From assembly GCA_025057415.1 (NCBI GenBank), contig JANWXI010000004.1, forward strand, positions 1 through 59,196: a stretch of 59,196 nucleotides of DNA. The letters run 5' to 3'. Positions 1 through 59,196 of this stretch are shown in pieces. The position numbers and the translations under genes were made by a program. The notes under the pieces are model-generated. The model had not been told where the DNA came from. It made no database searches and saw only the letters and a list, made by a program, of their open reading frames with translations. The DNA is from Chitinophagales bacterium. GTDB lineage: Bacteria > Bacteroidota > Bacteroidia > Chitinophagales > LD1. Within the stretch, counting starts at the first letter, position 1. Every line of letters begins with the position of its first letter.

Positions 1-10
1 CGCTTGCCCA

Positions 11-170
11 GGTGAGGGATGCGGAGGGCGCGAGCGCAGCGAAGCGGCCACGCCCGCACCGTTGAAAAACAAACAACGCGCGGGCGCGGCGGGAGCGACA
101 GCGTACCCCGTAGCCAGCCCGACCCCGCTGCTGCGCGCAGCCCCGCGGAGCGCAGCAGCGGGGGCACCCC
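11..170 (+). repeat. ~160-bp structured dispersed repeat, copy 1 (orientation GGTGAGGGATGC...GGGGCACCCC)
   Basis: Near-identical to 13047-13208 and 51841-52002. Perfect 14-bp stem CCCCGCTGCTGCGC/GCGCAGCAGCGGGG at 123-163. Confidence 0.95.
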
Positions 171-228
171 ATAATATAAAACAATTTTTAATGTATTGCC
201 CGTTTCGTTTTGTGCGTATCGTTCATTT

Positions 229-1413
229 TTACAAGCGTATCGTTTTGCCATAGGCAACCTGGCGGTAAACATCCGCGCTGGGGCGCTTGCGGCGTTCCTT
301 TGTTTCAATGTCTGTTTCGTACAGGCCGAAGCGGTACGTAGGTCCCAGGTTCCACTCAAAGTTGTCAAATGTGCTCCACCAAAAATACCCCCGTATGTCC
401 ACTCCGCTCTGCATGCACGCATGCACAATACGCAGGTACTCTTTCATGGCGCTGATGCGGAAGTTGTCATCACTTGTGCATACGCCGCTTTCGGTAATGA
501 TTATCGGCAGGCGGTATTTTTTCCAGTAGCGGTGAATGCACTCCGCCATTCCTTGCGGGTAGTATTCCCACATGTCATCGTGGGGTTTGTTCAGTTTTTT
601 GATTTTGTCGGGAGTATCAATGTACGTTATGGGATGAGGGTCGTGTGAAATTTTTGCGTAGTAACTCATTCCAAAAAAATCTAACGCTCCGGCAAATTGT
701 TGCAGGCAAAAGTCCATAAACCACCAGTCCGAAATGCGAGCCGGTAAAAGACCGGCCAGGTTCTCTGCGCTGAAGATTACAGCATTATGACTGATGCCAA
801 CCGGAATATGCGGATGTTCGTTTTTAAGCTCTGTGTAAGCCAGATGGTGGGCTTTGCCCAGGTTTCTGATAACGCGGAAAGCTCTTCGGATGCTCCTTTG
901 CTGTGGTGGAAACAACCCCGTAATCCATCCGTTGCTAGCATACACGTTTGGTTCGTTAAAAGTATTCCAGAAGCGCACGTATTTGCCAAACCGTTGCGAT
1001 ACTTTTCTGGCAAAGTCAACCCATAATGCCACGTTCTCTTCCTTCTCCCACCCGCCTTTTGCAAGAAACCAGTTTGGATTGTGAAAGTGGTGCAGCACCA
1101 GCATTATTTGTACGCCTTTTGCGCTGAGTAATTCCAAAAATCGCTCGTATTCGTTAGCTGTTTCTTCGTGTAATGGGGCAAGCGGGGCGCGTTGCAGTTT
1201 GCTCCACAGAAAACCCATGCGGTAATACGGAGCGCAGTAGGCAATTATGTCGGCATCCTCCTCGCGGTGCAACTCATGGTCGCAGGTGCGGTTAAAAATG
1301 TGCCCGTCTTTTGATGTAAAGTTTACCCACTCATGTTCAAAAGCGGTTTCAATCTGTGCTGCCGCTGTAGAAGTTCCAAACACAAAGTCGGCCGGAAAAT
1401 GAAGTTCGGTCAT
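229..1413 (-). CDS. Glycoside hydrolase family 1 (beta-glucosidase-like)
   Basis: N-terminal FPADFVFGTSTAAAQIE, TFNEP acid/base motif, ITESG nucleophile motif, DNFEW...RFGL. Confidence 0.93.
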   Translation of the reverse strand: MTELHFPADFVFGTSTAAAQIETAFEHEWVNFTSKDGHIFNRTCDHELHREEDADIIAYCAPYYRMGFLWSKLQRAPLAPLHEETANEYERFLELLSAKGVQIMLVLHHFHNPNWFLAKGGWEKEENVALWVDFARKVSQRFGKYVRFWNTFNEPNVYASNGWITGLFPPQQRSIRRAFRVIRNLGKAHHLAYTELKNEHPHIPVGISHNAVIFSAENLAGLLPARISDWWFMDFCLQQFAGALDFFGMSYYAKISHDPHPITYIDTPDKIKKLNKPHDDMWEYYPQGMAECIHRYWKKYRLPIIITESGVCTSDDNFRISAMKEYLRIVHACMQSGVDIRGYFWWSTFDNFEWNLGPTYRFGLYETDIETKERRKRPSADVYRQVAYGKTIRL

Positions 1414-1613
1414 GTTGCCTGAGTGCTGTAAATATTGTGATTAAACACAAACGCCGTAAATAGAAAATAGAAATGACAAATCTGAAAATATAACTGCATG
1501 GTTGTGCGCATTTTTTATCTGGTAACAGTTTCTAAATAATGAAAATACGATGCCTTAACCGTATGGGTCAGCGAGTTAATTTTTTGCAATAAATTTTTGG
1601 TTTTTACTCAAAT

Positions 1614-2768
1614 ATGTACTTGTTTTACATCAGACCCACTAATACCCCTCCCGTGCGTCCAGAAGATACATGGTTGCTGTACGGATGTTATGGCTATACA
1701 GGAGAGTTGATTGCAAGGCACGCCGTAGAGTGTGGCATGCGTCCTACTTTGGCGGGGCGCGATGCAAACCGCGTGGCAAAACTTGCAGGGGAGTTAAATT
1801 TGCCCTACCTCGTTTTTCCGTTAAATGATGCCGATGCAATAGCCGAGCGCATAGCGGGTTTCAAATGTGTATTGCATTGTGCCGGCCCGTTTATTCACAC
1901 TGCACCGCCTATGCTCCGGGCTTGCCTCAAAAGCAAAGTGCACTACCTTGATATAACCGGAGAGTACCAGATATTTGAAGACGTGTTTGCGCTGGATAAA
2001 CAAGCCCGCGATGCGGGCATTATGCTCCTGCCCGGTGTGGGCTTTGATGTGGTTCCTTCAGATTGTCTGGCAGCTCACCTCAAAGATGCTCTTCCGTCAG
2101 CGCTGATGCTGGAGTTGGTAATCATGAGCTTGGGAGGTGGCATTTCGCGCGGTACAGCGCTCACCATTGTTGAAAACCTCGGCATGGGTACCGTCATCCG
2201 CCGGCGCGGTAAACTCCGCACCGTGGAGCAAGGCGAAATAACCCGTGCTATTGAATACAATAAAAAGTCCTATAATGCCGTGGCCATCACCTGGGGCGAT
2301 GTATCCACTGCCTATCGCTCCACATCCATTCCCAATATCACAGTTTACAGCGTACTGCCTCCGCGCGTCATACGCACATTAAAACTTAGCAACTTTATCA
2401 ATTTTGTCCTTCGTTCGGCATGGTTCAAAAAGCTCCTCCGCACTCGCATTACTTCGCGCCCGCCCGGCCCCGATGCCAACAAGCGCCAAAGCGCCCGCTC
2501 AGCCATTTGGGGCGAGGTATCTAACAACCTCGGCATCACCAAACAAATGCTGCTCACCCTGCCCGAAGGTTACACCCTCACTTACCTCACAGCCGTTGCC
2601 ATCGTAAACGAAGTCCTCAAAGGCAACTTCATAACCGGTGCGCAAACCCCCTCGCTGGTTTACGGCAAAGATTTCATCCTCCGCTTCAAAGGCGTACAAT
2701 TAGAAGACCTCTCACAAAACTTCCAAAAACCCCTCACAAGCGCAAAAGCTGTTTCGCGCTCTTCATAA
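1614..2768 (+). CDS. Saccharopine dehydrogenase-like NAD(P)-dependent oxidoreductase
   Basis: LYGCYGYTG Rossmann motif, LAGR, HCAGPF, HYLDITGE, GFDVVPSD. Start codon uncertain. Confidence 0.85.
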   Translation: MYLFYIRPTNTPPVRPEDTWLLYGCYGYTGELIARHAVECGMRPTLAGRDANRVAKLAGELNLPYLVFPLNDADAIAERIAGFKCVLHCAGPFIHTAPPMLRACLKSKVHYLDITGEYQIFEDVFALDKQARDAGIMLLPGVGFDVVPSDCLAAHLKDALPSALMLELVIMSLGGGISRGTALTIVENLGMGTVIRRRGKLRTVEQGEITRAIEYNKKSYNAVAITWGDVSTAYRSTSIPNITVYSVLPPRVIRTLKLSNFINFVLRSAWFKKLLRTRITSRPPGPDANKRQSARSAIWGEVSNNLGITKQMLLTLPEGYTLTYLTAVAIVNEVLKGNFITGAQTPSLVYGKDFILRFKGVQLEDLSQNFQKPLTSAKAVSRSS

Positions 2769-2796
2769 ATTACATTTTTTTACAATATAGTTCTTT

Positions 2797-2959
2797 GGGG
2801 GTGCCCCCTGCTGCGTTGCGCTCGTACCTCGCGCAGGCAGCAGGGGTCGGGCTTGCTACGGGGTGCGCTGTCGCTCCCGCCGCGCCCGCACTTTGGTTGT
2901 TTTTCAACGGTGCGGGCGCGGCCGCTTCGCTGCGCTCGCGCCCTACGCATCCCTCACCC
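2797..2959 (-). repeat. Structured dispersed repeat, copy 2
   Basis: Reverse-complement match to copy 1 (GGGGGTGCCCCC...CATCCCTCACCC), 28 bp after the stop codon at 2768. Confidence 0.95.
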
Positions 2960-3255
2960 GGCTGGCGCACCCAGGGTACACACCTGTCTTCGCATCACTT
3001 CACACGCTACACAACACATTCTTCATTTACCTGTTTGATTATCGATTTAACAATTCATCTCCACATTTACGCATCGTTCAGTACCGGTCAGGCGCAATGT
3101 GCCACCTGTCCGGTACCCTTTTGATCACATATCTACTTTATACCCATTGTAAATCATCCTCTAATCTCACCCTTATGTCACACCACTTACCACGCATCTC
3201 AGGCGGGTTAGGCGCCTAATACACACACTTCTAAAACAAATAATGAAAAGGAGTT

Positions 3256-3285
3256 TTTGTTTTCTGCCATTAAAAACTACTTTTG
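3256..3285 (+). promoter_or_regulatory. Bacteroidota sigma-A promoter of rpsL operon (-33 TTTG / -7 TACTTTTG)
   Basis: TTTG 3256-3259, 18-bp spacer, TAnnTTTG 3278-3285, 22 bp before the rpsL ATG. Confidence 0.7.
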
Positions 3286-3307
3286 CCGTCCCAAAAAACA
3301 AAAGTGG

Positions 3308-3709
3308 ATGCCTACTATTCAGCAATTAGTGCGTAAATCGCGCGAAATCATACGGGCAAAATCCAAGAGCCGCGCTCTGGATGCCTGCCCCCAAAAGCGG
3401 GGCGTTTGTACGCGCGTTTACACCACTACGCCCAAGAAACCCAACTCTGCATTGCGCAAAGTAGCGAAGGTGCGTTTAACCAATCAGGTGGAGGTAATCG
3501 CCTACATCCCGGGCGAGGGTCACAACTTGCAGGAACACTCCATCGTACTCATTCGCGGCGGTCGGGTAAAAGACCTCCCGGGTGTGCGTTACCACATTGT
3601 GCGTGGTTCGCTCGACACCGCCGGTGTAGAAAATCGCAAAAAAAGCCGTTCCAAGTACGGCACCAAACGCCCGAAAGCGGGTGCTGCTGCCGCTCCTTCT
3701 AAAAAATAA
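3308..3709 (+). CDS. rpsL: 30S ribosomal protein S12
   Basis: [10 protein letters not shown]...[11 protein letters not shown]...[15 protein letters not shown]. True start is ATG 3308, not the ORF-track start 3257. Confidence 0.99.
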
Positions 3710-3738
3710 TCACCACGAAAAATACCACATAATCATAC

Positions 3739-4206
3739 ATGAGAAAGAAAAGAGCTCCAAAACGTTACATACAGCCCGACCCCAAATTCAATGATGTGGA
3801 CGTTGCCAAGTTCGTTAACCGCCTCATGTGGGAGGGTAAAAAGTCCGTGGCTTACAAAATATTTTACGGAGCACTCGACCTCGTACACGAGCGCACTAAA
3901 GAAGACCCCCTGGAGGTTTGGCGCAAAGCTGTGCTAAATGTATCACCCTCTGTAGAGGTTAAATCAAGGCGCATCGGTGGGGCAAACTTTCAGATACCCG
4001 TGGAGGTACGCCCTGAACGCAAGCAGGCGCTGGCCATGAAATGGCTCATTCAGTACAGCCGCGAGCGCAACGGCAAATCCATGGCCGATAAACTTGCCTC
4101 CGAAATCATTGCCGCCTCCAAAGGCGAAGGAGCTGCCTTTAAGAAAAAAGAAGACACCCACCGCATGGCCGAAGCCAACAAGGCATTCGCTCACTTTAAG
4201 TTTTAA
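3739..4206 (+). CDS. rpsG: 30S ribosomal protein S7
   Basis: [27 protein letters not shown]. Confidence 0.99.
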
Positions 4207-4259
4207 TTCTATATAAACCAATCATAAAAGAGGAACTGGTTCTATACAGTTGAACGAAA

Positions 4260-6371
4260 ATGGGAAAAGACCTCAGCTACACGAGAAACATCGGCATTGC
4301 CGCGCATATTGACGCCGGTAAAACCACCACTACCGAGCGGATACTTTACTACACCGGTGTGAACTACAAAATCGGTGAGGTGCACGATGGCGCAGCCACC
4401 ATGGACTGGATGGAGCAGGAGCAGGAGAGGGGCATCACCATTACCTCTGCCGCCACCCGATGTCAATGGACCTGGCAAGGAAAAAAGTACGATATAAATA
4501 TAATCGACACTCCCGGCCACGTGGACTTTACCGTTGAAGTAAACCGCTCTCTCCGGGTATTGGATGGTCTCGTGTTTCTCTTCTCAGCCGTTGATGGTGT
4601 AGAGCCCCAGTCCGAAACAAACTGGCGCCTGGCCGATAACTATGGTGTTCCGCGCCTGGGCTTTGTAAATAAAATGGACCGCCAGGGCGCTGACTATTTT
4701 AATGTAGTTAAGCAGGTAGAGACCATGCTCGGCTCCAATCCCCTGATAATGCAGGTTCCCATCGGTAGCGAGGATAATTTTAAGGGTGTATTTGACCTGG
4801 TAACCAACCAGGCCATCATATGGAATGAAGAAGATTTGGGCATGACCTACAGAGTAGTTGAGTGTCCTGATGATATACAGGAGGATGTAAAAAAATACCG
4901 CGAGCAGCTACTTGAAAAAGTTGCCGAGTTTGATGATAAACTGATGGAGAAATTCTTCTCAGACCCCAACTCCATCACTCCCGATGAAATTCGCTCAGCT
5001 ATTCGGCAGGCCGTAATCGCACAAAAACTCGTGCCCATGTTTTGCGGTTCATCTTTCAAAAACAAAGGTGTGCAGGCCGTGCTGGATGCCGTATGTGCCT
5101 TGCTTCCTTCCCCTCAAGACAAAAAAGAAGTAAAAGGCACCAACCCCGAAAATGGCGAAATTATTACCCGCAAACCCGATACTGACGAGCCCTTCACTGC
5201 ATTGGCATTCAAAATAGCCACCGACCCCTTTGTAGGCCGCCTGGCTTATTTCCGCGTTTACTCCGGAAGTTTAGAGGCAGGTTCTTATGTATTAAACACA
5301 CGCACAGGCAAAAAAGAGCGCATTTCGCGCCTCTTTCAAATGCATGCCAATAAGCAAAACCCCATTGAGCGCGTAGAGGCAGGTGACATAGCAGCTGCAG
5401 TAGGTTTCAAAGACATTCGCACCGGAGATACGCTTTGTGATGAAAAACACCCCATCGTGCTCGAAAGCATGAAATTCCCCGAGCCGGTTATATCACTAGC
5501 CATAGAACCCAAAGCCCAAAAGGACATGGACAAACTGGGCATGAGCTTGGCGAAACTTGCCGAAGAAGATCCTACTTTTCGCGTCAGTTTCGATGAACAA
5601 ACCGGCCAAACTATCATTTCGGGCATGGGTGAGTTGCATCTGGAAATAATCATTGACCGCCTACGCAGAGAGTTTAAGGTAGAGTGCAACCAGGGCGCTC
5701 CGCAGGTTAACTATAAAGAGCGCCTCACAACCACCATCGAGCACCGTGAACTTTATAAAAAACAAACCGGTGGTCGGGGTAAATATGCCGAAATTAAAAT
5801 TGAAATTGGCCCTGCTGACGAAGGTGTATCTGGCCTGCAGTTTATTAATGACATTTTCGGTGGAGCCATACCCAAAGAATTTATCCCTGCCGTAGAAAAG
5901 GGTTTCAGAGAAGCTATGAAAACCGGAGTGCTGGCTGGTTATGAAATGGACAATCTGAAAGTACGTCTCTTTGACGGCTCATACCACGAAGTTGACTCTG
6001 ACTCCCTCTCCTTTGAGCTTTGTGCCAAACTCGCCTTCCGTAACGCAGCTAAACTTGCCAAGCCCATTTTGTTGGAGCCAATCATGAAAGTTGAAGTAAT
6101 CACCCCCGAAGAAAATACCGGAGATGTAGTGGGTGACCTCAACCGCCGCCGCGGTATTCTTGAAGGTATGGAAGCCCGCCAAAACGCGCAAGTTATAAGA
6201 GCTAAAGTACCCCTTAGCGAAATGTTTGGCTACGTTACTCAGTTGCGTACCCTCACTTCGGGCCGCGCTACCTCCACTATGGAGTTCCACAGCTATCAGC
6301 CAGCCCCCGAAAACGTGGCATCTGTTGTAATAGCCAAAAATTCTGGTAAACTTAAACCCGTTGAAGAATAA
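4260..6371 (+). CDS. fusA: Elongation factor G
   Basis: [27 protein letters not shown]; 703 aa. Confidence 0.99.
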
Positions 6372-6407
6372 TCCAAACTTTTTCAAAACCCAAATAACGT
6401 TCTTTCT

Positions 6408-6713
6408 ATGAGCCAGCGCATACGCATCAAACTGAAAAGCTACGACCACAATCTCGTGGACAAAAGCGCAGAGAAAATTGTCAAAACCGTAAAAAGCACC
6501 GGTGCTGTAGTCAGCGGGCCTGTGCCTTTGCCCACCCGTAAAAAAATTTTTACGGTCAATCGCTGCCCCCATGTGAATAACAACAGCAAGGAACAATTCC
6601 AACTCTGCACCTATAAGCGTTTACTGGATATTTATTCTTCAACTTCCAAAACCATCGATGCGTTGATGAAACTGGAATTACCCAGCGGTGTAGAGGTAGA
6701 AATTAAAGCGTAA
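6408..6713 (+). CDS. rpsJ: 30S ribosomal protein S10
   Basis: [29 protein letters not shown]. Confidence 0.98.
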
Positions 6714-6717
6714 GTTT

Positions 6718-6915
6718 ATGAAGAAGATTACAACACTCCTCGCGCTTTTAGCTTTCACTTTTGCCGGTATAGCTGCTGACCAGAAATGCGGTAAATACAA
6801 CGGTCGTCAACTCTACTTAGGCGAAAAAGGCGGCTGCTACTACCGCGCTAAAGGCAAAGACGGTAAAATGGAGAAGGTTTACGTAGAACGCAACCTTTGT
6901 AAAAATTGTAAATAA
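6718..6915 (+). CDS. Small putatively secreted basic Cys-containing protein (65 aa; resembles the G-x-[RK]-GG-C-YY basic adaptor-like motif)
   Basis: Signal-peptide-like MKKITTLLALLAFTFAGIAA. Mature part has 4 Cys and LYLGEKGGCYY...KVYVERNLC. Fills the rpsJ-rplC gap, starting 4 bp after the rpsJ stop. Confidence 0.75.
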   Translation: MKKITTLLALLAFTFAGIAADQKCGKYNGRQLYLGEKGGCYYRAKGKDGKMEKVYVERNLCKNCK

Positions 6916-6969
6916 CTATATTTTTTATGTACCCGCCCCCTAAGGCGGAGACCTCTAAAAACAAAAACT

Positions 6970-7584
6970 ATGAAAGGCATCATTGGTAAGAAAATCGGAA
7001 TGACCAGCATCTTCGAAAACGGCAGACATACAGCAGTGACTGTCGTAGAAGCAGGTCCCTGCGTTGTTACGCAAATCAAAACTCCCGAAAAAGACGGCTA
7101 CTATGCCACGCAGTTAGGTTTTGATGAGCGAAAAGAGAAAAACACCCCCAAGCCATTACTAGGTCATTTTAAGAAAGCCGGTACCACCCCTAAGCGTAAG
7201 TTGCACGAGTTTCGCGACTATGACTTTGGCAAGCAGGTGGGTGAGTTTGTAACTGTTGATGTATTTGCCGAGGGTGACCTGGTAAATGTAATCGGTACTT
7301 CTAAAGGCAAGGGTTTTCAGGGCGTTGTAAAACGCCATGGTTTTTCCGGTGTAGGAATGGCCACTCACGGCCAGCACGACCGTATGCGCGCTCCCGGTTC
7401 GCTTGGCGCCTCATCAGACCCCTCTCACGTTTTCAAAGGCATGCGCATGGCAGGACGCACAGGCGGGCAACGTGTTGAAATCCTCAACATCCGCGTGGCG
7501 AAAGTTCTGCCCGAAGAAAACCTCATATTGCTGGCTGGCGCTGTACCCGGCGCCAACGGTTCATACCTGATTATTGAAGGGTAG
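6970..7584 (+). CDS. rplC: 50S ribosomal protein L3
   Basis: [40 protein letters not shown]. Confidence 0.99.
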
Positions 7585-7626
7585 GTTTCGGTTTATCCGG
7601 AATTCCCGATAAAGGAAAGGAGAGAG

Positions 7627-7651
7627 TCCCCGCCGCAGGCGGGGATTTTTT
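7627..7651 (+). terminator. Intrinsic terminator after rplC
   Basis: TCCCCGCC-GCA-GGCGGGGA stem-loop followed by TTTTTT. Confidence 0.85.
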
Positions 7652-7794
7652 CATATACAGGGTTCTACTCAATAGCAGAATAATTCTCTTTATCGCTATT
7701 TCAGTAATTTTCTTTTCCCCGCCTGTTTAACCTTCATTACTACCAAAGGATATATTTTGAAACATGAGCGCTTTTTCGGTAGTTTGTTGACGAC

Positions 7795-8835
7795 ATGGGC
7801 GATGAACATGATGTTTTAGAAAAGTTGCCGGAGTTTATTTCCCGGTCCGGTTACAGGCAGGTATTTGTGCTTGCTGATGAAAACACCCTGCGGTACTGTT
7901 ACCCAATATTAGAACCTTTACTGGACAACCACGTGGTGATACACTTTCCGGCGGGCGAGTCACACAAAACCCTCAACACAAGCGCCTCGGTTTGGCAACA
8001 GTTATTGCACTATGAAGCAGACCGAAACGCATTACTGATAAACCTCGGTGGCGGTACGGTGACCGACCTCGGAGGTTTTGTTGCCGGCTGCTACAAACGC
8101 GGTATTGACTTTGTAAACATTCCTACTACGTTGCTTGGTATGGTGGATGCCGCCACGGGAGGAAAAACAGGAATTGATTTTGCCGGGTACAAAAACGCGC
8201 TCGGACTCTTTCGTAAGCCGGTAAAAGTTTTCTTGCACACGCCATTCCTGCACACTTTACCCGAGCGTGAGTTTATGAGCGGTATGGCAGAGGTTATAAA
8301 ACATGCCCTGATTGCCGACAGAAAGATGTTTGAAAATCTCCCCGATGATTGCAGGTTGACCAATCACAGCGATTTACACCAGTTGGTGATTGAAAATATC
8401 AAAATCAAAAACCGTTTTGTGAGTGCAGATTTTCATGATAACGGAATACGCATGGCGTTGAATTACGGCCACACAATCGGGCACGCATTAGAGAGCTTGT
8501 GGTTAGAAAAGCAACAACTTATGTTACACGGAGAAGCCGTGGCAGGTGGCATACTGGCAGAGAGCTACCTTTCACATCGCACCGGCTTGCTTAGCGCTGA
8601 AGAGTTGGAAAAAGTGACAAAAAAAATCACGAAAAATTTCCGGTTGCCCATAGTACCTGCCGAGGATTTTGGTGCATTGATGCACTATCTTCGCAACGAT
8701 AAAAAGAACCGCAATGGAAAAATCACATGTTGCCTGCTTAGCGAAATAGGCAGTTATTCATTACCGCACTTTATCGAAGAGGGTCTTATAACAGATGCTC
8801 TGAATTACTATAATCTTACCGTATGCAATGGATAA
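7795..8835 (+). CDS. aroB: 3-dehydroquinate synthase
   Basis: GGGTVTDLGGF, PTTLLGMVDAATGGKTG, LNYGHTIGHALE, HGEAVA. Confidence 0.96.
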   Translation: MGDEHDVLEKLPEFISRSGYRQVFVLADENTLRYCYPILEPLLDNHVVIHFPAGESHKTLNTSASVWQQLLHYEADRNALLINLGGGTVTDLGGFVAGCYKRGIDFVNIPTTLLGMVDAATGGKTGIDFAGYKNALGLFRKPVKVFLHTPFLHTLPEREFMSGMAEVIKHALIADRKMFENLPDDCRLTNHSDLHQLVIENIKIKNRFVSADFHDNGIRMALNYGHTIGHALESLWLEKQQLMLHGEAVAGGILAESYLSHRTGLLSAEELEKVTKKITKNFRLPIVPAEDFGALMHYLRNDKKNRNGKITCCLLSEIGSYSLPHFIEEGLITDALNYYNLTVCNG

Positions 8836-10070
8836 AGCTCTCGCACCCTACCCGCTGTCTTCGTGCAGAGATAGAGTTGCCCGGCTCAAAAAGCGAGAGC
8901 AACCGTTGGTTGATATTAAACAGGTTGCTGGGCGGTAAACTTAATTTACAACGACTTTCTGCTGCCGATGACACTCAACGCTTGATGCGACTATTGCAAA
9001 GCGATGCTTTGATAGCCGATGTGGAAGATACAGGCACATCTATGCGATTTCTCACGGCCATGTATGCAGCGCTCAACACGCACAAAATCATTACCGGAAA
9101 TGCGCGTATGCGGGAGCGACCTGTTCGCCATCTGGTGGATGCGCTGTGCCGGCTCGGTTTTGATGTGCGTTACCGCGAAAAAGAGGGGTATCCCCCGGTA
9201 GAAATTATACCTATAGAAAATTTTAATAATATAAAAAGCGAAGTGGAGATTGCTGGTGATGTGAGCAGCCAGTTTATAAGCGCCCTGTTGCTTATAGCTC
9301 CTTTTTTACCAAGGGGTCTCAAGATTCATTTTACCACTTCTTTGCGCTCGCGACCTTACGTAGAGATGACTATATCCATATTGCGGCAATTAGGAGTGGA
9401 TGCTGCATTGACACACGATACTTGTTATGCGATGCCGTTGCAAAACATTGCCACCAGTCATATTTCTATCGGAGCCGACTGGAGCAGCGCATCGTATTGG
9501 TACAGCATGGTATTTTTGGCAGATGATGCTGAAATTTCGCTCCTCGGGCTTTGCGATGACTGGCGCCAGGGCGATCGTATCATAGTTGAATGGATGGAGC
9601 GATTTGGTTGCGAAACAACCTTTAGCCATGATGGCGTTACCCTGCGTAAAAGAAACGTACAATACCCGCGGATGATGAAATACAACTTTGCCGATAACCC
9701 CGACTTAGTGCAAACCTTTGCCGCGATGCTTGGAGCAAAGGGTGTAATCACTTCTTTTTCGGGTATTGATAATCTGCGCCTCAAAGAAACTGACCGCATC
9801 ACTGCTTTACAGCGCGAATTGCAAAAATTTAATCTGCAGTTTGAGTACGCATCTATGTTTGATTTTTATCAGCTGCGCGGTAACTATCAACCAGCCAACT
9901 TACCGGTAAAAACTTATGGCGACCACCGAATGGCTATGGCTTTTGCTCCGTTGGCTTTACTGCATCCCATAACGATTGAAAACCCTGCCGTGGTGAATAA
10001 ATCTTACCCCGCCTTTTGGACTCACCTCATAAGCGCAGGGTTTGAAGTAGTTGAGGCCGAAGAATGTTAA
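8823..10070 (+). CDS. aroA: 3-phosphoshikimate 1-carboxyvinyltransferase (EPSP synthase)
   Basis: PGSKSESNR, SSQFISALL, LRLKETDRI, DHRMAMAF, KSYPAFW. Confidence 0.96.
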   Translation: MQWIKLSHPTRCLRAEIELPGSKSESNRWLILNRLLGGKLNLQRLSAADDTQRLMRLLQSDALIADVEDTGTSMRFLTAMYAALNTHKIITGNARMRERPVRHLVDALCRLGFDVRYREKEGYPPVEIIPIENFNNIKSEVEIAGDVSSQFISALLLIAPFLPRGLKIHFTTSLRSRPYVEMTISILRQLGVDAALTHDTCYAMPLQNIATSHISIGADWSSASYWYSMVFLADDAEISLLGLCDDWRQGDRIIVEWMERFGCETTFSHDGVTLRKRNVQYPRMMKYNFADNPDLVQTFAAMLGAKGVITSFSGIDNLRLKETDRITALQRELQKFNLQFEYASMFDFYQLRGNYQPANLPVKTYGDHRMAMAFAPLALLHPITIENPAVVNKSYPAFWTHLISAGFEVVEAEEC

Positions 10071-10088
10071 ACGTCCGGTGCGAAGCGG

Positions 10089-10631
10089 CTATTGCATGAG
10101 CGCATTCTCAATGGCGCGTATCACCTCTTCATCGTTTACAGAAGTTCTTGGAGCAAAACTGCGAATGATACGACCATCTTTCCCAATTAAAAATTTCTGG
10201 AAGTTCCAGGTAACCGGAAAATCACCTACTCCATTTTCTTTCTGTTGAGTAAGATAACTGTACAAAGGAGCAATATCCTTACCTTTTACCGAAATTTTAG
10301 AAAACATCGGGAAAGTTACACCATACTCGCGCGTACAAAATTGTTTAATGCTTTCATCAGTGCCTGGTTCCTGACCCATAAAATTATTGGCAGGGAAGCC
10401 GAGTACTACCAGCCCGCGTTGTTGGTACTTTCGGTAAAGCGCTTCGAGCTCTTTGTATTGCGGTGTAAGACCGCAGTAACTTGCAACATTAACAATCAAC
10501 AACACTTTGCCTCTGTACTCGCCAAGCGAAACTGTTTTGCCATCAATGTTCTTTACGGTAAAATCATATACTGATTTTCCGTTGGGAATTACTGTCATAG
10601 TCAGAAGGATGAAAGTGAGAAATAGTTTCAT
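10089..10631 (-). CDS. Glutathione peroxidase family protein (Cys-type, with signal peptide)
   Basis: NVASYCG, GFPANNF..QEPG, WNFQKFLI. Confidence 0.95.
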   Translation of the reverse strand: MKLFLTFILLTMTVIPNGKSVYDFTVKNIDGKTVSLGEYRGKVLLIVNVASYCGLTPQYKELEALYRKYQQRGLVVLGFPANNFMGQEPGTDESIKQFCTREYGVTFPMFSKISVKGKDIAPLYSYLTQQKENGVGDFPVTWNFQKFLIGKDGRIIRSFAPRTSVNDEEVIRAIENALMQ

Positions 10632-10676
10632 CTTACTTTTTACAGGTTAACAAATCTGCGTTCAAATAGTTTTGCA

Positions 10677-10883
10677 TCACTGTGCGAGCGCTTTATGTGA
10701 GCCGTCACAAAATGGCAATTTTTGGCTCATACCGCATCGGCACAATGAGACCTTCTCGCGCTTTTCGAGTTTGGTGCCGTCCTCAAGCGTTACCTCAAAA
10801 TTGCCGGTAATGGATACAGGACCCTTGGGTTTTAATACGATAAACGCTTTGTCATTCGGTTTTTCTTCGTTGAAAGTTTCCAT
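10677..10883 (-). CDS. CDGSH iron-sulfur domain protein
   Basis: LCRCGMSQKLPFCDGSH motif. Confidence 0.92.
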   Translation of the reverse strand: METFNEEKPNDKAFIVLKPKGPVSITGNFEVTLEDGTKLEKREKVSLCRCGMSQKLPFCDGSHKALAQ

Positions 10884-10887
10884 GGCT

Positions 10888-12573
10888 CTACTTGGTTTTT
10901 AAAAGTCGAAAAATTCTGCCCGGTGTGTGTTCCCATCGCATCAGGTATTCTCCGGGGGGCAGTCCGTCCAGCGCCTCCAAAGATAAAATTTCAAATGTAT
11001 TGTGGCGAATGTATACCCGGTCGCTGAGAAGTTTACGCCCGTAAAGGTCAAATACTTCATAGCCGTGCCAACGGCTGCCTGTACCTGTTATAGCTGCCCG
11101 CAAGTTATCGGTAAATGGGTTAGGAAAAATGATGATGTCATCCGAATGATTGTATAAATGCCTGAGAGTATCGTTCAGGAGCATGAGGTAAGCAGCGTAA
11201 AAATCTGGAATGCCGTATCCGTATTCATTGTCAGGAAAATGGTACCGGTCGCAACTCCTGTAAACAGCATCCAGAATTTGACCGCTTGTTTTGTCGGGAA
11301 ATGCGCTCCACAACGCAGCAATACTGCCGGCTATGGCAGGGCATGAGAATGATGTGCCATTGGTTATGCCTACATCTCCGTGAATCGTGATGCAATAGTT
11401 TCCCTTACCTTGTGCACATACGTTGGGTTTAATGGCTCCGCCGTAGGCGGGTCCTCTTCCGCTGAAGTTTGCTATTACTTCAAATGAGTCAACAGCGCCT
11501 ACGGCAACGATTTTTTCACCGTCTGCGGCTGCCGATATGTAATACCAGGGTTTGTTGCCCTCATTGCCGGCGCTGTTACATACAATAATTCCTTTGCTGG
11601 CTGCTATGTTGCCGGCGCGGGTAATTACGGTTGTGTTACCGTCCAAATCGGCATAAGTGTGGTTTCCTAAATCATCATCAAAGGTGGTGTAACCCAGCGA
11701 GGTAGAAAAAATTTGTGCCCCTGCGCTGTCGGCCCATTCGGCTGCGGCAGCCCAGTTGTACTCCTCCATAAGCCACTCGGCATTGTCATCTTCGCTTACC
11801 AGTAAATAATACGAGGCATGAGGGGCTGTGCCCACATAGTATCCGGGCCAGTTTGCGCCCGCACAACTCAATACATTGGTGCCGTGGTTGCTGTCATCAT
11901 ATACATCGCTCTCATCATCTACAAAATCGTACGTACCTAAAATATTGGGTCGCATGGAGTCAAAAGCAGCAATGTTGGGTAGGTTGTAGTAACCGTTGTC
12001 CATAAATGCCATAACAATTCCCTTGCCGCTGTATCCCAACTGGTGGAGTAAATCGGTATTGAGCATGCTGACCTGGCGATATGAAAATCCGTAAGGGTTA
12101 GGATGAACATATTGCTGGTTTACTCTTGTTACCGACTCTGACTTATCAGCAGCGTTTTTGGCAAATGGATAGCGGTGAATGGTGTCTGCATCGGCTACAA
12201 ACGGAAACTGAAGCAGCGAATCAATTACCTGCTGGCCGTCAAGACGCACTACAGCCATGTTAAACCATCTAAGACAATGCTTGATTTGGCTCACATGCGG
12301 AGCTATGGCTTGGATGTAAGCCGGGCTAACGGGTAGGTCGGTACTATCAATCGGGATGTTTTCTTTAATCCTGCGTTCAATAGCCGCCTGTGAAAGGTAC
12401 TGCTGCGGTGCATCTATTGTGTAAGGCGAGTTTTTCTTATCGGTAAACTTCACCCAAAAGTATGTTTGGGCGGTGGAAAATTGCCCGCAGTATATAAATG
12501 GAAACAAGCAAAAAATGCGGATTATGTGTTGCACGATGTAATAATAATGCAGTACAACTGTATTTATTAACAT
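10888..12573 (-). CDS. S8 (subtilisin-like) serine peptidase with T9SS type-A C-terminal domain
   Basis: D (AFMDNG), H (HGTNV), NSAGNEG, GTSFSCP catalytic motifs; C-terminal IFPNPF...YLM. Start uncertain. Confidence 0.9.
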   Translation of the reverse strand: MLINTVVLHYYYIVQHIIRIFCLFPFIYCGQFSTAQTYFWVKFTDKKNSPYTIDAPQQYLSQAAIERRIKENIPIDSTDLPVSPAYIQAIAPHVSQIKHCLRWFNMAVVRLDGQQVIDSLLQFPFVADADTIHRYPFAKNAADKSESVTRVNQQYVHPNPYGFSYRQVSMLNTDLLHQLGYSGKGIVMAFMDNGYYNLPNIAAFDSMRPNILGTYDFVDDESDVYDDSNHGTNVLSCAGANWPGYYVGTAPHASYYLLVSEDDNAEWLMEEYNWAAAAEWADSAGAQIFSTSLGYTTFDDDLGNHTYADLDGNTTVITRAGNIAASKGIIVCNSAGNEGNKPWYYISAAADGEKIVAVGAVDSFEVIANFSGRGPAYGGAIKPNVCAQGKGNYCITIHGDVGITNGTSFSCPAIAGSIAALWSAFPDKTSGQILDAVYRSCDRYHFPDNEYGYGIPDFYAAYLMLLNDTLRHLYNHSDDIIIFPNPFTDNLRAAITGTGSRWHGYEVFDLYGRKLLSDRVYIRHNTFEILSLEALDGLPPGEYLMRWEHTPGRIFRLLKTK

Positions 12574-12946
12574 GTTTGCAGATTATTTGTGCGTTTAATC
12601 GGTATGATATGCTTAATATTTAACAATCATTGCCCATAGCCAGATTATATGAAAGAGAAATTGTATATTACGCATTTAAAGGCAACACATTCTGGCGAAA
12701 TCTATTCCTGAGGGTACAAAAGGGATTTTGTATCAGATGTATGTTCGCGGAGTTTATTTTCCTTCCTTTGAAGCAGCCGCTCAGTTACCCCGGTTAAATT
12801 TGCACTCCTGATGTATCCTGATTATCTGGAAAGAGTTTATGTGATAAGAGAGCATTGAAGTATCAGGACAGTAGTTAACGGTTAAGAGCTTATTGTGAAG
12901 TAGTCGTATCTGGGGGTTTTGTTGAATTTGTGTGATGTACCGCGAA

Positions 12947-12977
12947 TGCGCGCCTGCGCCTGCGGCGCAGGCGCGCA
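12947..12977. repeat. Perfect 14-bp GC-rich hairpin with 3-nt loop
   Basis: TGCGCGCCTGCGCC-TGC-GGCGCAGGCGCGCA, 70 bp from repeat copy 3. Confidence 0.8.
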
Positions 12978-13046
12978 GAAGAGTAGAATTGTGACAAGAG
13001 ACAGTATTGGTCAAATGACCTTACGCCCTTCTGCTCCTCTTCAATC

Positions 13047-13208
13047 GGGTGAGGGATGCGTAGGGCGCGAGCGCAGCGAAGCGGCCGCGCCCGCACCATT
13101 GAAAAGACAAGCAATGCGCGGGCGCGGCGGGAGCGAAAGCGTACCCCGTAGCCAGCCCGACCCCGCTGCTGCGCGTAGCTCTGCGGAGCGCAGCAGCGGG
13201 GGCACCCC
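13047..13208 (+). repeat. Structured dispersed repeat, copy 3
   Basis: GGGTGAGGGATGCGTAGGGCGCG...GGGGGCACCCC, in a divergent intergenic region. Confidence 0.95.
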
Positions 13209-13371
13209 ATCATAATAATGATTTAAATTTTTATAGTCGTTTAGTTATGTTATTTTATCGGAGTGTATTTTGCGTAAGCGATATAACCCGATTAATGGCG
13301 TACATGGAATTCTTTCGGGGTGTTTATGCGCAAGTTTCAATCCTTCTATTTTAGCGCGCAATCGTAGAACT

Positions 13372-15042
13372 ATGGGAAATACAGATTTGCAATTCAACAA
13401 AAACGAGGATGCCATGCGGCTTGCTTTGAGTGAGTTGCGCAAAGTGAGCGAGCAGGTGCGTTTAGGCGGAGGAAAGGCAGCCATAGAAAAGCACAAGGAA
13501 AAAGGCAAACTAACCGCCCGGGAGCGACTTGAATTACTTTTTGATAAAAACCGGCCGGTTATGGAAATCGGGGAGCTTGCCGGGTATGGCATGTACGAAG
13601 AGTATGGCGGCTGTCCCTCGGGGGGTGTAGTGGTGCAGCTCGGCTACGTCAACAAGCGGCTGTGTGTTGCTGTTGCCAATGACGCCACTGTAAAAGCCGG
13701 CGCATGGTTCCCAATTACGGGCAAAAAGAATTTGCGCGCGCAGGAAATAGCCATGGAGAATCGCCTACCCATCATATATCTGGTTGACAGCGCAGGCGTA
13801 TTCCTTCCCATGCAGGACGAAATATTCCCCGATAAAGAGAATTTCGGGAGGATTTTTTACAACAACTCTCTGATGAGCGCTATGGGCATACCGCAGATTG
13901 CCGCCATTATGGGGAGTTGTGTTGCCGGAGGTGCATACCTTCCTATATTAAGTGACGAAGCCCTTATTGTTGAGAAGACAGGGTCGGTTTTCCTTGCGGG
14001 TAGTTACCTCGTAAAATCGGCAATAGGTGAGGTGATTGATAACGAACTGCTGGGTGGCGCATCTACACACTGTGAAATAAGCGGTGTGACCGATTATAAA
14101 ATGAAGAATGACGAAGAATGTATTAAAACTATTCGTAATATTATAGATAAACTCGGCAAACCCGACATGGCGGGTTTTGACCGGGCTGAGCCGCGTCCGC
14201 CCGCCCGCCCTTCCACAGACATTTATGGTATTTTACCCGAGAATGTGACCGGTCAGTACAATATGCACGAGTTGATACGTTGCATTGTGGATGAGGGAGA
14301 TGTGGTGGAGTATAAGGCAGGGTACGGCAAATCAATAATTTGTTGTTACGCCCGGATTGATGGTTGGGCTGTGGGAATTGTTGCCAATCAGCGCGAAGTA
14401 GTGAAGGCAAAGAAACCCAAAGTGAGCGGTGAGCCCGGCAGTTTTACCACCGAAATGCAATTTGGCGGAGTTATTTACAGCGACAGTGCCGACAAAGCAG
14501 CGCGTTTTATTATGAATTGCAACCAGAAAAAGATACCTCTCGTGTTTTTGCAGGACGTAACGGGCTTTATGGTGGGCAGCCGAAGCGAGCACGGCGGCAT
14601 CATTAAAGACGGAGCCAAAATGGTGAATGTGGTATCAAACAGCGTAGTGCCAAAGTTTACCATCATTGTAGGGAACAGTTTTGGGGCAGGTAACTACGCC
14701 ATGTGCGGCAAGGCATACGGTCCCCGGTTTATCTTCTCGTATCCCACTTCGCGCATTGCGGTGATGGGAGGGGAGCAGGCAGCTAAAACGCTTCTCCAGA
14801 TTCAGGTTAGCGCCATGAAAGCAAAAGGGAAAAACGTAAGCCCCGAGGAAGAAGCAGCGCTTCTCAAAAAAATTACGGAAAAATACAACAGTACCATGGA
14901 CCCCAAATACGCAGCCGCCCGCTTGTGGGTGGATGGCATCATTGACCCGGCGGACACCCGAAAATACATCTCTATGGGAATTGAGGCAGCCAACCATGCC
15001 CCTATCACCCGCCCTTTTCAGGTGGGGGTAATCCAAACATAA
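13372..15042 (+). CDS. Acyl-CoA carboxylase carboxyltransferase beta subunit (methylcrotonyl-CoA carboxylase-like)
   Basis: GKLTARER, VANDATVKAG, LVDSAG, GSCVAGGAY, QDVTGFMVG, GAGNYAMCG. Start set at MGNTD. Confidence 0.93.
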   Translation: MGNTDLQFNKNEDAMRLALSELRKVSEQVRLGGGKAAIEKHKEKGKLTARERLELLFDKNRPVMEIGELAGYGMYEEYGGCPSGGVVVQLGYVNKRLCVAVANDATVKAGAWFPITGKKNLRAQEIAMENRLPIIYLVDSAGVFLPMQDEIFPDKENFGRIFYNNSLMSAMGIPQIAAIMGSCVAGGAYLPILSDEALIVEKTGSVFLAGSYLVKSAIGEVIDNELLGGASTHCEISGVTDYKMKNDEECIKTIRNIIDKLGKPDMAGFDRAEPRPPARPSTDIYGILPENVTGQYNMHELIRCIVDEGDVVEYKAGYGKSIICCYARIDGWAVGIVANQREVVKAKKPKVSGEPGSFTTEMQFGGVIYSDSADKAARFIMNCNQKKIPLVFLQDVTGFMVGSRSEHGGIIKDGAKMVNVVSNSVVPKFTIIVGNSFGAGNYAMCGKAYGPRFIFSYPTSRIAVMGGEQAAKTLLQIQVSAMKAKGKNVSPEEEAALLKKITEKYNSTMDPKYAAARLWVDGIIDPADTRKYISMGIEAANHAPITRPFQVGVIQT

Positions 15043-15158
15043 CCACCCCACCGGGTGTTACGGCTGCGCATGATTAGTTTATTGCTGCGGTTTGTTTTTG
15101 CATTTTCACCTCTATACATACAAATTGTCGGATTAGTTGTTAGGTCACACTAGATAAA

Positions 15159-15374
15159 TTATGCACATTTCTGAGAGCTGACGCGGATACTGTACACCGT
15201 TTTGGCATTCACTTATTTGAATGTAAATTTTGCCTGTTTATCAATCTGATTTTACCGTTTGTGGATAAAAAGCCGTGAAACGTGTATGGAACGTGAAGAA
15301 TTTTTTGCGGTAAAAATCTTGTAACAATTACTCAATAATCCACATTTGCAGCCCGCTGCAGATGTTGTGAATTA
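15159..15374. promoter_or_regulatory. Cluster of DnaA-box-like 9-mers upstream of dnaB
   Basis: TTATGCACA 15159, TGTGGATAA 15260 (perfect), TAATCCACA 15336, TGTGAATTA 15366. Confidence 0.5.
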
Positions 15375-15403
15375 GTATCTTTAGTACAATAAAACGTGAA
15401 ACG

Positions 15404-16996
15404 ATGACAGACCCCACCAATATCATAAAAAAAATACCGCGCAAGCCCACCTTGTCTGACTCACCGCTCGGTGAAATCGGCAAGTTACCTCCCCAGGCGC
15501 GCGAACTTGAGGAGGCCGTGCTGGGTGCGGTGATGATTGAGGAAAACGCCATTACCTCGGTAATTGAGATTATTAAGAGCGATGATGTGTTCTATGTAGA
15601 TGCACATCAGCGGATATGGCGCGCCATCCGCAACCTATACAGCAATCGGGCACCAATTGATTTGCTCACCGTAACCGAGCAACTCAAAAAAAACGGTGAC
15701 CTCGATCATGTGGGCGGCCCCTTTTACGTTGCGCAACTCACCAACAAGGTCGGCTCGGCAGCCAATGCCGAGTACCATGCTCACATCCTTGCTGAAAAAT
15801 ACGTACAGCGGCAACTCATCAGCGTATCTACCGAAATTATCCGCGATGCATATGAGGATACCACGGATGTATTTGAGTTGTTAGATAAGGCAGAGCGAAA
15901 CCTCTACAACATATCTGAGAACAATATCAAGCGGCAATCGCTCGATATCTCAACCATTCTGATGAACGAGCTGAAAGAGCTCGATATTCGCATGAAAAAC
16001 AGCCAAAACCACCTCAATGGTGTACCTTCGGGTTTTATTGAGCTGGATAAAATTACCGGTGGCTGGCAAAAATCAGATCTTATCATTCTGGCGGCTCGTC
16101 CTGGCATGGGTAAAACGGCTTTCACCCTGGCGTTGGCGCGCAACGCTGCAGTGGATCATAAAAAGCCCGTTGCGCTTTTTTCGCTCGAAATGAGTAACGC
16201 TCAGCTGGTGCAACGCCTTATATCCATGGAAACACACATCAGGGCCGATAAAATACGCAGGGGAACGTTAGAAAATTATGAGTACGATGTACTTACTTCC
16301 AAAATTGACTCACTCAAAAACGCACCCGTTTTTATTGATGACACGCCCGCTATCAACATTTTTGAGTTGCGTAACAAGTGCCGGCGCCTGAAGCAACAGT
16401 ACGATATTGAGCTGGTCATTATCGACTACCTGCAACTGATGAGTGGTCATTCCGATAACAAATCAGGTAACCGGGAACAGGAAATCAGCCAGATATCGCG
16501 CTCGCTGAAAGGAATGGCCAAAGAGTTGAACACTCCGGTTATCGCACTCTCACAACTTTCGCGCGCTGTGGAAACCCGTGGCGGGGATAAACGCCCCATT
16601 CTCAGCGACCTTCGCGAGTCAGGCGCTATTGAACAGGATGCCGATATTGTAATCTTCCTTTACCGCCCCGAATACTACAAAATCGATACTGACGAAGAGG
16701 GAAGACCAACCCAGGGAATTGCAGAAGTAATAGTGGCAAAACATCGCAACGGACCGCTTGGCACTATCCGGGTACGTTATGAAAGCGACTATGCCAAATT
16801 TGAAAATCTCCACGAACTGGCATCCCGCGATGAGTACTTTGAAATGTTGGAAGGCAACAACCGCATCCGCTACAAAAGATTCCAGTCAAAGATTAACGAA
16901 GATACTAATGAGGATGACAGTACGGGATTCGAGCGCAAGCACCCGCCTGACGACTTCGTACCTCCACCCAACGAGCCACCCTTTGACAAGTACTGA
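15404..16996 (+). CDS. dnaB: Replicative DNA helicase
   Basis: PPQARELEEAVLG, AARPGMGKT, FSLEM, IDYLQLM, LSQLSRAVE, SDLRESGAIEQDAD. No intein apparent. Confidence 0.98.
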   Translation: MTDPTNIIKKIPRKPTLSDSPLGEIGKLPPQARELEEAVLGAVMIEENAITSVIEIIKSDDVFYVDAHQRIWRAIRNLYSNRAPIDLLTVTEQLKKNGDLDHVGGPFYVAQLTNKVGSAANAEYHAHILAEKYVQRQLISVSTEIIRDAYEDTTDVFELLDKAERNLYNISENNIKRQSLDISTILMNELKELDIRMKNSQNHLNGVPSGFIELDKITGGWQKSDLIILAARPGMGKTAFTLALARNAAVDHKKPVALFSLEMSNAQLVQRLISMETHIRADKIRRGTLENYEYDVLTSKIDSLKNAPVFIDDTPAINIFELRNKCRRLKQQYDIELVIIDYLQLMSGHSDNKSGNREQEISQISRSLKGMAKELNTPVIALSQLSRAVETRGGDKRPILSDLRESGAIEQDADIVIFLYRPEYYKIDTDEEGRPTQGIAEVIVAKHRNGPLGTIRVRYESDYAKFENLHELASRDEYFEMLEGNNRIRYKRFQSKINEDTNEDDSTGFERKHPPDDFVPPPNEPPFDKY

Positions 16997-17048
16997 GCCG
17001 AATGTTTCTGTAGGTTTGGGAAATACCGGTTATTTTTTTGAATAAATC

Positions 17049-17966
17049 TTACTGCTGGATGCGGGGTATTAGTCCGCGAAGGCCCATGTCCACCACTTGC
17101 TCGCCTTTGAGCGGTTCCCACCAGCCATTGGGGTTTTTGTCTTGCCATTCAAAACTTTTGTTGATAGAGAGCGATACTTCCACCACAATATCTTTGGTTT
17201 CGTTACCGGTAATAGTCAGAGGGCTGTTTTCAAAAGCGCCTGTTACCACACAACTACCCGGCGGAATGGGCGAGGTAGCAAATATTGGATTGGGTACAGT
17301 GGTAACCGGCGCTGAGCCGGTGTCGGCAATCGTCATGCTGTAAACTGTGGTTTCAAACCCCCAAAAGCCCTGCTTTTTGTTCCCGTTAACTGTGATATTT
17401 TTTGTATTGATGTTGAAATTAGTAATGTAAGTGTTAAAGCCAACAAAGGAAGCAATGGTGGCATCAAAAAACTGATTTATGGGGAAACCGGCTATTGTAG
17501 TATCAATCCGCAATTTTACGTTGTAATTTTGATAGGCGAGCGAAACGCGCAGCCACTCGTAAGTGCCGGGGGGTACATCCTTGATGGGTATCTCAAAAAA
17601 TGTTTCACCGCTTTTGCGTATTACGGCTTTGGAATGATCAATGGCATTAGCGCCGCCGGTAGTGGTTTCTGCCTGATGGTACAAAATAGCCCCCTGCCCT
17701 ATTTGCGTAAACATGGTGGGCGCCATTTCAATATAATGAGCGCTTATACCGTTAAATATAGGTGATTGTCCCGCGTTACCGGCGGGAATGGAAGCAGGTT
17801 GCCCGAAATTATTAAGCCGCACTTGTGTAGAGTCAAGTTTAAATTTAAAAATAAGTTTCGCTTCAGCCGGCTTTTCTTTTTTGCATCCAAAATGCGCAGC
17901 GCTGAAAATGGATACAGTGAGCAGGATGAAAAGTGAATTGCGATAAAGTTTGGTAGAGTGAATCAT
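17049..17966 (-). CDS. Hypothetical lipoprotein
   Basis: 305-aa ORF with hydrophobic N-terminus and lipobox-like HFG-C-KKE. Confidence 0.75.
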   Translation of the reverse strand: MIHSTKLYRNSLFILLTVSIFSAAHFGCKKEKPAEAKLIFKFKLDSTQVRLNNFGQPASIPAGNAGQSPIFNGISAHYIEMAPTMFTQIGQGAILYHQAETTTGGANAIDHSKAVIRKSGETFFEIPIKDVPPGTYEWLRVSLAYQNYNVKLRIDTTIAGFPINQFFDATIASFVGFNTYITNFNINTKNITVNGNKKQGFWGFETTVYSMTIADTGSAPVTTVPNPIFATSPIPPGSCVVTGAFENSPLTITGNETKDIVVEVSLSINKSFEWQDKNPNGWWEPLKGEQVVDMGLRGLIPRIQQ

Positions 17967-18064
17967 GATATTGTGGAAGTGTTGCCGGCAAATGTAACCT
18001 AAATTGAGTGATTACTCGTAAGCGGTACAGCATAGAGGATTTTGCATCACTAATATTTTTTTAT

Positions 18065-18072
18065 TACCTTTG
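18065..18072 (+). promoter_or_regulatory. -7 promoter element TACCTTTG
   Basis: Matches TAnnTTTG, 53 bp before the RRM gene ATG. Confidence 0.55.
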
Positions 18073-18125
18073 CAGCGCCACTCGCGAGGGTGGCATTTAT
18101 TTTTTTAACTTAATTATTTTTAGTA

Positions 18126-18374
18126 ATGAACATTTATGTTGCTAACGTCAACTTCCGCGCTAAAGAAGAGGAGTTGCGCGAAGTGTTTGCCCGCTATGGC
18201 GAGGTCACTTCGGTAAAAATCATGAAAGACCGTGAAACCAACCGCAGCCGCGGGTTCGGTTTTGTGGAAATGCCCAACCAGGAGCAGGCAGCTGCCGCCA
18301 TTCAGGCCATCAACGGGCAGGAATTTCAGCAGAGAAAACTTATCGTAAAAGAGGCATTGCCTCCGCGCCCATAA
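18126..18374 (+). CDS. RRM (RNP-1) RNA-binding protein
   Basis: NIYVANV (RNP2) and SRGFGFVEM (RNP1). Confidence 0.95.
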   Translation: MNIYVANVNFRAKEEELREVFARYGEVTSVKIMKDRETNRSRGFGFVEMPNQEQAAAAIQAINGQEFQQRKLIVKEALPPRP

Positions 18375-18397
18375 ATTTTTTCTGTCTGATTTTTTTC

Positions 18398-18424
18398 ACG
18401 CTCCCGCCAGGCGGGAGCGTTTTT
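18398..18424 (+). terminator. Intrinsic terminator between convergent RRM gene and folP
   Basis: ACGCTCCCGC-CAG-GCGGGAGCGT followed by TTTT. Confidence 0.8.
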
Positions 18425-19247
18425 ATTTTCGGGAGCGATACGCTTCTGTAATTTTAATACACTCCACGGCTTCCTGTACATCGTGTACACGCAAAATATC
18501 AGCCCCTTGTAACAAACATATAGTGTGCAACGCTGTAGTGCCATTAAGCGCCTTATCGGGAGTGGTGTGTAGTAGTTTTGTTACCATTGATTTGCGGCTT
18601 ACACCGCAAAGCAAGGGTACCTGCAGTTTTTTAAATCGGTGCAGCGATTGTAACAGCAAATAGTTGTGCTCCAGAGTTTTTCCAAACCCAAAACCCACAT
18701 CAGCTATTACAGATGTTACGCCTGTCTTTTTTGCCAAAACAATTCTCTCCTCTAAAAAAGAATACACCTCCTCTACTACATCTTTATATAGCGGGTTGTG
18801 TTGCATAGTTTCGGGTGTACCTTGTATATGCATCAGGCACATCGCAGCCCCGAATGAGGCAACAGTGGAGAACATGTCCTTATCGTATGTGCCGGCGGTA
18901 ATGTCATTGATAATGTGTGCACCTGTTTGCAGGGCGAGTCGTGCTGTGGCGGCATGTAGCGTGTCAACCGAAAAAATCGCTTCTGGAAAGCGTTCAATCA
19001 ACCGGCGCAGCGGCTCTTCAATGCGCGCTACTTCCTCTTCGGCTGTAATTATTTTGGCTCCCGGTCGGGTGCTCATGCCACCCACATCCAATATAACAGC
19101 GCCCTCACACAACATACGCTCAGCCAGCGATAAATAATCATCCAGATGCCTGCCGCCATCGTAAAACGAGTCGGGGGTAAGATTGATTATCCCCATTACC
19201 TTGGGCTGTGAAAGGTCTATGGTTCGGCCGCGGCATTGAAAAATCAT
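18423..19247 (-). CDS. folP: Dihydropteroate synthase
   Basis: MGIINLTPDSFYDGG, STRPGA, DVGFGFGKT, GVSRKS, RVHDV. Confidence 0.97.
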   Translation of the reverse strand: MIFQCRGRTIDLSQPKVMGIINLTPDSFYDGGRHLDDYLSLAERMLCEGAVILDVGGMSTRPGAKIITAEEEVARIEEPLRRLIERFPEAIFSVDTLHAATARLALQTGAHIINDITAGTYDKDMFSTVASFGAAMCLMHIQGTPETMQHNPLYKDVVEEVYSFLEERIVLAKKTGVTSVIADVGFGFGKTLEHNYLLLQSLHRFKKLQVPLLCGVSRKSMVTKLLHTTPDKALNGTTALHTICLLQGADILRVHDVQEAVECIKITEAYRSRK

Positions 19248-20194
19248 GCCTGTATGTTTTGCAAATAACGGATTACGCTCTGCTCTATATGTGCGGGAGA
19301 GTAATCATAGCCGCTGCGGTCAAATTGCTTACCGGTTACCATTTCATAAAGTTGTATGTAACGCGATGAGATTTCCTCCACCCATGTATCGGTCATGGCA
19401 GGTATCGTTTGCCCCTCTTTGCCCTGAAAACCGTTCTCTATCAACCACTGGCGCACAAATTCTTTGCTTAGTTGTTGTTGCGGCTGGCATGCTCGTTGCC
19501 GTTCCTCGTATCCCTCGGCTATGAAATAGCGCGATGAATCAGGGGTGTGCACCTCATCAATCAGCATCAAACTTCCGTTTTCGTCAATGCCAAACTCGTA
19601 TTTGGTATCTACCAGAATTAGCCCCCGCTCGCAAGCATACCGCTGCCCGAAAGCAAAAACTTTCAGTGCATAATCCTCCATCATGGCATAGGTCTTCTCG
19701 TCTGTTAATTTACGTTCAAGTATCTCTTTGCGCGAAATATCTTCATCATGTCCTTCTAATGACTTTACGGCAGGGGTAATTACAGGCGATGGTAGCGGAT
19801 CGTTTTCACGGAGTCCATCAGGCAGAGTGACCCCACACAAGGCGCGTTTGCCTGCTTTATACTCCCGGGCTGCATGCCCCGCCAAATAACCGCGTACCAC
19901 CATTTCTATCCTGATAGGTTCGCACCTTTTCCCGATGGAAACGTTCGGATGCGGCGTGGCTTCTAACCAGTTAGGGACAATGTGGCGTGTCAGGTTCAAA
20001 AAATGTGCAGCCATCATGTTCAGCACAGCCCCTTTATACGGAATAGGCCGGGGCAGGATGTAATCAAAAGCAGATATCCGGTCACTTGCAATCACCACCA
20101 ATTTATTACCCACAGTGTAAACATCGCGCACTTTGCCGTGATACACAGAAGATTGTCCGGGAAAACGAAAGTCAGTTTTGGCGATTGCTTGCAT
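19244..20194 (-). CDS. purC: Phosphoribosylaminoimidazolesuccinocarboxamide synthase
   Basis: GKVRDVY, SDRISAFD, LVDTKYEFG, DEVHTPDSSR. Confidence 0.97.
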   Translation of the reverse strand: MQAIAKTDFRFPGQSSVYHGKVRDVYTVGNKLVVIASDRISAFDYILPRPIPYKGAVLNMMAAHFLNLTRHIVPNWLEATPHPNVSIGKRCEPIRIEMVVRGYLAGHAAREYKAGKRALCGVTLPDGLRENDPLPSPVITPAVKSLEGHDEDISRKEILERKLTDEKTYAMMEDYALKVFAFGQRYACERGLILVDTKYEFGIDENGSLMLIDEVHTPDSSRYFIAEGYEERQRACQPQQQLSKEFVRQWLIENGFQGKEGQTIPAMTDTWVEEISSRYIQLYEMVTGKQFDRSGYDYSPAHIEQSVIRYLQNIQA

Positions 20195-20282
20195 ACAAAA
20201 TGTTTATGAGAAGCGAAGTTAAGTGGCTGCGCCACATCCGAAAGGTATGTAGATAACTTTATGCGTAGATGTGCAGTATATG

Positions 20283-20990
20283 CTACCGTAAGTCAACCAC
20301 CTTTACGCCCGGAAAACGTTTCACATCAAAAGTAAACGATGCATCGGAAGTACTGATGTTGTAACTTTGTTTGGTGATTTTATAGATGTAGCGCACTCCG
20401 TTGCGCTCGTAAATTTTACTTTCGGTTATTTGCTGTGTGTTGTCGTCAATGGTTACATCTATTTTGAAGTATGATACTTTTTTATTAACGGGGCTCATTT
20501 CTACCACCGTGCAAGGTTTATTGCCAACGGTCTTCTTTTCTTTGATGCGATAGCTGTACCCCTCGGCATACATCGAAAATATTTTGGACGGAGAAAAACT
20601 CTCCTCGTTTTCCTCAAAGTAATTTACCTGTACCTCTTTATCAGAGGCGATGTAGGTCCATACGTTCTTGCCATCGCAGTATATCTGCTGGCCGTCCATC
20701 TGTATGTGAAATTTTGCACCTTCAAGCAGTACCGTGCCGTCAATCGTATCGGTGAGTTTGCGCTCGTCATCATCGGGCTTCACCTTGGGTCTTGAAATCA
20801 GCAACCGGAACGAAGCCGATATATTTTTATACGATTTATATTTATCGCTTACTTTTTGCAATAGCGCAGCTGCTTCCGGCTCATTGATGGTGGTTTGATT
20901 TACAAACGCGCACAGCCCCCACAATAACATGGTAGTAATTAAAGAAATTTTTGTTAATTTAAATATTAATGAACTGAGTTGCAACTTCAT
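20283..20990 (-). CDS. lolA: Outer-membrane lipoprotein carrier LolA family protein
   Basis: YCDGKNVWTY...EVQV, C-terminal FTFD..RFPGVKVVDLR; directly downstream of ftsK, a typical arrangement. Confidence 0.8.
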   Translation of the reverse strand: MKLQLSSLIFKLTKISLITTMLLWGLCAFVNQTTINEPEAAALLQKVSDKYKSYKNISASFRLLISRPKVKPDDDERKLTDTIDGTVLLEGAKFHIQMDGQQIYCDGKNVWTYIASDKEVQVNYFEENEESFSPSKIFSMYAEGYSYRIKEKKTVGNKPCTVVEMSPVNKKVSYFKIDVTIDDNTQQITESKIYERNGVRYIYKITKQSYNISTSDASFTFDVKRFPGVKVVDLR

Positions 20991-23512
20991 TGAGCAGTTT
21001 GTTCCCGTAGTTTTTGCAAATATTGTTCCAATTCGGCTTCGGTCTTGAATTTTACCTCACGGGCTTTGGTGCCAATATTCTCGCCCACGATGCCCGCCTC
21101 TTGCAGTTGGTCCATGAGCCGTCCGGCGCGGTTATAGCCGAGTTTCAACCGGCGCTGAATCAGCGAGGTTGACCCCATCTGATTTTGCACAATAAGCCGT
21201 GCGGCTTCTTCAAACATCTCATCTCTTTCACCGTCTATAAAGAAATCATCATCCCCTTTCGCATTGGGGTCTATGTATTCGGGCAGTTCAAATGCGGCGG
21301 TATAACCTTGCTGGGCAGCAATGTAATCTCTTACGCGCTCCACCTCGGGGGTGTCCACAAAGCCGCACTGCAGGCGAATGATATCGCTGCCTATGCTGAG
21401 GAGCATGTCCCCTCTGCCGATGAGCTGTTCGGCACCACCCTGGTCTAATATAGTGCGTGAGTCAACTTTGGATGTGGTTTTAAACGCAATGCGCGCCGGG
21501 AAATTCGCTTTAATGGTGCCGGTGATAATGTTCACAGAGGGGCGTTGGGTTGCCAGTATCAGATGTATGCCAATGGCGCGCGCCAATTGTGCCAGGCGGG
21601 CTATAGGAGTTTCTACCTCTTTGCCGGCGGTCATAATAAGGTCGGCAAACTCGTCTATTACCAACACAATATATGGTAAATATTTATGGCCATTGCGCGG
21701 ATTGAGCTGGCGGTTGATGAATTTATGGTTGTATTCCTTGATGTTACGGCATGCGGCTTTTTTCAAAAGATTGTACCGGTCGTCCATTTCAAGGCACAAA
21801 GCATTGAGCGTTGTAACCACTTTTTTGGTATCGGTAATAATTGCATCCTCCTCGCCGGGCAGTTTGGCAAGGAAATGTTTCTCAAGCGCTTCATATAAGC
21901 TCAACTCTACCTTCTTAGGATCCACCAACACAAATTTCAATTGCGAGGGATGTTTTTTGTAGAGCAACGATACGAGGATAGAGTTAATACCCACCGATTT
22001 CCCCTGTCCGGTGGCTCCTGCCATCAGCAGGTGAGGCATCTTGGCAAGGTCGGCTACATAAATTTCATTGCTAATAGATTTACCCAGGCAAATCGGAAGG
22101 TCTGCCGTGGAGTTTTGAAATTTCTCCGAAGCGAGCAGCGAGCGCATACTCACCACTTCTTTGTGTGCGTTGGGCACTTCTATGCCTATAGTGCCTTTGC
22201 CGGGAATAGGAGCGATGATGCGAATACCAAGCGCAGCCAGACTCAACGCTATGTCATCCTCCAGATTTTTAATTCTCGAAATGCGCACCCCCGCAGCCGG
22301 TACAATTTCATATAGCGTAACGGTGGGCCCTATGGTAGCTTTGATTTTTGAAATTTCTATCTGATAGTTGTTGAGCGTGGTAACGATTTGCGTTTTGTTG
22401 CGCTCAAGCTCTTCGGGGTCAATTTTAACGCGGTCGCTGCCGTATTCTTCCAGTAAATCCAGTGTAGGGTACTCGTACTGCGAAAGTTCAAGCGTGGGGT
22501 CATACACAGTATCTACCGCGCCAGTATTGTGCGATAAAGTTTCCTGCTCTGCGGTTTCCTGTATCTCCAGTTTAACCTCTTCGGTTGTCATTACAGGTGT
22601 TTCCTGAGTTTGCGGGGCTGATATGATTACCGCTTCCGCATTTGAAGTTACTTCCAGTTCTACTGTGTCGGTACGCAAAGCAGCAGCAGGCGAGGTTTCA
22701 ATGTTATCTTTTGCAAAAATGTTCTCCGATTCATCGCGAAACTCGCGGATTTCGGTTTGCACCGCGTTTTCTGTCTGCGTGGCAGAAACTGTGGTCTCCC
22801 CGTTCGTGCCGGCGTGATTTTTTAGGTTTTTGCCCCAGCCGGTCAAAAACGAAAAACTGATGTTGTAAACCGCCACCGCGCCTATCAAGGCGCTTACCAC
22901 CAGCAGCGCCCCCACTCCGAGGGGTTTCACCAGTTTGGTCAGATATCCCCGCTCACCTGCCAGAAAATCTCCGAAAGCGCCACCCCAACTGATGATACTA
23001 TCGGGCAGGATGAGCATGTTCGCAAATGCCAGCGCTACGGAAAGCCAAACAATACCGAAAAAACAGTAAATAAATATTTTTAATATGTTGAAAACATTTT
23101 TCTGCACCAGCAGGTTAAAGCCCGCAGCAAAACTCATCCATACAAACAGGTAAGCTGCCAGCCCAAACATACCGTGTATCATGCCGTGGGCGAGTTTGGC
23201 GCCCAGCGTCCCGAAAGCATTCGCGGCGCCTTCTGCTCCGTTGAGGGATGTGTTGCTACCGGCCACCTCGCTCTGGTCAACAGCGGCATTAAACATGTAT
23301 GAGGTAAAAGCCACCGCCATCACAAAAGCCAGTAGCATCAATACCAGACCCGTAATTTTTGAAAGCCGCCCGTCATTCCAAAACTTTGGAGCGGTTGCGG
23401 CATCTTCTTTTGCCTTTTTTGATGCCGGTTTGCGCTCGCGCGGCGGTCTGGCAGGCGCATCCGGTGGCGATGAGGATACGCTTTTACTTTTCGCTGCGTT
23501 ATTCTCTTCCAT
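20987..23512 (-). CDS. ftsK: DNA translocase FtsK
   Basis: N-terminal TM helices, MPHLLMAGATGQGKS, IDEFADL, LATQRPS, gamma domain QRRLKLGYNRAGRLMDQL. Start set at MEENN. Confidence 0.97.
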   Translation of the reverse strand: MEENNAAKSKSVSSSPPDAPARPPRERKPASKKAKEDAATAPKFWNDGRLSKITGLVLMLLAFVMAVAFTSYMFNAAVDQSEVAGSNTSLNGAEGAANAFGTLGAKLAHGMIHGMFGLAAYLFVWMSFAAGFNLLVQKNVFNILKIFIYCFFGIVWLSVALAFANMLILPDSIISWGGAFGDFLAGERGYLTKLVKPLGVGALLVVSALIGAVAVYNISFSFLTGWGKNLKNHAGTNGETTVSATQTENAVQTEIREFRDESENIFAKDNIETSPAAALRTDTVELEVTSNAEAVIISAPQTQETPVMTTEEVKLEIQETAEQETLSHNTGAVDTVYDPTLELSQYEYPTLDLLEEYGSDRVKIDPEELERNKTQIVTTLNNYQIEISKIKATIGPTVTLYEIVPAAGVRISRIKNLEDDIALSLAALGIRIIAPIPGKGTIGIEVPNAHKEVVSMRSLLASEKFQNSTADLPICLGKSISNEIYVADLAKMPHLLMAGATGQGKSVGINSILVSLLYKKHPSQLKFVLVDPKKVELSLYEALEKHFLAKLPGEEDAIITDTKKVVTTLNALCLEMDDRYNLLKKAACRNIKEYNHKFINRQLNPRNGHKYLPYIVLVIDEFADLIMTAGKEVETPIARLAQLARAIGIHLILATQRPSVNIITGTIKANFPARIAFKTTSKVDSRTILDQGGAEQLIGRGDMLLSIGSDIIRLQCGFVDTPEVERVRDYIAAQQGYTAAFELPEYIDPNAKGDDDFFIDGERDEMFEEAARLIVQNQMGSTSLIQRRLKLGYNRAGRLMDQLQEAGIVGENIGTKAREVKFKTEAELEQYLQKLREQTAQ

Positions 23513-23631
23513 ATCGGTAAAGTCAGCTACTAAAATGTAAAGAAACATACGCCGGCGTTTATTCTATAACGAATTGTTATGAACAACTGATGTGCAGTTG
23601 TACAAAATATTGTCACTTTTACGCGCTCAAT

Positions 23632-24153
23632 ATGCAGGCGCCCACTCACATATTGGCAGGCAGTGTCATACAGGAATTATGCAAAACCCGTCGCTTTCCC
23701 CTCCTCACTTATTTCCTCACGGCAGTTTTCGGTTTCTTCTCACACGGCTTGTTAGACAAACTCGCCATCACCACTTACCATCCGCCCCGTGCCGATTTTT
23801 CTGACGCCTTCTGGATATCATACCACGTGGGCGTGCTGCTGGCAACCATCGTTGCCGTATATGTGTATGGCGCCCGTTACGGCTGGGGCATCATATTTGC
23901 AGTTCTCCCCGATGTGGACTGGATACTCATCCACGGGCAGCGGCTAACCGGCATCTCGCTGCCATTTTACCAAACACCACATATACATAATTTTTTAAAT
24001 GCGTTTTTTGATACAGTTGCCGCGCCCTTATCTGCGCTACCCGATTACCGCCATTACCCCTGGGCAGGCATTTTTGAAATAGCGCTCATCGCCCTGTTTA
24101 TCCTGCTCCTTCACCGCCTGCAGCGCCGCAGGCGAAACATACACTTCCGGTGA
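23632..24153 (+). CDS. Hypothetical membrane protein (His-containing TM helices)
   Basis: MQAPTHILAG, SHGLLD, LPDVDW; several hydrophobic segments, reminiscent of membrane metal-dependent hydrolases. Confidence 0.7.
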   Translation: MQAPTHILAGSVIQELCKTRRFPLLTYFLTAVFGFFSHGLLDKLAITTYHPPRADFSDAFWISYHVGVLLATIVAVYVYGARYGWGIIFAVLPDVDWILIHGQRLTGISLPFYQTPHIHNFLNAFFDTVAAPLSALPDYRHYPWAGIFEIALIALFILLLHRLQRRRRNIHFR

Positions 24154-24262
24154 TACCGCCCCGCCTGCAGGTCAGCATGTATGTCTTTACTGCATTCACC
24201 CGATGACGCACTGCAACTCTCCCTTCAAAATATATAATTTACTTATAATTTGTTTTTTATTT

Positions 24263-24414
24263 GGGGGTGCCCCCGCTGCCTGGCGATGCAAGGCAGCGGG
24301 GTCGGGCTTGCTACGGGGTGCGCTTCGCTCCCGCCACGCCCGTAGTATTATTGATATTTCAAAGGTACGGGCGTGGCCGCTTCGCTGCACTCGCGCCCTC
24401 CGCATCCCTCACCC
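24263..24414 (-). repeat. Structured dispersed repeat, copy 4 (variant)
   Basis: GGGGGTGCCCCCGCTGCC...CGCATCCCTCACCC; central stem CCACGCCCGTA/TACGGGCGTGG. Confidence 0.93.
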
Positions 24415-25249
24415 GAATGAAATAGCACACTTACCCCGTATATCGTGAGCCATGTTACTTCGGGCAGTGATGCCAACTTTTGTCACAATACTTCAGGTGG
24501 TATGTATTTTTGATATAGATTGCATGATGCTTCACTCCGTTTTAAATCATAACAGCCAGAGTTGATAAATTTTTTACCGGTAAGTTGTTTTTGGTGATAC
24601 CACTACGAAACATACCCATTAAAAAAATATAATATGTTTTAATAGCCGAAAAACTGATTTTTGCTTTGGGCGTATGGGTGCCTGCAAGTTTATTATCCAA
24701 AAACAATAGCACATACCCGGATATATAGATTAATGTTTGCTTTCTATGCACAACTGGTTGCCAAACCCGATAATGAACAGTGCATTTGCGAAATTGGTTA
24801 CAAGCTGTAAGCTGCATCAATATTAACCAACATTTAAGACCGCCGTTTATACAGTGGTCTTATTTTTATTTAGAGGTGGCAAAAAATGTTGTTGTAAACT
24901 CAGGTGTGTTGCTAAAATAGATAAAGCAAAAATCTCTGTTGTATTTACATACATTACATAAATATCATTTTTATGACCACAACATATTATTTTAAGTTTA
25001 GCGATGGTTGGTAGGTGCCTATTAAAATTTCTAAGTACCACATAAAACTCAACATACCGCCAGACACAATCCTCGACTGTACCATCAAATAAACGTGTAT
25101 GTCATTCCTGCTGGCAGATAATCACTTCAAAACACTCTACACAAAACTCCTCTGACTGCGACTATCTAATTTCTTCCTTATTTTAATACTCTATGACACG
25201 ACTTACCACAAGAACATTCAATTATTATTTTCGCCTGCTTTAAAACATA

Positions 25250-26788
25250 ATGAGCAGACGAGTACGTGTACGATTTGCCCCATCGCCAACCGGACCCCTC
25301 CACCCCGGCGGTATCCGCACAGCCCTTTACAATTATTTACTTGCCAAAAAGCACGGTGGCGATTTTATTTTGCGCATCGAAGATACCGACCAAACGCGCT
25401 TTGTGCCCGGAGCTGAGGAGTTTATCATTGAAGCGCTCAAATGGTGCGGCATAGAGCCAAATGAGGGAGTTGGTTTTGGCGATGGTCCCTATGCACCATA
25501 TCGCCAGAGCGAACGCAAACATTTGTACCGGCAGTTTGCCGATAAACTCATAGAGAGCGGCCACGCTTACTACGCTTTCGACACCGAAGAAGAGATAGAA
25601 AAAATGCGCCAGGATCTTGCTGCGCAAGGCGTGCAAAGCCCCTCTTACAACGCGGTAACCCGTCAGTACATGAAAAACTCCCTCACACTACCTGGCGAGG
25701 AAGTAGAAAGGCGCCTTGCTGAGGGCACCCCTTATGTGATACGATTTAAAATGCCGCGCAACGAAGAGGTTAAGTTTTATGACGAGATACGCGGTTGGGT
25801 GACTTTTAATACTTCTCAACTCACCGATGCCGTGCTGCTCAAAAGTGACGGCATGCCCACATATCACTTAGCCAACGTAAGCGATGATTACATGATGCAG
25901 ATTACTCACGTAATACGTGGTGAAGAGTGGTTGAGTTCTACCCCGCTGCACGTGTTGTTGTATCGTGCTCTCGGTCTTGAGGAGGTAATGCCGAAATTCG
26001 CTCACTTACCCCTGATACTAAAACCAGATGGAACCGGCAAACTCAGCAAGCGCGACGGTGACCGGCTGGGCTTTCCGTTCTATGCAATCAGATGGAAAAA
26101 CCCCGAAACGGGCGAGGTAACTGATGGCTACCGCGAAAAGGGCTTTTTGCCAGAGGCGTTTGTCAATTTTCTGGCGCTGCTCGGCTGGAGCCCGGGAGAA
26201 AACCGCCGCAAAATGAGCATGCAGGAAATGATACAACTGTTTTCCCTTGACAGGGTACACAAAGCCGGCGCCCGATATGATTACAACATGCTCCTATCGC
26301 TCAACCACGAATACCTGATGGCAACCGATGATAAAGTGTTGGCTGCCACCATTCGCCCGCAACTGGAGCAGCGCGGCATACCCTACCACGAAGAATATGT
26401 AACGGGTTTCTGCCGGCTTATGAAAGAGCGTGCTCATTTTGCCAGCGAATTACTCACCCTGGGCTACTATTTTTTTGAAGATGTAAAAACTTACGATACC
26501 GACACCCTCCGCAAAAAATACCGTTTAGAACAACAACCTCTTTTTGACGAACTCACTTTACTTTTGGAGAACACTGACGATTTCTCTGCGCCGGCATTGG
26601 AGAAAAAGTTGAAAGAATTCCTTGCTGCTCATCAACTCAAAACGGGTGATGTAATGCCAGTGTTAAGAATTGCACTGGCGGGGACCATGCAGGGTCCGGC
26701 TGTATTTGACATGATGGCTCTCATGGGTAAAGAAAAAACTGTACAACGCCTCAAAAACGCATGGGTAAAATTCCGGGAACTTGTCTAA
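25250..26788 (+). CDS. gltX: Glutamate--tRNA ligase
   Basis: RFAPSPTGPLHPGG, LRIEDTD, THVIRGEEW, KLSKR. Confidence 0.98.
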   Translation: MSRRVRVRFAPSPTGPLHPGGIRTALYNYLLAKKHGGDFILRIEDTDQTRFVPGAEEFIIEALKWCGIEPNEGVGFGDGPYAPYRQSERKHLYRQFADKLIESGHAYYAFDTEEEIEKMRQDLAAQGVQSPSYNAVTRQYMKNSLTLPGEEVERRLAEGTPYVIRFKMPRNEEVKFYDEIRGWVTFNTSQLTDAVLLKSDGMPTYHLANVSDDYMMQITHVIRGEEWLSSTPLHVLLYRALGLEEVMPKFAHLPLILKPDGTGKLSKRDGDRLGFPFYAIRWKNPETGEVTDGYREKGFLPEAFVNFLALLGWSPGENRRKMSMQEMIQLFSLDRVHKAGARYDYNMLLSLNHEYLMATDDKVLAATIRPQLEQRGIPYHEEYVTGFCRLMKERAHFASELLTLGYYFFEDVKTYDTDTLRKKYRLEQQPLFDELTLLLENTDDFSAPALEKKLKEFLAAHQLKTGDVMPVLRIALAGTMQGPAVFDMMALMGKEKTVQRLKNAWVKFRELV

Positions 26789-26898
26789 ATTGGCACAAAA
26801 ATTCCTGTGAAATTTTTTTCAAAAAAAATTTTGAAATCAAAAAAACAAACCTCTTAAATTAGCGAAAAAATATGGTTTGACCATTAAAACGCTACCCT

Positions 26899-27249
26899 AT
26901 GCCACGCAAAAAGAAAGTGGAAGAGGACGATGAGAAACTCCTCAACAAACGCAAGCAAAATTCCCGTCAGGATGAGGACGAGGACGATGAGCTGGATGAG
27001 GAACTGGAAGATGAGTATGAAAAGTCGCTTGCCGAAGATGATGAAGAGGAGATAGAACCCACGCCTGATGACATCTCTATGATGGAGGGCATGGAAGAGT
27101 TTTCGGACATCATTGACAAGCGAAGCGCCGGCAGAGGACGCAGGGCCTCATCAGATGACGACTACGATGATGATGACTTGGCTGGGTTTAATGATTACGG
27201 TGACGAAGAAGATGAATTTGGCCGCGATATCTTTGAGGATGATTACTAA
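26899..27249 (+). CDS. Hypothetical highly acidic, low-complexity protein
   Basis: 116 aa, basic N-terminus (MPRKKK) then D/E-rich; followed by a terminator. Confidence 0.75.
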   Translation: MPRKKKVEEDDEKLLNKRKQNSRQDEDEDDELDEELEDEYEKSLAEDDEEEIEPTPDDISMMEGMEEFSDIIDKRSAGRGRRASSDDDYDDDDLAGFNDYGDEEDEFGRDIFEDDY

Positions 27250-27269
27250 ACACTTTTTCACAATACGGC

Positions 27270-27299
27270 AGCGGTTGCTACCTTAGCAACCGCTTTTTT
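27270..27299 (+). terminator. Intrinsic terminator
   Basis: AGCGGTTGCTA-CCT-TAGCAACCGCT followed by a T-run. Confidence 0.8.
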
Positions 27300-27310
27300 A
27301 TTTTGTGTAC

Positions 27311-27721
27311 ATGCGCAATCGCCCCATACGGGTTCTGGTAGCCAAAGTGGGTTTAGACGGTCATGACCGGGGAGCCAAAATCATTGCTTCAACGCTCCGC
27401 GATGCGGGTATGGAGGTAATTTACACCGGGCTACGACAAACCCCTGAGATGGTGGTAAACACTGCCCTCCAGGAAGATGTGGATGTGATAGGCGTCAGCA
27501 TCCTAAGCGGCGCTCACATGACGGTGTTTCCGCGTATTCTTTCGCTCATGAAGGAGAAAGGGCTTCATGACGTACTGCTGACCGGCGGAGGCATCATTCC
27601 CGAAGAAGATCTCAAACAATTGCGCGCCATGGGTGTTGGCGAACTCTTTCTGCCCGGCACCCCCACAAGCGAAATTGCTCGTTATATCAAAGAGTGGGTT
27701 CAGAAACATCGCCCCTTTTGA
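27311..27721 (+). CDS. Cobalamin-binding domain protein (methylmalonyl-CoA mutase small/C-terminal subunit)
   Basis: [13 protein letters not shown] (DxHxxG), SILSGAH, GGGIIP. Confidence 0.93.
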
Positions 27722-27775
27722 ATACCGGAATTGCTTTTCAGAACCAAAACCCGCAAAATTTTCTACGAGCGAAAA

Positions 27776-28474
27776 CTACACCCTGCGGATGATTTTTTGT
27801 ATGTATGGTGAGCTCCCGATTAAAAATATAATTATATTATTTAATATGTTTACAGGAAAGGGCAAAGGCCTTTTAAAATCTACAAACAGAACCACGCGCA
27901 GTTCTTCGGTGTCGTTTACGGCATAGTGCTCTGCCGTATCGTCAAATATTAAGCTTTTGCCCTCCTCCCATTGTCGCTTTTCATTGCCAATGCAGAGATA
28001 ACATTTCTCTGCTTCTCCGGGCACTATCAACCCCAGATGATAGCGAAGTACGCCCCCGTACGTGCCCCGGTGCGGTACAAGGCGTGTGTGTGGCTCAAGT
28101 ATCGAAAAGAAAGCCGTTACCATACCCGGAATGTGCCCAAGGGCTTGTTGTGTGTAGGGAAACGCATCAAGATTTTTATCAATTTTTTTGCCATACGCGT
28201 AAAAGAACAAACTTTTCCAACGATTTCCCTTTACAATACGTTCTTGTTCTTCTGACAAGTATTTCAGTTCGGGAATTGTTTCATAATCCAGCAGGGCTTT
28301 TGTTACTTCTTGTTGGATATACGGGTAAAGTAATTCTACATTTTTACACCACGTAAATTCGTCTGTGTTGTAAAAGGTTTTGCGTTTTGCGGCGGTGTAA
28401 ATGAGTTTCTCGGCAGTGTATATGATGAATTTGCCCAGTGCGGCTTGCAGGCGATAGGTAAGCGTGTAACTCAT
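27776..28474 (-). CDS. Aspartyl/asparaginyl beta-hydroxylase family 2OG-Fe(II) dioxygenase (LpxO-like)
   Basis: FFSILEP...PHRG..GGVLRYHLGLIVP, WEEGKSLIFDDTAEH, RVVLFVDF.RP. Confidence 0.88.
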   Translation of the reverse strand: MSYTLTYRLQAALGKFIIYTAEKLIYTAAKRKTFYNTDEFTWCKNVELLYPYIQQEVTKALLDYETIPELKYLSEEQERIVKGNRWKSLFFYAYGKKIDKNLDAFPYTQQALGHIPGMVTAFFSILEPHTRLVPHRGTYGGVLRYHLGLIVPGEAEKCYLCIGNEKRQWEEGKSLIFDDTAEHYAVNDTEELRVVLFVDFKRPLPFPVNILNNIIIFLIGSSPYIQKIIRRV

Positions 28475-29829
28475 GCTGATTGCTCGTTAAACTCGCCTTC
28501 CCAACGGGCAATTACCACAGTAGCGAGGCAGTTGCCAATTACGTTTACCGAGGTACGTGCCATATCCATCAGTTCGTCAATACCCAGAATTACATACACC
28601 GGCTCTACGGGAAGACCAAACGATGCCAGTGTGCCGAGTAGTATTACCAGCGATGCCCGCGGCACACCCGCCACTCCTTTGCTGGTGAGCATCAGGGTGA
28701 GCATAACCGCTAGCTGCGTGCTCCACGAAAGTTGAATACCCGATGCCTGTGCCACAAAAATGGTTGCCAGCGAAAGATACAGTGTTGTACCGTCCAGATT
28801 AAAGCTGTAGCCCATAGGCATAACAAAAGCTACTATCTTGCGGGGTACTCCTATTTGTTCCATGGCACGCATCGCCTTGGGGAGGGCGCTCTCAGACGAG
28901 GTAGTGGCAAAAGCAATACTCACCGGCTCTGCAATGGCATGTAAAAATTTTCTGAGCGGCACTTTAAACATTAATGCCACCGGCAGCAATACCACCAGCA
29001 GAAAAAACAACAGTGCGGCATACAAGGTCAGCAAGAGTTTCACGAGATTTACCATGATGCCCAAACCCATGTGACCTACGGTGTAGGCAATGGCGCATCC
29101 CACTGCCAGCGGCGCCAGATACATGACAAGCGAAGTAAATTTAAACATCACCTCGCTTAGCGACTCTACAAAAAGGATTACCGGCCTGCGGTGTTGTTCC
29201 GAAATCATAGCGGTGGCGATGCCAAATAGTATGCTGAACACTACTATTTCCAATACAGCGCCTTCATAAATGCTTTTAGCGATGTTTTCGGGAAAGATAT
29301 GCAGAATTACATCTGTGATGGTTTGCCGGGTGGCGGGCAATTTCTCATCGGCAGGGGTGGAGGGTAATTGTATTCCTGCGCCCGCCTTTGTGATGTTGAT
29401 AGCCAGCAACCCGATGATGAGCGCCAGGGTGGTTACAATTTCAAAGTACAGTAAACTTTTCCATCCCATCCGCCCCACCTGACGGATTTGGCTGTGGCCG
29501 GCAATGCCATAAACCAAGGTACCAAAAAGTAATGGAGCTATGATGCTCTTTATTAACCGCAGAAAAATTTGCGAAACAATTTTCAGTTTCTGAGAGAATT
29601 CAGGGAAATCAATACCAACCTCAATGCCTATGACCATGCTGACTAAGATCGTAGTAGTGAGGTTTTTCTTGTGCCAGGCATAAAAGATGAGCGCTGCCAC
29701 ACCCACAAGGCGCATGCCGGTGGTTACATAATCATGTAAAAGCGAGCTGCTGCTCCACAGCAGCCCGACACCAAGGGCTATGAAGAAAAGTACAATGCCC
29801 GAAACAAGCGCTATGCGTGTGGTGAGCAC
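28471..29829 (-). CDS. Dicarboxylate/amino acid:cation symporter (GltP-like)
   Basis: FLRLIKSII, AFATTSSESALP, GYSFNLDGT, TSKGVAGVPRA, MDMARTSVNVIGN. Confidence 0.95.
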   Translation of the reverse strand: MLTTRIALVSGIVLFFIALGVGLLWSSSSLLHDYVTTGMRLVGVAALIFYAWHKKNLTTTILVSMVIGIEVGIDFPEFSQKLKIVSQIFLRLIKSIIAPLLFGTLVYGIAGHSQIRQVGRMGWKSLLYFEIVTTLALIIGLLAINITKAGAGIQLPSTPADEKLPATRQTITDVILHIFPENIAKSIYEGAVLEIVVFSILFGIATAMISEQHRRPVILFVESLSEVMFKFTSLVMYLAPLAVGCAIAYTVGHMGLGIMVNLVKLLLTLYAALLFFLLVVLLPVALMFKVPLRKFLHAIAEPVSIAFATTSSESALPKAMRAMEQIGVPRKIVAFVMPMGYSFNLDGTTLYLSLATIFVAQASGIQLSWSTQLAVMLTLMLTSKGVAGVPRASLVILLGTLASFGLPVEPVYVILGIDELMDMARTSVNVIGNCLATVVIARWEGEFNEQSA

Positions 29830-29883
29830 GGGCGCAAATTAGCAAAGCCCGCGAAGTGAAGAGGGATAGGAGGAGAAATTTTA

Positions 29884-32800
29884 CTACCGCAGCAAAGTAA
29901 CACTGCCTTTGCGGATTGTTTTTTGCCCGTTCAGATAAGTTATCTCTGCTGTATAAGTATAAACACCCGGGTTTTGTGTTTCCCCTTTGTAGGTGCCATC
30001 CCATCCGCGATGTTGCGATTTCTGTGAGTCAAATACCACCTCTCCCCACCGGTTAAATACGAGCAACTGTACCGTGCTGATATTTTCACCATATACCATA
30101 AACAAATCGTTGTTTCCGTCTCCGTTAGGAGTAAAGGCATTGGGTATGAAAACGGGTGGCGGATCACCCACTTTGATGGTGGCTGAAGCAGATACCGTAC
30201 AACCTTCGTTGTACGTAACGGTGAGCGTATAAGTAGTAGTTACATATCCCTGCATAACCGTGTTCGCACAGTCGGTGCAGCTTAATCCAAGTGCCGGATA
30301 CCACATGTAACCCGATACCGCATCGTGCCCGTAACCGGAGATGACGCTGTGGAGGGTAATCTGCTCGCCCAACTGAATGAACGTGTCAGAAGGTACGATA
30401 TTTAACTGAAGCGGCGGGGGTTGATGAATGATTATAGTGGTATCAAACACACAACCGTTTTTGTTAGTGACTACTAAAACATGAGGTCCTGGTGCGAGGA
30501 AGTAAAAATCAGGTGATAGTTGATTGCCTTTATTGTCTAAATTGAAATAATAAGGTTGATTGAATGTAGAGAGGACTTGAATGTGTAAAGAACCGTCCTG
30601 ATATTGCTCACCGTAACAGGAAGTTGAGTCGGTGCTGAAGATAAAAGCATCCGGTGAAGGTAATGGTATGTTCACGGAGGCATTTGCAGTACATCCGTTG
30701 GCATCGGTCACCGATACTGTGTATGTAGCAGCGCTGAGTTGTTCAAAAAATCCGTTGCTGTTTAATTGCAGCAAAGAATTGTTTTGCAAAAGTGCGTATT
30801 GATATGGCGGCAAACCGTTGTTAACGGTGGTAGAAATAGTGCCATCGTTAGAGTAGGTGCATGAAACCGGAGTGGCACTGGGTATCACATTCAGCTCATC
30901 AGGTTCATTTATGGTAGCCAATGCAGTAATGCTGCATGCATTAGCATCCGTTACGGTAATTTGATAAATGGATGCGGACAATCCGCTGATGTAAGGTGTG
31001 GTGGCGCCATGGTTCCACTGGTATGTATATGGTTGTGTACCACCGGTGACGACTACGGTGGCTGTGCCGTTTTGGTAGCCGTAACATGTAATATCTGTTG
31101 TTTGGATGAATGCCTGTAACATGGTGGGTTGTGTAACTGTGGCAGATACGGTTGCTGTACAAGCGTTGGCATCGGTGGCAGTAACATAGTAAGTGCCTGC
31201 AGAAAGTGAGCTGGCTGCAGGGCCGGTTCCTCCGATGTTCCAGGTGAACTGTAAGGCGCCTGTGCCACCACTTGCATTTACACTCATACTTCCGTCATTT
31301 CCACCGTAGCAGGAAACGTGTTGCAATACAGGTTGGTCAAACACAATTGGTGCAGCAGCTGCTACAGATGCAGCGGCTGATGCTGTGCATCCCTTGCTGT
31401 CGGTAACGGTTAACTGGTACGAGCCCGGAAGTATGTTGTAGATGCTCTGTGAATTTTGACCTGTGCTCCACATAAATGAATAAACGGGTGTTCCACCGGT
31501 GGTTATTGAAATAACTGAAGCATCCTGGTATCCGTAACAGGTTTGGTTTTGCGCTGTGAGGTTGACTTCTAATGGCGCTGATGGCTGCGTAATGTTGATG
31601 TTGGCGGTGATGGAACAGTTGTTAGCGTCTGACAGGGTTACAGAATATGTCCCAGCAATAAGATTTGAAATTTGCGGTGTTTGTGCGCCGTTGTTCCACA
31701 AGAAAGAGTAAGGGATAGTTCCTCCTGAGCCGGTTACACTGGCAATTCCGGTAGCAGCGCCATGACAGTTAACATTCGTGATTTGTGTGGTTAATGCGAG
31801 AGCTGGCGGTTCGTTTATTGTAAATGAGGTTTCGGCTGTACAACCCTTGGCATCAGTAACCGTAACCGTGTATGTGCCTGCAGGGAGTTGATTAGGTGAC
31901 AATGCCGCCAGATTGTTATTCCAGTTGTATTGGGTAATGGCGTTGCTTCCGCTGGCTGAGAAATTTACGATTCCATCATTACCGCCATGGCAGGATACGT
32001 GTTGAACAATGTTTTGGGTGAAAACAATTGGAGCAGCCGCGGTTACCTGTGCAGATGCAGAGGCGGTGCAACCCAGCGCATCGCTTATTGTTACAGCATA
32101 AGTTCCCGGCGGTACATTGGTTAAATCGGGAGTTGTGGCGTTATTGCTCCATTGATAAGTGATGGGGTTGGTGCCGGCAGTAATTTGGGTGGTAACGGAG
32201 CCATCATTCACCCCATGGCAAGTTTGTGGGGTAGCTTGAATGTTCAGACCTATGTTGCCCACAATCACCCTTACCGAATCTCTTGCAACGCACCCTCCGC
32301 TGCTCACCTCAACTACATACGTTGTGGGATTTGGAGGATTTGCCTGGGGATTGAGAACAGATGTATTACTAAGTCCGTTTGCCGGTGACCAGTTGTATGT
32401 GAATGGATTGTTTCCAACCTGATTGCCGCTGACCGTGGCTTGAATTGTAACAGGCGCGCCGGAACATGAGGTGATATCCGGCCCGGCGTTTACGCTGAAT
32501 GGTGGAGAAATGACAGTAACAATAGCAGAGTCATACCTCAGGCAATTTCCGATAGTAGCAGAACAACGGTAAACGGTGGTAGATGTAGGTGTCGCTATGG
32601 GATTATAAATATTGGCAGCGCTCAAGGTAGAGGCAGGAGACCAATTGTATGTTGATGCCAGAGAGCCAGTGAGCTGCACGGACTGTCCGGCACAAATAGT
32701 CGTATCGGGGCCTACGATGAAGGGGAGTGAGTCAACAATTATCAGCACAGCACTATCGTAAGGGAGGTTGTTACAAGGGCTGTTAAGGTATAGGATGATA

Positions 32801-33822
32801 GATTCGTTGGTTTCCACTATGCCATCGGAAAAAGCAGTGATGGGGATGGTGGCGGTGGTTTGCCCTGCCGGTATTGTAATTGTGCCGTTTAATTGATTGT
32901 AATCCACGCCATTGGTAGCTGTACCACCGATTGTGTAATTCACATTAATGGGATGTGAAACGGGATATTGAAGGCGAAAGCGGAACAATCCGTTAACGCA
33001 ACCCTCCATGGCATTTACGGTGTTGGGTACATCTGTTTCTGCATCGTCTAGCGAAACAAAGTTGGAAGTCAAACTATTTTCTGCCAGAAAAACTCCTGAG
33101 TCATAGATGCCGTCACCAGCATCAGCAATCACCAGTCGTAAGTGGTATGTTTGGCAGGGTTGCAGGTTTTTGCGTTTTGCAGTCAAAACCGTGGTAAAGC
33201 CGTCGTATTGAATGTAATAGTTACTGGTATTTTGCGGCGGTGTAAATCCGGTGCCGTTGTTTACATAGTACTGAGAATTTACCATGTTATTTACATTATC
33301 AATCGTAACCGGCATGGCTGTGCCGGGAATGAGCGCTATGTTTTGTTGCCCGATTATGCCCGGACCGCTGATGTAAAAAGCAAAGGCATCGTTAAAGGAT
33401 GAATTTACCCATTCTAAGTATTCTTCGGAGCCAAATACATATTTAAATTCAACACTATCGCTTTGTACCTGAAAATCAAACTCAAGCATACAGGCATCAA
33501 AAGTGGTGCTGCCTGCCAGATTATTAAGTGGGTTATAGCCGGGCGCCATGTTATCAACTCCTGCTGAGCCAGAGTTATTCGGACCCTGGGCAATAGCTAC
33601 ATCGCCACTGGTTAGCAAAATGCCGGATGAGATGCCTACGTTGCAGTTTTGGCATACAAATGTGCCGGCGCTCAAGCCCGGGCAATTGATAGTGGGGTTT
33701 AATATTGTGACACCCGGACCTGCGAGTATCTGTGCCAACTGGTTAGCATTATTGAGAGGCGTAGTGATGAGTTGCGCCTGCGCAAAGGTTATTGACAAAA
33801 TCAATGCGATGAATACTCGCAT
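29884..33822 (-). CDS. Large T9SS type-B cargo: choice-of-anchor L-like N-domain, Calx-beta-like domain, SprB-type repeats, gliding-motility CTD
   Basis: Signal peptide; FGSEEY...FNDAF...YDSGVFL; repeated C.G..DG...GGT.PY.Y.W..G...GTY.VTVTDA.GC; C-terminal IPNAFTPNGDG.ND...FNRWG...WDG...GSVTLLR. Confidence 0.92.
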   Translation of the reverse strand: MRVFIALILSITFAQAQLITTPLNNANQLAQILAGPGVTILNPTINCPGLSAGTFVCQNCNVGISSGILLTSGDVAIAQGPNNSGSAGVDNMAPGYNPLNNLAGSTTFDACMLEFDFQVQSDSVEFKYVFGSEEYLEWVNSSFNDAFAFYISGPGIIGQQNIALIPGTAMPVTIDNVNNMVNSQYYVNNGTGFTPPQNTSNYYIQYDGFTTVLTAKRKNLQPCQTYHLRLVIADAGDGIYDSGVFLAENSLTSNFVSLDDAETDVPNTVNAMEGCVNGLFRFRLQYPVSHPINVNYTIGGTATNGVDYNQLNGTITIPAGQTTATIPITAFSDGIVETNESIILYLNSPCNNLPYDSAVLIIVDSLPFIVGPDTTICAGQSVQLTGSLASTYNWSPASTLSAANIYNPIATPTSTTVYRCSATIGNCLRYDSAIVTVISPPFSVNAGPDITSCSGAPVTIQATVSGNQVGNNPFTYNWSPANGLSNTSVLNPQANPPNPTTYVVEVSSGGCVARDSVRVIVGNIGLNIQATPQTCHGVNDGSVTTQITAGTNPITYQWSNNATTPDLTNVPPGTYAVTISDALGCTASASAQVTAAAPIVFTQNIVQHVSCHGGNDGIVNFSASGSNAITQYNWNNNLAALSPNQLPAGTYTVTVTDAKGCTAETSFTINEPPALALTTQITNVNCHGAATGIASVTGSGGTIPYSFLWNNGAQTPQISNLIAGTYSVTLSDANNCSITANINITQPSAPLEVNLTAQNQTCYGYQDASVISITTGGTPVYSFMWSTGQNSQSIYNILPGSYQLTVTDSKGCTASAAASVAAAAPIVFDQPVLQHVSCYGGNDGSMSVNASGGTGALQFTWNIGGTGPAASSLSAGTYYVTATDANACTATVSATVTQPTMLQAFIQTTDITCYGYQNGTATVVVTGGTQPYTYQWNHGATTPYISGLSASIYQITVTDANACSITALATINEPDELNVIPSATPVSCTYSNDGTISTTVNNGLPPYQYALLQNNSLLQLNSNGFFEQLSAATYTVSVTDANGCTANASVNIPLPSPDAFIFSTDSTSCYGEQYQDGSLHIQVLSTFNQPYYFNLDNKGNQLSPDFYFLAPGPHVLVVTNKNGCVFDTTIIIHQPPPLQLNIVPSDTFIQLGEQITLHSVISGYGHDAVSGYMWYPALGLSCTDCANTVMQGYVTTTYTLTVTYNEGCTVSASATIKVGDPPPVFIPNAFTPNGDGNNDLFMVYGENISTVQLLVFNRWGEVVFDSQKSQHRGWDGTYKGETQNPGVYTYTAEITYLNGQKTIRKGSVTLLR

Positions 33823-34071
33823 GACTATGTTTTAAACTTACATCTTCCAAGATTAAAATTATCATTTTTTTTTGAAAGAAAAAAATATAATCAACCCGGT
33901 TTATGACAAATGTTGGTAATGAGTTCAAACGGTGGAAGTGCGATTATCTGCTGCGATTGAAGGTGGCGCATGATTTTTGTCATTATTGTATGGACGGTAA
34001 GGTGTGCGCCCGGGCGTAAGATGTGGTTGCAAAGAGAATTTGAGTTGGTACAAGGCGTTTAGATGGGCCGG

Positions 34072-35646
34072 TTAGGTTGATAAGCGTTTAAATAAAGACG
34101 TAAATTTCATCACTTCGTTGAGGTTGCTTACTTTGATTTTCCCCATCATGAACATCATTTGCGGGTTGGCGCGGCCTAATTCCAAATCTTCGTAATCAGT
34201 AGCGGCGGCGCTAATTACACACGATGCTTCGCCATGAAGGCCATCCTGAACCGTTACGGAGCCGTTGAGAAGGGTTACGGTGAATTCACCGCCGGTGTTG
34301 CCGGAGAGTTTGAAGTGAAATACGGAACGATCTTCTGGCTTTACTTTATCGGTTTTGAGGCGTGCCGGTAAGCTGTAAATGATTTCGCGTGCTGTTTGGG
34401 GCTTGCCGTTTGATTGCGCGGCGGCCGGCGCCGTATGCGGTGTATCGGAAGCGGTTTGCCTGTCGGCTTCTTTCATGTTTTTGTATGCACTCTCGTAGTT
34501 AACACCGTCTATCACCATTTTGGCAATAATCTCTTTCATGATTTCGGTTGTACCGCCCACAATGGTGCCTACACGGGCATCGCGGTAGGCGCGTTCGATG
34601 GGGTATTCCTGCATGTATCCGTAACCACCGAACATTTGCAAACACTCATCGGCAATGGTTTTACCCAGCTCGGTAGCTTTCATTTTGGCGATGGAGCACT
34701 CTTTGACGGCAAATACGCCGCGTGCAAATAAATCGCAGCAGTGATAAACGTACTGCTTGGTAATTTCCAGCTCGCTGATGAGGTCTACCATGCGGTGGCG
34801 AAGCACCTGAAACTTGTTGAGAGGTTTATTGAAGGCGTGGCGTTCTCTCATGTACTGCTGCGTAACGCGGATTTTTTCTTCTGCACCGGCAACAGCCAGA
34901 ATGCCGGCTATGAGGCGCTCCAGTTGAAAACTTTCCATAATGTAAAAGAAACCCTGCCCTTCGCGGCCTACGAGATTTTGGACGGGCACTTTTACATTAT
35001 CGAAGAACAATTCGGCTGTGTCGCTGCTGCGCCAACCCATTTTTTTCAGTTTGGTTTTGGTGAAGCCGGGCAAGCCCTGGTCCACCACAATCAAACTGAT
35101 GCCGGCAACACCGGCATCGGGGTCGGTTTTGCAGGCAACGGTGACAAAGTTGCCATAGTAGCCGTTGGTGATGAAGGTTTTGTTGCCATTGAGGATGTAG
35201 TAGTCACCCTCGCGGCGTGCCGTACAGCGGAGGTTGGCAACATCGCTGCCCGCTCCGGGCTCGCTGATGGCTATACTGCCCACGTATTCGCCCTTTACGG
35301 AGGGTACAAGGTATTTTTGTTTCAGGTATTCGCTGCCTGCCAACAGAATATGGTTGGTGGCCATGTATTGGTGAACACTCACGGCAGCCGCCAGGCCGGC
35401 AAAGCCGGCGCGTGCCAGCTCTTCGAGGTAAACCACTGAGTACCAAAAGTCGTTGTCGGTTCCGCCCACGCTTTCCGGGAAGTTGATGCCCAGAAAGCCG
35501 AGGTCGCCCATGCGTTTGAAAATTTGGCGGGGTATGCATTCGTTTTCTTCCCACTCGTTGATGTGGGGCACAACTTCTTTTTGCACGAAGTCGCGCACGG
35601 TTTGGCGGAAGAGTTCGTGCTCTTCGGTAAAATATCTGCTATACAT
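34072..35646 (-). CDS. Acyl-CoA dehydrogenase with C-terminal SCP2 sterol-carrier-like domain
   Basis: ISEPGAGSDV, NGNKTFITNG, QMFGGYGY, GGTTEIMKEII; linker, then FHFKLSG..GGEF...NPQMMFMMGKIKVSN. Confidence 0.92.
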   Translation of the reverse strand: MYSRYFTEEHELFRQTVRDFVQKEVVPHINEWEENECIPRQIFKRMGDLGFLGINFPESVGGTDNDFWYSVVYLEELARAGFAGLAAAVSVHQYMATNHILLAGSEYLKQKYLVPSVKGEYVGSIAISEPGAGSDVANLRCTARREGDYYILNGNKTFITNGYYGNFVTVACKTDPDAGVAGISLIVVDQGLPGFTKTKLKKMGWRSSDTAELFFDNVKVPVQNLVGREGQGFFYIMESFQLERLIAGILAVAGAEEKIRVTQQYMRERHAFNKPLNKFQVLRHRMVDLISELEITKQYVYHCCDLFARGVFAVKECSIAKMKATELGKTIADECLQMFGGYGYMQEYPIERAYRDARVGTIVGGTTEIMKEIIAKMVIDGVNYESAYKNMKEADRQTASDTPHTAPAAAQSNGKPQTAREIIYSLPARLKTDKVKPEDRSVFHFKLSGNTGGEFTVTLLNGSVTVQDGLHGEASCVISAAATDYEDLELGRANPQMMFMMGKIKVSNLNEVMKFTSLFKRLST

Positions 35647-35657
35647 GCTGGTGAGGG

Positions 35658-35930
35658 TTAGTTTTCGATGGTGGCTTGTATGCCGCGTTCTGTGATGGCG
35701 TCTTTCATGGGTTTGAGTACATCGTATGGTCCGTGTTTTACGGCATAGCGCCCTTTATAGTGCACAATGTAGGCACACTGCTCGGCCTGTTCGTAAGTAT
35801 GTTTACAGACCTCTACGAGGGTTTTGATGACCCAGTCAAATGTGTTCACTTCATCATTGTGCAGGATTAACTTTGAAGGGGTATCGGTGATTTGGTCTGT
35901 TTGTTCTTTCCACTCGGTTTGGTGTGCCAT
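35658..35930 (-). CDS. clpS: ATP-dependent Clp protease adaptor ClpS
   Basis: LILHNDEVNTFDWVI...EQAEQCAYIVHYKG. Start set at MAHQTE. Confidence 0.93.
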   Translation of the reverse strand: MAHQTEWKEQTDQITDTPSKLILHNDEVNTFDWVIKTLVEVCKHTYEQAEQCAYIVHYKGRYAVKHGPYDVLKPMKDAITERGIQATIEN

Positions 35931-36073
35931 GCGGAATGTTTTATGCGTTACGAAGGAAAAGATTTTTTCTTGAAACTTCAAACAGTTGTTTGAATTTATT
36001 GTTTGCGGCTGTCAGCGCCGCGCCGGCAAGTTGGAGCTGAGGTAGGTTAAATCATCAAGTAAAGCGCTCCATC

Positions 36074-36244
36074 GGGTGAGGGATGCGGAGGGCGCGAACC
36101 CCGCCCGCTGCAGGAGGGCGGGGTGAAGCGGCCACGCCCGTACCCTTGAATAATTAAAAACTTACGGGCGGGGCGGGAGCGAAGCGCACCCCGTAGCAAG
36201 CCCGACCCCGCTGCCTTGCAACGCTTGGCAGCGGGGGCACCCCC
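36074..36244 (+). repeat. Structured dispersed repeat, copy 5 (carries an extra 9-bp hairpin)
   Basis: GGGTGAGGGATGCGGAGGGCGCGA...GGGGGCACCCCC; ACCCCGCCC/GGGCGGGGT at 36098-36124. Confidence 0.93.
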
Positions 36245-36439
36245 TAATAAGAAAAAATGGTGAAGTGACTGGCAGGGTTGCGCGGAAAATGCCGGGGATA
36301 TTTCGTATATGGAGTTAGCAGCCGCAGCGGTGTGGGTTGAAAATATGTGGATGTTTACGTATCTGCCGGCGCAATTAAATAACAGATTAACTATTGCATA
36401 ACAAATACTATGATACATTTGCGGGATAAAGGAATAGCT

Positions 36440-38200
36440 ATGATAAGGATGCTTTACACACTCCTGCTCGTGCTGAGTACAGCGGCCGGGCATGCGCAAT
36501 GTACAGATTTGTTTTTTTCGGAATATGTAGAGGGCTCCAGTAACAACAAGGCGCTCGAGATTTACAATGCATCGGGCAGCACGATAGACCTGACGGGTTA
36601 CCGGGTGCAGTTGTATTCAAACGGGAACACCAACCCTACATCAACGTTTAATCTGAGTGGTAATTTAGCAGCGGGGGCTACGTATGTAATCTGCAACAGT
36701 TCGGCTGCAGCATATATTAAAAGTTTAGCTGATACGACTTCGGGTGTTACGAATTTTAATGGCAATGATGCTATTGTGTTGCTTAAAGGCAACGACACGC
36801 TGGATGTGATAGGGATAGTGGGTAACGACCCAGGCAGCGGTGGTTGGGCTGTTGGCACAGGCAGTACCACTGATAAAACACTGGTGCGTTCCGACACGGT
36901 GAAGCTCGGTACGAAAGATTGGAGTATAGGCGCTACGCAATGGTTGGTGTTGCCGAAAGATACCATTATGCTGAAGCAACATACCATGCAACCATGCCCG
37001 CCTTCTGTGGCTTTTGGTTTAACGAGCGATGCCGTAAACGAGAGCGCCGGCACATACTCCATATCCATTACGCTGAATACACCGGCCACTATCTCTTACA
37101 CCGTAGATGTGAAGCTGACAGGCGGTACCGGTGACGCGTCAGACATAGGCATGTTTACCGGAGCGCAGGTAACTTTTGGACCCGGGGATGTTACCAAAAC
37201 CGTTTCGATAAACATTACAGATGACAATATACAGGAACCTGCAGAGACCTTGATTTTCACGCTGCAGAATCCGTCATCGGGTTTACTGATAGGAGCTAAC
37301 GCTACGTTTACCCTTACGATTGCCGCCAGTGATGTGCCGGTGGTGAAGTACAATATTTCACAAATTACCGGGCTGGATGCCGATTTTAAACCTGACTCAC
37401 TGGGCGCTAAAGTAGTGGTAACGGGTACGGTTATCGGTATAGATTACCGCGCCAATGGGTTGGAATTTTTTATTCATGACGGAACCGATGGCATACAGGT
37501 GTTTTCGCCAAGCAATACGTTTGGCTACACGGTAAACGAGGGGGATTCGGTGCAGGTGGAAGGAGAGGTGAGTTTCTTTAACGGAGTTACGCAGATAGCG
37601 TTTTTGGATACTGTGTTTAAAGTAGGTACGGGCGCAGTGCCTGCACCCGCGGTAGTGCAGGATTTAGACGAAAACACCGAAGCGGAGCTAATACGGCTGA
37701 ACTATGTTAATTTGGTGAATCCTTCACAATGGACCGGCTCAGGCGCCAATGGGTTTAACTGCAGCATCACAGACGGGCAAAAAACCTGGACTTTGCGCAT
37801 TGATGAACAGTGTGCGTTGTATTCGCAGCCGGCGCCTCAGGGCAAGTTTCATGTCATCGGCATCGGTAGTCAATTTGATGCTACTTCGCCTTATGATGGC
37901 GGCTACCAGATTTTGCCCCGTTATGTAACGGACATCATCCTGGTAACAGGCACGGATGACATGGAAAAACTTCAGGTGAGTGTTTTCCCCAACCCCGGTC
38001 GCGACAAATTTTATCTGTTTGCTGCCACAGCCGGTGAAACGCAAGTGCTGGTTACGGACATAACCGGCAAAACAATTCATAGGAGTACTTTCTACGGAGC
38101 TCAACACACGTTGGCGCTGGAGAATGCGGCGCCCGGGTGGTATATGGTTGAATTGTTACAAAACGGCAAATACTACCGCACGAAATTGCTCGTGCAGTAA
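36440..38200 (+). CDS. T9SS type-A cargo with lamin-tail-like, Calx-beta-like and OB-fold-like domains
   Basis: Signal peptide; DLFFSEYVEGSSNNKALEIYN (ExeM-type N-domain); GDSVQVEG; YQILPR; C-terminal VFPNP...PGWYMV...KLLVQ. Confidence 0.85.
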   Translation: MIRMLYTLLLVLSTAAGHAQCTDLFFSEYVEGSSNNKALEIYNASGSTIDLTGYRVQLYSNGNTNPTSTFNLSGNLAAGATYVICNSSAAAYIKSLADTTSGVTNFNGNDAIVLLKGNDTLDVIGIVGNDPGSGGWAVGTGSTTDKTLVRSDTVKLGTKDWSIGATQWLVLPKDTIMLKQHTMQPCPPSVAFGLTSDAVNESAGTYSISITLNTPATISYTVDVKLTGGTGDASDIGMFTGAQVTFGPGDVTKTVSINITDDNIQEPAETLIFTLQNPSSGLLIGANATFTLTIAASDVPVVKYNISQITGLDADFKPDSLGAKVVVTGTVIGIDYRANGLEFFIHDGTDGIQVFSPSNTFGYTVNEGDSVQVEGEVSFFNGVTQIAFLDTVFKVGTGAVPAPAVVQDLDENTEAELIRLNYVNLVNPSQWTGSGANGFNCSITDGQKTWTLRIDEQCALYSQPAPQGKFHVIGIGSQFDATSPYDGGYQILPRYVTDIILVTGTDDMEKLQVSVFPNPGRDKFYLFAATAGETQVLVTDITGKTIHRSTFYGAQHTLALENAAPGWYMVELLQNGKYYRTKLLVQ

Positions 38201-38311
38201 CGCTTTGCAATACATGCGCTGCATCCGTACATGCGGGTGCGGCTTTTCTTTTTATGATGCGTTGGGGACAAACCTGCCCGCTCTGTGCTCTGCCGGGGCA
38301 GATTCAGATGG

Positions 38312-39184
38312 CTATGCAAACACCGACACAGTAAATTTGCAGTTGAACCTTTCACCTGCAGGTAATTGCATTACGCCTTCTTTATTTGACAGTTCTCCGT
38401 CATCATTGATTGCTGAGGCACAACCCAGCCAGGGCTCTATACATACATAAGGGGCGTTAACCTTTGCCCACAAGCCGAGGTAGTGGAAGTCGTGAAAATC
38501 TACCCGGAGGTAACGGGAGTGGTGGCGGCAACGGATGCATACGCTACGGGATTTCAGGTCTTTGAATATGATGGCGTCATCGGCAAACATGTGGGGCAGA
38601 AGGGGTAGCGTGGCCGCATTATGCAAAACCCATTCTTTACGTCCGTCAAAATACCCTTCAGCATTGATATAGTGACGCTCAACGTGCTCTGTTTTTTCAA
38701 ACTCCAGGTAGTAATCACTGTAATGTTCACCGGAAGAAAACGGCACGGCAAAAGCGGGATGGCCGCCAATTTGAAAATACATGGTTTCGTTGCCGGCGTT
38801 GATGACCTCCATTGATTGGATGAGTGTGTTTTCGCGAAGAGAATAGGCGCAGAGTAGTTCAAAGCGGTAGGGGTATAAGCGGAGTGTTTCAGCATTTGCG
38901 CGGAGGACAAAAACCATTTTTTGCCCGCTCAACTCCAGCAGGGTAAAATCTGATTTACGCGCAAAGCCGTGTTTTTCCATCGGGTAAAGTTTACCGTTTA
39001 TGCGCAGTTGGTCGTGGAGGGTACGCCCTACAATCGGGAAAAGTATGGGAGCGTGCCAGCCCCAGAAATTTTTATCGGCTTGCCAAAGGTGCTCAGTGCC
39101 GGTTTTTTTGTGAAAGATGGATATTAATTCGGCACCGTAGTTACGGGCTTTTACGCGGAGGTGTTCATTTTCGATTTGATGCAT
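38312..39184 (-). CDS. Aldose 1-epimerase family protein (LacX-like)
   Basis: GAELIS, WQAD..FWG.HAPILFPIVG, HGFAR, GGHPAF, YVCIEPW. Confidence 0.92.
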   Translation of the reverse strand: MHQIENEHLRVKARNYGAELISIFHKKTGTEHLWQADKNFWGWHAPILFPIVGRTLHDQLRINGKLYPMEKHGFARKSDFTLLELSGQKMVFVLRANAETLRLYPYRFELLCAYSLRENTLIQSMEVINAGNETMYFQIGGHPAFAVPFSSGEHYSDYYLEFEKTEHVERHYINAEGYFDGRKEWVLHNAATLPLLPHMFADDAIIFKDLKSRSVCIRCRHHSRYLRVDFHDFHYLGLWAKVNAPYVCIEPWLGCASAINDDGELSNKEGVMQLPAGERFNCKFTVSVFA

Positions 39185-39308
39185 GTAAGTGAGTAGTTTA
39201 ATAGTAGCAACAATTTTACTGGTTTGTTTCGGATTATCACATCACCTGACAAAACGTTACCGGCAAACTGTAAAATATGTGTATTTGTTGTATCATTGCG
39301 ATGGGGTA

Positions 39309-40067
39309 ATGAAAAAGACACTCAAATACATGAAACTTCTTTTGTTTTTATGCGCAATTACTATGTGTGTACCCGGTTCTGCCCAGATTTGCGAAATTGA
39401 TACAAACAATTTTCAAATGATTACACCTGATGCCGATGAATTGCCCTGTGTAGAGAGAGGTAAGCCGTATAACACCGTGATGCAATTCTTTTGCCCGCCT
39501 CAGGTAGGGGGGATTACCATTGACTCCGTAGAGGTAACCTCTTTTCAAAATTTACCCAACGGTATTCTTTATACCTGTAATCCTCCCGTTTGTAAAATGT
39601 ACCCATGGGATAGGGCATGTTTAGCCATACACGGAGTTACTAACGACACGGTGGGTGTCTATGCCATCAAATATTACGGATATGTTTATACAAGCTCCGG
39701 CACCGCGTCCTTTTCGTATTTGCAAAATCAGGGGTTATTGCCCAATTATTATTTAAGGGTTGTGGAGCCGGGCGATACCACCTGCCCCGAGTTAAACACG
39801 GTTGCCCTGCCCCGTGCAACTGCAGAAAACCCCTTAGTGGTTTATCCAAATCCGGCAGAGGATTATTTTCATGTGTATTTAACAGGTAGCTTTCCCGCTC
39901 AAATCAACTTATATGACCCAATAGGTAATTTGGTGAAAAACATTACAACGCAGGCAGAAAATAATGCTGTGCGCGTGGAGGTTGATTCGTTACCCTGTGG
40001 CGTGTATGTACTTTGCATAAAGATACAAGATACATTACGCACCAAAACTGTTTTTGTACAACATTAG
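39309..40067 (+). CDS. Hypothetical T9SS type-A cargo protein
   Basis: Signal peptide and C-terminal VYPNPA...GVYVL.I...KTVFVQH. Start 39309 or 39330. Confidence 0.8.
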   Translation: MKKTLKYMKLLLFLCAITMCVPGSAQICEIDTNNFQMITPDADELPCVERGKPYNTVMQFFCPPQVGGITIDSVEVTSFQNLPNGILYTCNPPVCKMYPWDRACLAIHGVTNDTVGVYAIKYYGYVYTSSGTASFSYLQNQGLLPNYYLRVVEPGDTTCPELNTVALPRATAENPLVVYPNPAEDYFHVYLTGSFPAQINLYDPIGNLVKNITTQAENNAVRVEVDSLPCGVYVLCIKIQDTLRTKTVFVQH

Positions 40068-40070
40068 AAC

Positions 40071-40892
40071 ATGTACACACTCTTACAAGGCAAGCGCGGC
40101 ATCATCTTTGGCGCTTTAGATGAAAATTCAATAGCATGGAAAGTGGCTTTAAAAGCCAAAGAACACGGGGCAAAATTTACGCTTACCAACGCGCCGGTGG
40201 CGCTTAGGTTAGGCGCTGTGAATGCGCTTGCCGAACAATGTAGTACGGTGGTAATTCCGGCAGATGCCACCTTGGTAGATGACCTGGAGAAACTTATTCA
40301 GCAAAGTGTACACCATTTAGGCGGTAAACTTGATTTTGTACTGCACTCCATCGGCATGAGCCCTAACGTACGCAAAGGCAGGCATTACACAGACCTCAAT
40401 TATGAGTGGTACCAAAAAACGCTGGATATATCTGCCATATCGCTTCACAAGTTACTCCAAACACTCCGCAAGCACGATGCGATGAACGAATGGGGCAGCA
40501 TTGTCACGCTCACGTACATTGCCGCGCAGCGCGCTTTTCCCGGATATGGCGATATGGCCGATGCCAAAGCCATGTTAGAGAGTATTGTGCGTTCGTTTGG
40601 TTACTACTATGGTGTAGAAAAGAAGGTGCGCATCAACAGCGTATCGCAGTCGCCTACCAAAACTACGGCAGGCACGGGCATCAAAGGGTTCAACGAGTTT
40701 TTTGAATTTGCCCAAAGTATGAGTCCGCTTGGCAACGCCCCTGCTGATGACTGTGCCAATTACTGTATTGCGCTGTTCAGCGACCTGACCCGGTATGTGA
40801 CCATGCAGAACCTTTACCATGACGGAGGTTTCAGTAGCATGGGTGTGAGCGAGTTGCTCATGCAAAAACTCACCGGTGCATCTGATAATTGA
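40071..40892 (+). CDS. fabI: Enoyl-ACP reductase
   Basis: GKRGIIFGALDENSIAW, HSIGMS, Y..M..AK motif, NLYHDGGFS (Bacteroidota type). Confidence 0.93.
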   Translation: MYTLLQGKRGIIFGALDENSIAWKVALKAKEHGAKFTLTNAPVALRLGAVNALAEQCSTVVIPADATLVDDLEKLIQQSVHHLGGKLDFVLHSIGMSPNVRKGRHYTDLNYEWYQKTLDISAISLHKLLQTLRKHDAMNEWGSIVTLTYIAAQRAFPGYGDMADAKAMLESIVRSFGYYYGVEKKVRINSVSQSPTKTTAGTGIKGFNEFFEFAQSMSPLGNAPADDCANYCIALFSDLTRYVTMQNLYHDGGFSSMGVSELLMQKLTGASDN

Positions 40893-40921
40893 TTTAAAAT
40901 AACGTATAAACGGTTACATCC

Positions 40922-41908
40922 ATGGAATACAGACGCCTGGGGAAATCGGGTTTACAGGTAAGCGCACTCTCGCTCGGTAGTTGGGTTACGTTTGGCAATC
41001 AAATCAGCGATGATGTGGCAAAGCAACTGATGGTGGCTGCGTATGAGGCAGGAGTCAATTTTTTTGACAATGCCGAAGTGTATGCGTATGGACGGAGCGA
41101 AATTGTAATGGGGAACATATTGCGCAAAATGAATTGGGACAGGGATACGTGGCTTGTTTCGTCAAAAGTTTATTGGGGGCGTTGCCAGAATCCGCGCCCT
41201 AATCAAAAAGGGCTGATGCGCAAACACATCGTAGAGGCATGTAACGCTGCACTGCAGCGCCTGCAGGTAGATTACCTGGATATTTACTTTGCTCACCGCC
41301 CCGATGTAAACACGCCCATGGAGGAAGTGGTGTGGAGTTTTCATAACCTGATATTACAAGGCAAAATACTGTATTGGGGCACCAGCGAGTGGACAGCTCA
41401 ACAAATCACAGAGGCGCACTTGATAGCCGAAAAGCATCACCTCATAGGACCGGTAGCCGAGCAAAATCAATACAACATGCTCCACCGCAAAATGATGGAG
41501 CGCGATTACCTGCCGTTATTTCAGCGTTTCGGTATGGGCACCACGATATGGAGCCCGCTTGCATCGGGGTTACTCACCGACAAATACTTTGACGGAACCC
41601 TGAACGAAAAAACCCGCATGGACATGATGCAATGGCTGCGCGACAGGTCGTTGGGCGATGCCGAAAAGATGGACAAGGCGCGTAAACTGCACCAACTTGC
41701 CAAGTCACTCGGTATTCCGCTCGCTCAATTGGCATTGGCATGGTGCCTGAAAAATCCCAACGTTTCTACTGTAATTTTAGGCGCCAGTAAACTCTCGCAG
41801 CTACAGGAAAATCTCAAATGTTTTGACGCGCTGCCTCTTTTAACCGATGACGTGATGGAGCAGATAGAGAGCATCCTTCAAAATAAACCCTCATTGCCTG
41901 TTTACTGA
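40922..41908 (+). CDS. Aldo/keto reductase (Kv-beta-like)
   Basis: MEYRRLGKSGLQVS, FFDNAEVY, YWGTSEW, WSPLASG. Confidence 0.95.
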   Translation: MEYRRLGKSGLQVSALSLGSWVTFGNQISDDVAKQLMVAAYEAGVNFFDNAEVYAYGRSEIVMGNILRKMNWDRDTWLVSSKVYWGRCQNPRPNQKGLMRKHIVEACNAALQRLQVDYLDIYFAHRPDVNTPMEEVVWSFHNLILQGKILYWGTSEWTAQQITEAHLIAEKHHLIGPVAEQNQYNMLHRKMMERDYLPLFQRFGMGTTIWSPLASGLLTDKYFDGTLNEKTRMDMMQWLRDRSLGDAEKMDKARKLHQLAKSLGIPLAQLALAWCLKNPNVSTVILGASKLSQLQENLKCFDALPLLTDDVMEQIESILQNKPSLPVY

Positions 41909-42075
41909 GTTTTGCCTGTACATCAGGTTTTATAGTTTACGGTACATGGTGATAAACAGACGAGCCGATGAATCAACAAAGCATATCATCTTTCAGCATT
42001 TAGACGAATCATTGCTTGAAAAGGTGAATTGGTAATTTCAAAAACTTTGTATTGGTTTGATGTAAACACAATCGC

Positions 42076-43419
42076 ATGGAACGACTCACCGGCATATTCG
42101 GTATGTTATTCATCATTTTCCTGGCATGGTTGTTATCTAACAATAAGCGAAATGTGAACTGGCGGTTGGTGGGGGTGGGGCTTACGTTGCAGTTGCTTTT
42201 CGCCATTCTCATTTTAAAGGGCAACGAATTAGCCGCAGTATTTGCACCCCTTGGCTGGCCGAAAGTATTTTTCAACTTCGTTAGCCGTGCATTTGTTAAG
42301 GTGCTGAGCTTTACCACTCAGGGTGCCACGTTTGTGTTTGGGAAATTAGCCGTTTCGCCCGGGGTGCAGGATTCGCTTGGTTTCTTTTTTGCATTTCAGG
42401 TGTTGCCTTCCATAATTTTTTTCTCTTCGGTGATGTCGGTTTTGTACTATTTAGGCATCATGCAAAAAATAGTACAGGGGATGGCATGGGTCATGTACAA
42501 ACTGATGCGTACAAGCGGGGCAGAGAGCTTATCGTGCACAGCCAACATTTTTGTTGGGCAAACCGAAGCACCCCTGATGATTAAACCATTCGTAAGCACG
42601 ATGACGCAGAGTGAATTACTTGCCATTATGACCGGAGGCATGGCTACCATAGCCGGTGGGGTGATGGCTGCATATATCCAAATGCTGGGCAATGCGTATG
42701 CTGCCTCGCATGGAATACCTCTGCAACTGGCACAGGTGCAATTTGCCGAGCAGTTGCTGGGCGCCAGTTTTATGGCAGCGCCTGCCGCTCTGGTAATTGC
42801 GAAAATCATCTATCCGGAAACCGAAACACCCGTGACCCGCCACGGGGTGAAGGTAGAGGTGGAGCAGACCTCCTCAAACCTCATTGAAGCCGCCGCAGAT
42901 GGTGCATCCGGCGGGTTACAACTGGCGCTAAACGTTGGCGCCATGTTGTTGGCATTTATTGCGTTAATAGCCCTTGCCAACTGGGGATTGGGTAAAGTAG
43001 GAGAGTTGGGTACAATCAACGAGTGGTGTATGCAGCACTTCGGGCAAAAGCTGAGTTTACAATTATTGTTTGGTATCGTTTTACAATATGTGGCGCTGGC
43101 TATTGGCGTGCCGCCATCAGAAGCATTTCATTTCGGGTCATTGCTGGGAACCAAAGTAGTGCTTAACGAATTTGTGGCATACAGCGAATTGTCTTCACTT
43201 ATCTCCAATAAAAGTATTGCGCTCAATAAAACAGTGTTTATGAGCACATTTGCCCTTTGTGGATTTGCCAATCTGAGCAGTATTGCCATTCAGATTGGCG
43301 GGCTAAGTCCATTAGCGCCGGAGCGCAGAGGCGACCTGGCGCGTCTGGGTTTAAGGGCTGTGGCCGGTGGCACCCTTGCTAACCTGATGACTGCCACCAT
43401 CGCAGGCATCCTGCTGTGA
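42076..43419 (+). CDS. NupC-family concentrative nucleoside transporter
   Basis: FAFQVLP, NIFVGQTEAPL, GGMATIAG, KVVLNEFVAY, FALCGFAN.SSI. Confidence 0.95.
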   Translation: MERLTGIFGMLFIIFLAWLLSNNKRNVNWRLVGVGLTLQLLFAILILKGNELAAVFAPLGWPKVFFNFVSRAFVKVLSFTTQGATFVFGKLAVSPGVQDSLGFFFAFQVLPSIIFFSSVMSVLYYLGIMQKIVQGMAWVMYKLMRTSGAESLSCTANIFVGQTEAPLMIKPFVSTMTQSELLAIMTGGMATIAGGVMAAYIQMLGNAYAASHGIPLQLAQVQFAEQLLGASFMAAPAALVIAKIIYPETETPVTRHGVKVEVEQTSSNLIEAAADGASGGLQLALNVGAMLLAFIALIALANWGLGKVGELGTINEWCMQHFGQKLSLQLLFGIVLQYVALAIGVPPSEAFHFGSLLGTKVVLNEFVAYSELSSLISNKSIALNKTVFMSTFALCGFANLSSIAIQIGGLSPLAPERRGDLARLGLRAVAGGTLANLMTATIAGILL

Positions 43420-43523
43420 GTGATTTTACTTTGTCCAGCCCGTATGGGTTGATGGGTTACGCTGTGCCGCTGAGAACGCCAGCGTATTACACAAGCAGTG
43501 TGTAAAGTTTCCTTTCTGTTTTG

Positions 43524-43531
43524 TATATTTG
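43524..43531 (+). promoter_or_regulatory. -7 promoter element TATATTTG upstream of riboswitch
   Basis: Matches TAnnTTTG about 25 bp before the riboswitch P1 stem. Confidence 0.6.
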
Positions 43532-43555
43532 CAGTAGCAGAGTTTTTGACATACG

Positions 43556-43670
43556 CATTTTGTTGCCCGCTATAGGCGGGTTCTTCAGGGGAACCATGTG
43601 CAAATCATGGGCTGTGGCGCAACTGTGAGCCCGCCTGCGGCGGGTAAGCCAGATTACCTGACAAAATGTG
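43556..43670 (+). ncRNA. Cobalamin (B12) riboswitch
   Basis: AGGGGAA-CCATG-TGCAAAT-CATGG T-loop stem, GCTGT-GCGCAACTGTGA, B12 box AAGCCAGATTACCTG; P1-like CATTTTGT/ACAAAATG. Confidence 0.85.
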
Positions 43671-43883
43671 CTGTTGCAATGCCTTCGCTCTAAAGGCTAA
43701 GCACAACCATACCCCTTTTCTTACAGGGGCTGTTTTGTTGTTGCTGCCTTTGAGCGGCAAATACAACAAAACAGAGTAAATGAACCATCACATATTTACT
43801 TGCTTTTTGCTCTCCGGTTACCCCCACGTTACGCGGAGCGGTTTCCTGCCGGAGTATTGCTTTTCAACCCAATATCCTGCGCC

Positions 43884-44282
43884 ATGAAACATGAAATAAA
43901 AACATGCCCGCGTTGCGGAAATGTATTTGAATGTAAAGTGGGCGATATCGCCAACTGTCAGTGCAACATACCGTTGAGCGACAGAACAAAGAAATTTTTG
44001 GCTGGCACTTACTACGATTGCCTTTGCGCTTCATGCCTGTTACACTTTGAAAAACTCAACGCGATTGCTTCTAAACAAACGTTTCCTGTGCAGAGCGAAC
44101 TGCTGATTGAAGGACTACACTACTACAGGGAGAACGGTTGTGTGGTCTTTACCGAACTATATCATTTGCTCAGGGGGTTTTGTTGCAACAGTGGATGCAG
44201 ACATTGTGTATATGGATACAAAAACCGCTCTACATCCAACTCTCCCGCTATAACCCTAACAAATACAAATATAAAAAACTGA
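43884..44282 (+). CDS. Cysteine-rich CWC-like domain fused to DUF5522-like domain
   Basis: CPRCGNVFEC...CQC...CLCASCL, then YYRENG..VFTE.YHLLRGFCCNSGCRHCVYG. Start set at MKHEIK. Confidence 0.8.
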   Translation: MKHEIKTCPRCGNVFECKVGDIANCQCNIPLSDRTKKFLAGTYYDCLCASCLLHFEKLNAIASKQTFPVQSELLIEGLHYYRENGCVVFTELYHLLRGFCCNSGCRHCVYGYKNRSTSNSPAITLTNTNIKN

Positions 44283-44286
44283 ATAT

Positions 44287-44856
44287 ATGTATAGGAGAAA
44301 TTTACAGCCAATCATGGCTTTGGATGTTTACCTTTCGGCATTACCCGTAGAAGAAGCACGCAAATTGTCGAAAGGCATCGGGGCAGCGCGTTTGCCCCGC
44401 TATCCTTTACTGTGTGCCGATGTAATCAGTTGTTATGGCGCTATGGCAATTCCGCCACATTTATATCAGGATTTAACTGCGCTGAAAAATTTATCTGTGA
44501 AATACAACTGGAACTGTAATTTCAGTTTTGTTTTGCGAAATGATTATGAGGCCATCGTAGTCACAGATACATTGCGTCAAATTATCTGGGTTAGCAGAGG
44601 TTTTAAAAAGATGACGGGCTACGACCCGGAGTACGCTATCGGGAAAAAGCCGGTTTTTCTGCAAGGACCCGAGACATCTCAGGCGGTTATCGCTTCCATC
44701 CGCCAAAAACTGCTTCGCGGTGAACCCTTCAGTGAAGTAATAGTGAATTACCGTAAAGACAAATCACCTTATCGCTGTGCGCTGCGCATATATCCGATTT
44801 GTGACTATGAAAAGCGCCCGGTTGCATTTATTGCTTTGGAAAAGCAAGTTGCTTGA
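44287..44856 (+). CDS. Stand-alone PAS domain protein, LOV-like but lacking the photoactive Cys
   Basis: F..MTGY....IGKKPVFLQGPET...NYRKD versus LOV consensus GxNCRFLQG...NYRKDG. Confidence 0.85.
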   Translation: MYRRNLQPIMALDVYLSALPVEEARKLSKGIGAARLPRYPLLCADVISCYGAMAIPPHLYQDLTALKNLSVKYNWNCNFSFVLRNDYEAIVVTDTLRQIIWVSRGFKKMTGYDPEYAIGKKPVFLQGPETSQAVIASIRQKLLRGEPFSEVIVNYRKDKSPYRCALRIYPICDYEKRPVAFIALEKQVA

Positions 44857-44868
44857 TGCTTAAAACGT

Positions 44869-45843
44869 ATGAATAAGAATTACCATATAATCCTATCTGC
44901 GCTATTATTCACCGCGCACTTACACGCTCAGTTTCCCGGTCCGGTGGGTACTCCGGGTTCCACCGCTATTTACAAAGACAGCCCCATATTCATAGCATGG
45001 GCTACTGCATGCTCAGTGGTGAGGGGGTATCAAAACATTGCCGACCCCACACTCGGCTTCACATCGCATGGCGACTCCTCACAAGCTACCGGAATAGCCG
45101 ATGGCACCGGGGTGGTAAGTTTGGGCGATGGCGGTTACGCTATTCTGACTTTTGCCAAGCCCATTACCAACGGACCGGGTTTTGATTTTGCTGTGTTTGA
45201 AAATGCTTTCAACGACCAGTTTCTGGAGCTTGCGTTTGTTGAAGTAAGCAGTGATGGCATAAATTTTTTCCGCTTTCCTGCCACTTCACATACTCCCACA
45301 TCATCGCAAGTGGGCCCTTTCAGTAACACGGGCGATGCGACAAAACTCAACAACCTGGCCGGCAAGTATCGCGTACTTTACGGCACCCCATTCGATTTGC
45401 AGGAACTTGACACAGTTGTCGGCTTGAACATCAACTTTATTACGCATGTAAAAATCATAGATGTAGTTGGCAGTATAGACCCCCAGTACGCCACTTACGA
45501 CCACTGGGGTAACGCAATAAACGACCCCTTCCCTACGGCATTTGCCACCGGAGGTTTTGACTTAGACGCCGTAGGCGTGATACACGAACTGTCTACGGTA
45601 TCATTGGATGATATAGACAGACATGAACCGAAACTGTATCCCAATCCGGCACCCTCTTTACAGGATGTGAACTTTGCCCTATTCCCCTATGGCGCCCGCA
45701 TCCATATCAGCGATATTAACGGTAGGGAGATTTGTCATTTCAGGCGCGATGAGAAGGGAGATTGTGTTATTGAAAGCGGCACATATCTGGTAACTATACA
45801 AACCGAGACAGACCGCAAGCTTTACAAACTCCTGATTTATTGA
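44869..45843 (+). CDS. T9SS type-A cell-surface protein
   Basis: Signal peptide; VVSLGDGG, DFAVFENAF, ELAFVEVSSDG, GFDLDAVG; C-terminal LYPNPA...GTYLV. Confidence 0.85.
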   Translation: MNKNYHIILSALLFTAHLHAQFPGPVGTPGSTAIYKDSPIFIAWATACSVVRGYQNIADPTLGFTSHGDSSQATGIADGTGVVSLGDGGYAILTFAKPITNGPGFDFAVFENAFNDQFLELAFVEVSSDGINFFRFPATSHTPTSSQVGPFSNTGDATKLNNLAGKYRVLYGTPFDLQELDTVVGLNINFITHVKIIDVVGSIDPQYATYDHWGNAINDPFPTAFATGGFDLDAVGVIHELSTVSLDDIDRHEPKLYPNPAPSLQDVNFALFPYGARIHISDINGREICHFRRDEKGDCVIESGTYLVTIQTETDRKLYKLLIY

Positions 45844-45896
45844 TGGAGATTTACGTACCTCACTTTAAATAGCTGAATACACCATAACCAATTTAA

Positions 45897-46598
45897 ATGA
45901 ATGTACCCCATAAAACTGTTATGCACTGGAGCAGTGGTAAGGACTCGGCATTAGCCCTCTATTACCTGATGCGCGATTCGAAGTATAGTGTAGAATACCT
46001 CCTCACGGGCATAAATGCGCATCATCATAGGGTGAGTATGCACGGCCTGCGCGTAGAGTTACTGTATGAACAACTGCATGCCATTGGTATCAGAAACGGG
46101 GTGGTGTTGCTACCCGGCCAGCCTGACAACAAGACGTATGAAACGCTGATGCGCCGCAAAACATTACAACTGGCAAGGGAGGGTTTCACACATGCGGGGT
46201 TTGGGGATATTTATCTGAGCGATTTACGGCAATACCGCGAGCAACTGTACAATCCTCTTCACGTGCAATGTGTATTTCCGCTTTGGCACAAGAGTACTTC
46301 ACAACTCATACAGGAGTTTTTGAATTTTGGGTTTAAAGCCATTACGGTGAGTGTGAATGCATCCTTGTTGGATGAGACCTTCGTGGGGCGCCTGGTAGAT
46401 GAGGATTTTATCAAAGACCTGCCACCCAGCATTGACCCTTGTGGTGAAAACGGAGAATTTCACACCTTCTGCTATGATGGGCCGTATTTCAAACACCCGG
46501 TAAAATTTACCGTAGGTGAAAAGGTGCTCAAAGAATACAGCAACGGAACCGAAAGCAGCTCCTTTTGGTTTTGTGACCTGATACCTGCGTCGGACTAA
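45897..46598 (+). CDS. PP-loop ATP-binding protein, diphthine-ammonia ligase (Dph6)-like family
   Basis: WSSGKDSALA, FGDI, DPCGENGEFHTF. Confidence 0.9.
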   Translation: MNVPHKTVMHWSSGKDSALALYYLMRDSKYSVEYLLTGINAHHHRVSMHGLRVELLYEQLHAIGIRNGVVLLPGQPDNKTYETLMRRKTLQLAREGFTHAGFGDIYLSDLRQYREQLYNPLHVQCVFPLWHKSTSQLIQEFLNFGFKAITVSVNASLLDETFVGRLVDEDFIKDLPPSIDPCGENGEFHTFCYDGPYFKHPVKFTVGEKVLKEYSNGTESSSFWFCDLIPASD

Positions 46599-47686
46599 GG
46601 TATCTGCGCAGCATATACGCCAACCGGAACGTGGTAGAGCCAGCCGTATAAATCTTCGGCTTTACCTGATTTGATGGCTATCAATCTTTGGCGCAGTTTG
46701 TTAGAAACATCGCGAAGCTCTACCGGAGGCAATTCATATACTTCGCCTTTGTAGAAAAATTCACCGATGTGCGACAGCACGGCGGCGGTGCCGGTACCGA
46801 ACATATCGTCTAACTTACCCTGGTTGTGAGCATCAATCACCTCGTCAATCGAAATGTCGCGTTCTTGCACCACGTATCCTTCTTCCTGCGCCAGGGTAAT
46901 AATACTATCGCGGGTTACTCCGTGGAGGATAGTGCCTTCGTGCAGCGAAGGGGTGATGATGATGCCGTCAATGATTACGAAAATATTCATGGTGCCTATT
47001 TCCTGCAGGTAGCGGTGGTGGATACCGTCCAGCCACAGGATTTGGTCATAGCCCAGCTTCTTTATTTCGCGCAGGGGCATCATGGCAGCTGCATAATTCC
47101 CCGCGCACTTAGCGTATCCGGTGCCACCCGGAAAAGCCCGCACGTACTTGTCATGCACATACACCCGTACCGGATGATGATAGTATTTGCCCACCGGACT
47201 GGTGAACACGCAAAAGATGAACCGCTCGGCAGGTTTTATACCCACTATCTCTTCAGCGGCAAACATGAAAGGGCGTATGTAAAGTGATGAATCAGGCGAG
47301 GTGGGTATCCAGTCGCGGTCTATGGTGAGTAGATGGTCAATGGCGCCCATGAAAATTTCTTCGGGTACTTGAGGCATGGCCATACGCTCGGCTGATAGGT
47401 TGAAACGCTCAAAGTTCTTTTGGGGACGAAAAACGATGGGTACACCCTCATTGTTTTTTTCGGCTTTGATGCCTTCAAATATGGCTTGCCCGTAGTGTAA
47501 AGCCGAAAGCGCCGGATGGATGGAAATGTTGCCGAAGGGTACCACCCGGCAATTGTCCCAGTCACCGTTTTCGTATTCTGCAATAAACATGTGGTCAGAG
47601 AAAATAGACCCGAAAGGCAGGTTGCTGAAATCTACATTGCCGATGCGTGAACGTTTAGTACGTTCAATGTGTATTTTGTACCCCAT
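46595..47686 (-). CDS. ilvE: Branched-chain amino acid aminotransferase
   Basis: LHYGQAIFEGIKA, SLYIRPF, AKCAGNYA, EIGTMN, ILHGVTRDS, GTGTAA. Confidence 0.96.
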   Translation of the reverse strand: MGYKIHIERTKRSRIGNVDFSNLPFGSIFSDHMFIAEYENGDWDNCRVVPFGNISIHPALSALHYGQAIFEGIKAEKNNEGVPIVFRPQKNFERFNLSAERMAMPQVPEEIFMGAIDHLLTIDRDWIPTSPDSSLYIRPFMFAAEEIVGIKPAERFIFCVFTSPVGKYYHHPVRVYVHDKYVRAFPGGTGYAKCAGNYAAAMMPLREIKKLGYDQILWLDGIHHRYLQEIGTMNIFVIIDGIIITPSLHEGTILHGVTRDSIITLAQEEGYVVQERDISIDEVIDAHNQGKLDDMFGTGTAAVLSHIGEFFYKGEVYELPPVELRDVSNKLRQRLIAIKSGKAEDLYGWLYHVPVGVYAAQIP

Positions 47687-47985
47687 GTCTTTTGTTTAGT
47701 GTGTGTGCCAAAGTTAGGAATATTTTACCGGTTTTAACGGAATAGTATTCCACATTCAGGCACAACTTATTACAAAGCTAATCCTACATCTGGTCAAAGC
47801 AAGGCGAGTGGTGTTTTTTAAAGAATTTGTAATGTTTCAGCAACCATTGGTAAATGACCGGCGCTATAGCCGCTTATATTTACGCGAGTGTGTTTTACAG
47901 GCAAATAGGGGAGTAAGTTTTATTTTTAGATGTAAGAGGAGTTTTTTAACCGGCGTATCGTTAGTAAAGTAGGAATCTGAGGTTG

Positions 47986-48023
47986 AAAAATGTTGCGCCC
48001 CGACCTTTGGTCGGGGCGCAACA
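47986..48023 (-). terminator. Intrinsic terminator after rplX
   Basis: 15-bp stem TGTTGCGCCCCGACC/GGTCGGGGCGCAACA followed on the minus strand by TTTTT. Confidence 0.85.
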
Positions 48024-48054
48024 AGTTATTGTTTATGAAAATGTGAATGTACCG

Positions 48055-48363
48055 TTAATCAATGGTCTTTTGCGTTTTTTTAGAGTAGCGCACCCTTTTG
48101 CCATTTTCAATGCGGCGGCCTACACGGGTAGGTTTACCGTCTGACATCAGCGCTACGTTAGAAATATGGATGCCACCGGGAACTTTAATGATGCCTCCCT
48201 GAGGATTTTTGGGACTGGGCTTTGTGTGTTTTGTTTTCAGGTTTATTCCCTCTACGTATACACGCATGTTCTTCCGGTCAATGTCAATTACTCTGCCTGT
48301 TTTGCCTTTGAATTCACCGGTAAGGATGTACACTGTGTCGTTTTTTTTGATGTGAAGTTTCAT
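48055..48363 (-). CDS. rplX: 50S ribosomal protein L24
   Basis: [29 protein letters not shown]. Confidence 0.97.
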
Positions 48364-48392
48364 GTTTTGTATTTTGAGAGGTTAACCATGTT

Positions 48393-48761
48393 TTAAAGCA
48401 CCTCAGGAGCAAGTGAAATGATTTTCATAAATTGCTTGTCGCGCAGCTCGCGGGCTACAGGGCCAAAGATGCGCGTACCGCGCGGCTCGTCCTGGTTGTT
48501 GAGCAATACCACAGCATTGTCATCAAAACGAATGTAAGAGCCGTCTTTGCGGCGGAAGGGTCGAGTGGTACGCACCACCACGGCTCTGGAAATTGATTTC
48601 TTTTTGATGCCTCCGGTGGGGAGTGCTTTTTTTACGGTAACCACCACCTTGTCACCTATGGCTGCATATCTTCTGCGCGTACCGCCCAGTACGCGAATGA
48701 TGAGCACTTCCTTGGCGCCACTGTTATCAGCCACATTTACTCTAGATTCCTGTTGCAACAT
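48393..48761 (-). CDS. rplN: 50S ribosomal protein L14
   Basis: [38 protein letters not shown]. Confidence 0.99.
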
Positions 48762-48796
48762 AATGTTACGTTTTTAAAAGCGTTGTGGTAAAAAAA

Positions 48797-49051
48797 TCAT
48801 TTGGCTCTCTCAATAATTTCCACCAATCGCCAGCGCTTGGTTTTGCTGAGCGGACGGGTTTCGGCTATACGCACTATGTCGCCAACTTTGGCTTCGTTTT
48901 TCTCGTCATGAGCTTTGAAGCTTTTGGTTTGCTTCATGTACTTGCCATAAATAGGGTGCTGCACCTTTCTTTCAATAGAGACAGTGATGGTTTTATCCAT
49001 CTTATCGCTTGTAACGATGCCGATACGTTCTTTTCTGAGTTTTCTTTCCAT
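48797..49051 (-). CDS. rpsQ: 30S ribosomal protein S17
   Basis: [27 protein letters not shown]. Confidence 0.99.
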
Positions 49052-49057
49052 AGTAAG

Positions 49058-49276
49058 CTATGCTTTGTTTTCCTTTTTGCGTTTGTTAAGCTCTGTGAGC
49101 ATCCGGGCTATGTTTCTGCGTTTGGTGCGTATAGCCAGGGGGTTATCGAGCGGGGTTACAGAATGGTTGAATACCATTCTCCGCAGTTCCTCGCGTTCGC
49201 TCTTAATTTTGGCGATGAGGTCTTCTGTTACAAACTGCTGAATGTCCTTCTGGTTAAGTTTTTTATTAACACCCAT
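49058..49276 (-). CDS. rpmC: 50S ribosomal protein L29
   Basis: LDNPLAIR..RRNIAR.LTEL; lies between rplP and rpsQ. Start 49276 or 49285. Confidence 0.92.
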   Translation of the reverse strand: MGVNKKLNQKDIQQFVTEDLIAKIKSEREELRRMVFNHSVTPLDNPLAIRTKRRNIARMLTELNKRKKENKA

Positions 49277-49295
49277 GATTGACAAGTTTTATAAC

Positions 49296-49718
49296 TTAAG
49301 CGCCAATAGCATCCCTGCGGGTTATAAATTTGGTTTTCACCGAAAGTTTGTGCGCCGCCAGCATCATGGCTTCGTGAGCAACCTCGCGGCTCACCCCGTC
49401 CACTTCAAACAATATACGGCCTGCTTCTACCATAGCTTCCCAACCTTCGGGGTTTCCTTTACCTTTCCCCATGCGCACCTCAAGCGGTTTGCGGGTAATG
49501 GGCTTGTCAGGAAATATCCGTATCCACACTTTTCCCTCGCGCTTCATAAAGCGGGTAAATGCCACCCGTGCGGCCTCTATCTGCTTGTTGCTGATTCGCC
49601 CGCTCTCAATGGCTTTAAGTCCGTAAGTGCCAAAAGCAATCTCAGCGCCGCGGTAGGTTTTATCGGCTACGCGCCCCTTTTGGGTCTTGCGCCATCTGGT
49701 ACGTTTAGGGAGTAACAT
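49296..49718 (-). CDS. rplP: 50S ribosomal protein L16
   Basis: [28 protein letters not shown]. Confidence 0.99.
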
Positions 49719-49755
49719 GGTATGTGCGTTAGCTTATCGTTTGGTTTTACAAAAT

Positions 49756-50472
49756 TTACTTCTCTTTACGGTTGCGCGGAATTCTGCCTTTGGGCCTTAT
49801 CTTTTCGGGCTTGTCCTCACCGGCAAAAGCGCCCGTAAGGTCGCGCTTACCATATACCTCACCGCGGCAAATCCACACTTTAATCCCAAGTTTGCCATAC
49901 ACTGTGAGGGCTTCTGCTAAACTGTAATCAATATCAGCACGCCAGGTGTGCAAGGGTACCCGCCCCTGCTTGTATTCTTCCGAGCGCGCCATATCCGCGC
50001 CGCCTATCCTGCCTCCGATGCGTATTTTGATGCCCTCTGCACCCATGCGCATAGCCGAGGCAATCGCCATCTTAATGGCGCGGCGGTAGTTGATACGGGC
50101 TTCTAACTGTTTGGCGATGGTTTCGCCCACTATTGCCGCCTCCAGCTCGGGCCGGCGGATTTCAACAATGTTTATCTGTACGTCTTTATTGGTCAGCTTC
50201 TTCAATTCTTCTTTAATGCGGTCCACCTCGCTGCCGCTGCGGCCAATAATAATACCCGGTCGGCTGGTGTGAATGGTAACGGTAACGCGCTTAAGCGTAC
50301 GCTCAATTACAATGCGCGATATACCTCCTTTATTAATGCGGATTTTCAGGTACTGGCGAATCTTTTCATCTTCAATTAGCTTTTGGGCTGCATCTTTGCC
50401 CCCAAACCAGTTGCTCTCCCAGCCGCGAATAATGCCGAGGCGATTAGCAATAGGACTTGTCTTCTGACCCAT
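49756..50472 (-). CDS. rpsC: 30S ribosomal protein S3
   Basis: [41 protein letters not shown]. Confidence 0.99.
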
Positions 50473-50531
50473 TCAGGCGTATTTTGTGTTTTTTTAATGA
50501 AATATGTACCTATCCTCCTAAAAAAGGAGTG

Positions 50532-50562
50532 CAAATATAGTTTTCCTGCACGGAGTTACAAA
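50532..50562 (-). promoter_or_regulatory. Bacteroidota sigma-A promoter upstream of rpsC
   Basis: Minus strand: TTTG (50562-50559), 19-bp spacer, TATATTTG (50539-50532); a canonical match. Confidence 0.75.
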
Positions 50563-50722
50563 CTGTGAACTGTAAATTTTTTAACACACCCCTTCCTGTG
50601 AGGCCAAAACCGGCGAGAACGTGCATAAAATAATACGGACATAATCTCAACAACACTGTGCCAAATCCATACATATACAACACGATAAAACTCCTACAAT
50701 AGATAACATTTTATCGTTTATC

Positions 50723-50863
50723 GGGGGGTGCCCCCCGCAGCAGCGCGCTCGTACCTCGCGCGCTGCTGCGGGGGGCGGGCGTGCTACCGGGTGCGCGTTC
50801 GCTCCCCTGCTCCACACCGTTTCGCACCGCTCCCGGTGGTCGCGCCCTCCGCATCCCTCACCC
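50723..50863 (-). repeat. Structured dispersed repeat, copy 6 (shorter variant lacking the central long hairpin)
   Basis: GGGGGGTGCCCCCC...CGCGCCCTCCGCATCCCTCACCC; 17-bp perfect stem 50731-50775. Confidence 0.9.
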
Positions 50864-51159
50864 GGAAAAAAAAGCGGTTCTTAACGGACAATCGTTTCAG
50901 AAAATCTTAGCCCGTTTTACAGGTGCATAACTGTTGAAACACAAATGTTCATGCAAAATAACGGCTACCTGATTAATTGGCATAACATTGCTAAGTACCT
51001 TTTATTTGGCGCGGATACCCCGGTAGCGCACACACGCTTAACTGCACAAGTCGGAGCGATGTTTTATGAATGATGTTATACGCTGCATCATTCCTCAATC
51101 CACATATGGCTCATAAATTGAGTAATGAGCGGGGGATGATTTGCGATGGTATTTGGCTC

Positions 51160-51522
51160 TCACTCCTTTAATTCCCGCAGCGAAAATTTGGCCGGGCTGG
51201 CGGTGATAGATATGTTGCGGGTACTGCCGTCGCGTTGTATAAAGCTCAGGGTGGCGTTTTCATCGTCAGACCAGTTGATTTTTACAGAGTTACTGTCAAG
51301 GTGCTCGGCATACACCTGCAACCTAAACTCACCTTTGTGTTGGTTGTAAGCATCAATGCTGATGAGGGTTTCAAACGGTTCTAGTATGTTGCTGCGCTCA
51401 CCTGTCACTATGATTTTTACTGCTCCGTTGGCATGGGTAAACTTTACTTTACCCTCTTTTGAGCCGCTGCAGGCATAAAGTGAGAGGAGCGCTGTGTACA
51501 ACATCGTTTTTGTAAAGTTCAT
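51160..51522 (-). CDS. Hypothetical lipoprotein, flanked by inverted repeat copies 6 and 7
   Basis: MNFTKTMLYTALLSLYA-C-SG lipobox; 120 aa. Confidence 0.75.
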   Translation of the reverse strand: MNFTKTMLYTALLSLYACSGSKEGKVKFTHANGAVKIIVTGERSNILEPFETLISIDAYNQHKGEFRLQVYAEHLDSNSVKINWSDDENATLSFIQRDGSTRNISITASPAKFSLRELKE

Positions 51523-51665
51523 TTTGTTGTGATTAATAAAGTAAAGGTATGAAAACACTTTTGTTGTGGTAGGGTTGCAGGAGTTTATTTTTAGTTGATG
51601 GTGTATCAGAAAAATCGGGGGGTGCATTCAGCGGCTTGTTTGTTGGAGGTTTTGTGGAGGTTTTT

Positions 51666-51690
51666 CCGCGCCGCGCGAAGCGCGGCGCGG
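51666..51690. repeat. Perfect 11-bp hairpin with GAA triloop
   Basis: CCGCGCCGCGC-GAA-GCGCGGCGCGG, 150 bp from repeat copy 7. Confidence 0.8.
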
Positions 51691-51840
51691 GAATGTTAAG
51701 GTGAGGCGGGTGTGGTTATTTTCTGTGCGCGCCCGGTGGCATCCCCTTGTCATATTATATTTATTCTTTATACGAATCATTGCCCTGCCAACTCACCTGT
51801 GCTGCTTTGCGCAACACAAGGGCCGCCGGAGCGATTGCTT

Positions 51841-52002
51841 GGGTGAGGGATGCGTAGGGCGCGAGCGCAGCGAAGCGGCCGCGCCTGTACCGTTGAAAAA
51901 CAAACAACGCACGGGCGCGGCGGGAGCGGCAGCGTACCCCGCAGCAAGCCCGACCCCGCTGCTGCGCGTAGCTACGCGAAGCGCAACAGCGGGGGCACCC
52001 CC
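51841..52002 (+). repeat. Structured dispersed repeat, copy 7
   Basis: Near-identical to copies 1 and 3. Confidence 0.95.
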
Positions 52003-52117
52003 AATAATTAAAAAATAAACATATATAAAATATTGTGCATTTATTAACGCGAAACCCGCAATGCGTTTTGCGCTGCGGGGTGAGCGGGGCGCGGGTTGTT
52101 GAAAACTTTTGGGCGAT

Positions 52118-54217
52118 TTACCAATGGAGCAGTTCGTCAATTGCCTGGCGGACGAGTTCGGCATTTGGGAGCATGGCACGTTCTAAATCTTCATTGAGCG
52201 GAATGGCGGGTGTGTTTACGGCTCCGATGATTTTTACCGGTGCATCGAGGTGTGTGAAGTGTGCAGATGCGATGCGACCTGCCAGCGCTTCGGCAAAGGA
52301 GTGTGTGACGGTTTCTTCGGTGATTACGATGACTTTGCCGTGGCGGGTTACGGCTTCGGCTATTGTGGTTTCATCGAGCGGGTTGAGTGAGCGCAGGTCT
52401 ATGATTTCTACGCGGCCGGGGAAATTTTTTGCGGCATTCCACGCCCAGTGCACCCCCATGCCGTAGGTGATGATGCAGAGGGTTTCTCCATTGGCGGTGT
52501 GTTGCGGTGATGCAGCGAGGGCGATGCGCGCTTTGCCGAGGGGTACTACGTAATGTTCGTCCGGCTCGATGGTTTTGGCGTTTTCGGTGCCTTTCACTTT
52601 GCTCCAGTAGAGGCCTTTGTGTTCAAATATCACTACTGGGTTTGGGTCGAGGAAGGCGGCTTTCATCAGTCCTTTCATGTCGGCAGCGTTGCTGGGGTAA
52701 GCTACTTTTACACCTTTAATTTGCAGTACGAAACTTTCAACGGAGGAGGAGTGGTAAGGTCCTCCGCTTCCGTATGCGCCAATGGGTACGCGAATGAGCG
52801 ATTGAATCGGCCATTTGCCGTTGCTCAGGTAACAAGAGCGCGACACTTCGGTAAAAAGTTGGTTGATGCCGGGAAAGATGTAGTCGGCAAACTGTATTTC
52901 TACGATGGGTTTGCAACCCACCGCGCTCATGCCTACTGTGGAACCGATAATGTACGCCTCCATGATGGGCGTGTTGAACACACGCTTATCGCCATATTTT
53001 TTGGCGAGGAGTGCTGCCTCGCGAAACACACCGCCAAGTTCACCACCCACATCCTGCCCGTAGAGCAGTGCCTCGGGGTATTGGCGCAGAATTTCGTCCA
53101 CGGCATGCAGCGCAGCATCTACCATCACTACGGTTTGCCCGCCCTTGGGTTCGCGCTCTCCTTTTTCTTCAGTTACGGGAGTAGGTACAAAGATGTGTTG
53201 CGTAAGTTGCGAAACATCGGGCGAGGGCTGCTGCAGGGCGCGTTCAAAATCGCTGTGCACCTTTTCGCGGGCTTCGCGCTCTATCTCGTCTAACTGATGC
53301 GCAGGGGCGATTTTGCCGTACAACAGATATTTTTTGAACCTGGTGTATGGGTCGCGCATCGCATCGCTCTCTAAGTTTTCTTTAGAGCGGTACCACTCTT
53401 TACGCACACCCGAAGTGTGATGGTTGAGTAAGGGCACTTTGGCGTGCACCAGGTAAGGCGCGCGGTGAGTGCGCACGTAGTTGACTACCCGGCTGAGGGT
53501 TTCGTAACACTCTGCAAAGTCAGTGCCGTCAATGCTTTCTACTTTCAAGCCCTTAAAACCTTTTGCATATTCAGATGCATCCTGCGCGCGTATTTCGCGG
53601 GCGTGAGCGCTGATGTCCCACTCATTATCCTGCACCAGATATATGATAGGATACTGGTGTAACACTGCCATCTGAAATGCCTCGCTCACTTCCCCTTCGG
53701 TAATGGCGCCATCGCCCAGCGAGCACAACACGATAGGGGCTTCGCCCTTTTTGTATTCCGCAAGCGACATTTCCTCTTTGTATCGCAACCCCTGAGCAGC
53801 TCCGGTGGCAGGAATTACCTGCATGCCTGTGGCAGAACTCTGGTGAGGTATTTTGGGACGGTCGGGCAGGGTGCTGGATGGGTGTGCATAATACGTACGC
53901 CCGCCCGAAAAGTAATCGGTGCCTTTTGCCAAAAGCTGCAACATCAAATCATAAGGCGTAAAACCCATGCCTAACAGCATGGCATCATCGCGGTAGTACG
54001 GAAAGGCGTAATCGTAAGGTTTTAACTGAAAAGCCGCTGCTAACTGAATGGCCTCGTGCCCCCGCGAGGTAGCGTGTACGTATTTCTGCGTAATGTCTTT
54101 GCGCGCCTCATATAATTCCGCCATGGCTTTGGCGGTACACATGAGGCGGTAGGCGTGTAGCAAAACGTCGGTGGTGGGCTTCACAGAAGGCAAATAAACG
54201 ATTTGCCGGTAAAACAA
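52118..54217 (-). CDS. 2-oxoacid (branched-chain-type) dehydrogenase E1, fused alpha/beta subunits
   Basis: GHEAIQ, YYRD, GDGAITEGE...DN TPP motif; beta part GQDVG..GGVFR, FNTPI.E, EIQFADY, FEHKGLY. Start uncertain. Confidence 0.93.
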   Translation of the reverse strand: MFYRQIVYLPSVKPTTDVLLHAYRLMCTAKAMAELYEARKDITQKYVHATSRGHEAIQLAAAFQLKPYDYAFPYYRDDAMLLGMGFTPYDLMLQLLAKGTDYFSGGRTYYAHPSSTLPDRPKIPHQSSATGMQVIPATGAAQGLRYKEEMSLAEYKKGEAPIVLCSLGDGAITEGEVSEAFQMAVLHQYPIIYLVQDNEWDISAHAREIRAQDASEYAKGFKGLKVESIDGTDFAECYETLSRVVNYVRTHRAPYLVHAKVPLLNHHTSGVRKEWYRSKENLESDAMRDPYTRFKKYLLYGKIAPAHQLDEIEREAREKVHSDFERALQQPSPDVSQLTQHIFVPTPVTEEKGEREPKGGQTVVMVDAALHAVDEILRQYPEALLYGQDVGGELGGVFREAALLAKKYGDKRVFNTPIMEAYIIGSTVGMSAVGCKPIVEIQFADYIFPGINQLFTEVSRSCYLSNGKWPIQSLIRVPIGAYGSGGPYHSSSVESFVLQIKGVKVAYPSNAADMKGLMKAAFLDPNPVVIFEHKGLYWSKVKGTENAKTIEPDEHYVVPLGKARIALAASPQHTANGETLCIITYGMGVHWAWNAAKNFPGRVEIIDLRSLNPLDETTIAEAVTRHGKVIVITEETVTHSFAEALAGRIASAHFTHLDAPVKIIGAVNTPAIPLNEDLERAMLPNAELVRQAIDELLHW

Positions 54218-54299
54218 AAAACGGCTGCAGATAAATGGAGTATGGATATGTATTAAATAAAATAAATATATAAAATTCCATGCAATCCGCTCCGGCTTT

Positions 54300-54863
54300 T
54301 TAGCGGTTAAAGCGGCTCATGGCGCGCTCTATTCCTTCCAGTACAAAACTCTGGATGGCTTGCACGGCAATGTGTATTTTTTCGTCTAACTGAGCTGCTT
54401 CTTCGCTCGTCCACTTACCGAGTACGTAGTCCACCTGGCGTCCTTTCGGGTAATGGTTTCCGATGCCGAAGCGCAGGCGCGGATATTGCTGATGCCCGAG
54501 GCAGGCATCAATATCTTTTAGGCCGTTGTGCCCGCCATCGCTGCCTTTGCCCCGCAGCCGGATTACGCCAAATGGCAATGCCACATCATCCACTACCACC
54601 AGTAAATTTTCGGGCGGTAGCTGCAATTGCTGCAGCCAGTATTTTACGGCTTTGCCCGATAGGTTCATGTAGGTGGTGGGTTTAATAATGTATATTCCTT
54701 TTCCTTTTAACCGGAGCGTAGCCACCTGGGCGTAGCGGTCGCTGATAAACGGAGCAGAGGCAGTGGTTGCCAGCGCATCCGCAATGCGAAAACCAACGTT
54801 GTGGCGCGTGTGGGTGTATTCGTCACCGATGTTGCCCAATCCGGCTATGAGGTAGTGGGTCAT
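54300..54863 (-). CDS. pth: Peptidyl-tRNA hydrolase
   Basis: GLGN.G..Y..TRHNVGF, KPTTYMNLSG, GGHNGL, RLRFGIG. Confidence 0.98.
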   Translation of the reverse strand: MTHYLIAGLGNIGDEYTHTRHNVGFRIADALATTASAPFISDRYAQVATLRLKGKGIYIIKPTTYMNLSGKAVKYWLQQLQLPPENLLVVVDDVALPFGVIRLRGKGSDGGHNGLKDIDACLGHQQYPRLRFGIGNHYPKGRQVDYVLGKWTSEEAAQLDEKIHIAVQAIQSFVLEGIERAMSRFNR

Positions 54864-54943
54864 GCAGGGCGGCTAAGGTAATCCGGATTTTGAGAATGAG
54901 CGCTACGTATAGGTAAAGTTTGTTTTATTTGCCGCTCGCCATC

Positions 54944-55600
54944 ATGGAATACATTCAGTTTTTTATTGATTTGTTGACCAACACCAAAGAGGTGTTGCTC
55001 GCGCTCTTTCAGCAATACGGTACGTACATATACGCCATACTCTTCCTCATCATATTTGTGGAAACCGGCCTGGTGATTTTTCCGCTTTTGCCGGGCGACT
55101 CGCTCCTGTTTACGGCAGGTTTACTGTGTGCGCAGCCCTCGGGTTTGGATATCTGGTTCCTCATCCCCTTGCTCATTTTCGCGGCAGTGCTGGGCGATAA
55201 CGTGAATTACTTCGTGGGCAAGTATTTCAGTGAAAAGGTGTTGAGTTGGAAAATAAACGGCAAACCCCTCGTAAAACAAGAATGGTTAGACAAAACACAC
55301 GAGTTTTTTGAAAAAAACGGAACCAAAACCATCATACTGGCGCGTTTTGTACCGATTGTGCGCACCGTCACTCCGTTTGTATCGGGCATCGGCAGGATGA
55401 ACTACCGGGTGTTTTTACCTTTCGACATACTGGGCGGTGTAATTTGGGTGGGCAGTATTACTACTATCGGGTACTTTTTGGGGCAAGTTCCCTTTGTGGA
55501 GAAACATCTCGAAAAATTCATTCTCGGCATTGTACTCCTATCGGTAATGCCGATTTTTTGGCAGGCGATAAAGCAGCGTTTAAACGCAAAAAACGCTTAA
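54944..55600 (+). CDS. DedA family membrane protein
   Basis: FVETGL..FPLLPGDSLLF.AG, LGDNVNY, ARFVPIVRT. Confidence 0.95.
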   Translation: MEYIQFFIDLLTNTKEVLLALFQQYGTYIYAILFLIIFVETGLVIFPLLPGDSLLFTAGLLCAQPSGLDIWFLIPLLIFAAVLGDNVNYFVGKYFSEKVLSWKINGKPLVKQEWLDKTHEFFEKNGTKTIILARFVPIVRTVTPFVSGIGRMNYRVFLPFDILGGVIWVGSITTIGYFLGQVPFVEKHLEKFILGIVLLSVMPIFWQAIKQRLNAKNA

Positions 55601-55873
55601 GCACCGTTGTAAAGAATACAAAAGAAAATTTACGGCTTCCTGAACATCTGATGTATCGTTAACTGGAGATGAGCACTCATAACTTTCAGGCGCTGTACCG
55701 ATGAAATTTTGCTGCAAGTCCTGTACATTAGTTATTTATTTCAACGCACAGAACGAAGGATAACATAACCGCAAAAATTCCATAAATCTGCATCGCATTG
55801 TATGTTGCACAATCCGAACATACTTTTACCTCTGCATAGCAACACAACCTAAAACCGCGCTAATTCTCACACC

Positions 55874-56299
55874 ATGGGCAAAAAGAAAATCATCATCATC
55901 AACGGGCCTAATCTTAATTTGTTGGGCAGGCGCGAGCCACACATTTACGGCAACATATCTTTTGATGATTTCTTTGAAGAGCTGAAGGATGTATATGCCG
56001 ATGAGGTACAGTTGAGCTACTTTCAATCAAATGTAGAAGGGGAAATCATCAACAAATTACAGGAAGTGGGTTTCAGTTTTGACGGTATATTGCTTAACGC
56101 CGGCGGTTACACACACACCTCGGTAGCCATTCGCGATGCGGTAGCAGCTATTAAAACGCCGGTGGTGGAAGTACACATAACCAACCCCTACGCCCGCGAG
56201 GAGTTTCGGCATGTGAGTTTACTGAGCGGGGTGTGCAAGGGCATAGTGGCGGGCTTCGGGCTTGAAAGTTACGTACTGGCGCTCGATAGTTTTTTGTAA
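55874..56299 (+). CDS. aroQ: Type II 3-dehydroquinate dehydratase
   Basis: INGPNLNLLGRREP.IYG, QSN.EG, NAGGYTHTS, EVHI.N..AREEFRH. Confidence 0.98.
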   Translation: MGKKKIIIINGPNLNLLGRREPHIYGNISFDDFFEELKDVYADEVQLSYFQSNVEGEIINKLQEVGFSFDGILLNAGGYTHTSVAIRDAVAAIKTPVVEVHITNPYAREEFRHVSLLSGVCKGIVAGFGLESYVLALDSFL

Positions 56300-56315
56300 G
56301 CCACCCTGAAACAGA

Positions 56316-56341
56316 AAGCCGCCTGGCAAAGCAGGCGGCTT
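56316..56341. terminator. Hairpin terminator between convergent aroQ and rplY
   Basis: AAGCCGCCTG-GCAAAG-CAGGCGGCTT. Confidence 0.65.
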
Positions 56342-56363
56342 GGTAAAGTAATGTAGAGTGCGA

Positions 56364-57002
56364 TTATTTCTTTTTCTCTTCGGGTTTCGCAGCAGCAGGA
56401 GCAGGGGCGGCAGGTGCAGCGGCAGCCGGAGCAGCGGCGGCCTCTTCTTTAGCGGCGCGCGGCACACTCACCCGGGCTATCGGATTAGCGCCCGATAACA
56501 GAAAAGTGAGGTTAGGATAAAATGCCTGCAAATCGCGCACGCGGCTGATGGCGCCCAGGTCCATGCCAGATACGTCAAACTCCAGATAACTCACCAGGTC
56601 TTTGGGCAGCGCTACCACCTGCAGGCGTCTTACTACCTGCTCCAGTTTACCCCCTGCCGAGGCGCCCTTGGGGGTGCCTTTCAGGCGCAGCGGAATGCTC
56701 ACCTTTACTTTTACATCTTCGCGCAGTTCCTGAAAATCAGCATGCAGCATGGTGTCTTTCACCGGCTCAAACTGCGTTTCTTTCAAAATAGCGCGGTGTA
56801 CCTGACCATTAAGATGAATTTCCGCCACCCGCAGTTCGGGCGTGTAAATCAGTTTGCGGAATTCGTGCAGCGGAGCGTAAAAGTTGTAATTCTTATCGCC
56901 CCCGTACAAATTGCAAGGAACGTTACCTGCCTTGCGCAGGGCACGCGTAGCCTTTTTGCCTAATTCGGTTCTTGGCGTGCCGTGAAGAATGGTTGTTTCC
57001 AT
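56364..57002 (-). CDS. rplY: 50S ribosomal protein L25 / Ctc
   Basis: GKKATRALR..G.VP.NLYG, HADF, C-terminal Ctc domain and Ala-rich tail. Confidence 0.96.
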   Translation of the reverse strand: METTILHGTPRTELGKKATRALRKAGNVPCNLYGGDKNYNFYAPLHEFRKLIYTPELRVAEIHLNGQVHRAILKETQFEPVKDTMLHADFQELREDVKVKVSIPLRLKGTPKGASAGGKLEQVVRRLQVVALPKDLVSYLEFDVSGMDLGAISRVRDLQAFYPNLTFLLSGANPIARVSVPRAAKEEAAAAPAAAAPAAPAPAAAKPEEKKK

Positions 57003-57050
57003 GATGTTGATGGGTTTTTATGAATAAAAAATTTTATATATAAAATAATT

Positions 57051-57995
57051 TTAAACCGATGGCGTAAGGAAAAGCGAGTTGATGCTTTTGTGTTCGTGCG
57101 TGTTGCGTATGGCCTGTGCAAACAGCTTGGCAACGCTAAGCACCTTAATCTTAGGCGAGTTTTTGGGCGGCAGGGTGTTGGTGACAATCAGCTCACTGAG
57201 TTGACTTTTCTCTACGTTTTCCACAGCTTTACCCGAAAGCACGGCGTGCGTACATATTGCCCGCACACTCCGGGCGCCTTTCTCCATCAGCAGGTTGGCA
57301 GCGCTGCAGAGTGTGCCGCCGGTGTCAATCATATCGTCACACAAAATTACGTTTTTGCCTTCCACGTTGCCGATAAGCGTCATTTCGGCAACTTCGTTCA
57401 CACGCTTGCGGTATTTGTCACATATTACCATGTCGGCATTAAAGTGCTGCGCATAGATGCGCGCGCGCTTCACAGAGCCCACGTCGGGCGAGGCAAAACA
57501 CAAATTGTCTAAGTTGAGTTTCTGAATGTACGGCAAGAAGATGGCAGAGCCGTTCAGGTGGTCCACCGGAATATCAAAAAAGCCCTGAATTTGCCCGGCA
57601 TGCAGGTCCATCGTCATCACGCGGTTAGCGCCCGCAGCGGTGAGCAGGTTAGCGATTAGCTTGGCTGCAATACCCACCCGGGGGCGGTCTTTGCGGTCCT
57701 GCCGGGCATACCCAAAATACGGAATAACTGCCGTAATGTAATCGGCCGATGCCCGTTTGGCTGCGTCAATCATCATGAGCAGCTCCATCAGATTATCGGT
57801 AGGAGCGGGCGTGCTTTGAATAATAAACACAAAGGCCCCGCGCACACTCTCTTTAATCTCGGGTTGAAATTCCCCATCGCTGAAACGAAGTACATCAATT
57901 TGAGCGAGCTGCTGCCCATAAATATCGGCAATGTCTTCGGCCAGGTATCGCGTCAATGTGCCTGTAAATAACTTAACATCGCTGGTGAGCAACAT
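57051..57995 (-). CDS. prs: Ribose-phosphate pyrophosphokinase
   Basis: FSDGE, PYFGYARQDRK, DLHAGQIQGFF, DDMIDTGGT. Start set at MLLTS because a TATATTTG promoter element lies at 58023-58016. Confidence 0.97.
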   Translation of the reverse strand: MLLTSDVKLFTGTLTRYLAEDIADIYGQQLAQIDVLRFSDGEFQPEIKESVRGAFVFIIQSTPAPTDNLMELLMMIDAAKRASADYITAVIPYFGYARQDRKDRPRVGIAAKLIANLLTAAGANRVMTMDLHAGQIQGFFDIPVDHLNGSAIFLPYIQKLNLDNLCFASPDVGSVKRARIYAQHFNADMVICDKYRKRVNEVAEMTLIGNVEGKNVILCDDMIDTGGTLCSAANLLMEKGARSVRAICTHAVLSGKAVENVEKSQLSELIVTNTLPPKNSPKIKVLSVAKLFAQAIRNTHEHKSINSLFLTPSV

Positions 57996-58118
57996 AGCCC
58001 GCAATTTTGGGGGCACAAATATAACCTTATTGTTGAGAACTAATACCCGATTTACAAACCTTTGTCACCTTACAACGCCCGCGATTTAATTTATTTGCCG
58101 CCTGCAACTTCACACCAC

Positions 58119-58997
58119 ATGCTATTACTGGACGGCAAAAAGCTATCCGAAGAGATAAAAGCCGAAATTAAAACTCAAGTAGAGAAACGCCTGCTTACCG
58201 GCAAAAGCGCCCCCCACCTGGCGGCTATACTGGTGGGCAACGATGGAGGCAGCTTAACTTACGTGGGGCACAAAGTAAAGGCGTGCGAGCAGGTAGGGTT
58301 TCGCTCCACATTGTTGCACTTTCAGGAAAACATCACTCAGGATGCGCTCCTGAAGGAAATTGAACGCCTCAATGCCGACAATACCGTGCACGGCTTCATC
58401 GTGCAACTCCCCCTGCCCGCTCACATCGATGCCACCCGCGTTTTGTTGCACATCCACCCTTCCAAAGATGTGGACGGTTTTCACCCCGTAAACGTGGGGC
58501 GCATCACATTGGGCATGCCCGGCTTCGTATCGGCAACTCCTCTCGGCATCACCAGGTTGCTTGAGCGCTACGCCATTCAAACCGCCGGCAAACACTGCGT
58601 CATTATCGGCCGCAGCAACATCGTAGGTCGCCCCCTAAGCATCCTGCTGAGCAGCCAGAGCGCCACCGGCAATGCCACCGTCACCCTTTGCCACTCCCGC
58701 ACCCAAAACCTCGCATCCATCACCCGCCAGGCCGACATCCTCATCGCGGCCCTCGGCAAACCCGAGTTCCTCACTGCCAACATGGTAAAAGAAGGCGCCG
58801 TAGTCATTGACGTAGGCACTACCCGCGTACCCGACCCAAGCGCCAAAACCGGCTGGCGCCTCAAAGGAGACGTAAAATTTGACGAGGTAGCCCCAAAATG
58901 CTCAGCCATCACGCCCGTTCCCGGCGGCGTAGGTCCCATGACCGTCGTATCGCTCCTGCTCAACACCCTGCAGGCAGCGCAGCAAGCCGACCCTTAA
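58119..58997 (+). CDS. folD: Bifunctional methylene-THF dehydrogenase/cyclohydrolase
   Basis: LLDGK, VQLPLP, KDVDGFHP.N, GRSNIVGRP, TPVPGGVGPMT. Confidence 0.98.
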   Translation: MLLLDGKKLSEEIKAEIKTQVEKRLLTGKSAPHLAAILVGNDGGSLTYVGHKVKACEQVGFRSTLLHFQENITQDALLKEIERLNADNTVHGFIVQLPLPAHIDATRVLLHIHPSKDVDGFHPVNVGRITLGMPGFVSATPLGITRLLERYAIQTAGKHCVIIGRSNIVGRPLSILLSSQSATGNATVTLCHSRTQNLASITRQADILIAALGKPEFLTANMVKEGAVVIDVGTTRVPDPSAKTGWRLKGDVKFDEVAPKCSAITPVPGGVGPMTVVSLLLNTLQAAQQADP

Positions 58998-59073
58998 CTC
59001 GCCACCGGTTGCGGTCGCATACCCGCGTACGAAATACATTAACAAAAAATCTTATATGTATTTTCATTTTTCA

Positions 59074-59196
59074 GGGGGTGCCCCCGGTGCGCCCCCCGCG
59101 TAACAAACCGGGCGCACAGGGGGCGGGCGGGCGAAGGGGTAACCAGTCGCTACCCCCCCCCCCCGGAGATTTTTTTTTTTATAAAAGGTACGGGCG
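59074..59196 (-). repeat. Structured dispersed repeat, copy 8 (divergent, truncated by window end)
   Basis: GGGGGTGCCCCC start, hairpin GTGCGCCC/GGGCGCAC, GGGGGCGGGC, and ends in AAAGGTACGGGCG as in copy 4. Homopolymer runs suggest low-quality end sequence. Confidence 0.75.

Follow-up and report, generated by a model that had tools for sequence, protein, structure and literature searches.

A dispersed Chitinophagales repeat with a covarying three-way junction and a possible kinship to REP elements

Repeat copies in the window and the source genome

The window analyzed here, a 59,196-nt stretch of contig JANWXI010000004.1 from a Chitinophagales bacterium, contains eight copies of a GC-rich noncoding repeat (Table 1). 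A preliminary description, made from the letters of the window, had listed eight intergenic copies. Motif anchors and alignment place all eight within 1–3 nt of the positions it gave, each between long ORFs. The stems and near-invariant linkers that it reported match the alignment of the copies, and no transposase exists among the 18 neighboring or nearby ORFs scanned, which encode housekeeping or secreted proteins. Copy 2 is flanked by a saccharopine-dehydrogenase-like gene and rpsL, and copy 6 lies immediately upstream of rpsC.

Other parts of that description require amendment. Specifically, the unit is longer than the proposed 160 bp or so and includes a conserved A-rich 3' tail and optional 5' leader modules. 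The copies are all present but not all alike: in copy 6 the central arm is different and much shorter, and copy 5 has one hairpin more. Finally, the ends, described as a 5-bp inverted repeat, do span 5 bp but are more than that, as they pair in a helix that covaries and closes off a three-way junction.

Table 1. Repeat copies, parts of the reference copy and attached modules in the window (scores from model R1)
Feature	Position	Strand	Score and remarks
Copy 1 5' leader, class I	1-9		cut by contig start
Copy 1, full core	10..170	+	159.4 bits
Copy 1 A-rich tail	about 171-185
Copy 2, full core	2798..2959	-	157.8 bits
Class II 5' leader module joined to copy 3	12770..13046	+	repeated in genome
Copy 3, reference copy	13047..13208	+	170.2 bits
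Copy 3 P1	13047-13051 with 13203-13207		paired ends
Copy 3 P2	13053-13055 with 13156-13158
Copy 3 H1	about 13084-13128		tip of long arm
Copy 3 H2	about 13161-13201
Copy 4, short-type H2	24264..24414	-	168.8 bits
Copy 5	36074..36243	+	143.8 bits; extra 20-nt hairpin after conserved 5' segment
Copy 6, variant	50725..50863	-	81.3 bits; central arm replaced, short
Class I 5' leader module joined to copy 7	51730..51840	+	repeated in genome
Copy 7, full core	51841..52001	+	168.7 bits
Copy 8	59075..59196	-	57.9 bits, model positions 42-161; 5' part lost at contig end

The repeat forms mosaics with other hairpin modules. The class II leader has 12–28 occurrences of its own in the genome and contains further GC-rich hairpins. 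The class I leader is followed by the core in 42 of 42 genomic cases. On the 3' side, A accounts for 70–79% at several of the first seven positions past the last C, and the A-rich tail is kept in all lineages with the repeat.

In the source genome, a 3.22-Mb draft with 392 contig ends, an nhmmer profile identifies 281 copies (E-values down to 1e-51), 208 of which are full length and none of which has an internal gene. They make up ~1.4% of the 3.2-Mb genome and are dispersed singly, about 11 kb apart. The earlier suggestion that the assembly breaks at the repeat is borne out: a copy lies within 400 bp of 110 of the 392 contig ends. No two of 93 aligned copies are identical (nearest-neighbor identity has a median of 0.914 and a maximum of 0.988), and thus give no sign of recent movement. 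This divergence leaves the core almost untouched while the stems vary. Relative to the genes beside them, copies are oriented at random (37 convergent, 39 divergent, 33 sense, 43 antisense). Of 182 copies, 120 are oriented in agreement with the local GC skew (120 versus 62), as are 65 of the 88 copies where absolute skew exceeds 0.03; this puts the strand that folds on the presumed template of the lagging strand. In two other carriers, G104 and G152, 20 windows did not reproduce this bias.

As the preliminary description had it for the window, copies in the source genome show no target-site duplication: across 200 copies, the longest word shared by the 25-nt flanks averages 3.71, versus 3.85 in shuffled pairings. 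No recurrent transposase, recombinase or constant neighbor appears among 783 neighboring ORFs, no parent IS was found for the repeat, and the only IS200 TnpA is a single frameshifted relic. Rfam 15, including Flavo-1 and other Bacteroidota motifs, gives no match in the window at the gathering score; at E ≤ 1, the sole match on a copy is Atu_C7, with 23.8 bits versus 45. Rfam likewise yields none on the element at eight loci of other genomes.

The fold and its covariation

The strand reading GGGTG...CACCC folds into a three-way junction composed of P1, a long irregular arm and a hairpin, H2. P1 is the pairing of the two ends, P2–P3 and further short helices lead to hairpin H1, and H2 is free to vary in length and sequence. 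An internal loop of the long arm contains a conserved G-N-A-G, mostly GTAG, whose second letter can be T, A, C or G. Unpaired letters are A-rich (AT skew 0.35). For copy 3, the fold has an energy of -93.6 kcal/mol and a z of -3.84.

The preliminary description argued that selection acts on the fold, making the repeat a functional structured element (a single-stranded DNA signal, a REP/REPIN-like element or an ncRNA) rather than a neutral MITE, and proposed a covariation check on a larger alignment. The source genome alone now supplies one: among 93 copies, 93.5% of cells are paired and 30 of 46 pairs are double-changed, a result that 0 of 500 shuffles match. Covariation across genomes is stronger. 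Specifically, in 41 copies from five genomes, 94% of cells are paired and double changes occur in 34 of 46 pairs, with 0 of 500 shuffles as high. Because the helices that covary across genomes include the long-range P1–P3, of 3–5 bp each, maintenance of local palindromes cannot explain the pattern. Moreover, the repeat does not qualify as a MITE because its ends are 5 bp, it lacks a duplication and it has no parent IS. Selection on the fold is thus supported.

The fold is also specific to a single strand, as judged from two features. G-U cells number 36 and A-C cells 13 in P1–P3, H1 and H2, and H2 loops have the same orientation in 203 of 210 cases, with seven inverted. Taken together, the data narrow the choice between a single-stranded DNA element and an RNA.

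Distribution across genomes and RAYT neighbors

Covariance model R2 detects the repeat in 10 of the 67 genomes from the bacterial family, 18 of the 151 from the order and 5 of the 151 from the phylum. These carriers have 1 to 43 scored copies each, and the overall range is 1 to about 280 per genome. BLAST reveals no copy in 39 other species of the genus; R2 finds one match each in two of these congeners (G008 and G013) and none in the other 37. The core is kept although the genes of carrier genomes are only 65–82% identical over aligned stretches of at least 400 nt (one 781-nt stretch, at 93%, is the exception), and it is conserved in other classes of the phylum. Element length ranges from 88 to 209 nt, with the peripheral arms varying. 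In other genomes, the 3' end of the element faces the 3' end of a gene in 30 of 40 copies, at a median of about 45 nt, and the strand that folds runs antisense to the gene it abuts. When close relatives were compared, intergenic regions had been replaced; clean pairs of filled and empty sites were not seen.

The preliminary description proposed scanning related genomes for a protein family that co-occurs with the element or is flanked by it. RAYT genes are adjacent to the element in two genera, but their phyletic pattern does not track it. In G141 (two loci) and G340, the distances between RAYT gene and copy are 149, 398 and 631 nt, and in G163 the distance is 1.7 kb; in every one of these cases the 5' end of the element is toward the RAYT gene. 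Chance adjacency within 1 kb has a probability below 1% per gene, with 8–13 copies in 2.5–3.6 Mb. RAYT genes near copies score 103.4 and 113.7 bits with NCBIfam REP_Tyr_transpos (cut-off 80). Compared with the table of Quentin et al. (2018), the sequences of these adjacent RAYTs show traits given there for subclass 2.6, namely WQ and YIH[QN]NP motifs and an HUH-to-Y distance of about 84 aa. As for phyletic pattern, a 182-aa RAYT clade exists in 55 of 67 family genomes, non-carriers included, and is absent from the carriers G152 and G347, while a 204-aa clade exists in 32 of 67 and is absent from G347, G340 and G163. Genomes of genus g21 have a RAYT gene bordered directly by 50-nt inverted repeats of its own; these repeats are also present in the non-carrier G117. 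Thus, the Y-shaped element may be a mere neighbor of that gene. In the source genome, one RAYT-like protein, intact and divergent, with HUH and Y motifs (40.6 bits), is encoded at C122:9318-9932; its gene is packed among housekeeping genes with flanks free of the element.

Interpretation and comparison with known systems

The explanation that we tentatively prefer is that Y1 (RAYT) enzymes service the repeat, which would be an atypical, unusually large single-strand DNA element of the REP/BIME kind. The idea is that a RAYT-type Y1 HUH enzyme, for which the Bacteroidota-specific RAYT subclass 2.6 is the candidate, would recognize the folded single-stranded DNA, most likely where it forms on the template of the lagging strand. 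The enzyme would copy or move the element without target duplication, and only copies with an intact fold and intact conserved junction letters would spread or survive. Such survival would produce covariation. Excision and insertion on the lagging-strand template are described for IS200/IS605 (PMC5027513). We infer that the substrate is DNA, which enzyme acts on it and that the element is still moving. Supporting the REP/BIME-like reading, the element is multi-copy, intergenic and patchily distributed, with a strand-specific fold, RAYT adjacency, strand bias in the source genome and hairpin mosaics as in BIMEs. It has no duplication and only 5-bp paired ends, like HUH elements and REPs, and the source genome encodes the intact RAYT-like protein. 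Counting against it, RAYT presence is mismatched, the RAYT-like gene of the source genome has no element in its flanks, the g21 RAYT has flanking repeats of its own, the skew bias is absent in G104 and G152, and neither the non-identical copies nor the comparison of close relatives points to recent movement. The A-rich unpaired letters and the siting of 3' end against 3' end suit RNA as well.

The main rival, somewhat less probable, is a structured RNA family, in the form of a cis-acting element or of a multiplied gene for a small RNA. The junction and its conserved unpaired letters would then bind a protein or an RNA, for example in 3'-end protection or processing, and selection at each host locus would keep the copies. 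Covariation of all helices, long-range ones included, tolerance of G-U on one strand and a core kept across classes while peripheral arms change in length, as in many RNAs, speak for such a family, as does the abutment on gene 3' ends; diverged copies with an almost untouched core fit in-place selection on each copy. However, the fold forms on the antisense strand of the abutting gene, orientation in the source genome is random, the neighbors are unrelated genes and Rfam has no match. By eye, the 5' flanks contain no conserved promoter motif and no T-run stands behind the fold. Moreover, a swing from 280 copies in one genome to none in 37 of 39 congeners does not resemble the behavior of a host RNA gene. 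It is unlikely that the repeat represents a new Bacteroidota class of self-propagating structured nucleic acid, a three-way-junction element with no dedicated neighboring gene. Such a class might spread as RNA (bacterial SINE-like or ribozyme-bearing) or as single-stranded DNA recognized by a host enzyme in an undescribed way, and the conserved junction would serve as a core for catalysis or recruitment, so that the element would be more than a variant of REP.

We consider it more doubtful still that a non-autonomous element is mobilized by other machinery, namely a tyrosine recombinase that works on folded single strands, as with integron attC sites, or a reverse transcriptase (SINE-like). 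The A-rich tail in all lineages could suggest a SINE-like retroelement, and in the source genome one copy lies about 280 nt from a gene for a reverse transcriptase, but from its sequence that enzyme looks like a defense-type one, and RVT_1 is not found in two 100% complete carriers, G152 and G104, with 43 and 33 copies. Structure is kept rather than sequence, as in attC sites, and a tyrosine-recombinase fragment adjoins the single copy of G090; however, copies are dispersed rather than in cassette arrays beside an integrase, and no recombinase recurs among the neighboring ORFs of the source genome. The TnpB domain is absent in five of five carriers tested. Least probable by far is a decaying classical MITE or neutral repeat, with hairpins kept only by descent or within-palindrome repair. 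H1 and H2 are local palindromes, subfamilies account for part of the double changes, and the 7 of 210 inverted loops show palindrome-driven rearrangement. Nonetheless, covariation of P1, P2 and P3 across genomes and conservation of the core across classes largely refute this reading. The almost invariant core amid varying stems, the 5-bp ends, and the lack of duplication and parent IS also speak against it.

Strong covariation over a multi-helix fold is the usual mark of functional RNA; here it occurs in a dispersed repeat at ~280 copies that recurs across the phylum yet has no Rfam entry. If the repeat is a RAYT substrate, known Y1 recognition would widen from simple hairpins to a junction with both ends paired, and the repeat would become a tractable model for a poorly described Bacteroidota subclass. 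If it is RNA, it constitutes a widespread unannotated family. The repeat breaks short-read assemblies, and a covariance model would aid annotation of Chitinophagales and assembly of genomes from metagenomes.

Among known systems, REP/BIME/REPIN elements with RAYT resemble the repeat in high copy number, extragenic location, GC-rich hairpins, absence of target duplication and patchy species spread. They likewise form mosaic arrays, often sit just past gene 3' ends, favor one strand and, in some genomes, have RAYT-adjacent copies, an arrangement called a REPtron where REPs flank the RAYT gene. REPs are described as single hairpins of 20–40 nt with an unpaired GT[AG]G foot (PMC3733652, PMC6006769). 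By contrast, our element, at 88–209 nt, is neither a short single palindrome nor an inverted doublet but a covarying three-way junction with paired ends, its G-N-A-G lies in an internal loop with a variable second letter, and RAYT presence does not track it. A further comparison is with the "atypical secondary structures" that flank TnpA-Y1 genes of subclass 2.6 in Bacteroidetes (Quentin et al. 2018, PMC6006769), which that paper calls weak and found by eye. Compared by description, they share the phylum, RAYT adjacency, further genome copies and the lack of a GT[AG]G consensus, whereas in g21 the repeats directly flanking RAYT are the different 50-nt inverted repeat.

The ends of IS200/IS605 elements and of PATEs, their derivatives without genes, also comprise Y1-recognized single-strand folds without duplication or long inverted ends, with lagging-strand-template bias (here seen in the source genome but not in G104 and G152) and a conserved short flank on one side (here the 3' side). 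Those elements, however, have two separate subterminal hairpins rather than one junction with paired ends, and PATEs have a fixed target of 4–5 nt located 5' of the left end, and the source genome has only the frameshifted TnpA relic. Finally, integron attC sites resemble the repeat in keeping structure over sequence, in having one folding strand and in paired ends that bear a variable terminal structure. In integrons, attC cassettes form arrays next to the integrase gene, intI, and each site has defined core boxes (R and L), whereas the copies described here are dispersed singly.

Copies in the window and across the draft genome

Alignment of the window copies reveals one repeat family common to all eight stretches claimed in the preliminary description, and motif anchors delimit each core (see table). 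The cores contain ~70% G+C, versus ~47% for the window, and they are intergenic as claimed, lying in gaps between long ORFs. The 18 neighboring ORFs that were scanned include ordinary genes (rpsL, rpsC, EF-G, DnaB, FtsK, and GltX).

Element cores in the window
Core	Positions	Strand	Located by	Remark
Copy 1	10-170	+	motif anchors	
Copy 2	2798-2959	-	motif anchors	
Copy 3	13047-13208	+	motif anchors	
Copy 4	24264-24414	-	motif anchors	
Copy 5	36074-36243	+	motif anchors	
Copy 6	50725-50863	-	motif anchors	
Copy 7	51841-52001	+	motif anchors	
Copy 8	59075-59196	-	motif anchors	ended by contig border

As contig C141, the window belongs to a draft of 3,220,024 bases in 196 contigs, here called G000. 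A profile built from the eight window copies yields 281 matches in this genome at E≤1e-3, 208 of them full length. Of the 392 contig ends, 110 have a copy within 400 bp. Thus, the window borders were rightly read as assembly breaks at a high-copy repeat. Comparison of contigs over window 35000-54000 produced no informative joint; the sole one that touches element borders, from 50865 to 51840, looks like a repeat-driven misjoin. Upstream of the window rpsC (49756-50472, minus strand), copy 6 and a 155-aa ORF with no Pfam match (51160-51627) occupy the place of rplV, and the ribosomal protein cluster at 49756-51627 seems to be interrupted or rearranged. Elsewhere in the window, a full-length but subthreshold match to the AdoCbl riboswitch (43564-43710, plus strand; 31.1 bits versus a gathering score of 50; E 0.08) lies upstream of the ORF at 43800-44282.

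The G000 copies are not young: among 93 of them, nearest-neighbor identity has a median of 0.914 and a maximum of 0.988. The copies have diverged, yet the core is almost intact, which suggests either selection in place or propagation from intact copies only. Orientation relative to neighboring genes is random in G000 (37 convergent, 39 divergent, 33 sense, and 43 antisense among 152 evaluable copies, counted on crude ORF calls). In other genomes, the 3' end of the element points toward the 3' end of a gene in 30 of 40 evaluable copies, often from 5-60 nt away. No recurrent gene family accompanies the copies, either among the G000 neighbor ORFs or in five other genomes. Specifically, clustering of the ORFs adjoining G000 copies gives only common families, of which the two largest, with 40 and 11 members, are assumed to be secreted proteins and receptors, and in five genomes with the element in single or low copy, the neighbor genes are unrelated.

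Anatomy and covariation of the fold

The near-invariant parts of the element are a 5' segment beginning GGGTGAGGGATGCG, a central linker, and the 3' end GGGGCACCCC, with two hairpins between them. The fold is a three-way junction composed of P1, which joins the two ends; a long irregular arm of P2, P3, and further short helices, tipped by hairpin H1; and the terminal hairpin H2. H2 occurs as 166 distinct sequences in 228 instances with a few loop types, and within one loop type many stem positions vary while pairing is kept. The H2 loop has the same orientation in 203 of 210 cases and is inverted in 7. Element size differs by genus, from 88-98 nt in one, where H2 is reduced to a few pairs, up to 205-209 nt elsewhere, and the junction core is unchanged across the short and long forms. 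Beyond the last C, the 3' flank is non-random, with A at 70-79% at several of the first seven positions in G000, and a short A-rich flank also follows the copies in all other genomes examined. Leader modules are optional at the 5' end. For the class at window 51730-51840, all 42 occurrences precede a core, and this module is therefore an extension of the element, not a separate repeat; another leader (window 12770-13046) holds further GC-rich hairpins. Pairing of a conserved 5'-flank GCGC box with the core and extension of P1 into the flanks were both dropped, as complementarity judged by eye was inconsistent. The flanks carry no target-site duplication, in agreement with the preliminary description, which saw no consistent one.

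Folded singly, copies are far more stable than shuffles on either strand (-93.6 kcal/mol, z -3.84; -96.8 kcal/mol, z -4.93). R1, a covariance model made from seven window copies, was used to align 93 G000 copies, drawn from the window together with 40 stretches retrieved from the rest of the draft. In this alignment, 93.5% of cells pair and both-sided changes occur in 30 of 46 pairs, and neither any of 500 shuffles nor any slid register comes close to the observed pairing, figures that overstate independence because the alignment is biased toward the model structure and the copies are related. The stronger support hence comes from other genomes. Specifically, 16 copies from one named Chitinophagales MAG show covariation in 12 of 14 H2 pairs. 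Among 41 copies from five genomes, 94.0% of cells pair, with double changes in 34 of 46 pairs. In these copies, the strands of P1 vary in step (GGGUG/CACCC, GCGUG/CACGC, GCGCG/CGCGC, GUGCG/CGCAC, GCGGC/GCCGC), the 3-bp P2 covaries likewise (GGG/CCC, AGG/CCU, GUG/CAC, GCG/CGC), and one P3 pair covaries. Repair within palindromes is ruled out as the source of covariation in P1-P3, because the partners lie ~100-150 nt apart and form no local palindromes. With covariation present both within and across genomes, the original proposal that selection acts on the fold of a functional structured element stands.

The named MAG and G000 share 65-82% identity over aligned stretches of at least 400 nt, except for one 781-nt stretch at 93% (G000 C49:5539-6305; L020:1-779), which adjoins an element copy in both. 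The gene start within it resembles the N-terminus of a restriction-modification or BREX-type methylase. The 93% identity suggests that a horizontal transfer between these lineages took place recently.

Distribution in the phylum

With one copy as query, BLAST found no match in the congeners covered (39 species). R2, a second covariance model built on a diverse alignment, detects the element at three taxonomic levels. Within the bacterial family, 10 of 67 genomes carry it, spread over five of six genera; within the order, 18 of 151 genomes (≥90% complete), from six of 22 sampled families; and within the phylum, five of 151 genomes, a count that includes G000 and matches in another order and two other classes. 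In the matches from the wider phylum, the core letters are discernible by eye. Carriers have 1-43 scored copies, a count limited to 46 or 20 scored candidates per genome, and G000 is the extreme. An exact 24-letter motif has no occurrence in viral contigs or JGI metagenome contigs and occurs in at least 21 stretches of genome contigs; among the matches listed, all come from one named MAG. The Rfam search that had been proposed was run, and Rfam 15 gives no match on the element at gathering score and only chance-level matches at E≤1. The literature searched, with subscription journals outside its coverage, contains no earlier description. The element is thus phylum-wide, patchy, and multi-copy, with a covarying three-way junction absent from Rfam, a larger finding than the preliminary description stated.

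Candidate engines and related systems

The well-anchored helices contain 36 G-U cells versus 13 A-C cells; for H1, P2, and P3 together, the counts are 18 and 0. This excess favors the strand reading GGGTG...CACCC as the one that folds. The unpaired parts of that strand are A-rich (AT skew 0.35), and the word GCGAAGC occurs on it 280 times, while its complement occurs 4 times. As DNA, GCGAAGC forms a very stable mini-hairpin. Tentatively, we propose that the engine could be a Y1/RAYT enzyme (a REP-associated Y1 HUH transposase) that would work on the element as single-strand DNA. The main rival, a structured RNA, we consider somewhat less likely. In G000, element orientation tracks local GC skew in 120 of 182 copies, and in 65 of 88 where skew is strong, a bias that assigns the folding strand to the presumed lagging-strand template. 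Excision and insertion of IS200/IS605 elements occur on the lagging-strand template (PMC5027513). The bias is not seen in the carriers G104 and G152 (twenty 20-kb windows, with noisy skew). True RAYT genes lie 149-631 nt from copies in genomes of genera g21 and g22 (two loci in G141, one in G340) and 1.7 kb away in G163. In every case, the 5' end of the element faces the gene. On the opposite side of the gene, weak matches to the element stand at the mirrored position. According to Quentin et al. (PMC6006769), subclass 2.6 enzymes of Bacteroidetes have atypical secondary structures in their flanks, with more copies genome-wide; these structures, catalogued in Additional file 2, Table S1 of that paper, may be relevant to the novelty of the element. 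G000 itself has one intact but divergent RAYT-like gene (C122:9318-9932) and a frameshifted IS200 relic, described below. Downstream of a RAYT gene, G163 contig C5 (L177:3040-11189) and G141 contig C14 (L178) carry three to four same-orientation copies within 8 kb; the genes in between are unrelated, and these close relatives differ by gene-plus-element blocks.

Several observations count against a RAYT engine. The two RAYT clades surveyed (182 and 204 aa) occur in 55 and 32 of the 67 family genomes, versus 10 for the element; the first is absent from carriers G152 and G347, the second from G347, G340, and G163. The RAYT-like gene of G000 has no element beside it, and neither tblastn nor a small RAYT profile run over all six frames finds another in that genome. 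In g21 (L177, L178, L179), the 182-aa gene is directly bounded by ~50-nt inverted repeats of its own. Each genome has several more copies of these repeats, as does G117, which lacks the Y-shaped element; gene and repeats form a separate small REPtron system. Moreover, the close trio G141, G163, and G194 shows no clean insertions, as entire intergenic regions are replaced. At the rpsL flank, there is no synteny with congeners, which are too distant for an empty-site comparison.

Other machineries, taken together, hold most of the remaining probability, and among them reverse transcriptase, TnpB, and IS91-type enzymes have no support. Specifically, RVT_1 was not found in two complete carriers, the TnpB domain PF07282 is absent from five of five carriers, and Y2_Tnp (PF04986) matches none of five, a negative that carries no information, since the control genomes have no match either. 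PF01797 gives nothing above cut-off in G000 or G041. In G104, G152, and G090, it detects Y1 genes (L141-L145, ~150-175 aa) with a Y motif that matches the signature published for subclass 1.2; these were rejected as the element's enzyme, because they are embedded in short GC-rich hairpin arrays unrelated to it. Three further neighborhoods deserve mention. A reverse transcriptase of 512 aa (RVT_1 at 53.8 bits), apparently of the defense type, is encoded at G000 C119:66650-68188 (plus strand; L119:1066-2604), ~280 nt from the copy at C119:66197-66369. On G000 C116, a frameshifted and stop-ridden IS200-type TnpA relic (~15,700-16,100, minus strand; L030:1100-2000) is followed just 3' by a solitary H2-like hairpin in opposite orientation, with the element's terminal word and an A-rich tail. 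The single G090 copy adjoins a tyrosine recombinase fragment (L089:998-1429).

Among known systems, the element seems to work like REP/BIME sequences. Strict membership fails, as it differs from them in size and in shape, and where they have the GT[AG]G foot, its G-N-A-G word, mostly GTAG, sits in an internal loop of the long arm. By its apparent way of working, we nonetheless file it with the REP/BIME kind.

Follow-up and report, generated by a model that had tools for sequence, protein, structure and literature searches.

What makes eight copies of a repeat, scattered between genes over 59,196 nucleotides, strictly alternate in direction? The window, meaning the whole stretch of DNA analysed, is the entire contig C141 in the draft genome of one hot-spring bacterium, and its copies run + - + - + - + -. 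The alternation had been noticed in a preliminary description made from the sequence alone, and repeat-family comparison and nhmmer bear it out: 7 of 7 neighbouring pairs are inverted. The copies are as follows.

Copy 1: 4..197, + strand, at the contig start, hairpin-2 type A, nhmmer E = 8.7e-55, repeat families D1-D5 and I1
Copy 2: 2776..2965, - strand, hairpin-2 type B, nhmmer E = 1.9e-49
Copy 3: 13036..13234, + strand, nhmmer E = 1.8e-56, single-stranded DNA fold z = -3.8
Copy 4: 24239..24428, - strand, short hairpin-2 type S, nhmmer E = 1.8e-52, fold z = -4.4
Copy 5: 36065..36268, + strand, type S, with a 20-nt insertion past the 5' motif (alignment), nhmmer E = 1.9e-47
Copy 6: 50698..50876, - strand, type B, lacking hairpin 1 (alignment), nhmmer E = 4.2e-32
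Copy 7: 51831..52025, + strand, type A, nhmmer E = 1.2e-53
Copy 8: 59049..59196, - strand, divergent, nhmmer E = 5.6e-30 over model positions 59-204

Start-to-start spacings are 2.8, 10.3, 11.2, 11.8, 14.6, 1.1 and 7.2 kb, and the earlier figures of 10, 11, 12 and 15 kb for copies 2-6 agree with the measured starts. Copy 2 lies 8 nt past the stop of the called gene at 1614-2768. By Pfam matches, the intergenic gap that holds copy 3 is flanked by two divergent genes, one of the subtilase type and the other for a carboxyltransferase, and copy 5 lies between clpS on one side and a secreted-protein gene on the other. Copies 6 and 7 stand head-to-head around a gene whose translation is a 155-aa lipoprotein-like product; considered as a possible mobiliser, this gene was set aside, being lipoprotein-like and having no Pfam match.

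A profile search finds 291 copies of the element genome-wide. The unit is a GC-rich, non-coding, multi-hairpin, intergenic sequence of about 190 nt that opens at its 5' end with the conserved motif GGGTGAGGGATGCG... and closes at its 3' end with GGGGGCACCCC, followed by AT-rich DNA. Two hairpins are enclosed by a long-range closing helix, in which compensatory changes are seen, and complementarity of the termini themselves extends to only about 5 nt (GGGTG/CACCC in the folds). At about 190 nt the unit is asymmetric, and is not a short palindromic REP in a tight inverted doublet; of 128 neighbour pairs, only 6 are less than 2 kb apart. The family is both high-copy and extragenic (17 of 291 copies overlap a called gene by more than 30 nt). 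No recurrent target-site duplication was seen by eye in 60 printed flank pairs from the 184 anchored copies. Rfam 15, including its Bacteroidota hairpin motifs, gave no covariance-model match at the gathering score; the four matches at E up to 1 all fall far below threshold, and one of them, at chance level, overlaps a copy. A search of multi-copy intergenic segments after masking found no second repeat family in the genome to act as a control: all 91 remaining segments group with one another, and for 71% of them a copy is no more than 400 nt away.

A draft assembly can itself orient repeats. Contigs of this genome break inside the 5' half of the element, so the orientation of an end copy is set by assembly: left contig ends carry 41 copies on the + strand vs 8 on the - strand, and right ends 38 on the - strand vs 10 on the + strand. 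In the window, copy 1 owes its orientation to such a break, as does copy 8, which the contig end cuts at model position 59. Because both end copies are oriented by this bias, only six orientations are free rather than eight, and the chance of 1/128 first attached to the alternation becomes 1/64, although the alternation itself stands. The window also has the most copies among the 71 contigs with a usable pair, which makes it a post hoc choice. The practical lesson is that strong orientation bias at contig ends of such genomes can mimic alternation.

Genome-wide, among adjacent copies on the same contig, with pairs left out when both copies are contig-terminal, 97 of 128 are inverted (p = 4e-9), a proportion of 76:24 and not the roughly 50:50 that the preliminary description had named as counting against its proposal. 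Inverted pairs still number 60 of 82 once copies within 100 nt of a contig end are left out, and 47 of 68 once that margin is widened to 1 kb; 51 contigs lean inverted and 9 lean direct. The convergent and divergent arrangements occur equally often (33 vs 27). The remaining 24% of neighbours break the inversion rule.

We give a small chance to the possibility that an artefact of the draft assembly, or some local feature left out of the models, produces this result. The contig-end bias is strong, all of the orientation evidence comes from one draft genome at about 9x coverage (93.85% complete), and the window was picked for its striking look. Against this, the excess survives the exclusion of pairs with both copies terminal (and is still 47 of 68 beyond 1 kb from the ends), and independent detection with the 5' motif alone returns 52 inverted of 74. 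Fold-back would yield identical inverted copies, whereas the neighbours agree at only about 77% and usually differ in type, and chimeric joins would be expected to randomise orientation, not to alternate it. One public hot-spring metagenome run (X1, about 9x here) contains the window; its contigs are interrupted where copies 6 and 7 lie. The sole joint at copies in those contigs has 23 letters on its shorter side and was read as a repeat artefact.

The strand of the flanking genes, a second possible explanation raised at the outset, does not account for the excess either. Gene strand predicts 64.0 +/- 5.4 inverted pairs of 128, and none of 20,000 simulation runs reached the observed 97 (maximum 87). 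Where the flanking genes lie in tandem, 33 copies have the sense orientation and 52 the antisense one, and a search for subfamily-specific gene orientation found none. Copies occur in either direction relative to the genes between which they sit, and behave like selfish REP/MITE-like DNA.

The bias varies with the distance between neighbours. Inverted pairs outnumber direct ones 27 to 2 at separations of 2-5 kb and 20 to 7 at 5-8 kb; the counts are then 18 and 4 (8-12 kb), 19 and 10 (12-20 kb), and 9 and 6 for pairs more than 20 kb apart. The bias fades with a logistic slope of -0.065 per kb (permutation p = 0.01), direct pairs are farther apart than inverted ones (median 12.5 vs 7.2 kb, p = 0.018), the split between neighbours falls to parity by about 20 kb, and the inverted excess taken over all lags has vanished by 16-30 kb. 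Of three curves tried, one describing a purge of direct neighbours fits best (AIC 140.7), ahead of a constant rate (143.7) and of strict alternation with random loss (146.0).

An effect strongest at short range, with 27 of 29 pairs inverted at 2-5 kb, is also what might be expected if new copies are made or placed inverted beside an existing one. This could happen through intramolecular replicative transposition, where the survivor would be an inverted duplicate flanking an inverted segment, or through an enzyme that reads the orientation of the neighbour. The total of 2-5 kb pairs, which is not reduced, agrees with such a bias at insertion, as does the position of five of the six internal window copies at synteny breaks against the congener G008 (match tables, by eye). 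These are copies 2, 3, 5, 6 and 7; copy 4 is instead a clean insertion in a block collinear with G008 C11:219183-227741. That comparison, at about 75% nucleotide identity, is with a genome too diverged to reveal inversions, is confounded by operon boundaries, and shows about 16 breaks in about 52 gaps. Breaks and repeats may both just favour inter-operon gaps.

The sequences of the copies speak against insertion bias. Inverted offspring should resemble their donor, but identity is 0.773 for adjacent pairs and 0.775 for random pairs; neighbours no more alike than random pairs argue against local inverted copying. Close inverted neighbours are, if anything, less alike in hairpin 2 (0.66 vs 0.74, p = 0.002), sharing its type in only 3 of 24 cases where 37% would be expected. 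The longest exact match is no different for neighbours, direct ones included, than for random pairs. No transposase has been linked to the element, and overall we consider insertion bias improbable.

Because the bias fades with distance and neighbours are not parent and offspring, the reading that fits best is one of survivorship, in which direct neighbours are lost and inverted ones are kept; we hold it at a little short of an even chance. New copies would land in random orientation. A same-direction neighbour within about 15 kb would then make a direct repeat with it, and processing of both copies together would delete the whole interval; candidate routes are homologous recombination, annealing of single strands after breakage, and an enzyme of the element's own that pairs ends from the two copies. 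Cells with the deletion would die, or the pair would collapse to a single copy, while opposed neighbours would at most invert the interval and so persist. A purge of direct neighbours had been one of two proposals in the preliminary description. It now has the best fit to the data. The orientation bias, its fading with distance and its independence of gene strand and of neighbour similarity are shown, while the purge and the enzyme behind it are inferred.

A scarcity of pairs under 2 kb is expected under survivorship, and was found: 5 are seen where random placement in intergenic gaps predicts 14-19. Other distance bins are as expected under that placement, including 2-5 kb (29 pairs seen vs 30-32 expected, i.e. 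not halved), a comparison blurred by the fixed copy number of the null. Several observations weigh on the other side. In the contigs of the one public run that contains the window, which are broken at copies, no deletion or inversion event was seen. The longest exact match among present-day copies has a median of only 23 nt, and on that basis homologous recombination is expected to be infrequent today; a purge would have acted on younger copies, or via an element-specific enzyme, of which none was found. RecA-type recombination is not known to weaken over a 10-kb scale, which also counts against it. The direct neighbours that survive show no greater divergence than random pairs, 12 of 24 sharing a hairpin type and their longest exact matches being no different, and the 2-5 kb total is not reduced, each of which sits uneasily with a purge. 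Hidden decayed copies are not in excess between direct neighbours (7 weak matches in 394 kb, vs 14 in 897 kb between inverted ones).

The other proposal had been that the copies work as convergent and divergent pairs that split the chromosome into domains of about 10 kb. In a wider form of this reading, opposed pairs would serve for barriers, loading or looping, and selection would keep neighbours opposed. It is true that the rule acts between neighbours independently of genes, and that the element is strongly structured, its closing helix carrying compensatory changes. However, the even spacing of about 10 kb taken as a sign of such domains is simply the mean density (3.22 Mb / 291 copies = 11 kb), and placement is random-like except for the shortage below 2 kb. 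Convergent pairs are as frequent as divergent ones, 24% of neighbours go against the rule, and if 290 sites had an architectural role, it would be a peculiarity of a single species, this density being found in one genome of 67. Partition into domains thus finds no support, and we regard functional opposition of any kind as very improbable.

Relatives of the element occur in 10 of the 67 genomes of the family searched, and high density is found only here; with at most 55 candidates scored per genome, none of the other carriers has more than 48 among the matches listed. The exact motif is in none of 39 congeners, and metagenome contig scans with two motifs gave no match. In a genome of another genus that has the same motif (G031), 39 copies lie on 30 of about 250 contigs, chosen for holding the 5' motif, and the valid adjacent pairs, 4 inverted and 4 direct (one of these a split copy), are too few to judge. 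A further genome with a variant of the element (G131) has 15 inverted and 13 direct pairs by hand count among the matches listed, and 5:5 under 20 kb among the same matches, at a density of one copy per about 70 kb that is uninformative at short range.

In this genome a copy is not independent of others that lie 2-15 kb away. If direct neighbours are indeed lost, the distance curve measures the reach of repeat-mediated deletion in a wild organism, and the loss would explain how about 290 copies are tolerated in one genome. More broadly, and here we think a positive outcome unlikely, direct-neighbour exclusion might be a general rule for dense, oriented repeat families of bacterial chromosomes. 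In a family that has reached a density of about one copy per 10 kb, same-direction neighbours out to about 15 kb would be removed by a process sensitive to orientation, perhaps a strand-specific enzyme that belongs to the element and joins ends from two copies, and opposed copies would be left to tile the chromosome. Were this so, the repeat map would serve as a natural gauge of how far, and at what rate, repeats mediate deletion in an uncultured bacterium. Should insertion machinery or a chromosomal function be the cause, the pattern would point to an undescribed orientation-sensing process. In the literature searched, with subscription journals and supplements outside it, we found no account of dispersed chromosomal repeats that alternate over long distances.

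The nearest known systems each share part of the picture. REP, BIME and REPIN elements with their RAYT partners are likewise high-copy, intergenic, GC-rich, hairpin-forming and non-coding, of lineage-specific sequence, and of a type that is maintained throughout a bacterial family. A REPIN is described as a pair of REPs inverted relative to each other (PMC3337134). There, however, the unit is a 20-40-nt palindrome or tight doublet, and the inverted relation spans tens of bases; here the unit is asymmetric, about 190 nt long with several hairpins, and the relation spans copies 2-15 kb apart. MITEs and hairpin elements derived from IS200/IS605 are also short and non-autonomous, with structured ends, and lie between genes. 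MITEs derived from DDE transposons would show a target-site duplication and inverted repeats of at least about 10 bp at their termini; in this element only GGGTG and CACCC pair at the ends in the folds, and the printed flanks showed no recurrent duplication by eye. An IS200/IS605-type element would have subterminal hairpins but no inverted ends, a Y1 TnpA or TnpB as partner, and co-orientation with replication. Hairpins are present here, no intact TnpA and no TnpB was found, and neighbours alternate. No intact TnpA, TnpB or RAYT was found in the element's own genome (93.85% complete), and a PF01797 search of it gave one match at 20.8 bits (cut-off 23), a 54-aa open frame adjoining a partial copy on contig C116. 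This IS200-like remnant was considered as a partner, and no tie to the element was found.

The logic of survivorship has its closest parallel, by logic only, in the pdif sites and dif modules of Acinetobacter plasmids. These oriented recombination sites alternate in direction, and inversely oriented pdif sites around a module preclude its excision (PMC13141974). They are 28-bp XerC/XerD sites on small plasmids, with alternation forced by module structure, whereas about 290 chromosomal repeats of about 190 nt follow a rule that is statistical (76%). A survey of long repeats in bacterial genomes asks the same question, namely how the rearrangements that repeats permit shape their orientation. 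In about 79% of its 6,340 genomes, inverted repeat pairs are fewer than direct ones (bioRxiv 10.1101/2022.03.16.484558). The near neighbours described here show the opposite trend: a dense family inverted 3:1 overall, and 27:2 at 2-5 kb, runs against the surveyed deficit.

The eight copies of the repeat in the window, found with a search for repeats and with a sequence profile made from its members, alternate strictly in orientation, as the preliminary description had it, and the spacings quoted there are also correct:

4-197, + strand, repeat copy 1
2776-2965, - strand, repeat copy 2
13036-13234, + strand, repeat copy 3
24239-24428, - strand, repeat copy 4
36065-36268, + strand, repeat copy 5
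50698-50876, - strand, repeat copy 6
51831-52025, + strand, repeat copy 7
59049-59196, - strand, repeat copy 8

The window spans contig C141 from end to end, and both ends fall inside copies. The last 44 bases (59153-59196, within copy 8) contain long homopolymer runs of C and T, which look like sequence of low quality where the assembly breaks. At 43564-43710, upstream of an ORF at 43800-44282, the sequence weakly matches an AdoCbl riboswitch (31.1 bits, E = 0.08, with the gathering score at 50).

An iterated nhmmer search of the draft genome (196 contigs, 3.22 Mb, 93.85% complete) yields 291 non-overlapping copies; of the adjacent pairs sharing a contig, 106 are inverted and 32 direct before any correction. 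Assembly breaks fall in the 5' half of the element, with the 3' half retained on the contig, so + copies dominate left contig ends (41 against 8 -) and - copies right ends (38 against 10 +). Because this bias forces a "+ ... -" arrangement on pairs with both copies terminal (9 of 10 inverted), those ten were dropped; pairs with a single terminal copy still give a fair comparison, since the internal partner is unbiased. (The 3' part of a copy survives at about 70 contig ends, the matching 5' stub at no more than 27; it seems that assembly loses the element's very GC-rich 5' third.) Opposed neighbours extend well beyond the window: 97 of the remaining 128 pairs are inverted (p = 4e-9), as are 60 of 82 when each copy lies over 100 nt from a contig end, 47 of 68 when each lies over 1 kb away, and 52 of 74 when the 5' motif alone is used for detection. 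Inverted pairs predominate on 51 contigs and direct pairs on 9, with ties on 11. The alternation is real and genome-wide, partly inflated at contig ends; that some residual artefact lies behind it we consider quite unlikely.

Flanking genes do not explain the orientations. With our own gene calls (ORF and codon usage; 2,321 genes, 87% coding), gene-context simulation gives 64.0 +/- 5.4 inverted pairs of 128 and never more than 87 in 20,000 runs, against the 97 observed; the smaller set gives 40.8 +/- 4.5 of 82, against 60. No subfamily shows a gene-strand preference. A single draft genome supplies all of this evidence: two other carriers examined have too few close pairs, and metagenome scans found nothing.

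The effect is local. Ratios of inverted to direct pairs are 4:2 at 0-2 kb, 27:2 at 2-5 kb, 20:7 at 5-8 kb, 18:4 at 8-12 kb, 19:10 at 12-20 kb and 9:6 over 20 kb. Inversion declines with distance (logistic slope -0.065 per kb, permutation p = 0.01), median separation is 12.5 kb for direct and 7.2 kb for inverted pairs, and the excess over all lags vanishes by 16-30 kb. Second neighbours (34 direct, 18 inverted) match the prediction of a neighbour-level rule. The even spacing suggested by the window proves illusory: compared with copies placed at random in the gaps between genes on the same contigs, only pairs less than 2 kb apart depart from expectation, being scarce (5 seen, 14-19 expected), while those at 2-5 kb (29 seen, 30-32 expected) and in the remaining bins are near it. 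Among the very few tight pairs is a head-to-head doublet on another contig (C55:37246-37750), in which just 170 nt separate the two copies and a small extra GC hairpin lies between them.

The element is about 190 nt long, with GC far above the genome's 47%. A nearly invariant 5' motif, GGGTGAGGGATGCG..., is followed by hairpin 1, a conserved central block, hairpin 2 (a short form in 109 copies, two long forms in 89 and 44) and a 3' end, GGGGGCACCCC, that gives way to AT-rich DNA; in about 25-35 copies the 5' end is extended by some 300 nt. Single strands fold far better than shuffles (z = -3.8 and -4.4), and compensatory changes occur in the long-range helix that encloses hairpin 1, both within the family and on comparison of this genome with a relative. 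Rfam has no match. Only 17 of 291 copies overlap one of our called genes by more than 30 nt. Copies in tandem gene contexts are both sense (33) and antisense (52), and the 3' side adjoins gene starts (140 times) as well as stops (132), so this is not the behaviour of a cis-acting mRNA element. We read the element as selfish REP/MITE-like DNA, and a functional role for its oriented copies appears very unlikely.

Alternation could arise if new copies were placed inverted beside existing ones. Local inverted duplication, however, predicts alike neighbours, and adjacent copies are no more identical (0.773) than random pairs (0.775); such an insertion bias is unlikely. Close inverted pairs are in fact less alike in hairpin 2 (0.66 against 0.74, p = 0.002) and have the same hairpin type in 3 of 24 cases against an expected 37% (a post hoc comparison). 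No decayed copies are hidden between direct neighbours. The dissimilarity of neighbours and the lack of hidden copies favour removal of same-direction neighbours over creation of inverted ones. Such loss, proposed in the preliminary description, is the best-supported explanation, though a tentative one: neighbour dissimilarity speaks for it, and against a simple version by homologous recombination stand the short exact tracts between present copies (only 23 nt at median) and surviving direct pairs that are not especially diverged. A purge would accordingly go back to a time when a burst had produced near-identical copies, or would depend on an element-specific enzyme whose effect weakens with distance. 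A search of the genome for such an enzyme gave none: no TnpB turned up, and of IS200-like sequence there was just a broken fragment. The single public run, the likely source sample, shows no usable joints at copies at ~9x coverage. (Seven copies are automatically classed as having the long hairpin-2 loop in reverse complement, as if flipped in place; the label is doubtful for at least one, window copy 3.)

The exact 5' motif occurs in two of 401 genomes sampled in the order, this one and a MAG from a different genus of the same family (G031), and in none of 39 congeners. With a covariance model extended to a diverged variant, relatives appear in 10 of 67 genomes from the family and in 5 of 6 genera, with at most 48 matches in any other genome among the up to 55 candidates scored in each; the family has thus long had this type of element, and the ~290-copy expansion is peculiar to this genome. 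One stretch of 781 nt (C49:5539-6305 here; contig C139, 1-779, in G031) is 93% identical, against about 65-82% at other loci compared. It contains one repeat copy and, directed away from that copy, the beginning of a gene whose visible 158 aa are identical in both genomes and match nothing in Pfam or NCBIfam; both contigs stop at the same place. The stretch may be a recently exchanged segment carrying the repeat between genera. Against a congener at ~75% identity (G008), five of the six internal window copies lie at synteny breaks, a comparison confounded by operon boundaries, and one is a clean insertion. Copy 5 and an adjacent secreted-protein gene (36065-38200; LTD, Calx-beta and Por secretion-tail domains) stand between two blocks contiguous in G008, where the gene's counterpart is ~23 kb away.

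According to a survey covering 6,340 genomes, inverted long-repeat pairs are outnumbered by direct ones in ~79% (10.1101/2022.03.16.484558), so the inverted excess here runs contrary to that norm. The open-access literature searched describes no dispersed chromosomal repeat that alternates over long range. Among known systems, the closest alternation of oriented sites is that of the pdif/dif modules of Acinetobacter plasmids, a system in which inversely oriented sites preclude excision (PMC13141974).

What the first reader, a model, noticed from the sequence alone, without database searches (positions are those of the whole stretch)
2521..58800. Local G/C strand skew halos whose sign follows each element's orientation, even inside genes
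Seen (approximate hand counts on the + strand). Near minus-oriented copies the + strand is C-rich: 2521-2760 C83/G38; 3001-3240 C74/G29; 23641-23760 C37/G20; 50581-50700 C34/G15; 58621-58800 C76/G38. Near plus-oriented copies it is G-rich: 12841-12940 G31/C8; 36251-36360 G40/C13; 51541-51660 G42/C9; 52141-52260 G41/C22. The effect is on both sides of copies 2 and 7. It flips within about 1 kb between copies 6 and 7, and within one gene (1681-1800 G41/C23 versus its C-rich 3' end). Copy 1's flank (181-300, G29/C28) is not skewed. Established: a strand that spends time single-stranded accumulates C>T and A>G and becomes G/T-rich. Inference: the strand reading GGGTGAGG...CACCCC is repeatedly exposed as ssDNA, or asymmetrically copied or repaired, for several hundred bp around each element. 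This would be the mutational footprint of a site-specific unwinding, nicking or priming system, and is the best candidate here for an undescribed system.
Basis: partly seen in the sequence, partly recalled or inferred. Interest (0 to 1): 0.92.

Follow-up and report, generated by a model that had tools for sequence, protein, structure and literature searches.

The report
Strand-skew halos around a structured repeat
Each of about 250 copies of a folded 165-base repeat in this hot-spring bacterium sits in a 1-3 kb zone where silent sites of neighbouring genes have drifted towards G on the repeat's own strand, a local mutation footprint of a kind I could not find described for bacteria.

Summary
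All 11 hand counts are exact. The repeat has 8 copies in the window and 259 hits in the 3.2-Mb genome.

- **Size and reach.** GC skew on the element strand is +0.15 to +0.20 next to the element and about 0 by 2-3 kb. It is positive in 209 of 244 downstream and 155 of 193 upstream 500-nt flanks.
- **Not a gene-strand effect.** It is the same for genes on either strand and sits at silent sites. Fourfold-site G is 0.45 against 0.29 expected.
- **Direction of change.** Twofold sites show A>G and C>T on the element strand.
- **Controls.** tRNA genes and ordinary genes give no halo.
- **Lineage-specific.** Orthologous sites in five congeners without the element lack it.
- **Grows with age.** Younger-looking copies have weaker halos.
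- **Replicated.** A second genus shows the same signature.

The element has a covarying, strand-specific fold and matches no Rfam family.

Best reading: a substitution bias that builds up after insertion, started at the element and running mainly 3' of it. The machinery is unknown.

The parts
8..172 (+). element copy 1 (at the contig start)
   Evidence: covariance model R1, 163.7 bits; nhmmer
173..672 (+). copy 1 downstream flank, skew on the element strand +0.03 (no halo)
   Evidence: fourfold sites +0.02
2796..2961 (-). element copy 2
   Evidence: R1 157.0 bits
2297..2796 (-). copy 2 downstream halo inside the 3' end of the + strand gene 1614-2768; skew on the element strand +0.34
   Evidence: fourfold-site skew +0.52 in G000 against +0.32 in one relative
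2961..3460 (-). copy 2 upstream halo (mostly intergenic), skew +0.28
12768..13044 (+). repeated mosaic module upstream of copy 3 (GC-rich hairpins with G/T-rich spacers), shared with other copies
   Evidence: same-orientation similarity to other upstream flanks reaches 278 nt; alignment
13045..13210 (+). element copy 3
   Evidence: R1 177.9 bits
13210..13709 (+). copy 3 downstream flank, all-base skew +0.22, but fourfold sites of gene 13270-15042 show no halo (-0.18)
24262..24416 (-). element copy 4
   Evidence: R1 171.4 bits
23763..24262 (-). copy 4 downstream halo, skew +0.22 (upstream flank 24417-24916: -0.03)
36072..36245 (+). element copy 5 (extra hairpin inserted after the 5' motif)
   Evidence: R1 151.1 bits; alignment A1
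35572..36745 (+). copy 5 halo, upstream +0.18 and downstream +0.19; fourfold sites downstream +0.49 against -0.38 in relatives
50724..50865 (-). element copy 6 (variant with a short inner hairpin)
   Evidence: R1 85.2 bits
50224..50723 (-). copy 6 downstream flank, all-base skew +0.14; fourfold sites show no halo (-0.40; relatives -0.52)
51708..51838 (+). repeated module directly upstream of copy 7
   Evidence: 131 nt similar to other upstream flanks
51839..52003 (+). element copy 7, 975 nt from copy 6 and divergent from it
   Evidence: R1 173.6 bits
51339..52502 (+). copy 7 halo, upstream +0.21 and downstream +0.23; fourfold sites of the - strand gene 52118-54217 +0.51 against +0.11 in relatives
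59073..59196 (-). element copy 8, its 5' part cut off by the contig end
   Evidence: R1 58.9 bits, model positions 44-165
58574..59073 (-). copy 8 downstream halo inside the 3' end of the + strand gene 58062-58997, skew +0.26; fourfold sites +0.61 against +0.24 in relatives

Best explanation
The halo is a real substitution bias that builds up after a copy is in place. It is started at the repeat and acts on one strand.

The repeat is a ~165-nt GC-rich element. Its fold works only on the strand reading GGGTGAGGGATGCG...GGGGCACCCC, because it keeps G.U/G.T pairs. It is followed by an A-rich tail.

Around each copy the silent sites of unrelated neighbouring genes, on either coding strand, have moved towards G on that strand. 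The changes are A>G, C>T and pyrimidine>G. They are strongest next to the 3' end, halve by about 0.8-1 kb and fade by 2-3 kb. The 5' side shows about 40% of that strength.

Inferred mechanism (not shown): the folded element repeatedly starts a process that runs 5'>3' along its own strand. That process leaves the strand single-stranded or has it re-synthesised. Candidates are a nick- or structure-primed strand displacement (D-loop-like), which I favour, or an R-loop. At hot-spring temperature this would give deamination of A and C plus G-favouring fill-in. About a fifth of the genome lies within 1.5 kb of a copy.
For: **Shown**
- Distance decay on both sides, with the 3' side stronger than the 5' side.
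- The sign follows the element strand in 209 of 244 downstream and 155 of 193 upstream flanks.
- The effect is at silent sites. Third-position skew shifts by +0.31 to +0.37, while positions 1 and 2 move by -0.03 to +0.12.
- Fourfold-site G is 0.449 against 0.286 expected at 1-200 nt. The excess falls through .153.128.105.087.065.053 to .038 by 3 kb.
- The effect is the same for genes on either strand and in every neighbour context.
- No single k-mer carries it.
- Twofold sites, downstream 1-300 nt:
  - G/(G+A) is 0.506 against 0.356 expected in same-strand genes, and 0.685 against 0.474 in opposite-strand genes.
  - C/(C+T) is 0.349 against 0.474, and 0.252 against 0.356.
- Flanks beyond about 150 nt downstream and about 450 nt upstream are unique sequence.
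- 41 tRNA genes and all genes of 900 nt or more give no halo.
- At orthologous fourfold sites, five congeners without the element have skew +0.06 (expected +0.05) where G000 has +0.40 at 0-400 nt, and -0.05 against +0.18 at 400-800 nt.
- Copies closest to the consensus have half the halo: 0.146 against about 0.29 (Spearman -0.23, p 0.003).
- Copies whose long upstream module is still recognisable have 0.04-0.14 against 0.30-0.32.
- The halo does not depend on the contig's background, replication-type skew: 0.27 co-oriented against 0.30 anti-oriented.
- Of 143 peaks of residual skew above 0.4, 80 lie within 1.5 kb of an element, and 77 of those have the right sign. Only 20.7% of windows lie that close.
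- A second genus gives the same signature on 25 copies.
- The fold is strand-specific and covarying: 94.6% of cells paired against 82.9% when shuffled, 20 pairs with changes on both sides, and conserved G.U pairs.
- A second assembly of the source run, at about 9x, agrees with the sequence.
Against: - No enzyme, nick, ssDNA or transcript has been seen, and no RNA run is listed.
- T is not enriched at fourfold sites and purines rise by 0.09. Simple single-strand deamination therefore does not suffice.
- C>T fades faster than A>G. As recalled, this is not the shape reported for mitochondrial strand-displacement gradients.
- Amino-acid divergence from relatives is not raised in the halo (ratio 0.99-1.12 against 0.94-0.98 further out). 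This is a slow bias and not hypermutation, and weak selection on composition would look the same.
- Copies differ widely (sd 0.225 against 0.124 from sampling). Three of the window's copies have no halo at fourfold sites.
- 44 of the 143 skew peaks lie away from any detected element or contig end.
- Substitutions could not be polarised, because relatives are only 66-78% identical in DNA over the matches and too few sites were informative.
- Gene calls come from my own simple caller, and the genome is a 196-contig draft.
Confidence: 0.55

Rival explanations
1. Sense transcription through the element. A transcript containing the element reads on for about 1 kb regardless of what lies downstream. 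The non-template strand, which is the element strand, is exposed, perhaps in R-loops favoured by G-rich RNA, and gathers transcription-associated changes.
For: - The polarity is 5'>3' on the element strand, and A>G and C>T fall on that strand.
- The GC-rich covarying fold with G.U pairs is what a structured RNA of a thermophile would look like.
- The mosaic spacers are G/T-rich and C-poor. From general knowledge, such RNA would resist Rho.
Against: - No promoter-like motif sits at a fixed place upstream of 148 full copies. The consensus TTTG / TAnnTTTG used for this was recalled, not taken from a call.
- The upstream gene points away from the element in 108 of 169 cases.
- The halo is the same whether the upstream gene points in or away: 0.30 against 0.27.
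- The 41 tRNA genes leave no halo.
- The halo also exists upstream of the element.
Confidence: 0.2
2. Selection, not mutation. G-richness of the element strand, or C-richness of the other strand, is needed for the element's function. Examples would be binding of a strand-specific protein, or keeping flanking sequence from pairing with the fold. Silent sites are where it can be accommodated.
For: - The change is a net gain of G from all three other bases in every context. This looks more like a compositional target than one chemical lesion.
- Protein divergence is not accelerated.
Against: - A reach of 2-3 kb with smooth decay is hard to link to any function of a 165-nt element.
- No specific word is enriched beyond composition.
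- Halos are weaker at young copies. That fits slow accumulation. It could also fit slow adaptation.
- About a fifth of the genome would be under such selection.
Confidence: 0.12
3. Insertion preference. The element inserts, in a fixed orientation, into places that were already G-rich on one strand.
For: - The youngest-looking copies still have a positive mean halo of 0.146.
- Skew peaks without an element exist: 44 of 143.
Against: - The mean flank lies more than one sd above the genome's window distribution, and the peak is centred on the element with polar decay.
- Orthologous sites in relatives have no skew.
- Older-looking copies have about twice the halo.
- No background process that would make such patches was seen around tRNA genes or ordinary genes.
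Confidence: 0.06
4. Artefact of sequencing, assembly or my analysis. One example would be direction-specific G over-calling after GC-rich hairpins.
For: - Two loci of other draft genomes hold poly-G/poly-C runs inside the element.
- The second genome's records carry coverage of about 2-3 in their titles.
Against: - The effect is at silent codon positions and leaves reading frames intact.
- It reaches 10 or more read lengths.
- Logan contigs of the source run, at about 9x, match the window with 0-2 differences over pieces of up to 6.3 kb.
- The raw all-base profile needs no gene calls.
Confidence: 0.02

Closest known systems
REP/BIME (REPIN) elements with RAYT transposases
   Same: Abundant, GC-rich, hairpin-forming intergenic repeats that act on one strand. 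They occur as mosaics with other hairpin modules, and neighbouring copies are often inverted.
   Different: - The unit here is about 165 nt with a multi-helix fold, not a 20-40 nt palindrome.
- No Y1 transposase above cut-off was found.
- No kb-scale compositional halo is known to me for REPs. This was not tested here.
Replication-associated GC skew (leading against lagging strand)
   Same: G>C at silent sites, attributed to asymmetric exposure or copying of one strand.
   Different: - Replication skew is chromosome-wide and changes sign only at origin and terminus.
- This one is local (1-3 kb) and changes sign with each copy's orientation, about every 10 kb.
- It is independent of the contig's background skew.
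- It is several times stronger: residual +0.27 against a contig-level sd of 0.07.
Strand-displacement gradients of vertebrate mitochondrial DNA (recalled from the literature, not read here)
   Same: A>G and C>T on the strand that is displaced and left single-stranded, graded with distance from a fixed start.
   Different: - One start per small genome there, against about 250 chromosomal sites here.
- Here T is not gained at fourfold sites, purines rise, and C>T fades faster than A>G.
Transcription-associated strand asymmetry and R-loop-linked GC skew (bacterial genes; eukaryotic CpG-island promoters; recalled)
   Same: The non-template strand becomes G-rich downstream of a fixed point.
   Different: Here the sign ignores the direction of the genes affected, no promoter was found, and a halo also lies upstream.
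Single-strand initiation / primosome assembly hairpins of plasmids and phages (recalled)
   Same: Folded elements of about 100-150 nt that work on one strand only and start DNA synthesis in one direction.
   Different: Those are single sites on small replicons with no known mutational footprint. No sequence relation was tested, and the halo here does not depend on the inferred replication direction.
Diversity-generating retroelements
   Same: Localised, directional mutagenesis beside a structured element.
   Different: DGRs change adenines only, within about 100-150 bp of a target gene, and need a template repeat and a dedicated reverse transcriptase. Here all bases move towards G over kilobases. 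The only reverse transcriptases found are an AbiP2-type in G000 and a retron-type fragment in G346, unrelated to each other.

Membership tests
REP/BIME-RAYT | a cognate Y1 (IS200-like) transposase gene in the genome | tested here: not met
   PF01797 in G000: one match of 20.8 bits, below the 23-bit cut-off, in a 60-aa frame. The genome is 94% complete, so absence is not proven.
REP/BIME-RAYT | a short (20-40 nt) imperfect palindrome with a conserved 5' tetranucleotide | tested here: not met
   The unit is about 165 nt with 5 helices and 43 pairs. A GTAG word occurs inside it, but not at the start of a simple palindrome.
IS200/IS605 TnpB guide-RNA (omega/reRNA) derived repeats | a TnpB/Cas12f-like nuclease gene in the genome | tested here: not met
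   PF07282: 0 matches in G000 and G346.
IS110/IS1111 bridge or seek RNA | a DEDD IS110 recombinase gene | tested here: not met
   PF01548: 0 matches in G000 and G346.
MITE (non-autonomous DNA transposon) | terminal inverted repeats and target-site duplications | tested here: inconclusive
   Only GGGTG...CACCC (5 nt) pair at the ends, as helix 1. The flank profiles show a C before the element and an A-rich tail after it, with no evident duplication. No empty sites were available for comparison.
Any described RNA family (Rfam 15) | a match at the family's gathering score | tested here: not met
   0 matches in the whole window at gathering thresholds. Only chance-level matches (E 0.066 or worse) appeared in 12550-13300.
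Structured RNA or ssDNA element in general | a conserved secondary structure with compensatory changes | tested here: met
   34 copies from two genera: 94.6% of cells paired against 82.9% shuffled (0 of 500 shuffles as high). 20 of 43 pairs have changes on both sides. The alignment was fitted to the model, which favours it.
Replication-associated skew | sign set by replication direction and constant over a replichore | tested here: not met
   The sign follows each copy, and neighbouring copies are oppositely oriented in 89 of 114 pairs. The halo is equal for copies with and against the contig's background skew.
Transcription- or gene-strand-associated skew | sign follows the coding strand | tested here: not met
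   The genome-wide coding-strand skew is -0.009. The halo has the same sign and size in genes on either strand.
Diversity-generating retroelement | adenine-specific changes and a DGR-type reverse transcriptase with template repeat | tested here: not met
   A, C and T all fall (obs/exp 0.74, 0.79, 0.87). The reverse transcriptases are AbiP2-type and retron-type.

The most novel reading that the evidence does not exclude
A dedicated, undescribed chromosomal system in which a folded ~165-nt repeat is the loading site for a nicking, priming or unwinding activity. That activity opens or re-copies about 1 kb of DNA in one direction at some 250 sites. It leaves mitochondria-like strand gradients that reshape the codon usage of about a fifth of the genome, and the system spreads between genera by horizontal transfer.
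Probability: 0.3. Interest if true: 0.95.

Novelty: categorically new. Interest (0 to 1): 0.88.

Why it matters
If the halo is a mutational footprint, it is the first case I know of in which a dispersed bacterial repeat sets the local mutation spectrum of its neighbourhood over kilobases.

- It would show that strand asymmetry in bacteria can be set locally as well as by replication and transcription.
- About 20% of this genome lies within 1.5 kb of a copy. Codon usage, amino-acid composition, origin prediction from skew and composition-based calls of foreign DNA are therefore all affected.
- It gives a sequence-only way to find DNA that is habitually opened, nicked or re-copied in uncultured organisms.
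- It points to a structure-specific activity that could be looked for at the bench.
- If the cause is selection instead, it would reveal an unknown long-range requirement of a repeat family.

Tried and rejected
**Known-family and driver searches**
- Rfam at gathering thresholds and at E<=10 found nothing.
- No tRNA genes lie in the window.
- Driver enzymes: Y1 transposase was sub-threshold only; TnpB and IS110 were not found in G000 or G346.
- The reverse transcriptases found are defence types unrelated to each other. I dropped them as drivers.

**Alternative sources of the skew**
- Gene strand is rejected as the cause.
- Repeated flanks account only for about 150 nt downstream and about 450 nt upstream.
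- No single polar motif carries the skew.
- A fixed Bacteroidetes-type promoter was not seen. The consensus was recalled.
- Dependence on replication direction was not seen.
- Neighbouring opposite-oriented copies show only a weak negative correlation (rho -0.26, p 0.036). Overlapping tails could explain it.

**Tests without enough power**
- Amino-acid divergence in halos is not raised.
- Polarising substitutions with sites where three or more relatives agree gave only 31 and 32 sites.
- Truncated internal copies: the 9 lacking the 5' part have a downstream halo of 0.349. Only 1 copy lacking the 3' part had data.

**Sequencing runs and other collections**
- Only the source hot-springs DNA run holds the stretch, and no RNA holder is listed.
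- Laying it gave contigs only. They confirm the sequence but cannot show variants, starts or strands. One 'skip' joint between the 5' ends of copies 6 and 7 has a 23-letter side, and I take it for a repeat effect.
- Metagenome scans gave 0 hits for the 5' motif and 1 distant hit of 29 bits for an inner motif.

**Literature**
- Five searches listed nothing on element-centred skew halos.
- I saw only the listings and the starts of abstracts, and read no paper. No supplements were consulted.
- The statement that the phenomenon is not in print rests on these five searches only.

Full report
**What the window is.** The window is one whole contig (C141) of a 3.22-Mb, 196-contig draft genome with 47% G+C. 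The only public run that holds it is a hot-springs metagenome. Records of the only other genome with the same repeat are titled Chitinophagales.

**The element.**
- The word GGGTGAGG occurs 6 times against 0.77 expected. It marks a ~165-nt GC-rich repeat.
- A covariance model finds 8 copies in the window: 8-172 +, 2796-2961 -, 13045-13210 +, 24262-24416 -, 36072-36245 +, 50724-50865 -, 51839-52003 + and 59073-59196 -. The last is cut by the contig end.
- A profile of the 8 copies finds 259 hits in the genome, 140 on + and 119 on -. Of these, 54 lie within 30 nt of a contig end and 198 are near full length. None lies inside a called gene.
- The fold has two long-range closing helices, an inner hairpin with a variable tip and a 3' hairpin. 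On 34 copies from two genera, 94.6% of cells pair against 82.9% in shuffles (0 of 500 shuffles as high).
- 20 of 43 pairs show changes on both sides, including 13 of 14 in the 3' hairpin. Three pairs are kept mostly or always as G.U, so the fold exists only on the strand that reads GGGTG...CACCCC. The alignment was fitted to the model, which favours it.
- The core is followed by an A-rich tail, with 50-84% A over about 12 positions.
- Many copies carry further repeated modules of GC-rich hairpins with G/T-rich spacers.
  - About 80-90 of 196 upstream flanks resemble another flank within 150 nt. This falls to about 20 by 350-400 nt.
  - About 60 of 246 downstream flanks do so within 100 nt, and almost none beyond 200 nt.
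- No Rfam family matches.

**The observation.** With fixed 500-nt flanks, 12 of 14 in the window are G-rich on the element strand, with mean +0.168. None of 20000 random draws reached that value.

**Genome-wide test.** I called genes with a simple self-trained caller, which gave 2276 genes covering 86.6% of the genome.
- The coding strand as such has almost no skew: -0.009 overall, with +0.21, -0.13 and -0.14 at positions 1, 2 and 3. Gene direction therefore cannot make halos.
- The oriented profile peaks at the element and decays on both sides.
  - Over all bases it runs +0.18, +0.14, +0.14, +0.12 and +0.13 in the first five 100-nt bins downstream. It is +0.08 at 1 kb, +0.03 at 2 kb and 0.00 at 3 kb.
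  - Coding bases on the same and on the opposite strand give alike values.
- Per copy, 209 of 244 downstream and 155 of 193 upstream flanks are positive.

**Where the change sits.** It sits at silent sites.
- Third-position skew downstream 1-300 nt is +0.235 in same-strand genes (expected -0.14) and +0.449 in opposite-strand genes (expected +0.14). Positions 1 and 2 move by -0.03 to +0.12.
- At fourfold sites 1-200 nt downstream, the element strand has A .154, C .206, G .449, T .191. The expectation is .224, .271, .286, .219.
- The G excess falls from .164 to .087 by 0.8-1 kb and to .038 at 2-3 kb. The upstream excess is .080 to .018.
- The gain of G holds in every neighbour context and for both gene strands. 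No single word carries it.
- Twofold sites, where only transitions are silent, show A>G and C>T on the element strand. A>G reaches 3 kb. C>T is gone by about 1 kb.
But at fourfold sites T does not rise and purines rise by 0.09, so changes of pyrimidines to G must also occur.

**Controls.**
- 41 tRNA genes and all genes of 900 nt or more, treated like elements, give residual skews within about 0.01-0.06 of zero. One tRNA bin reached 0.11.
- Of 143 peaks of residual fourfold skew above 0.4, 80 lie within 1.5 kb of an element and 77 of those have the expected sign. A further 19 lie near contig ends and 44 are orphans. Only 20.7% of windows lie that close to an element.
- Sequencing error is unlikely. 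The effect respects codon position, reaches far beyond a read, and an independent assembly of the source run at about 9x agrees with the window.

**Is it caused by the element, or was it there before?**
- The element was not found by DNA similarity in 18 congeners and 12 genomes of other families.
- Its 24-nt 5' motif, allowing one mismatch, occurs in 2 of 401 genomes sampled from the order. G000 has 171 hits. G346 has 39 and belongs to another genus of the same family. None was found in 33 congeners.
- Congeners are only 66-78% identical in DNA over the matches, so silent sites are saturated. I could still compare composition at aligned fourfold sites of 27 orthologous pieces from five congeners.
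  - At 0-400 nt downstream of the window's copies, G000 has skew +0.40. The relatives have +0.06, with +0.05 expected from gene strand.
  - At 400-800 nt the values are +0.18 against -0.05.
  - The halo is thus specific to the element-bearing lineage.
- Copies differ in strength: sd 0.225 against 0.124 expected from sampling.
  - Copies nearest the consensus have half the halo, 0.146 against about 0.29 (Spearman -0.23, p 0.003).
  - Copies whose long upstream module is still recognisable have 0.04-0.14 against 0.30-0.32.
  - Both results fit a footprint that grows with residence time and speak against insertion into pre-skewed DNA.
- In the window, copies 2, 5, 7 and 8 have strong fourfold-site halos (+0.49 to +0.61). 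Copies 1, 3 and 6 have none.

**Replication in a second genome.**
- On 25 copies fetched from G346 (42% G+C), all-base skew on the element strand is +0.09 to +0.14 within 1 kb and about 0 at 2-3 kb downstream. All 14 flanks at 600-1000 nt downstream are positive.
- With genes called on those loci, fourfold G is 0.312 against 0.211 expected at 0-400 nt. It then falls through 0.285, 0.255 and 0.243 to 0.200.
- That genome's records carry low coverage figures in their titles. The codon-position argument applies there too.

**What process?**
- The halo is independent of the contig's background skew, my proxy for replication direction: 0.27 co-oriented against 0.30 anti-oriented, with 39 copies co-oriented and 32 anti.
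- It is independent of the orientation of neighbouring genes.
- No promoter-like motif sits at a fixed place.
- No Y1 transposase above cut-off, TnpB or IS110 gene was found. The two reverse transcriptases are unrelated defence types.
- Protein divergence is not raised in the halo, so this is a slow directional bias.
- Three features point to an event that starts at the folded element and runs 5'>3' along its own strand: the polarity (the 3' side is stronger), the strand-specific fold, and A>G plus C>T on that strand. Such an event would leave the strand single-stranded or re-synthesise it.
  - I favour a DNA-level version, meaning nick- or structure-primed strand displacement.
  - I rank it above an R-loop version because no promoter or dependence on read-in transcription was seen.
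  - This step is inference.
- The extra gain of G from pyrimidines is unexplained. Insertion of C opposite damaged bases, or incorporation of oxidised dGTP during re-synthesis, would give it. Both are speculation from general knowledge.

**Spread.**
- A 781-nt stretch is 93% identical between G000 (contig C49) and G346 (L041). Ordinary orthologues between these genomes are about 70-72% identical.
- The stretch holds an element, its upstream region and the first 158 codons of a divergent gene. The 158 residues are identical between the two genomes.
- The gene has a weak match to type IIG restriction-methyltransferases (12.8 bits, E 0.0047). NCBIfam gave nothing.
- Together with the patchy distribution, this suggests horizontal transfer between the two lineages. 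Mis-binning of a contig cannot be fully excluded.

**Comparison with what is known.**
- The element resembles REP/BIME-type repeats in abundance, hairpins and mosaic build. It fails their defining features (size, RAYT).
- The halo resembles replication skew and the strand-displacement gradients of mitochondrial DNA in direction. The mitochondrial comparison is recalled, not read. The halo is local, anchored to a repeat, independent of replication direction, and includes a purine gain.
- Five literature searches listed nothing similar. I saw listings only.
- I therefore rate the halo as a new kind of feature. The caveat is that its mechanism is inferred.

**Limits.**
- The genome is a draft and the gene calls are my own.
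- There are no expression, ssDNA or polymorphism data.
- Relatives are too distant to polarise changes.
- The second genome has low coverage.

Noticed in passing
whole genome; window copies 1-8: Successive copies on a contig alternate in orientation: +- 57, -+ 32, ++ 14 and -- 11, so 89 of 114 pairs are opposite (binomial p 1.3e-9). The 8 window copies alternate perfectly. Possible causes are selection against direct repeats, or intramolecular replicative transposition with inversion. Neither was tested.
   Followed up: partly
contig ends genome-wide; window 1-8 and 59196: Contigs tend to break at the conserved 5' part of the element. 90 of 259 copies have no gene between their 5' end and the contig end (median 39 nt to the end), against 16 on the 3' side. 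The true copy number and the neighbour relations are therefore uncertain.
   Followed up: partly
window 12768-13044, 51628-51838; many other loci: Two kinds of repeated upstream module occur. One is an AT-rich unit of about 400 nt, seen in 4-5 copies (C177, C82, C84, C169, partly C49). The other is a mosaic of GC-rich hairpins with G/T-rich spacers. The start of the mosaic module also occurs just downstream of some cores. The full unit may be 600-700 nt long.
   Followed up: partly
G000 C49:5493-6305 (L107) and L041:1-779: A 781-nt stretch is shared at 93% DNA identity between two genera, with identity at all 158 residues. It holds an element and the start of a gene with a weak type IIG restriction-methyltransferase match. 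Both contigs end at the same point inside the gene.
   Followed up: partly
G000 C119, L104:1066-2604 (+): A 512-aa reverse transcriptase of the AbiP2 defence type (PADLOC E 3.6e-210). G346 has a retron-type reverse transcriptase fragment on a contig of about 1.1 kb (L105).
   Followed up: partly
window 29884-33822 (-) and 30001-36000: The + strand is G-rich (+0.08 to +0.19 per kb) across a 1312-aa minus-strand ORF with internal repeats (family D10) and the next gene. This lies 0.1-6 kb upstream of copy 5, wider than the usual upstream halo.
   Followed up: no
16 loci, e.g. C111:2400-4400, C112:15600-17200, C28:3600-5000: Strong fourfold-site skew peaks (residual above 0.45) lie more than 2.5 kb from any detected element or contig end. 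Several sit beside 300-700-nt intergenic gaps. They could mark lost or divergent elements.
   Followed up: no
L031:6310-6470, L051:1235-1330: Long poly-G then poly-C runs replace the body of the element in two records of other draft genomes. They are probably assembly artefacts of low-coverage data.
   Followed up: no
L106:294-422 (-): A single distant relative of the element (29 bits with model R1) lies on a 4954-nt metagenome contig. It shows no clear skew around it.
   Followed up: partly
window 26912-27021: Short tandem-like repeats rich in GAG/GAC (family D15) lie in an ORF that would encode an acidic stretch.
   Followed up: no

What the first reader, a model, noticed from the sequence alone, without database searches (positions are those of the whole stretch)
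36091..36130. GC-GNA-GC mini-hairpins point to a single-stranded DNA, not RNA, fold; copy 5 swaps one for a long hairpin
Seen: the plus-orientation strand is studded with GCGCAGC, GCGAAGC, GCGGAGC and GCGTAGC heptamers in which the middle N varies between copies. The consensus GGCGCGA-GCGCAGC-GAAGCGGCC becomes GGCGCGA-ACCCCGCCC(9 nt)GGGCGGGGT-GAAGCGGCC in copy 5, so a 9-bp stem replaces the heptamer at exactly the same position. Established: d(GCGNAGC) forms an exceptionally stable 2-bp-stem triloop hairpin in DNA but not in RNA. Inference: the heptamer acts as a hairpin and the functional molecule is ssDNA of this strand, the same strand that becomes G/T-rich in the flanks. A G(T/G)AG tetranucleotide also precedes the GGCGCG arm, echoing GTAG-tagged REP substrates of HUH RAYT nucleases.
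Basis: partly seen in the sequence, partly recalled or inferred. Interest (0 to 1): 0.75.

Follow-up and report, generated by a model that had tools for sequence, protein, structure and literature searches.

The report
One-strand-folding GC-rich repeat family
The flagged stretch is one copy of a small GC-rich repeat, present about 270 times in this hot-spring bacterium and found across its bacterial class, whose one strand folds into a conserved knot of tiny hairpins; whether that strand works as DNA or as RNA is still open.

Summary
Window 36091-36130 lies in copy 5 (36073-36253, +) of a 120-190-nt interspersed element with 268 copies in this 3.2-Mb Chitinophagales genome. GCGNAGC heptamers occur 540 times on the element's + strand against 53 on the other strand (shuffles give 36). 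The middle N varies while G and A stay fixed, the 2-bp stem covaries, and copy 5 carries a 9-bp hairpin in the heptamer slot.

A covariance model finds it in 19 of 151 Bacteroidia genomes, at high copy in at least four families. The 24-pair core fold is 98% paired, and 17 pairs show double changes.

- **Strand:** well supported.
- **ssDNA rather than RNA:** favoured but unproven. The non-GNRA GACA, GGCA and GTTA caps match measured DNA mini-hairpins. Copies show no gene-orientation bias, and a strand-specific G-rich footprint lies in the flanks.
- **REP/RAYT echo:** not supported. The "GTAG" N is variable, and six of seven high-copy genomes lack an intact Y1 transposase gene.

Two things are new. 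Neighbouring copies alternate in orientation (93 of 121 pairs). Synonymous sites within 1-3 kb are G-enriched on the element's strand.

The scan had flagged this family before on another contig of this genome (e1-2812362).

The parts
36073..36253 (+). Copy 5 of the element (the finding lies inside it). It sits between clpS (35658-35981, -) and a T9SS-sorted surface-protein gene (36410-38200, +).
   Evidence: CM match of 77.4 bits, E 3.8e-14. Alignments. Pfam scan of the neighbours.
36074..36078 (+). 5' arm GGGTG of the closing helix. It pairs with CACCC at 36238-36242.
   Evidence: Predicted by RNAalifold and by single-sequence folds. It covaries as GGGTG/CACCC, GCGTG/CACGC and GCGTT/AACGC (column 3/355 is GC 25 and CG 21).
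36087..36089 (+). 5' side (G-N-A) of the GNA x GNA internal loop. Its partner G-N-A is at 36193-36195.
   Evidence: N is G 73, A 44, T 35, C 15 on the 5' side and T 144, A 12, C 10, G 1 on the 3' side, of 167 copies. G and A are kept in nearly all lineages.
36098..36124 (+). Copy-5-specific 9-bp hairpin: ACCCCGCCC, loop GCTGCAGGA, GGGCGGGGT. It occupies the slot of the GC-GNA-GC mini-hairpin, the cap of hairpin A.
36131..36174 (+). Hairpin P1: a 12-bp stem with an A-rich loop.
   Evidence: Pair table: position 3 is GC 78, CG 20, AT 3; position 10 is CG 74, TA 34. The second species has GCGACCGC/GCGGTCGC.
36179..36185 (+). Second mini-hairpin, GCGAAGC. In other copies it reads GCGACAGC, GCGGCAGC or GCGAAAGC.
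   Evidence: Insert between the anchors: ACA 51, GCA 41, AA 36, AAA 19 of 167 copies.
36206..36236 (+). Hairpin P2: CCCCGCTGCC, an 11-nt loop, GGCAGCGGGG. Its top varies between copies.
   Evidence: 106 cells with a different Watson-Crick pair; helices 5 and 6.
36245..36257 (+). A-rich tail directly after the 3' end. It is kept in other genera as CC-AAAAA.
   Evidence: Position profiles. Relatives.
9..186 (+). Copy 1
   Evidence: CM, 72.5 bits
2783..2960 (-). Copy 2
   Evidence: CM, 90.2 bits
13046..13218 (+). Copy 3
   Evidence: CM, 89.3 bits
24254..24415 (-). Copy 4
   Evidence: CM, 91.3 bits
50715..50864 (-). Copy 6: the short-P1 subfamily, with CCACCGG in the slot.
   Evidence: CM, 104.5 bits
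51840..52011 (+). Copy 7
   Evidence: CM, 89.6 bits
59071..59196 (-). Copy 8, cut off by the end of the window.
   Evidence: nhmmer partial hit covering HMM positions 45-168

Best explanation

**The fold (shown).** One strand, the G-rich '+' strand, folds into a closed multi-helix structure. A 5-bp helix joins the two ends (GGGTG/CACCC). Two short helices are interrupted by a symmetric GNA x GNA internal loop. A junction carries two or three hairpins capped by C:G-closed GNA or GNNA loops and lengthened by tandem G.A pairs. A variable hairpin and an A-rich tail follow.

**How it works (inferred).** I take the folded single strand, most likely as DNA, to be what is recognised and copied or maintained. 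It would be exposed by replication, nicking or extrusion. The enzyme would be structure-specific, is not yet identified, and is not a RAYT.

**Shown:** the fold, its strand specificity, the wide distribution, the repeated amplification to tens or hundreds of copies, the absence of target duplications, the alternating orientation of neighbours, and the strand-specific G-rich footprint in unique flanking DNA.

**Inferred:** that the active form is ssDNA, that a protein partner exists, and that the footprint comes from a strand-specific DNA process starting at the element.
For: **Fold.**
- In the alignment of 47 distinct copies drawn from 17 genomes, 98.0% of 1097 cells are paired, against 86.3% in shuffles.
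- 17 of 24 pairs show changes on both sides, in 105 cells against 24.6 expected. 0 of 500 shuffles reach the observed values, and slid partners pair in 27-55% of cells.
- RNAalifold finds the same helices on a MAFFT alignment that was not fitted to any model.

**Strand.**
- GCGNAGC occurs 540 times on + and 53 on -.
- G.T outnumbers A.C by 22 to 2 and by 57 to 7.
- The GNA x GNA loop is kept across lineages.

**DNA rather than RNA.**
- The caps fit the measured DNA mini-hairpin set: GCGNAGC, GCGACAGC (72 C), GCGTTAGC (69.5 C), CC/GG stems allowed, C:G closing. r(GCGAAAGC) melts at 39 C (PMC13037366 section 2.3; PMC3201870 abstract).
- About 96 of 120 tetraloops at the second cap are non-GNRA.
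- The only DNA holder listed is a hot-spring metagenome.
- Copies show no orientation preference towards the downstream gene: 74 co-oriented and 74 opposite of 148. They sit in all kinds of intergenic region in about the genome-wide proportions.
- Different sequence modules lie upstream of the copies, so there is no shared promoter position.
- G.T is rare inside this genome: 45 cells against 28 A.C.

**DNA-level footprint.**
- The unique 100-1000 nt downstream of the 3' end has a GC skew of +0.10 on the element strand. It is positive in about 83% of 199 copies, whichever way the gene there runs.
- At third codon positions G rises from 0.26 to 0.39-0.40 while A and C fall and T stays flat. The effect fades over 1.5-3 kb.
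- The footprint recurs in G341 (18 of 20), G739 (14 of 14) and G781 (7 of 9).

**Selection on single copies.** Loop N positions are near-random and unlinked to each other (Cramer's V 0.1-0.2), while structural positions are 95-99% fixed.

**Mode of spread.** No target-site duplication was found: the longest shared word between the two flanks averages 4.49 nt against 4.55 in mismatched controls.
Against: - No direct evidence on the chemistry.
- No HUH or other partner gene was found. PF01797 gives only a 54-aa fragment here, nothing in G341, G747, G777, G711 and G739, and one intact gene in G781. No TnpB was found in G000 or G341.
- Features typical of orphan structured RNAs are present: deep conservation with 1-4 copies per genome next to ordinary genes, A-rich loops, tandem G.A pairs, and some G.U tolerance on the folded strand.
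- One genus has GCTTTTGC and GCTTTAGC caps, which are poor DNA mini-hairpins (33 C).
- The footprint is absent in the three genomes of the genus of G747, G777 and G711: -0.03 to -0.06, n = 26, 20 and 8.
- The footprint is already +0.095 next to the least diverged copies. It might therefore reflect target choice rather than an effect of the element.
- The replication-direction bias expected for IS608-type ssDNA elements was not seen: 88 of 190 concordant at 3-15 kb. This genome shows no long-range skew to test it against.
- Nearest-neighbour energies do not separate the strands: DNA -54.5 against -51.8, RNA -93.9 against -96.8 kcal/mol.
Confidence: 0.45

Rival explanations
1. It is a structured non-coding RNA family: a trans-acting or co-transcribed RNA of unknown role, or the RNA intermediate of a retro-mobile element. 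The + strand transcript adopts the fold. The multi-copy state in some genomes is a secondary amplification.
For: - The family is class-wide, and many genomes hold 1-4 copies next to unrelated housekeeping genes.
- Covariation is strong.
- Wobble pairs favour the + strand, 22 to 2.
- A-rich loops, tandem G.A pairs and C:G-closed G...A loops are also common RNA motifs.
- An A-rich 3' tail follows the element.
- Weinberg et al. 2017 state that ssDNA and RNA motifs are hard to tell apart by computation (PMC5737381, passages).
Against: - No Rfam family matches.
- There is no shared upstream module or promoter position, and no hairpin-plus-U-run terminator. A's follow the 3' end.
- Copies show no orientation bias towards genes.
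- 80% of tetraloops at one cap are non-GNRA.
- RNA hairpins with 2-bp stems are weak (39 C), and the only DNA holder listed is a hot-spring metagenome.
- G.U makes up only 2% of cells, and 9 of the 22 lie in one contested helix.
- No reverse transcriptase link was tested.
Confidence: 0.3
2. It is a host-kept chromosomal site rather than a selfish element. It could be a binding or recombination site for a structure-specific host protein, involved in nucleoid organisation, inversion or recombination hot spots, or replication restart or priming. It would be kept in alternating orientation for that role.
For: - Single copies look to be under purifying selection.
- Neighbours alternate in orientation: 93 of 121 pairs opposite, 41 of 44 at gaps under 6 kb.
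- The skew domains are centred on the elements.
- REP/BIME elements are reported as binding sites for several host proteins (PMC2817692, start of the abstract in the listing; which proteins is recalled, not seen).
Against: - The family was not found in 33 same-genus genomes searched. A host function would then be dispensable.
- Copy number ranges from 1 to about 270 between relatives.
- Insertion sites are not shared between the two species of the family. Only 7 of 45 flanking orthologues lie within 400 nt of a copy, and only one has the same arrangement.
Confidence: 0.15
3. It is an ordinary decaying MITE or palindromic dsDNA repeat. On this reading its hairpins are by-products of inverted repeats and no single strand has a role.
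For: - Copy number is high, copies are intergenic, and they break the assembly (100 of 269 hits lie within 300 nt of a contig end).
- Both strands fold about equally well in standard energy models.
Against: - There are no terminal inverted repeats beyond 5 nt and no target duplication.
- Compensatory changes keep the helices across a bacterial class.
- Loops and mismatches are conserved on one strand only.
- Variability is very uneven between sites.
Confidence: 0.07

Closest known systems
REP / BIME / REPIN elements with RAYT (TnpA-REP, Y1 HUH) of Proteobacteria, and the 'atypical secondary structures' beside subclass 2.6 TnpA-REP-like genes of Bacteroidetes (Quentin et al. 2018, PMC6006769, passages)
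   Same: - High-copy, intergenic, GC-rich, hairpin-forming and long-lived.
- Neighbouring copies are mostly inverted, with tight inverted doublets in one genus.
- Other repeat modules sit beside many copies, giving a mosaic like BIMEs.
   Different: - The element is 120-190 nt with a closed multi-helix fold, not a 20-40-nt palindrome.
- It has no fixed GTAG or CGTC tag.
- An intact Y1 gene is found in only 1 of 7 high-copy genomes.
- The core is conserved across a class rather than co-evolving within a genus.
DNA mini-hairpins d(GCGNAGC) and d(GCGNNAGC) at ssDNA priming and promoter sites: phage G4 origin, ssiA, phage N4 vRNAP promoters (Hirao review, PMC13037366)
   Same: - The heptamer and octamer sequences are identical, including the measured variants GCGACAGC and GCGTTAGC.
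- The loop is closed by a C:G pair, and CC/GG stems are accepted.
- The motif lies on one strand only.
   Different: - Here the mini-hairpins are caps inside a larger conserved fold that is repeated hundreds of times in a chromosome.
- No primase or RNA polymerase link is shown.
- Some relatives use loops that make poor DNA mini-hairpins.
IS200/IS605 family and its non-autonomous derivatives (ssDNA 'peel and paste' transposition)
   Same: - No target duplication.
- Dependence on a fold of one strand.
- A high-copy non-autonomous state.
   Different: - No TnpA or TnpB was found.
- The two ends pair with each other instead of each carrying its own subterminal hairpin.
- No fixed tetranucleotide or pentanucleotide target is visible.
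- No replication-direction bias could be shown.
Integron attC sites (recombination sites that act as folded ssDNA)
   Same: Structure is conserved more than sequence. One strand is the active one. Weinberg et al. 2017 noted a possible complex ssDNA attC-like motif (PMC5737381, passages).
   Different: Copies are scattered over 196 contigs in alternating orientation, not in one-way arrays behind an integrase gene. No R/L box pattern is seen.
Multi-copy orphan structured RNA motifs found by comparative genomics, for example the transposon-linked guide-RNA scaffolds (recalled)
   Same: Similar size, a multi-helix junction, strong covariation, and many copies in some genomes.
   Different: There is no Rfam match, no linked protein gene, and no fixed position or orientation relative to genes.

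Membership tests
REP/REPIN-RAYT system | Short (20-40 nt) imperfect palindrome with a conserved 5' GTAG or CGTC tag | tested here: not met
   The element is a 120-190-nt multi-helix fold. The N of 'GNAG' is T in only 35 of 167 copies.
REP/REPIN-RAYT system | A cognate single-copy Y1 HUH transposase gene (PF01797) in the genome, usually flanked by REPs | tested here: not met
   - G000: only a 54-aa fragment of 20.8 bits, below the cut-off of 23.
- G341: none.
- G747, G777, G711, G739: none. G781: one intact gene.
- These are draft genomes (91-100% complete where a figure is given; none is given for G341), so absence is not proven.
REP/REPIN-RAYT system | High copy number, intergenic, inverted doublets | tested here: met
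   268 copies. 93 of 121 adjacent pairs are inverted. Tight (-,+) doublets make up 13 of 14 adjacent pairs in the loci of G747 and G777.
IS200/IS605-derived non-autonomous elements | TnpA (Y1) and/or TnpB present, with separate subterminal hairpins at the left and right ends | tested here: not met
   PF07282 gives 0 matches in G000 and G341. Y1 as above. The two ends pair with each other.
IS200/IS605-derived non-autonomous elements | Insertion without target duplication | tested here: met
   shared words between the flanks are no longer than in mismatched controls (190 copies).
IS200/IS605-derived non-autonomous elements | Active strand on the lagging-strand template (orientation follows replication) | tested here: inconclusive
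   An apparent link to skew vanished once genes within 3 kb were left out: 88 of 190 concordant at 3-15 kb. The genome shows no skew autocorrelation beyond about 6 kb, so the proxy may be blind.
MITE (DDE-type) | Terminal inverted repeats plus target-site duplication | tested here: not met
   Only GGGTG/CACCC (5 nt) at the ends. No duplication of 4 nt or more. A 2-3-nt duplication cannot be excluded.
DNA mini-hairpin motif d(GCGNAGC)/d(GCGNNAGC) | Sequence: two G-C pairs (GC..GC or CC..GG), loop G-N-A or G-N-N-A, C:G closing pair | tested here: met
   set against the table in PMC13037366 section 2.3. Exceptions are the CCATCGG-type loops in one subfamily and GCTTTTGC in G137.
DNA mini-hairpin motif d(GCGNAGC)/d(GCGNNAGC) | It actually forms in single-stranded DNA in the cell | not testable with these tools
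   Needs melting, nuclease and in-vivo footprinting experiments.
Any described RNA family (Rfam 15) | A match at the family's gathering score | tested here: not met
   0 matches in the window. The best sub-threshold match is 23.8 bits against a cut-off of 45. 0 matches at E up to 1 in five relatives' loci.
Integron attC | One-way arrays of cassettes beside an intI gene | tested here: not met
   Copies are scattered with alternating orientation between ordinary genes. An intI gene itself was not searched for.

The most novel reading that the evidence does not exclude
The family is a new kind of chromosomal ssDNA element. Its folded strand would be nicked or loaded by an unknown enzyme. Each copy would then start a short, one-directional strand-specific DNA process, such as strand displacement, repair synthesis or transfer, comparable to an orphan oriT or a single-strand initiation site. 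That process would write a polar G-enriching mutational footprint into 1-3 kb of neighbouring genes. Copies would be kept in alternating orientation along the chromosome. If so, a small repeat would shape the codon usage and strand composition of roughly a quarter of a genome.
Probability: 0.17. Interest if true: 0.9.

Novelty: new variant of a known kind. Interest (0 to 1): 0.7.

Why it matters
**An undescribed, well-supported structure.** I found this family in neither Rfam 15 nor the searched literature. Bacteroidia would then hold a widespread, strongly covarying nucleic-acid fold of unknown function, built almost entirely from sheared G.A motifs. Those motifs are far more stable in DNA than in RNA.

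**A natural test case for ssDNA structure.** Complex ssDNA folds in cells are almost unknown beyond simple hairpins. This family offers hundreds of natural sequence variants for testing whether such folds exist and what reads them.

**Two genome-scale effects not reported for REP-like repeats.** Neighbouring copies alternate in orientation, and synonymous sites in the flanks are G-enriched on the element's strand. Both bear on how repeats shape mutation spectra, codon usage and genome stability.

**A practical point.** These elements break metagenome assemblies: 100 of 269 hits lie within 300 nt of a contig end.

Tried and rejected
- **RNA evidence.** No RNA holder is listed for the locus (one DNA holder, a hot-spring metagenome). 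That is no evidence either way.
- **Empty sites in the population.** Laying the holder's contigs on 35000-37500 gave no joints. The contigs simply stop inside the element.
- **Replication-direction bias.** A strong link between orientation and skew appeared at first. It was a local effect and vanished when genes closer than 3 kb were left out. The genome shows no skew autocorrelation beyond about 6 kb.
- **Energy models.** They do not separate the strands or DNA from RNA.
- **Orthologous empty or filled sites between the two species of the family.**
  - The flanking ORFs of a locus map to different contigs here.
  - Only 7 of 45 lie within 400 nt of a copy, about the share expected from copy density, by my estimate.
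  - Only one has the same arrangement.
  - The exact ends and the mode of insertion therefore stay undefined.
- **Age test.** Divergence of a copy against the strength of its footprint gave rho 0.12, p 0.10. The conserved columns are under selection, so they make a poor clock.
- **Partner genes.** No TnpB was found. Y1 is not consistently present. The neighbours of low-copy relatives are ordinary genes. The 155-aa ORF between copies 6 and 7 has no Pfam match. Reverse transcriptases, relaxases, primases and integrases were not searched.
- **Chance matches.** The Myxococcaceae match has no similarity beyond the 22-mer. Single pattern matches in the phylum scan are at the level of the reversed-pattern control (7 genomes), so only those that aligned over the whole element count.
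- **Literature.** Searches listed no description of this family or of such a flank footprint. No supplementary files were opened.
Full report
**What is at the coordinates.** Window 36091-36130 reads GGCGCGA-ACCCCGCCC-GCTGCAGGA-GGGCGGGGT-GAAGCG.... It lies inside a GC-rich element at 36073-36253 (+), between clpS and a T9SS-sorted surface-protein gene. The window holds eight copies, at 9-186 +, 2783-2960 -, 13046-13218 +, 24254-24415 -, 36073-36253 +, 50715-50864 -, 51840-52011 + and 59071-59196 -; the last is cut by the window's end. The consensus 23-mer around the heptamer has 5 matches against 0.01 expected. In the other copies the slot filled by copy 5's 9-bp hairpin holds a heptamer.

**The family in this genome.**
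- The genome has 3.22 Mb in 196 contigs, 47% G+C and 94% completeness.
- nhmmer finds 269 hits, 202 full-length and 67 partial, or 268 elements after merging.
- 100 of the 269 hits lie within 300 nt of a contig end, so the repeat breaks the assembly.
- Of 169 copies with 150 nt of upstream sequence, 35, 10 and 10 carry one of three recurrent upstream modules.
- Upstream DNA is itself repeated in about 30% of copies out to 300 nt. Downstream DNA is unique from the 3' end on.
- No target-site duplication is detectable.

- GCGNAGC occurs 540 times on the + strand of the 202 copies against 53 on the - strand. GCGNNAGC occurs 406 against 5. Shuffles give 36.0 +/- 5.7.
- At the slot the forms are GCGCAGC 74, GCGAAGC 23, GCGGAGC 9 and GCGTAGC 3. 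A second subfamily has CCATCGG, CCGTAGG and ACGGAGT, so the 2-bp stem covaries.
- Three of the 202 copies have a long hairpin there instead.
- 136 of 146 heptamers keep G and A at loop positions 1 and 3.
- A second cap reads GCG-ACA-GC 51, GCG-GCA-GC 41, GCG-AA-GC 36 and GCG-AAA-GC 19 of 167. These are the GCGNNAGC and GCGNAGC forms.
Its N is G 73, A 44, T 35, C 15.

**The fold.**
- Single-sequence folds, RNAalifold on this genome's copies and RNAalifold on a cross-genus MAFFT alignment all agree.
- They give a 5-bp helix joining the ends (GGGTG/CACCC), then GGG/CCC and TGC/GCA, the GNA x GNA loop, GGG/CCC, a junction with hairpins, and a variable hairpin P2.
- Cross-genus changes are compensatory. 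GGGTG/CACCC becomes GCGTG/CACGC or GCGTT/AACGC. The G-C pair after the internal loop becomes A-T in G137.
- A covariance model was built from ten sequences and used to align 47 distinct copies from 17 genomes.
  - 98.0% of 1097 cells are paired, against 86.3% in shuffles.
  - 17 of 24 pairs show double changes, in 105 cells against 24.6 expected.
  - 0 of 500 shuffles reach the observed values. Slid controls pair in 27-55% of cells.
  - That alignment is fitted to the model. The unfitted result is the independent check.
- In G075 the slot hairpin is a plain 6-bp stem, CGCTAC-GCA-GTAGCG, where this genome has CGC-GA-GC-GCA-GC-GA(A)-GCG.
  - This supports a longer 'hairpin A' in which tandem G.A pairs extend the mini-hairpin.
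  - That hairpin competes with the CGC/GCG helix chosen by the model.
- The short form of P1 is the same module again: a stem, then GNA x GNA, a 2-bp stem and a GNA triloop, as in GGTGC-GGA-GC-GAA-GC-GTA-GCAC in G781.

**Distribution.**
- BLAST found nothing in 24 same-genus and 16 other genomes.
- A 22-nt pattern found a second high-copy genome in another genus of the same family: G341 = G041, a Chitinophagales MAG, with 36 exact matches. It also found one to four copies in G137, G089, G075 and G097.
- The model finds the family in 19 of 151 Bacteroidia genomes, or 15 of 101 genera. At least 20 copies were scored in each of G711, G747 and G777 (one genus), 17 in G739 and 14 in G781.
- Full-length relatives outside the order aligned.
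- Rfam 15 has no match. Six literature searches listed no description.

**Which strand.** Three independent features point to the + strand:
- the GNA against TNC counts;
- the conserved G and A of loops and mismatches in nearly all lineages;
- wobble asymmetry, G.T 22 against A.C 2 of 1097 cells and 57 against 7 of 1888.

The second wobble count is inflated by one lineage-fixed T.G in the contested helix. Within this genome the asymmetry of private deviations is weak, 45 against 28.

**DNA or RNA.** This cannot be decided here.

For DNA:
- The caps match the experimentally defined DNA mini-hairpin set. This includes the non-GNRA loops GACA and GTTA (72 and 69.5 C), the tolerance of CC/GG stems, and the C:G closing pair. 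r(GCGAAAGC) melts at 39 C (PMC13037366 section 2.3 read in full; PMC3201870 abstract).
- About 96 of 120 tetraloops at the second cap are non-GNRA.
- The only DNA holder listed is a hot-spring metagenome.
- Copies show no orientation bias towards genes. The downstream gene is co-oriented in 74 and opposite in 74 of 148. Intergenic types are close to the genome baseline.
- No common upstream module and no terminator are seen.

For RNA:
- Class-wide conservation at low copy number beside ordinary genes.
- A-rich loops and G.A motifs.
- Some G.U tolerance.
- G137's GCTTTTGC caps (33 C as DNA).

Energy models are blind to the difference. Weinberg et al. 2017 make the same general caution (PMC5737381, passages). 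That 5'-GNA/5'-GNA internal loops are a characterised DNA 'zipper' motif is recalled (Chou, Zhu and Reid 1994) and comes from no call.

**REP/RAYT.** This is not supported.
- PF01797 gives only a 54-aa IS200-like fragment here.
- It gives nothing in G341, G747, G777, G711 and G739, and one intact gene in G781.
- No TnpB was found.
- Quentin et al. 2018 describe Bacteroidetes TnpA-REP-like genes flanked by atypical structures (PMC6006769, passages). No such gene is found in six of the seven high-copy genomes.

**Two further observations.**

First, neighbouring copies alternate in orientation.
- 93 of 121 adjacent pairs are opposite (p = 2e-9), and 41 of 44 at gaps under 6 kb.
- The window reads + - + - + - + -.
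- In G747 and G777 many copies form tight doublets with their 5' ends facing, 100-450 nt apart.

Second, unique DNA next to a copy is G-rich on the copy's own strand.
- GC skew is +0.10 over 100-1000 nt downstream. It is positive in about 83% of 199 copies, whether the gene there is co-oriented (0.090, n = 83) or opposite (0.119, n = 91).
- At third codon positions, averaged over both gene orientations, G rises from 0.258 to 0.395. A falls from 0.248 to 0.168 and C from 0.254 to 0.185. T stays flat.
- The effect decays over 1.5-3 kb. It is about three times weaker upstream and nearly absent at first and second codon positions.
- It recurs in G341 (18 of 20), G739 (14 of 14) and G781 (7 of 9), but not in G747, G777 and G711.
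- It is not replication skew.
- Its spectrum is not plain cytosine deamination, because T does not rise.
- It is already present beside the least diverged copies, so target choice cannot be excluded.
- My gene calls are crude: longest ORFs, with those overlapping elements dropped. The total-skew result does not depend on them.

**Selection.**
- Loop N positions are close to random and unlinked to each other, with Cramer's V 0.1-0.2, apart from links to the long or short P1 subfamily.
- Structural positions are 95-99% fixed.
- The first 25 nt are identical between genera whose orthologous proteins are 25-97% identical.
- This points to purifying selection or homogenisation acting on the copies, not to free decay.

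**Verdict.** The strand call is right. The ssDNA call is plausible but unproven, at about 45% against 30% for RNA. The RAYT echo is wrong. The element belongs to an undescribed, class-wide family that resembles REP/BIME/REPIN repeats in lifestyle. It differs from them in size, fold, conservation and lack of a RAYT partner.

Noticed in passing
whole genome G000; window copies at 9, 2783, 13046, 24254, 36073, 50715, 51840, 59071: Neighbouring copies alternate in orientation. 93 of 121 adjacent pairs are opposite, and 41 of 44 at gaps under 6 kb. The window reads + - + - + - + -.
   Followed up: partly
1-3 kb on either side of each copy, e.g. window 36260-37260 and 1800-2700: G is enriched on the element's own strand at synonymous sites of flanking genes, independent of gene orientation. 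The effect is stronger on the 3' side. It recurs in G341, G739 and G781 but not in G747, G777 and G711.
   Followed up: partly
upstream of many copies, e.g. window 12900-13040 and G000:C11:42380-42800: Other repeat modules and arrays of GC-rich hairpins (stems of 12-14 bp, loops such as GCAG, ACAG or TTTG) lie upstream of many copies, separated by G/T-rich spacers. Each module is repeated 10-42 times. They give a BIME-like mosaic.
   Followed up: partly
L015:400-567 against L018:400-578 (second species, G341): The top segment of hairpin P1 occurs in both orientations between copies. The two forms are reverse complements of each other inside the same stem, a flip/flop arrangement.
   Followed up: no
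L102-L121 (G747, G777): In this genus copies often form tight inverted doublets with their 5' ends facing each other, 100-450 nt apart. 13 of 14 adjacent pairs are of this kind.
   Followed up: no
G000:C116:15926-16051 (L011:1489-1653, -): A 54-aa remnant of an IS200-type Y1 transposase with a DHVH motif. It is the only PF01797 signal in the genome.
   Followed up: yes
L071:998-1429 (G075): A truncated tyrosine-recombinase-like ORF (...HSLRHSFATHL...LLGH) lies about 70 nt from that genome's single copy. Part of the stretch is withheld and reads N.
   Followed up: no
whole genome G000: The signed third-position GC skew of genes is correlated only over about 6 kb and not at 12-50 kb. The draft therefore shows no classical replication-scale skew.
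   Followed up: partly
window 51160-51627 (-): A 155-aa ORF lies between the inverted copies 6 and 7 and has no Pfam match.
   Followed up: partly
L012:440-700 (second species): One copy in the public MAG record is interrupted by long runs of G and C and a run of N. This is probably an assembly artefact at the repeat.
   Followed up: no
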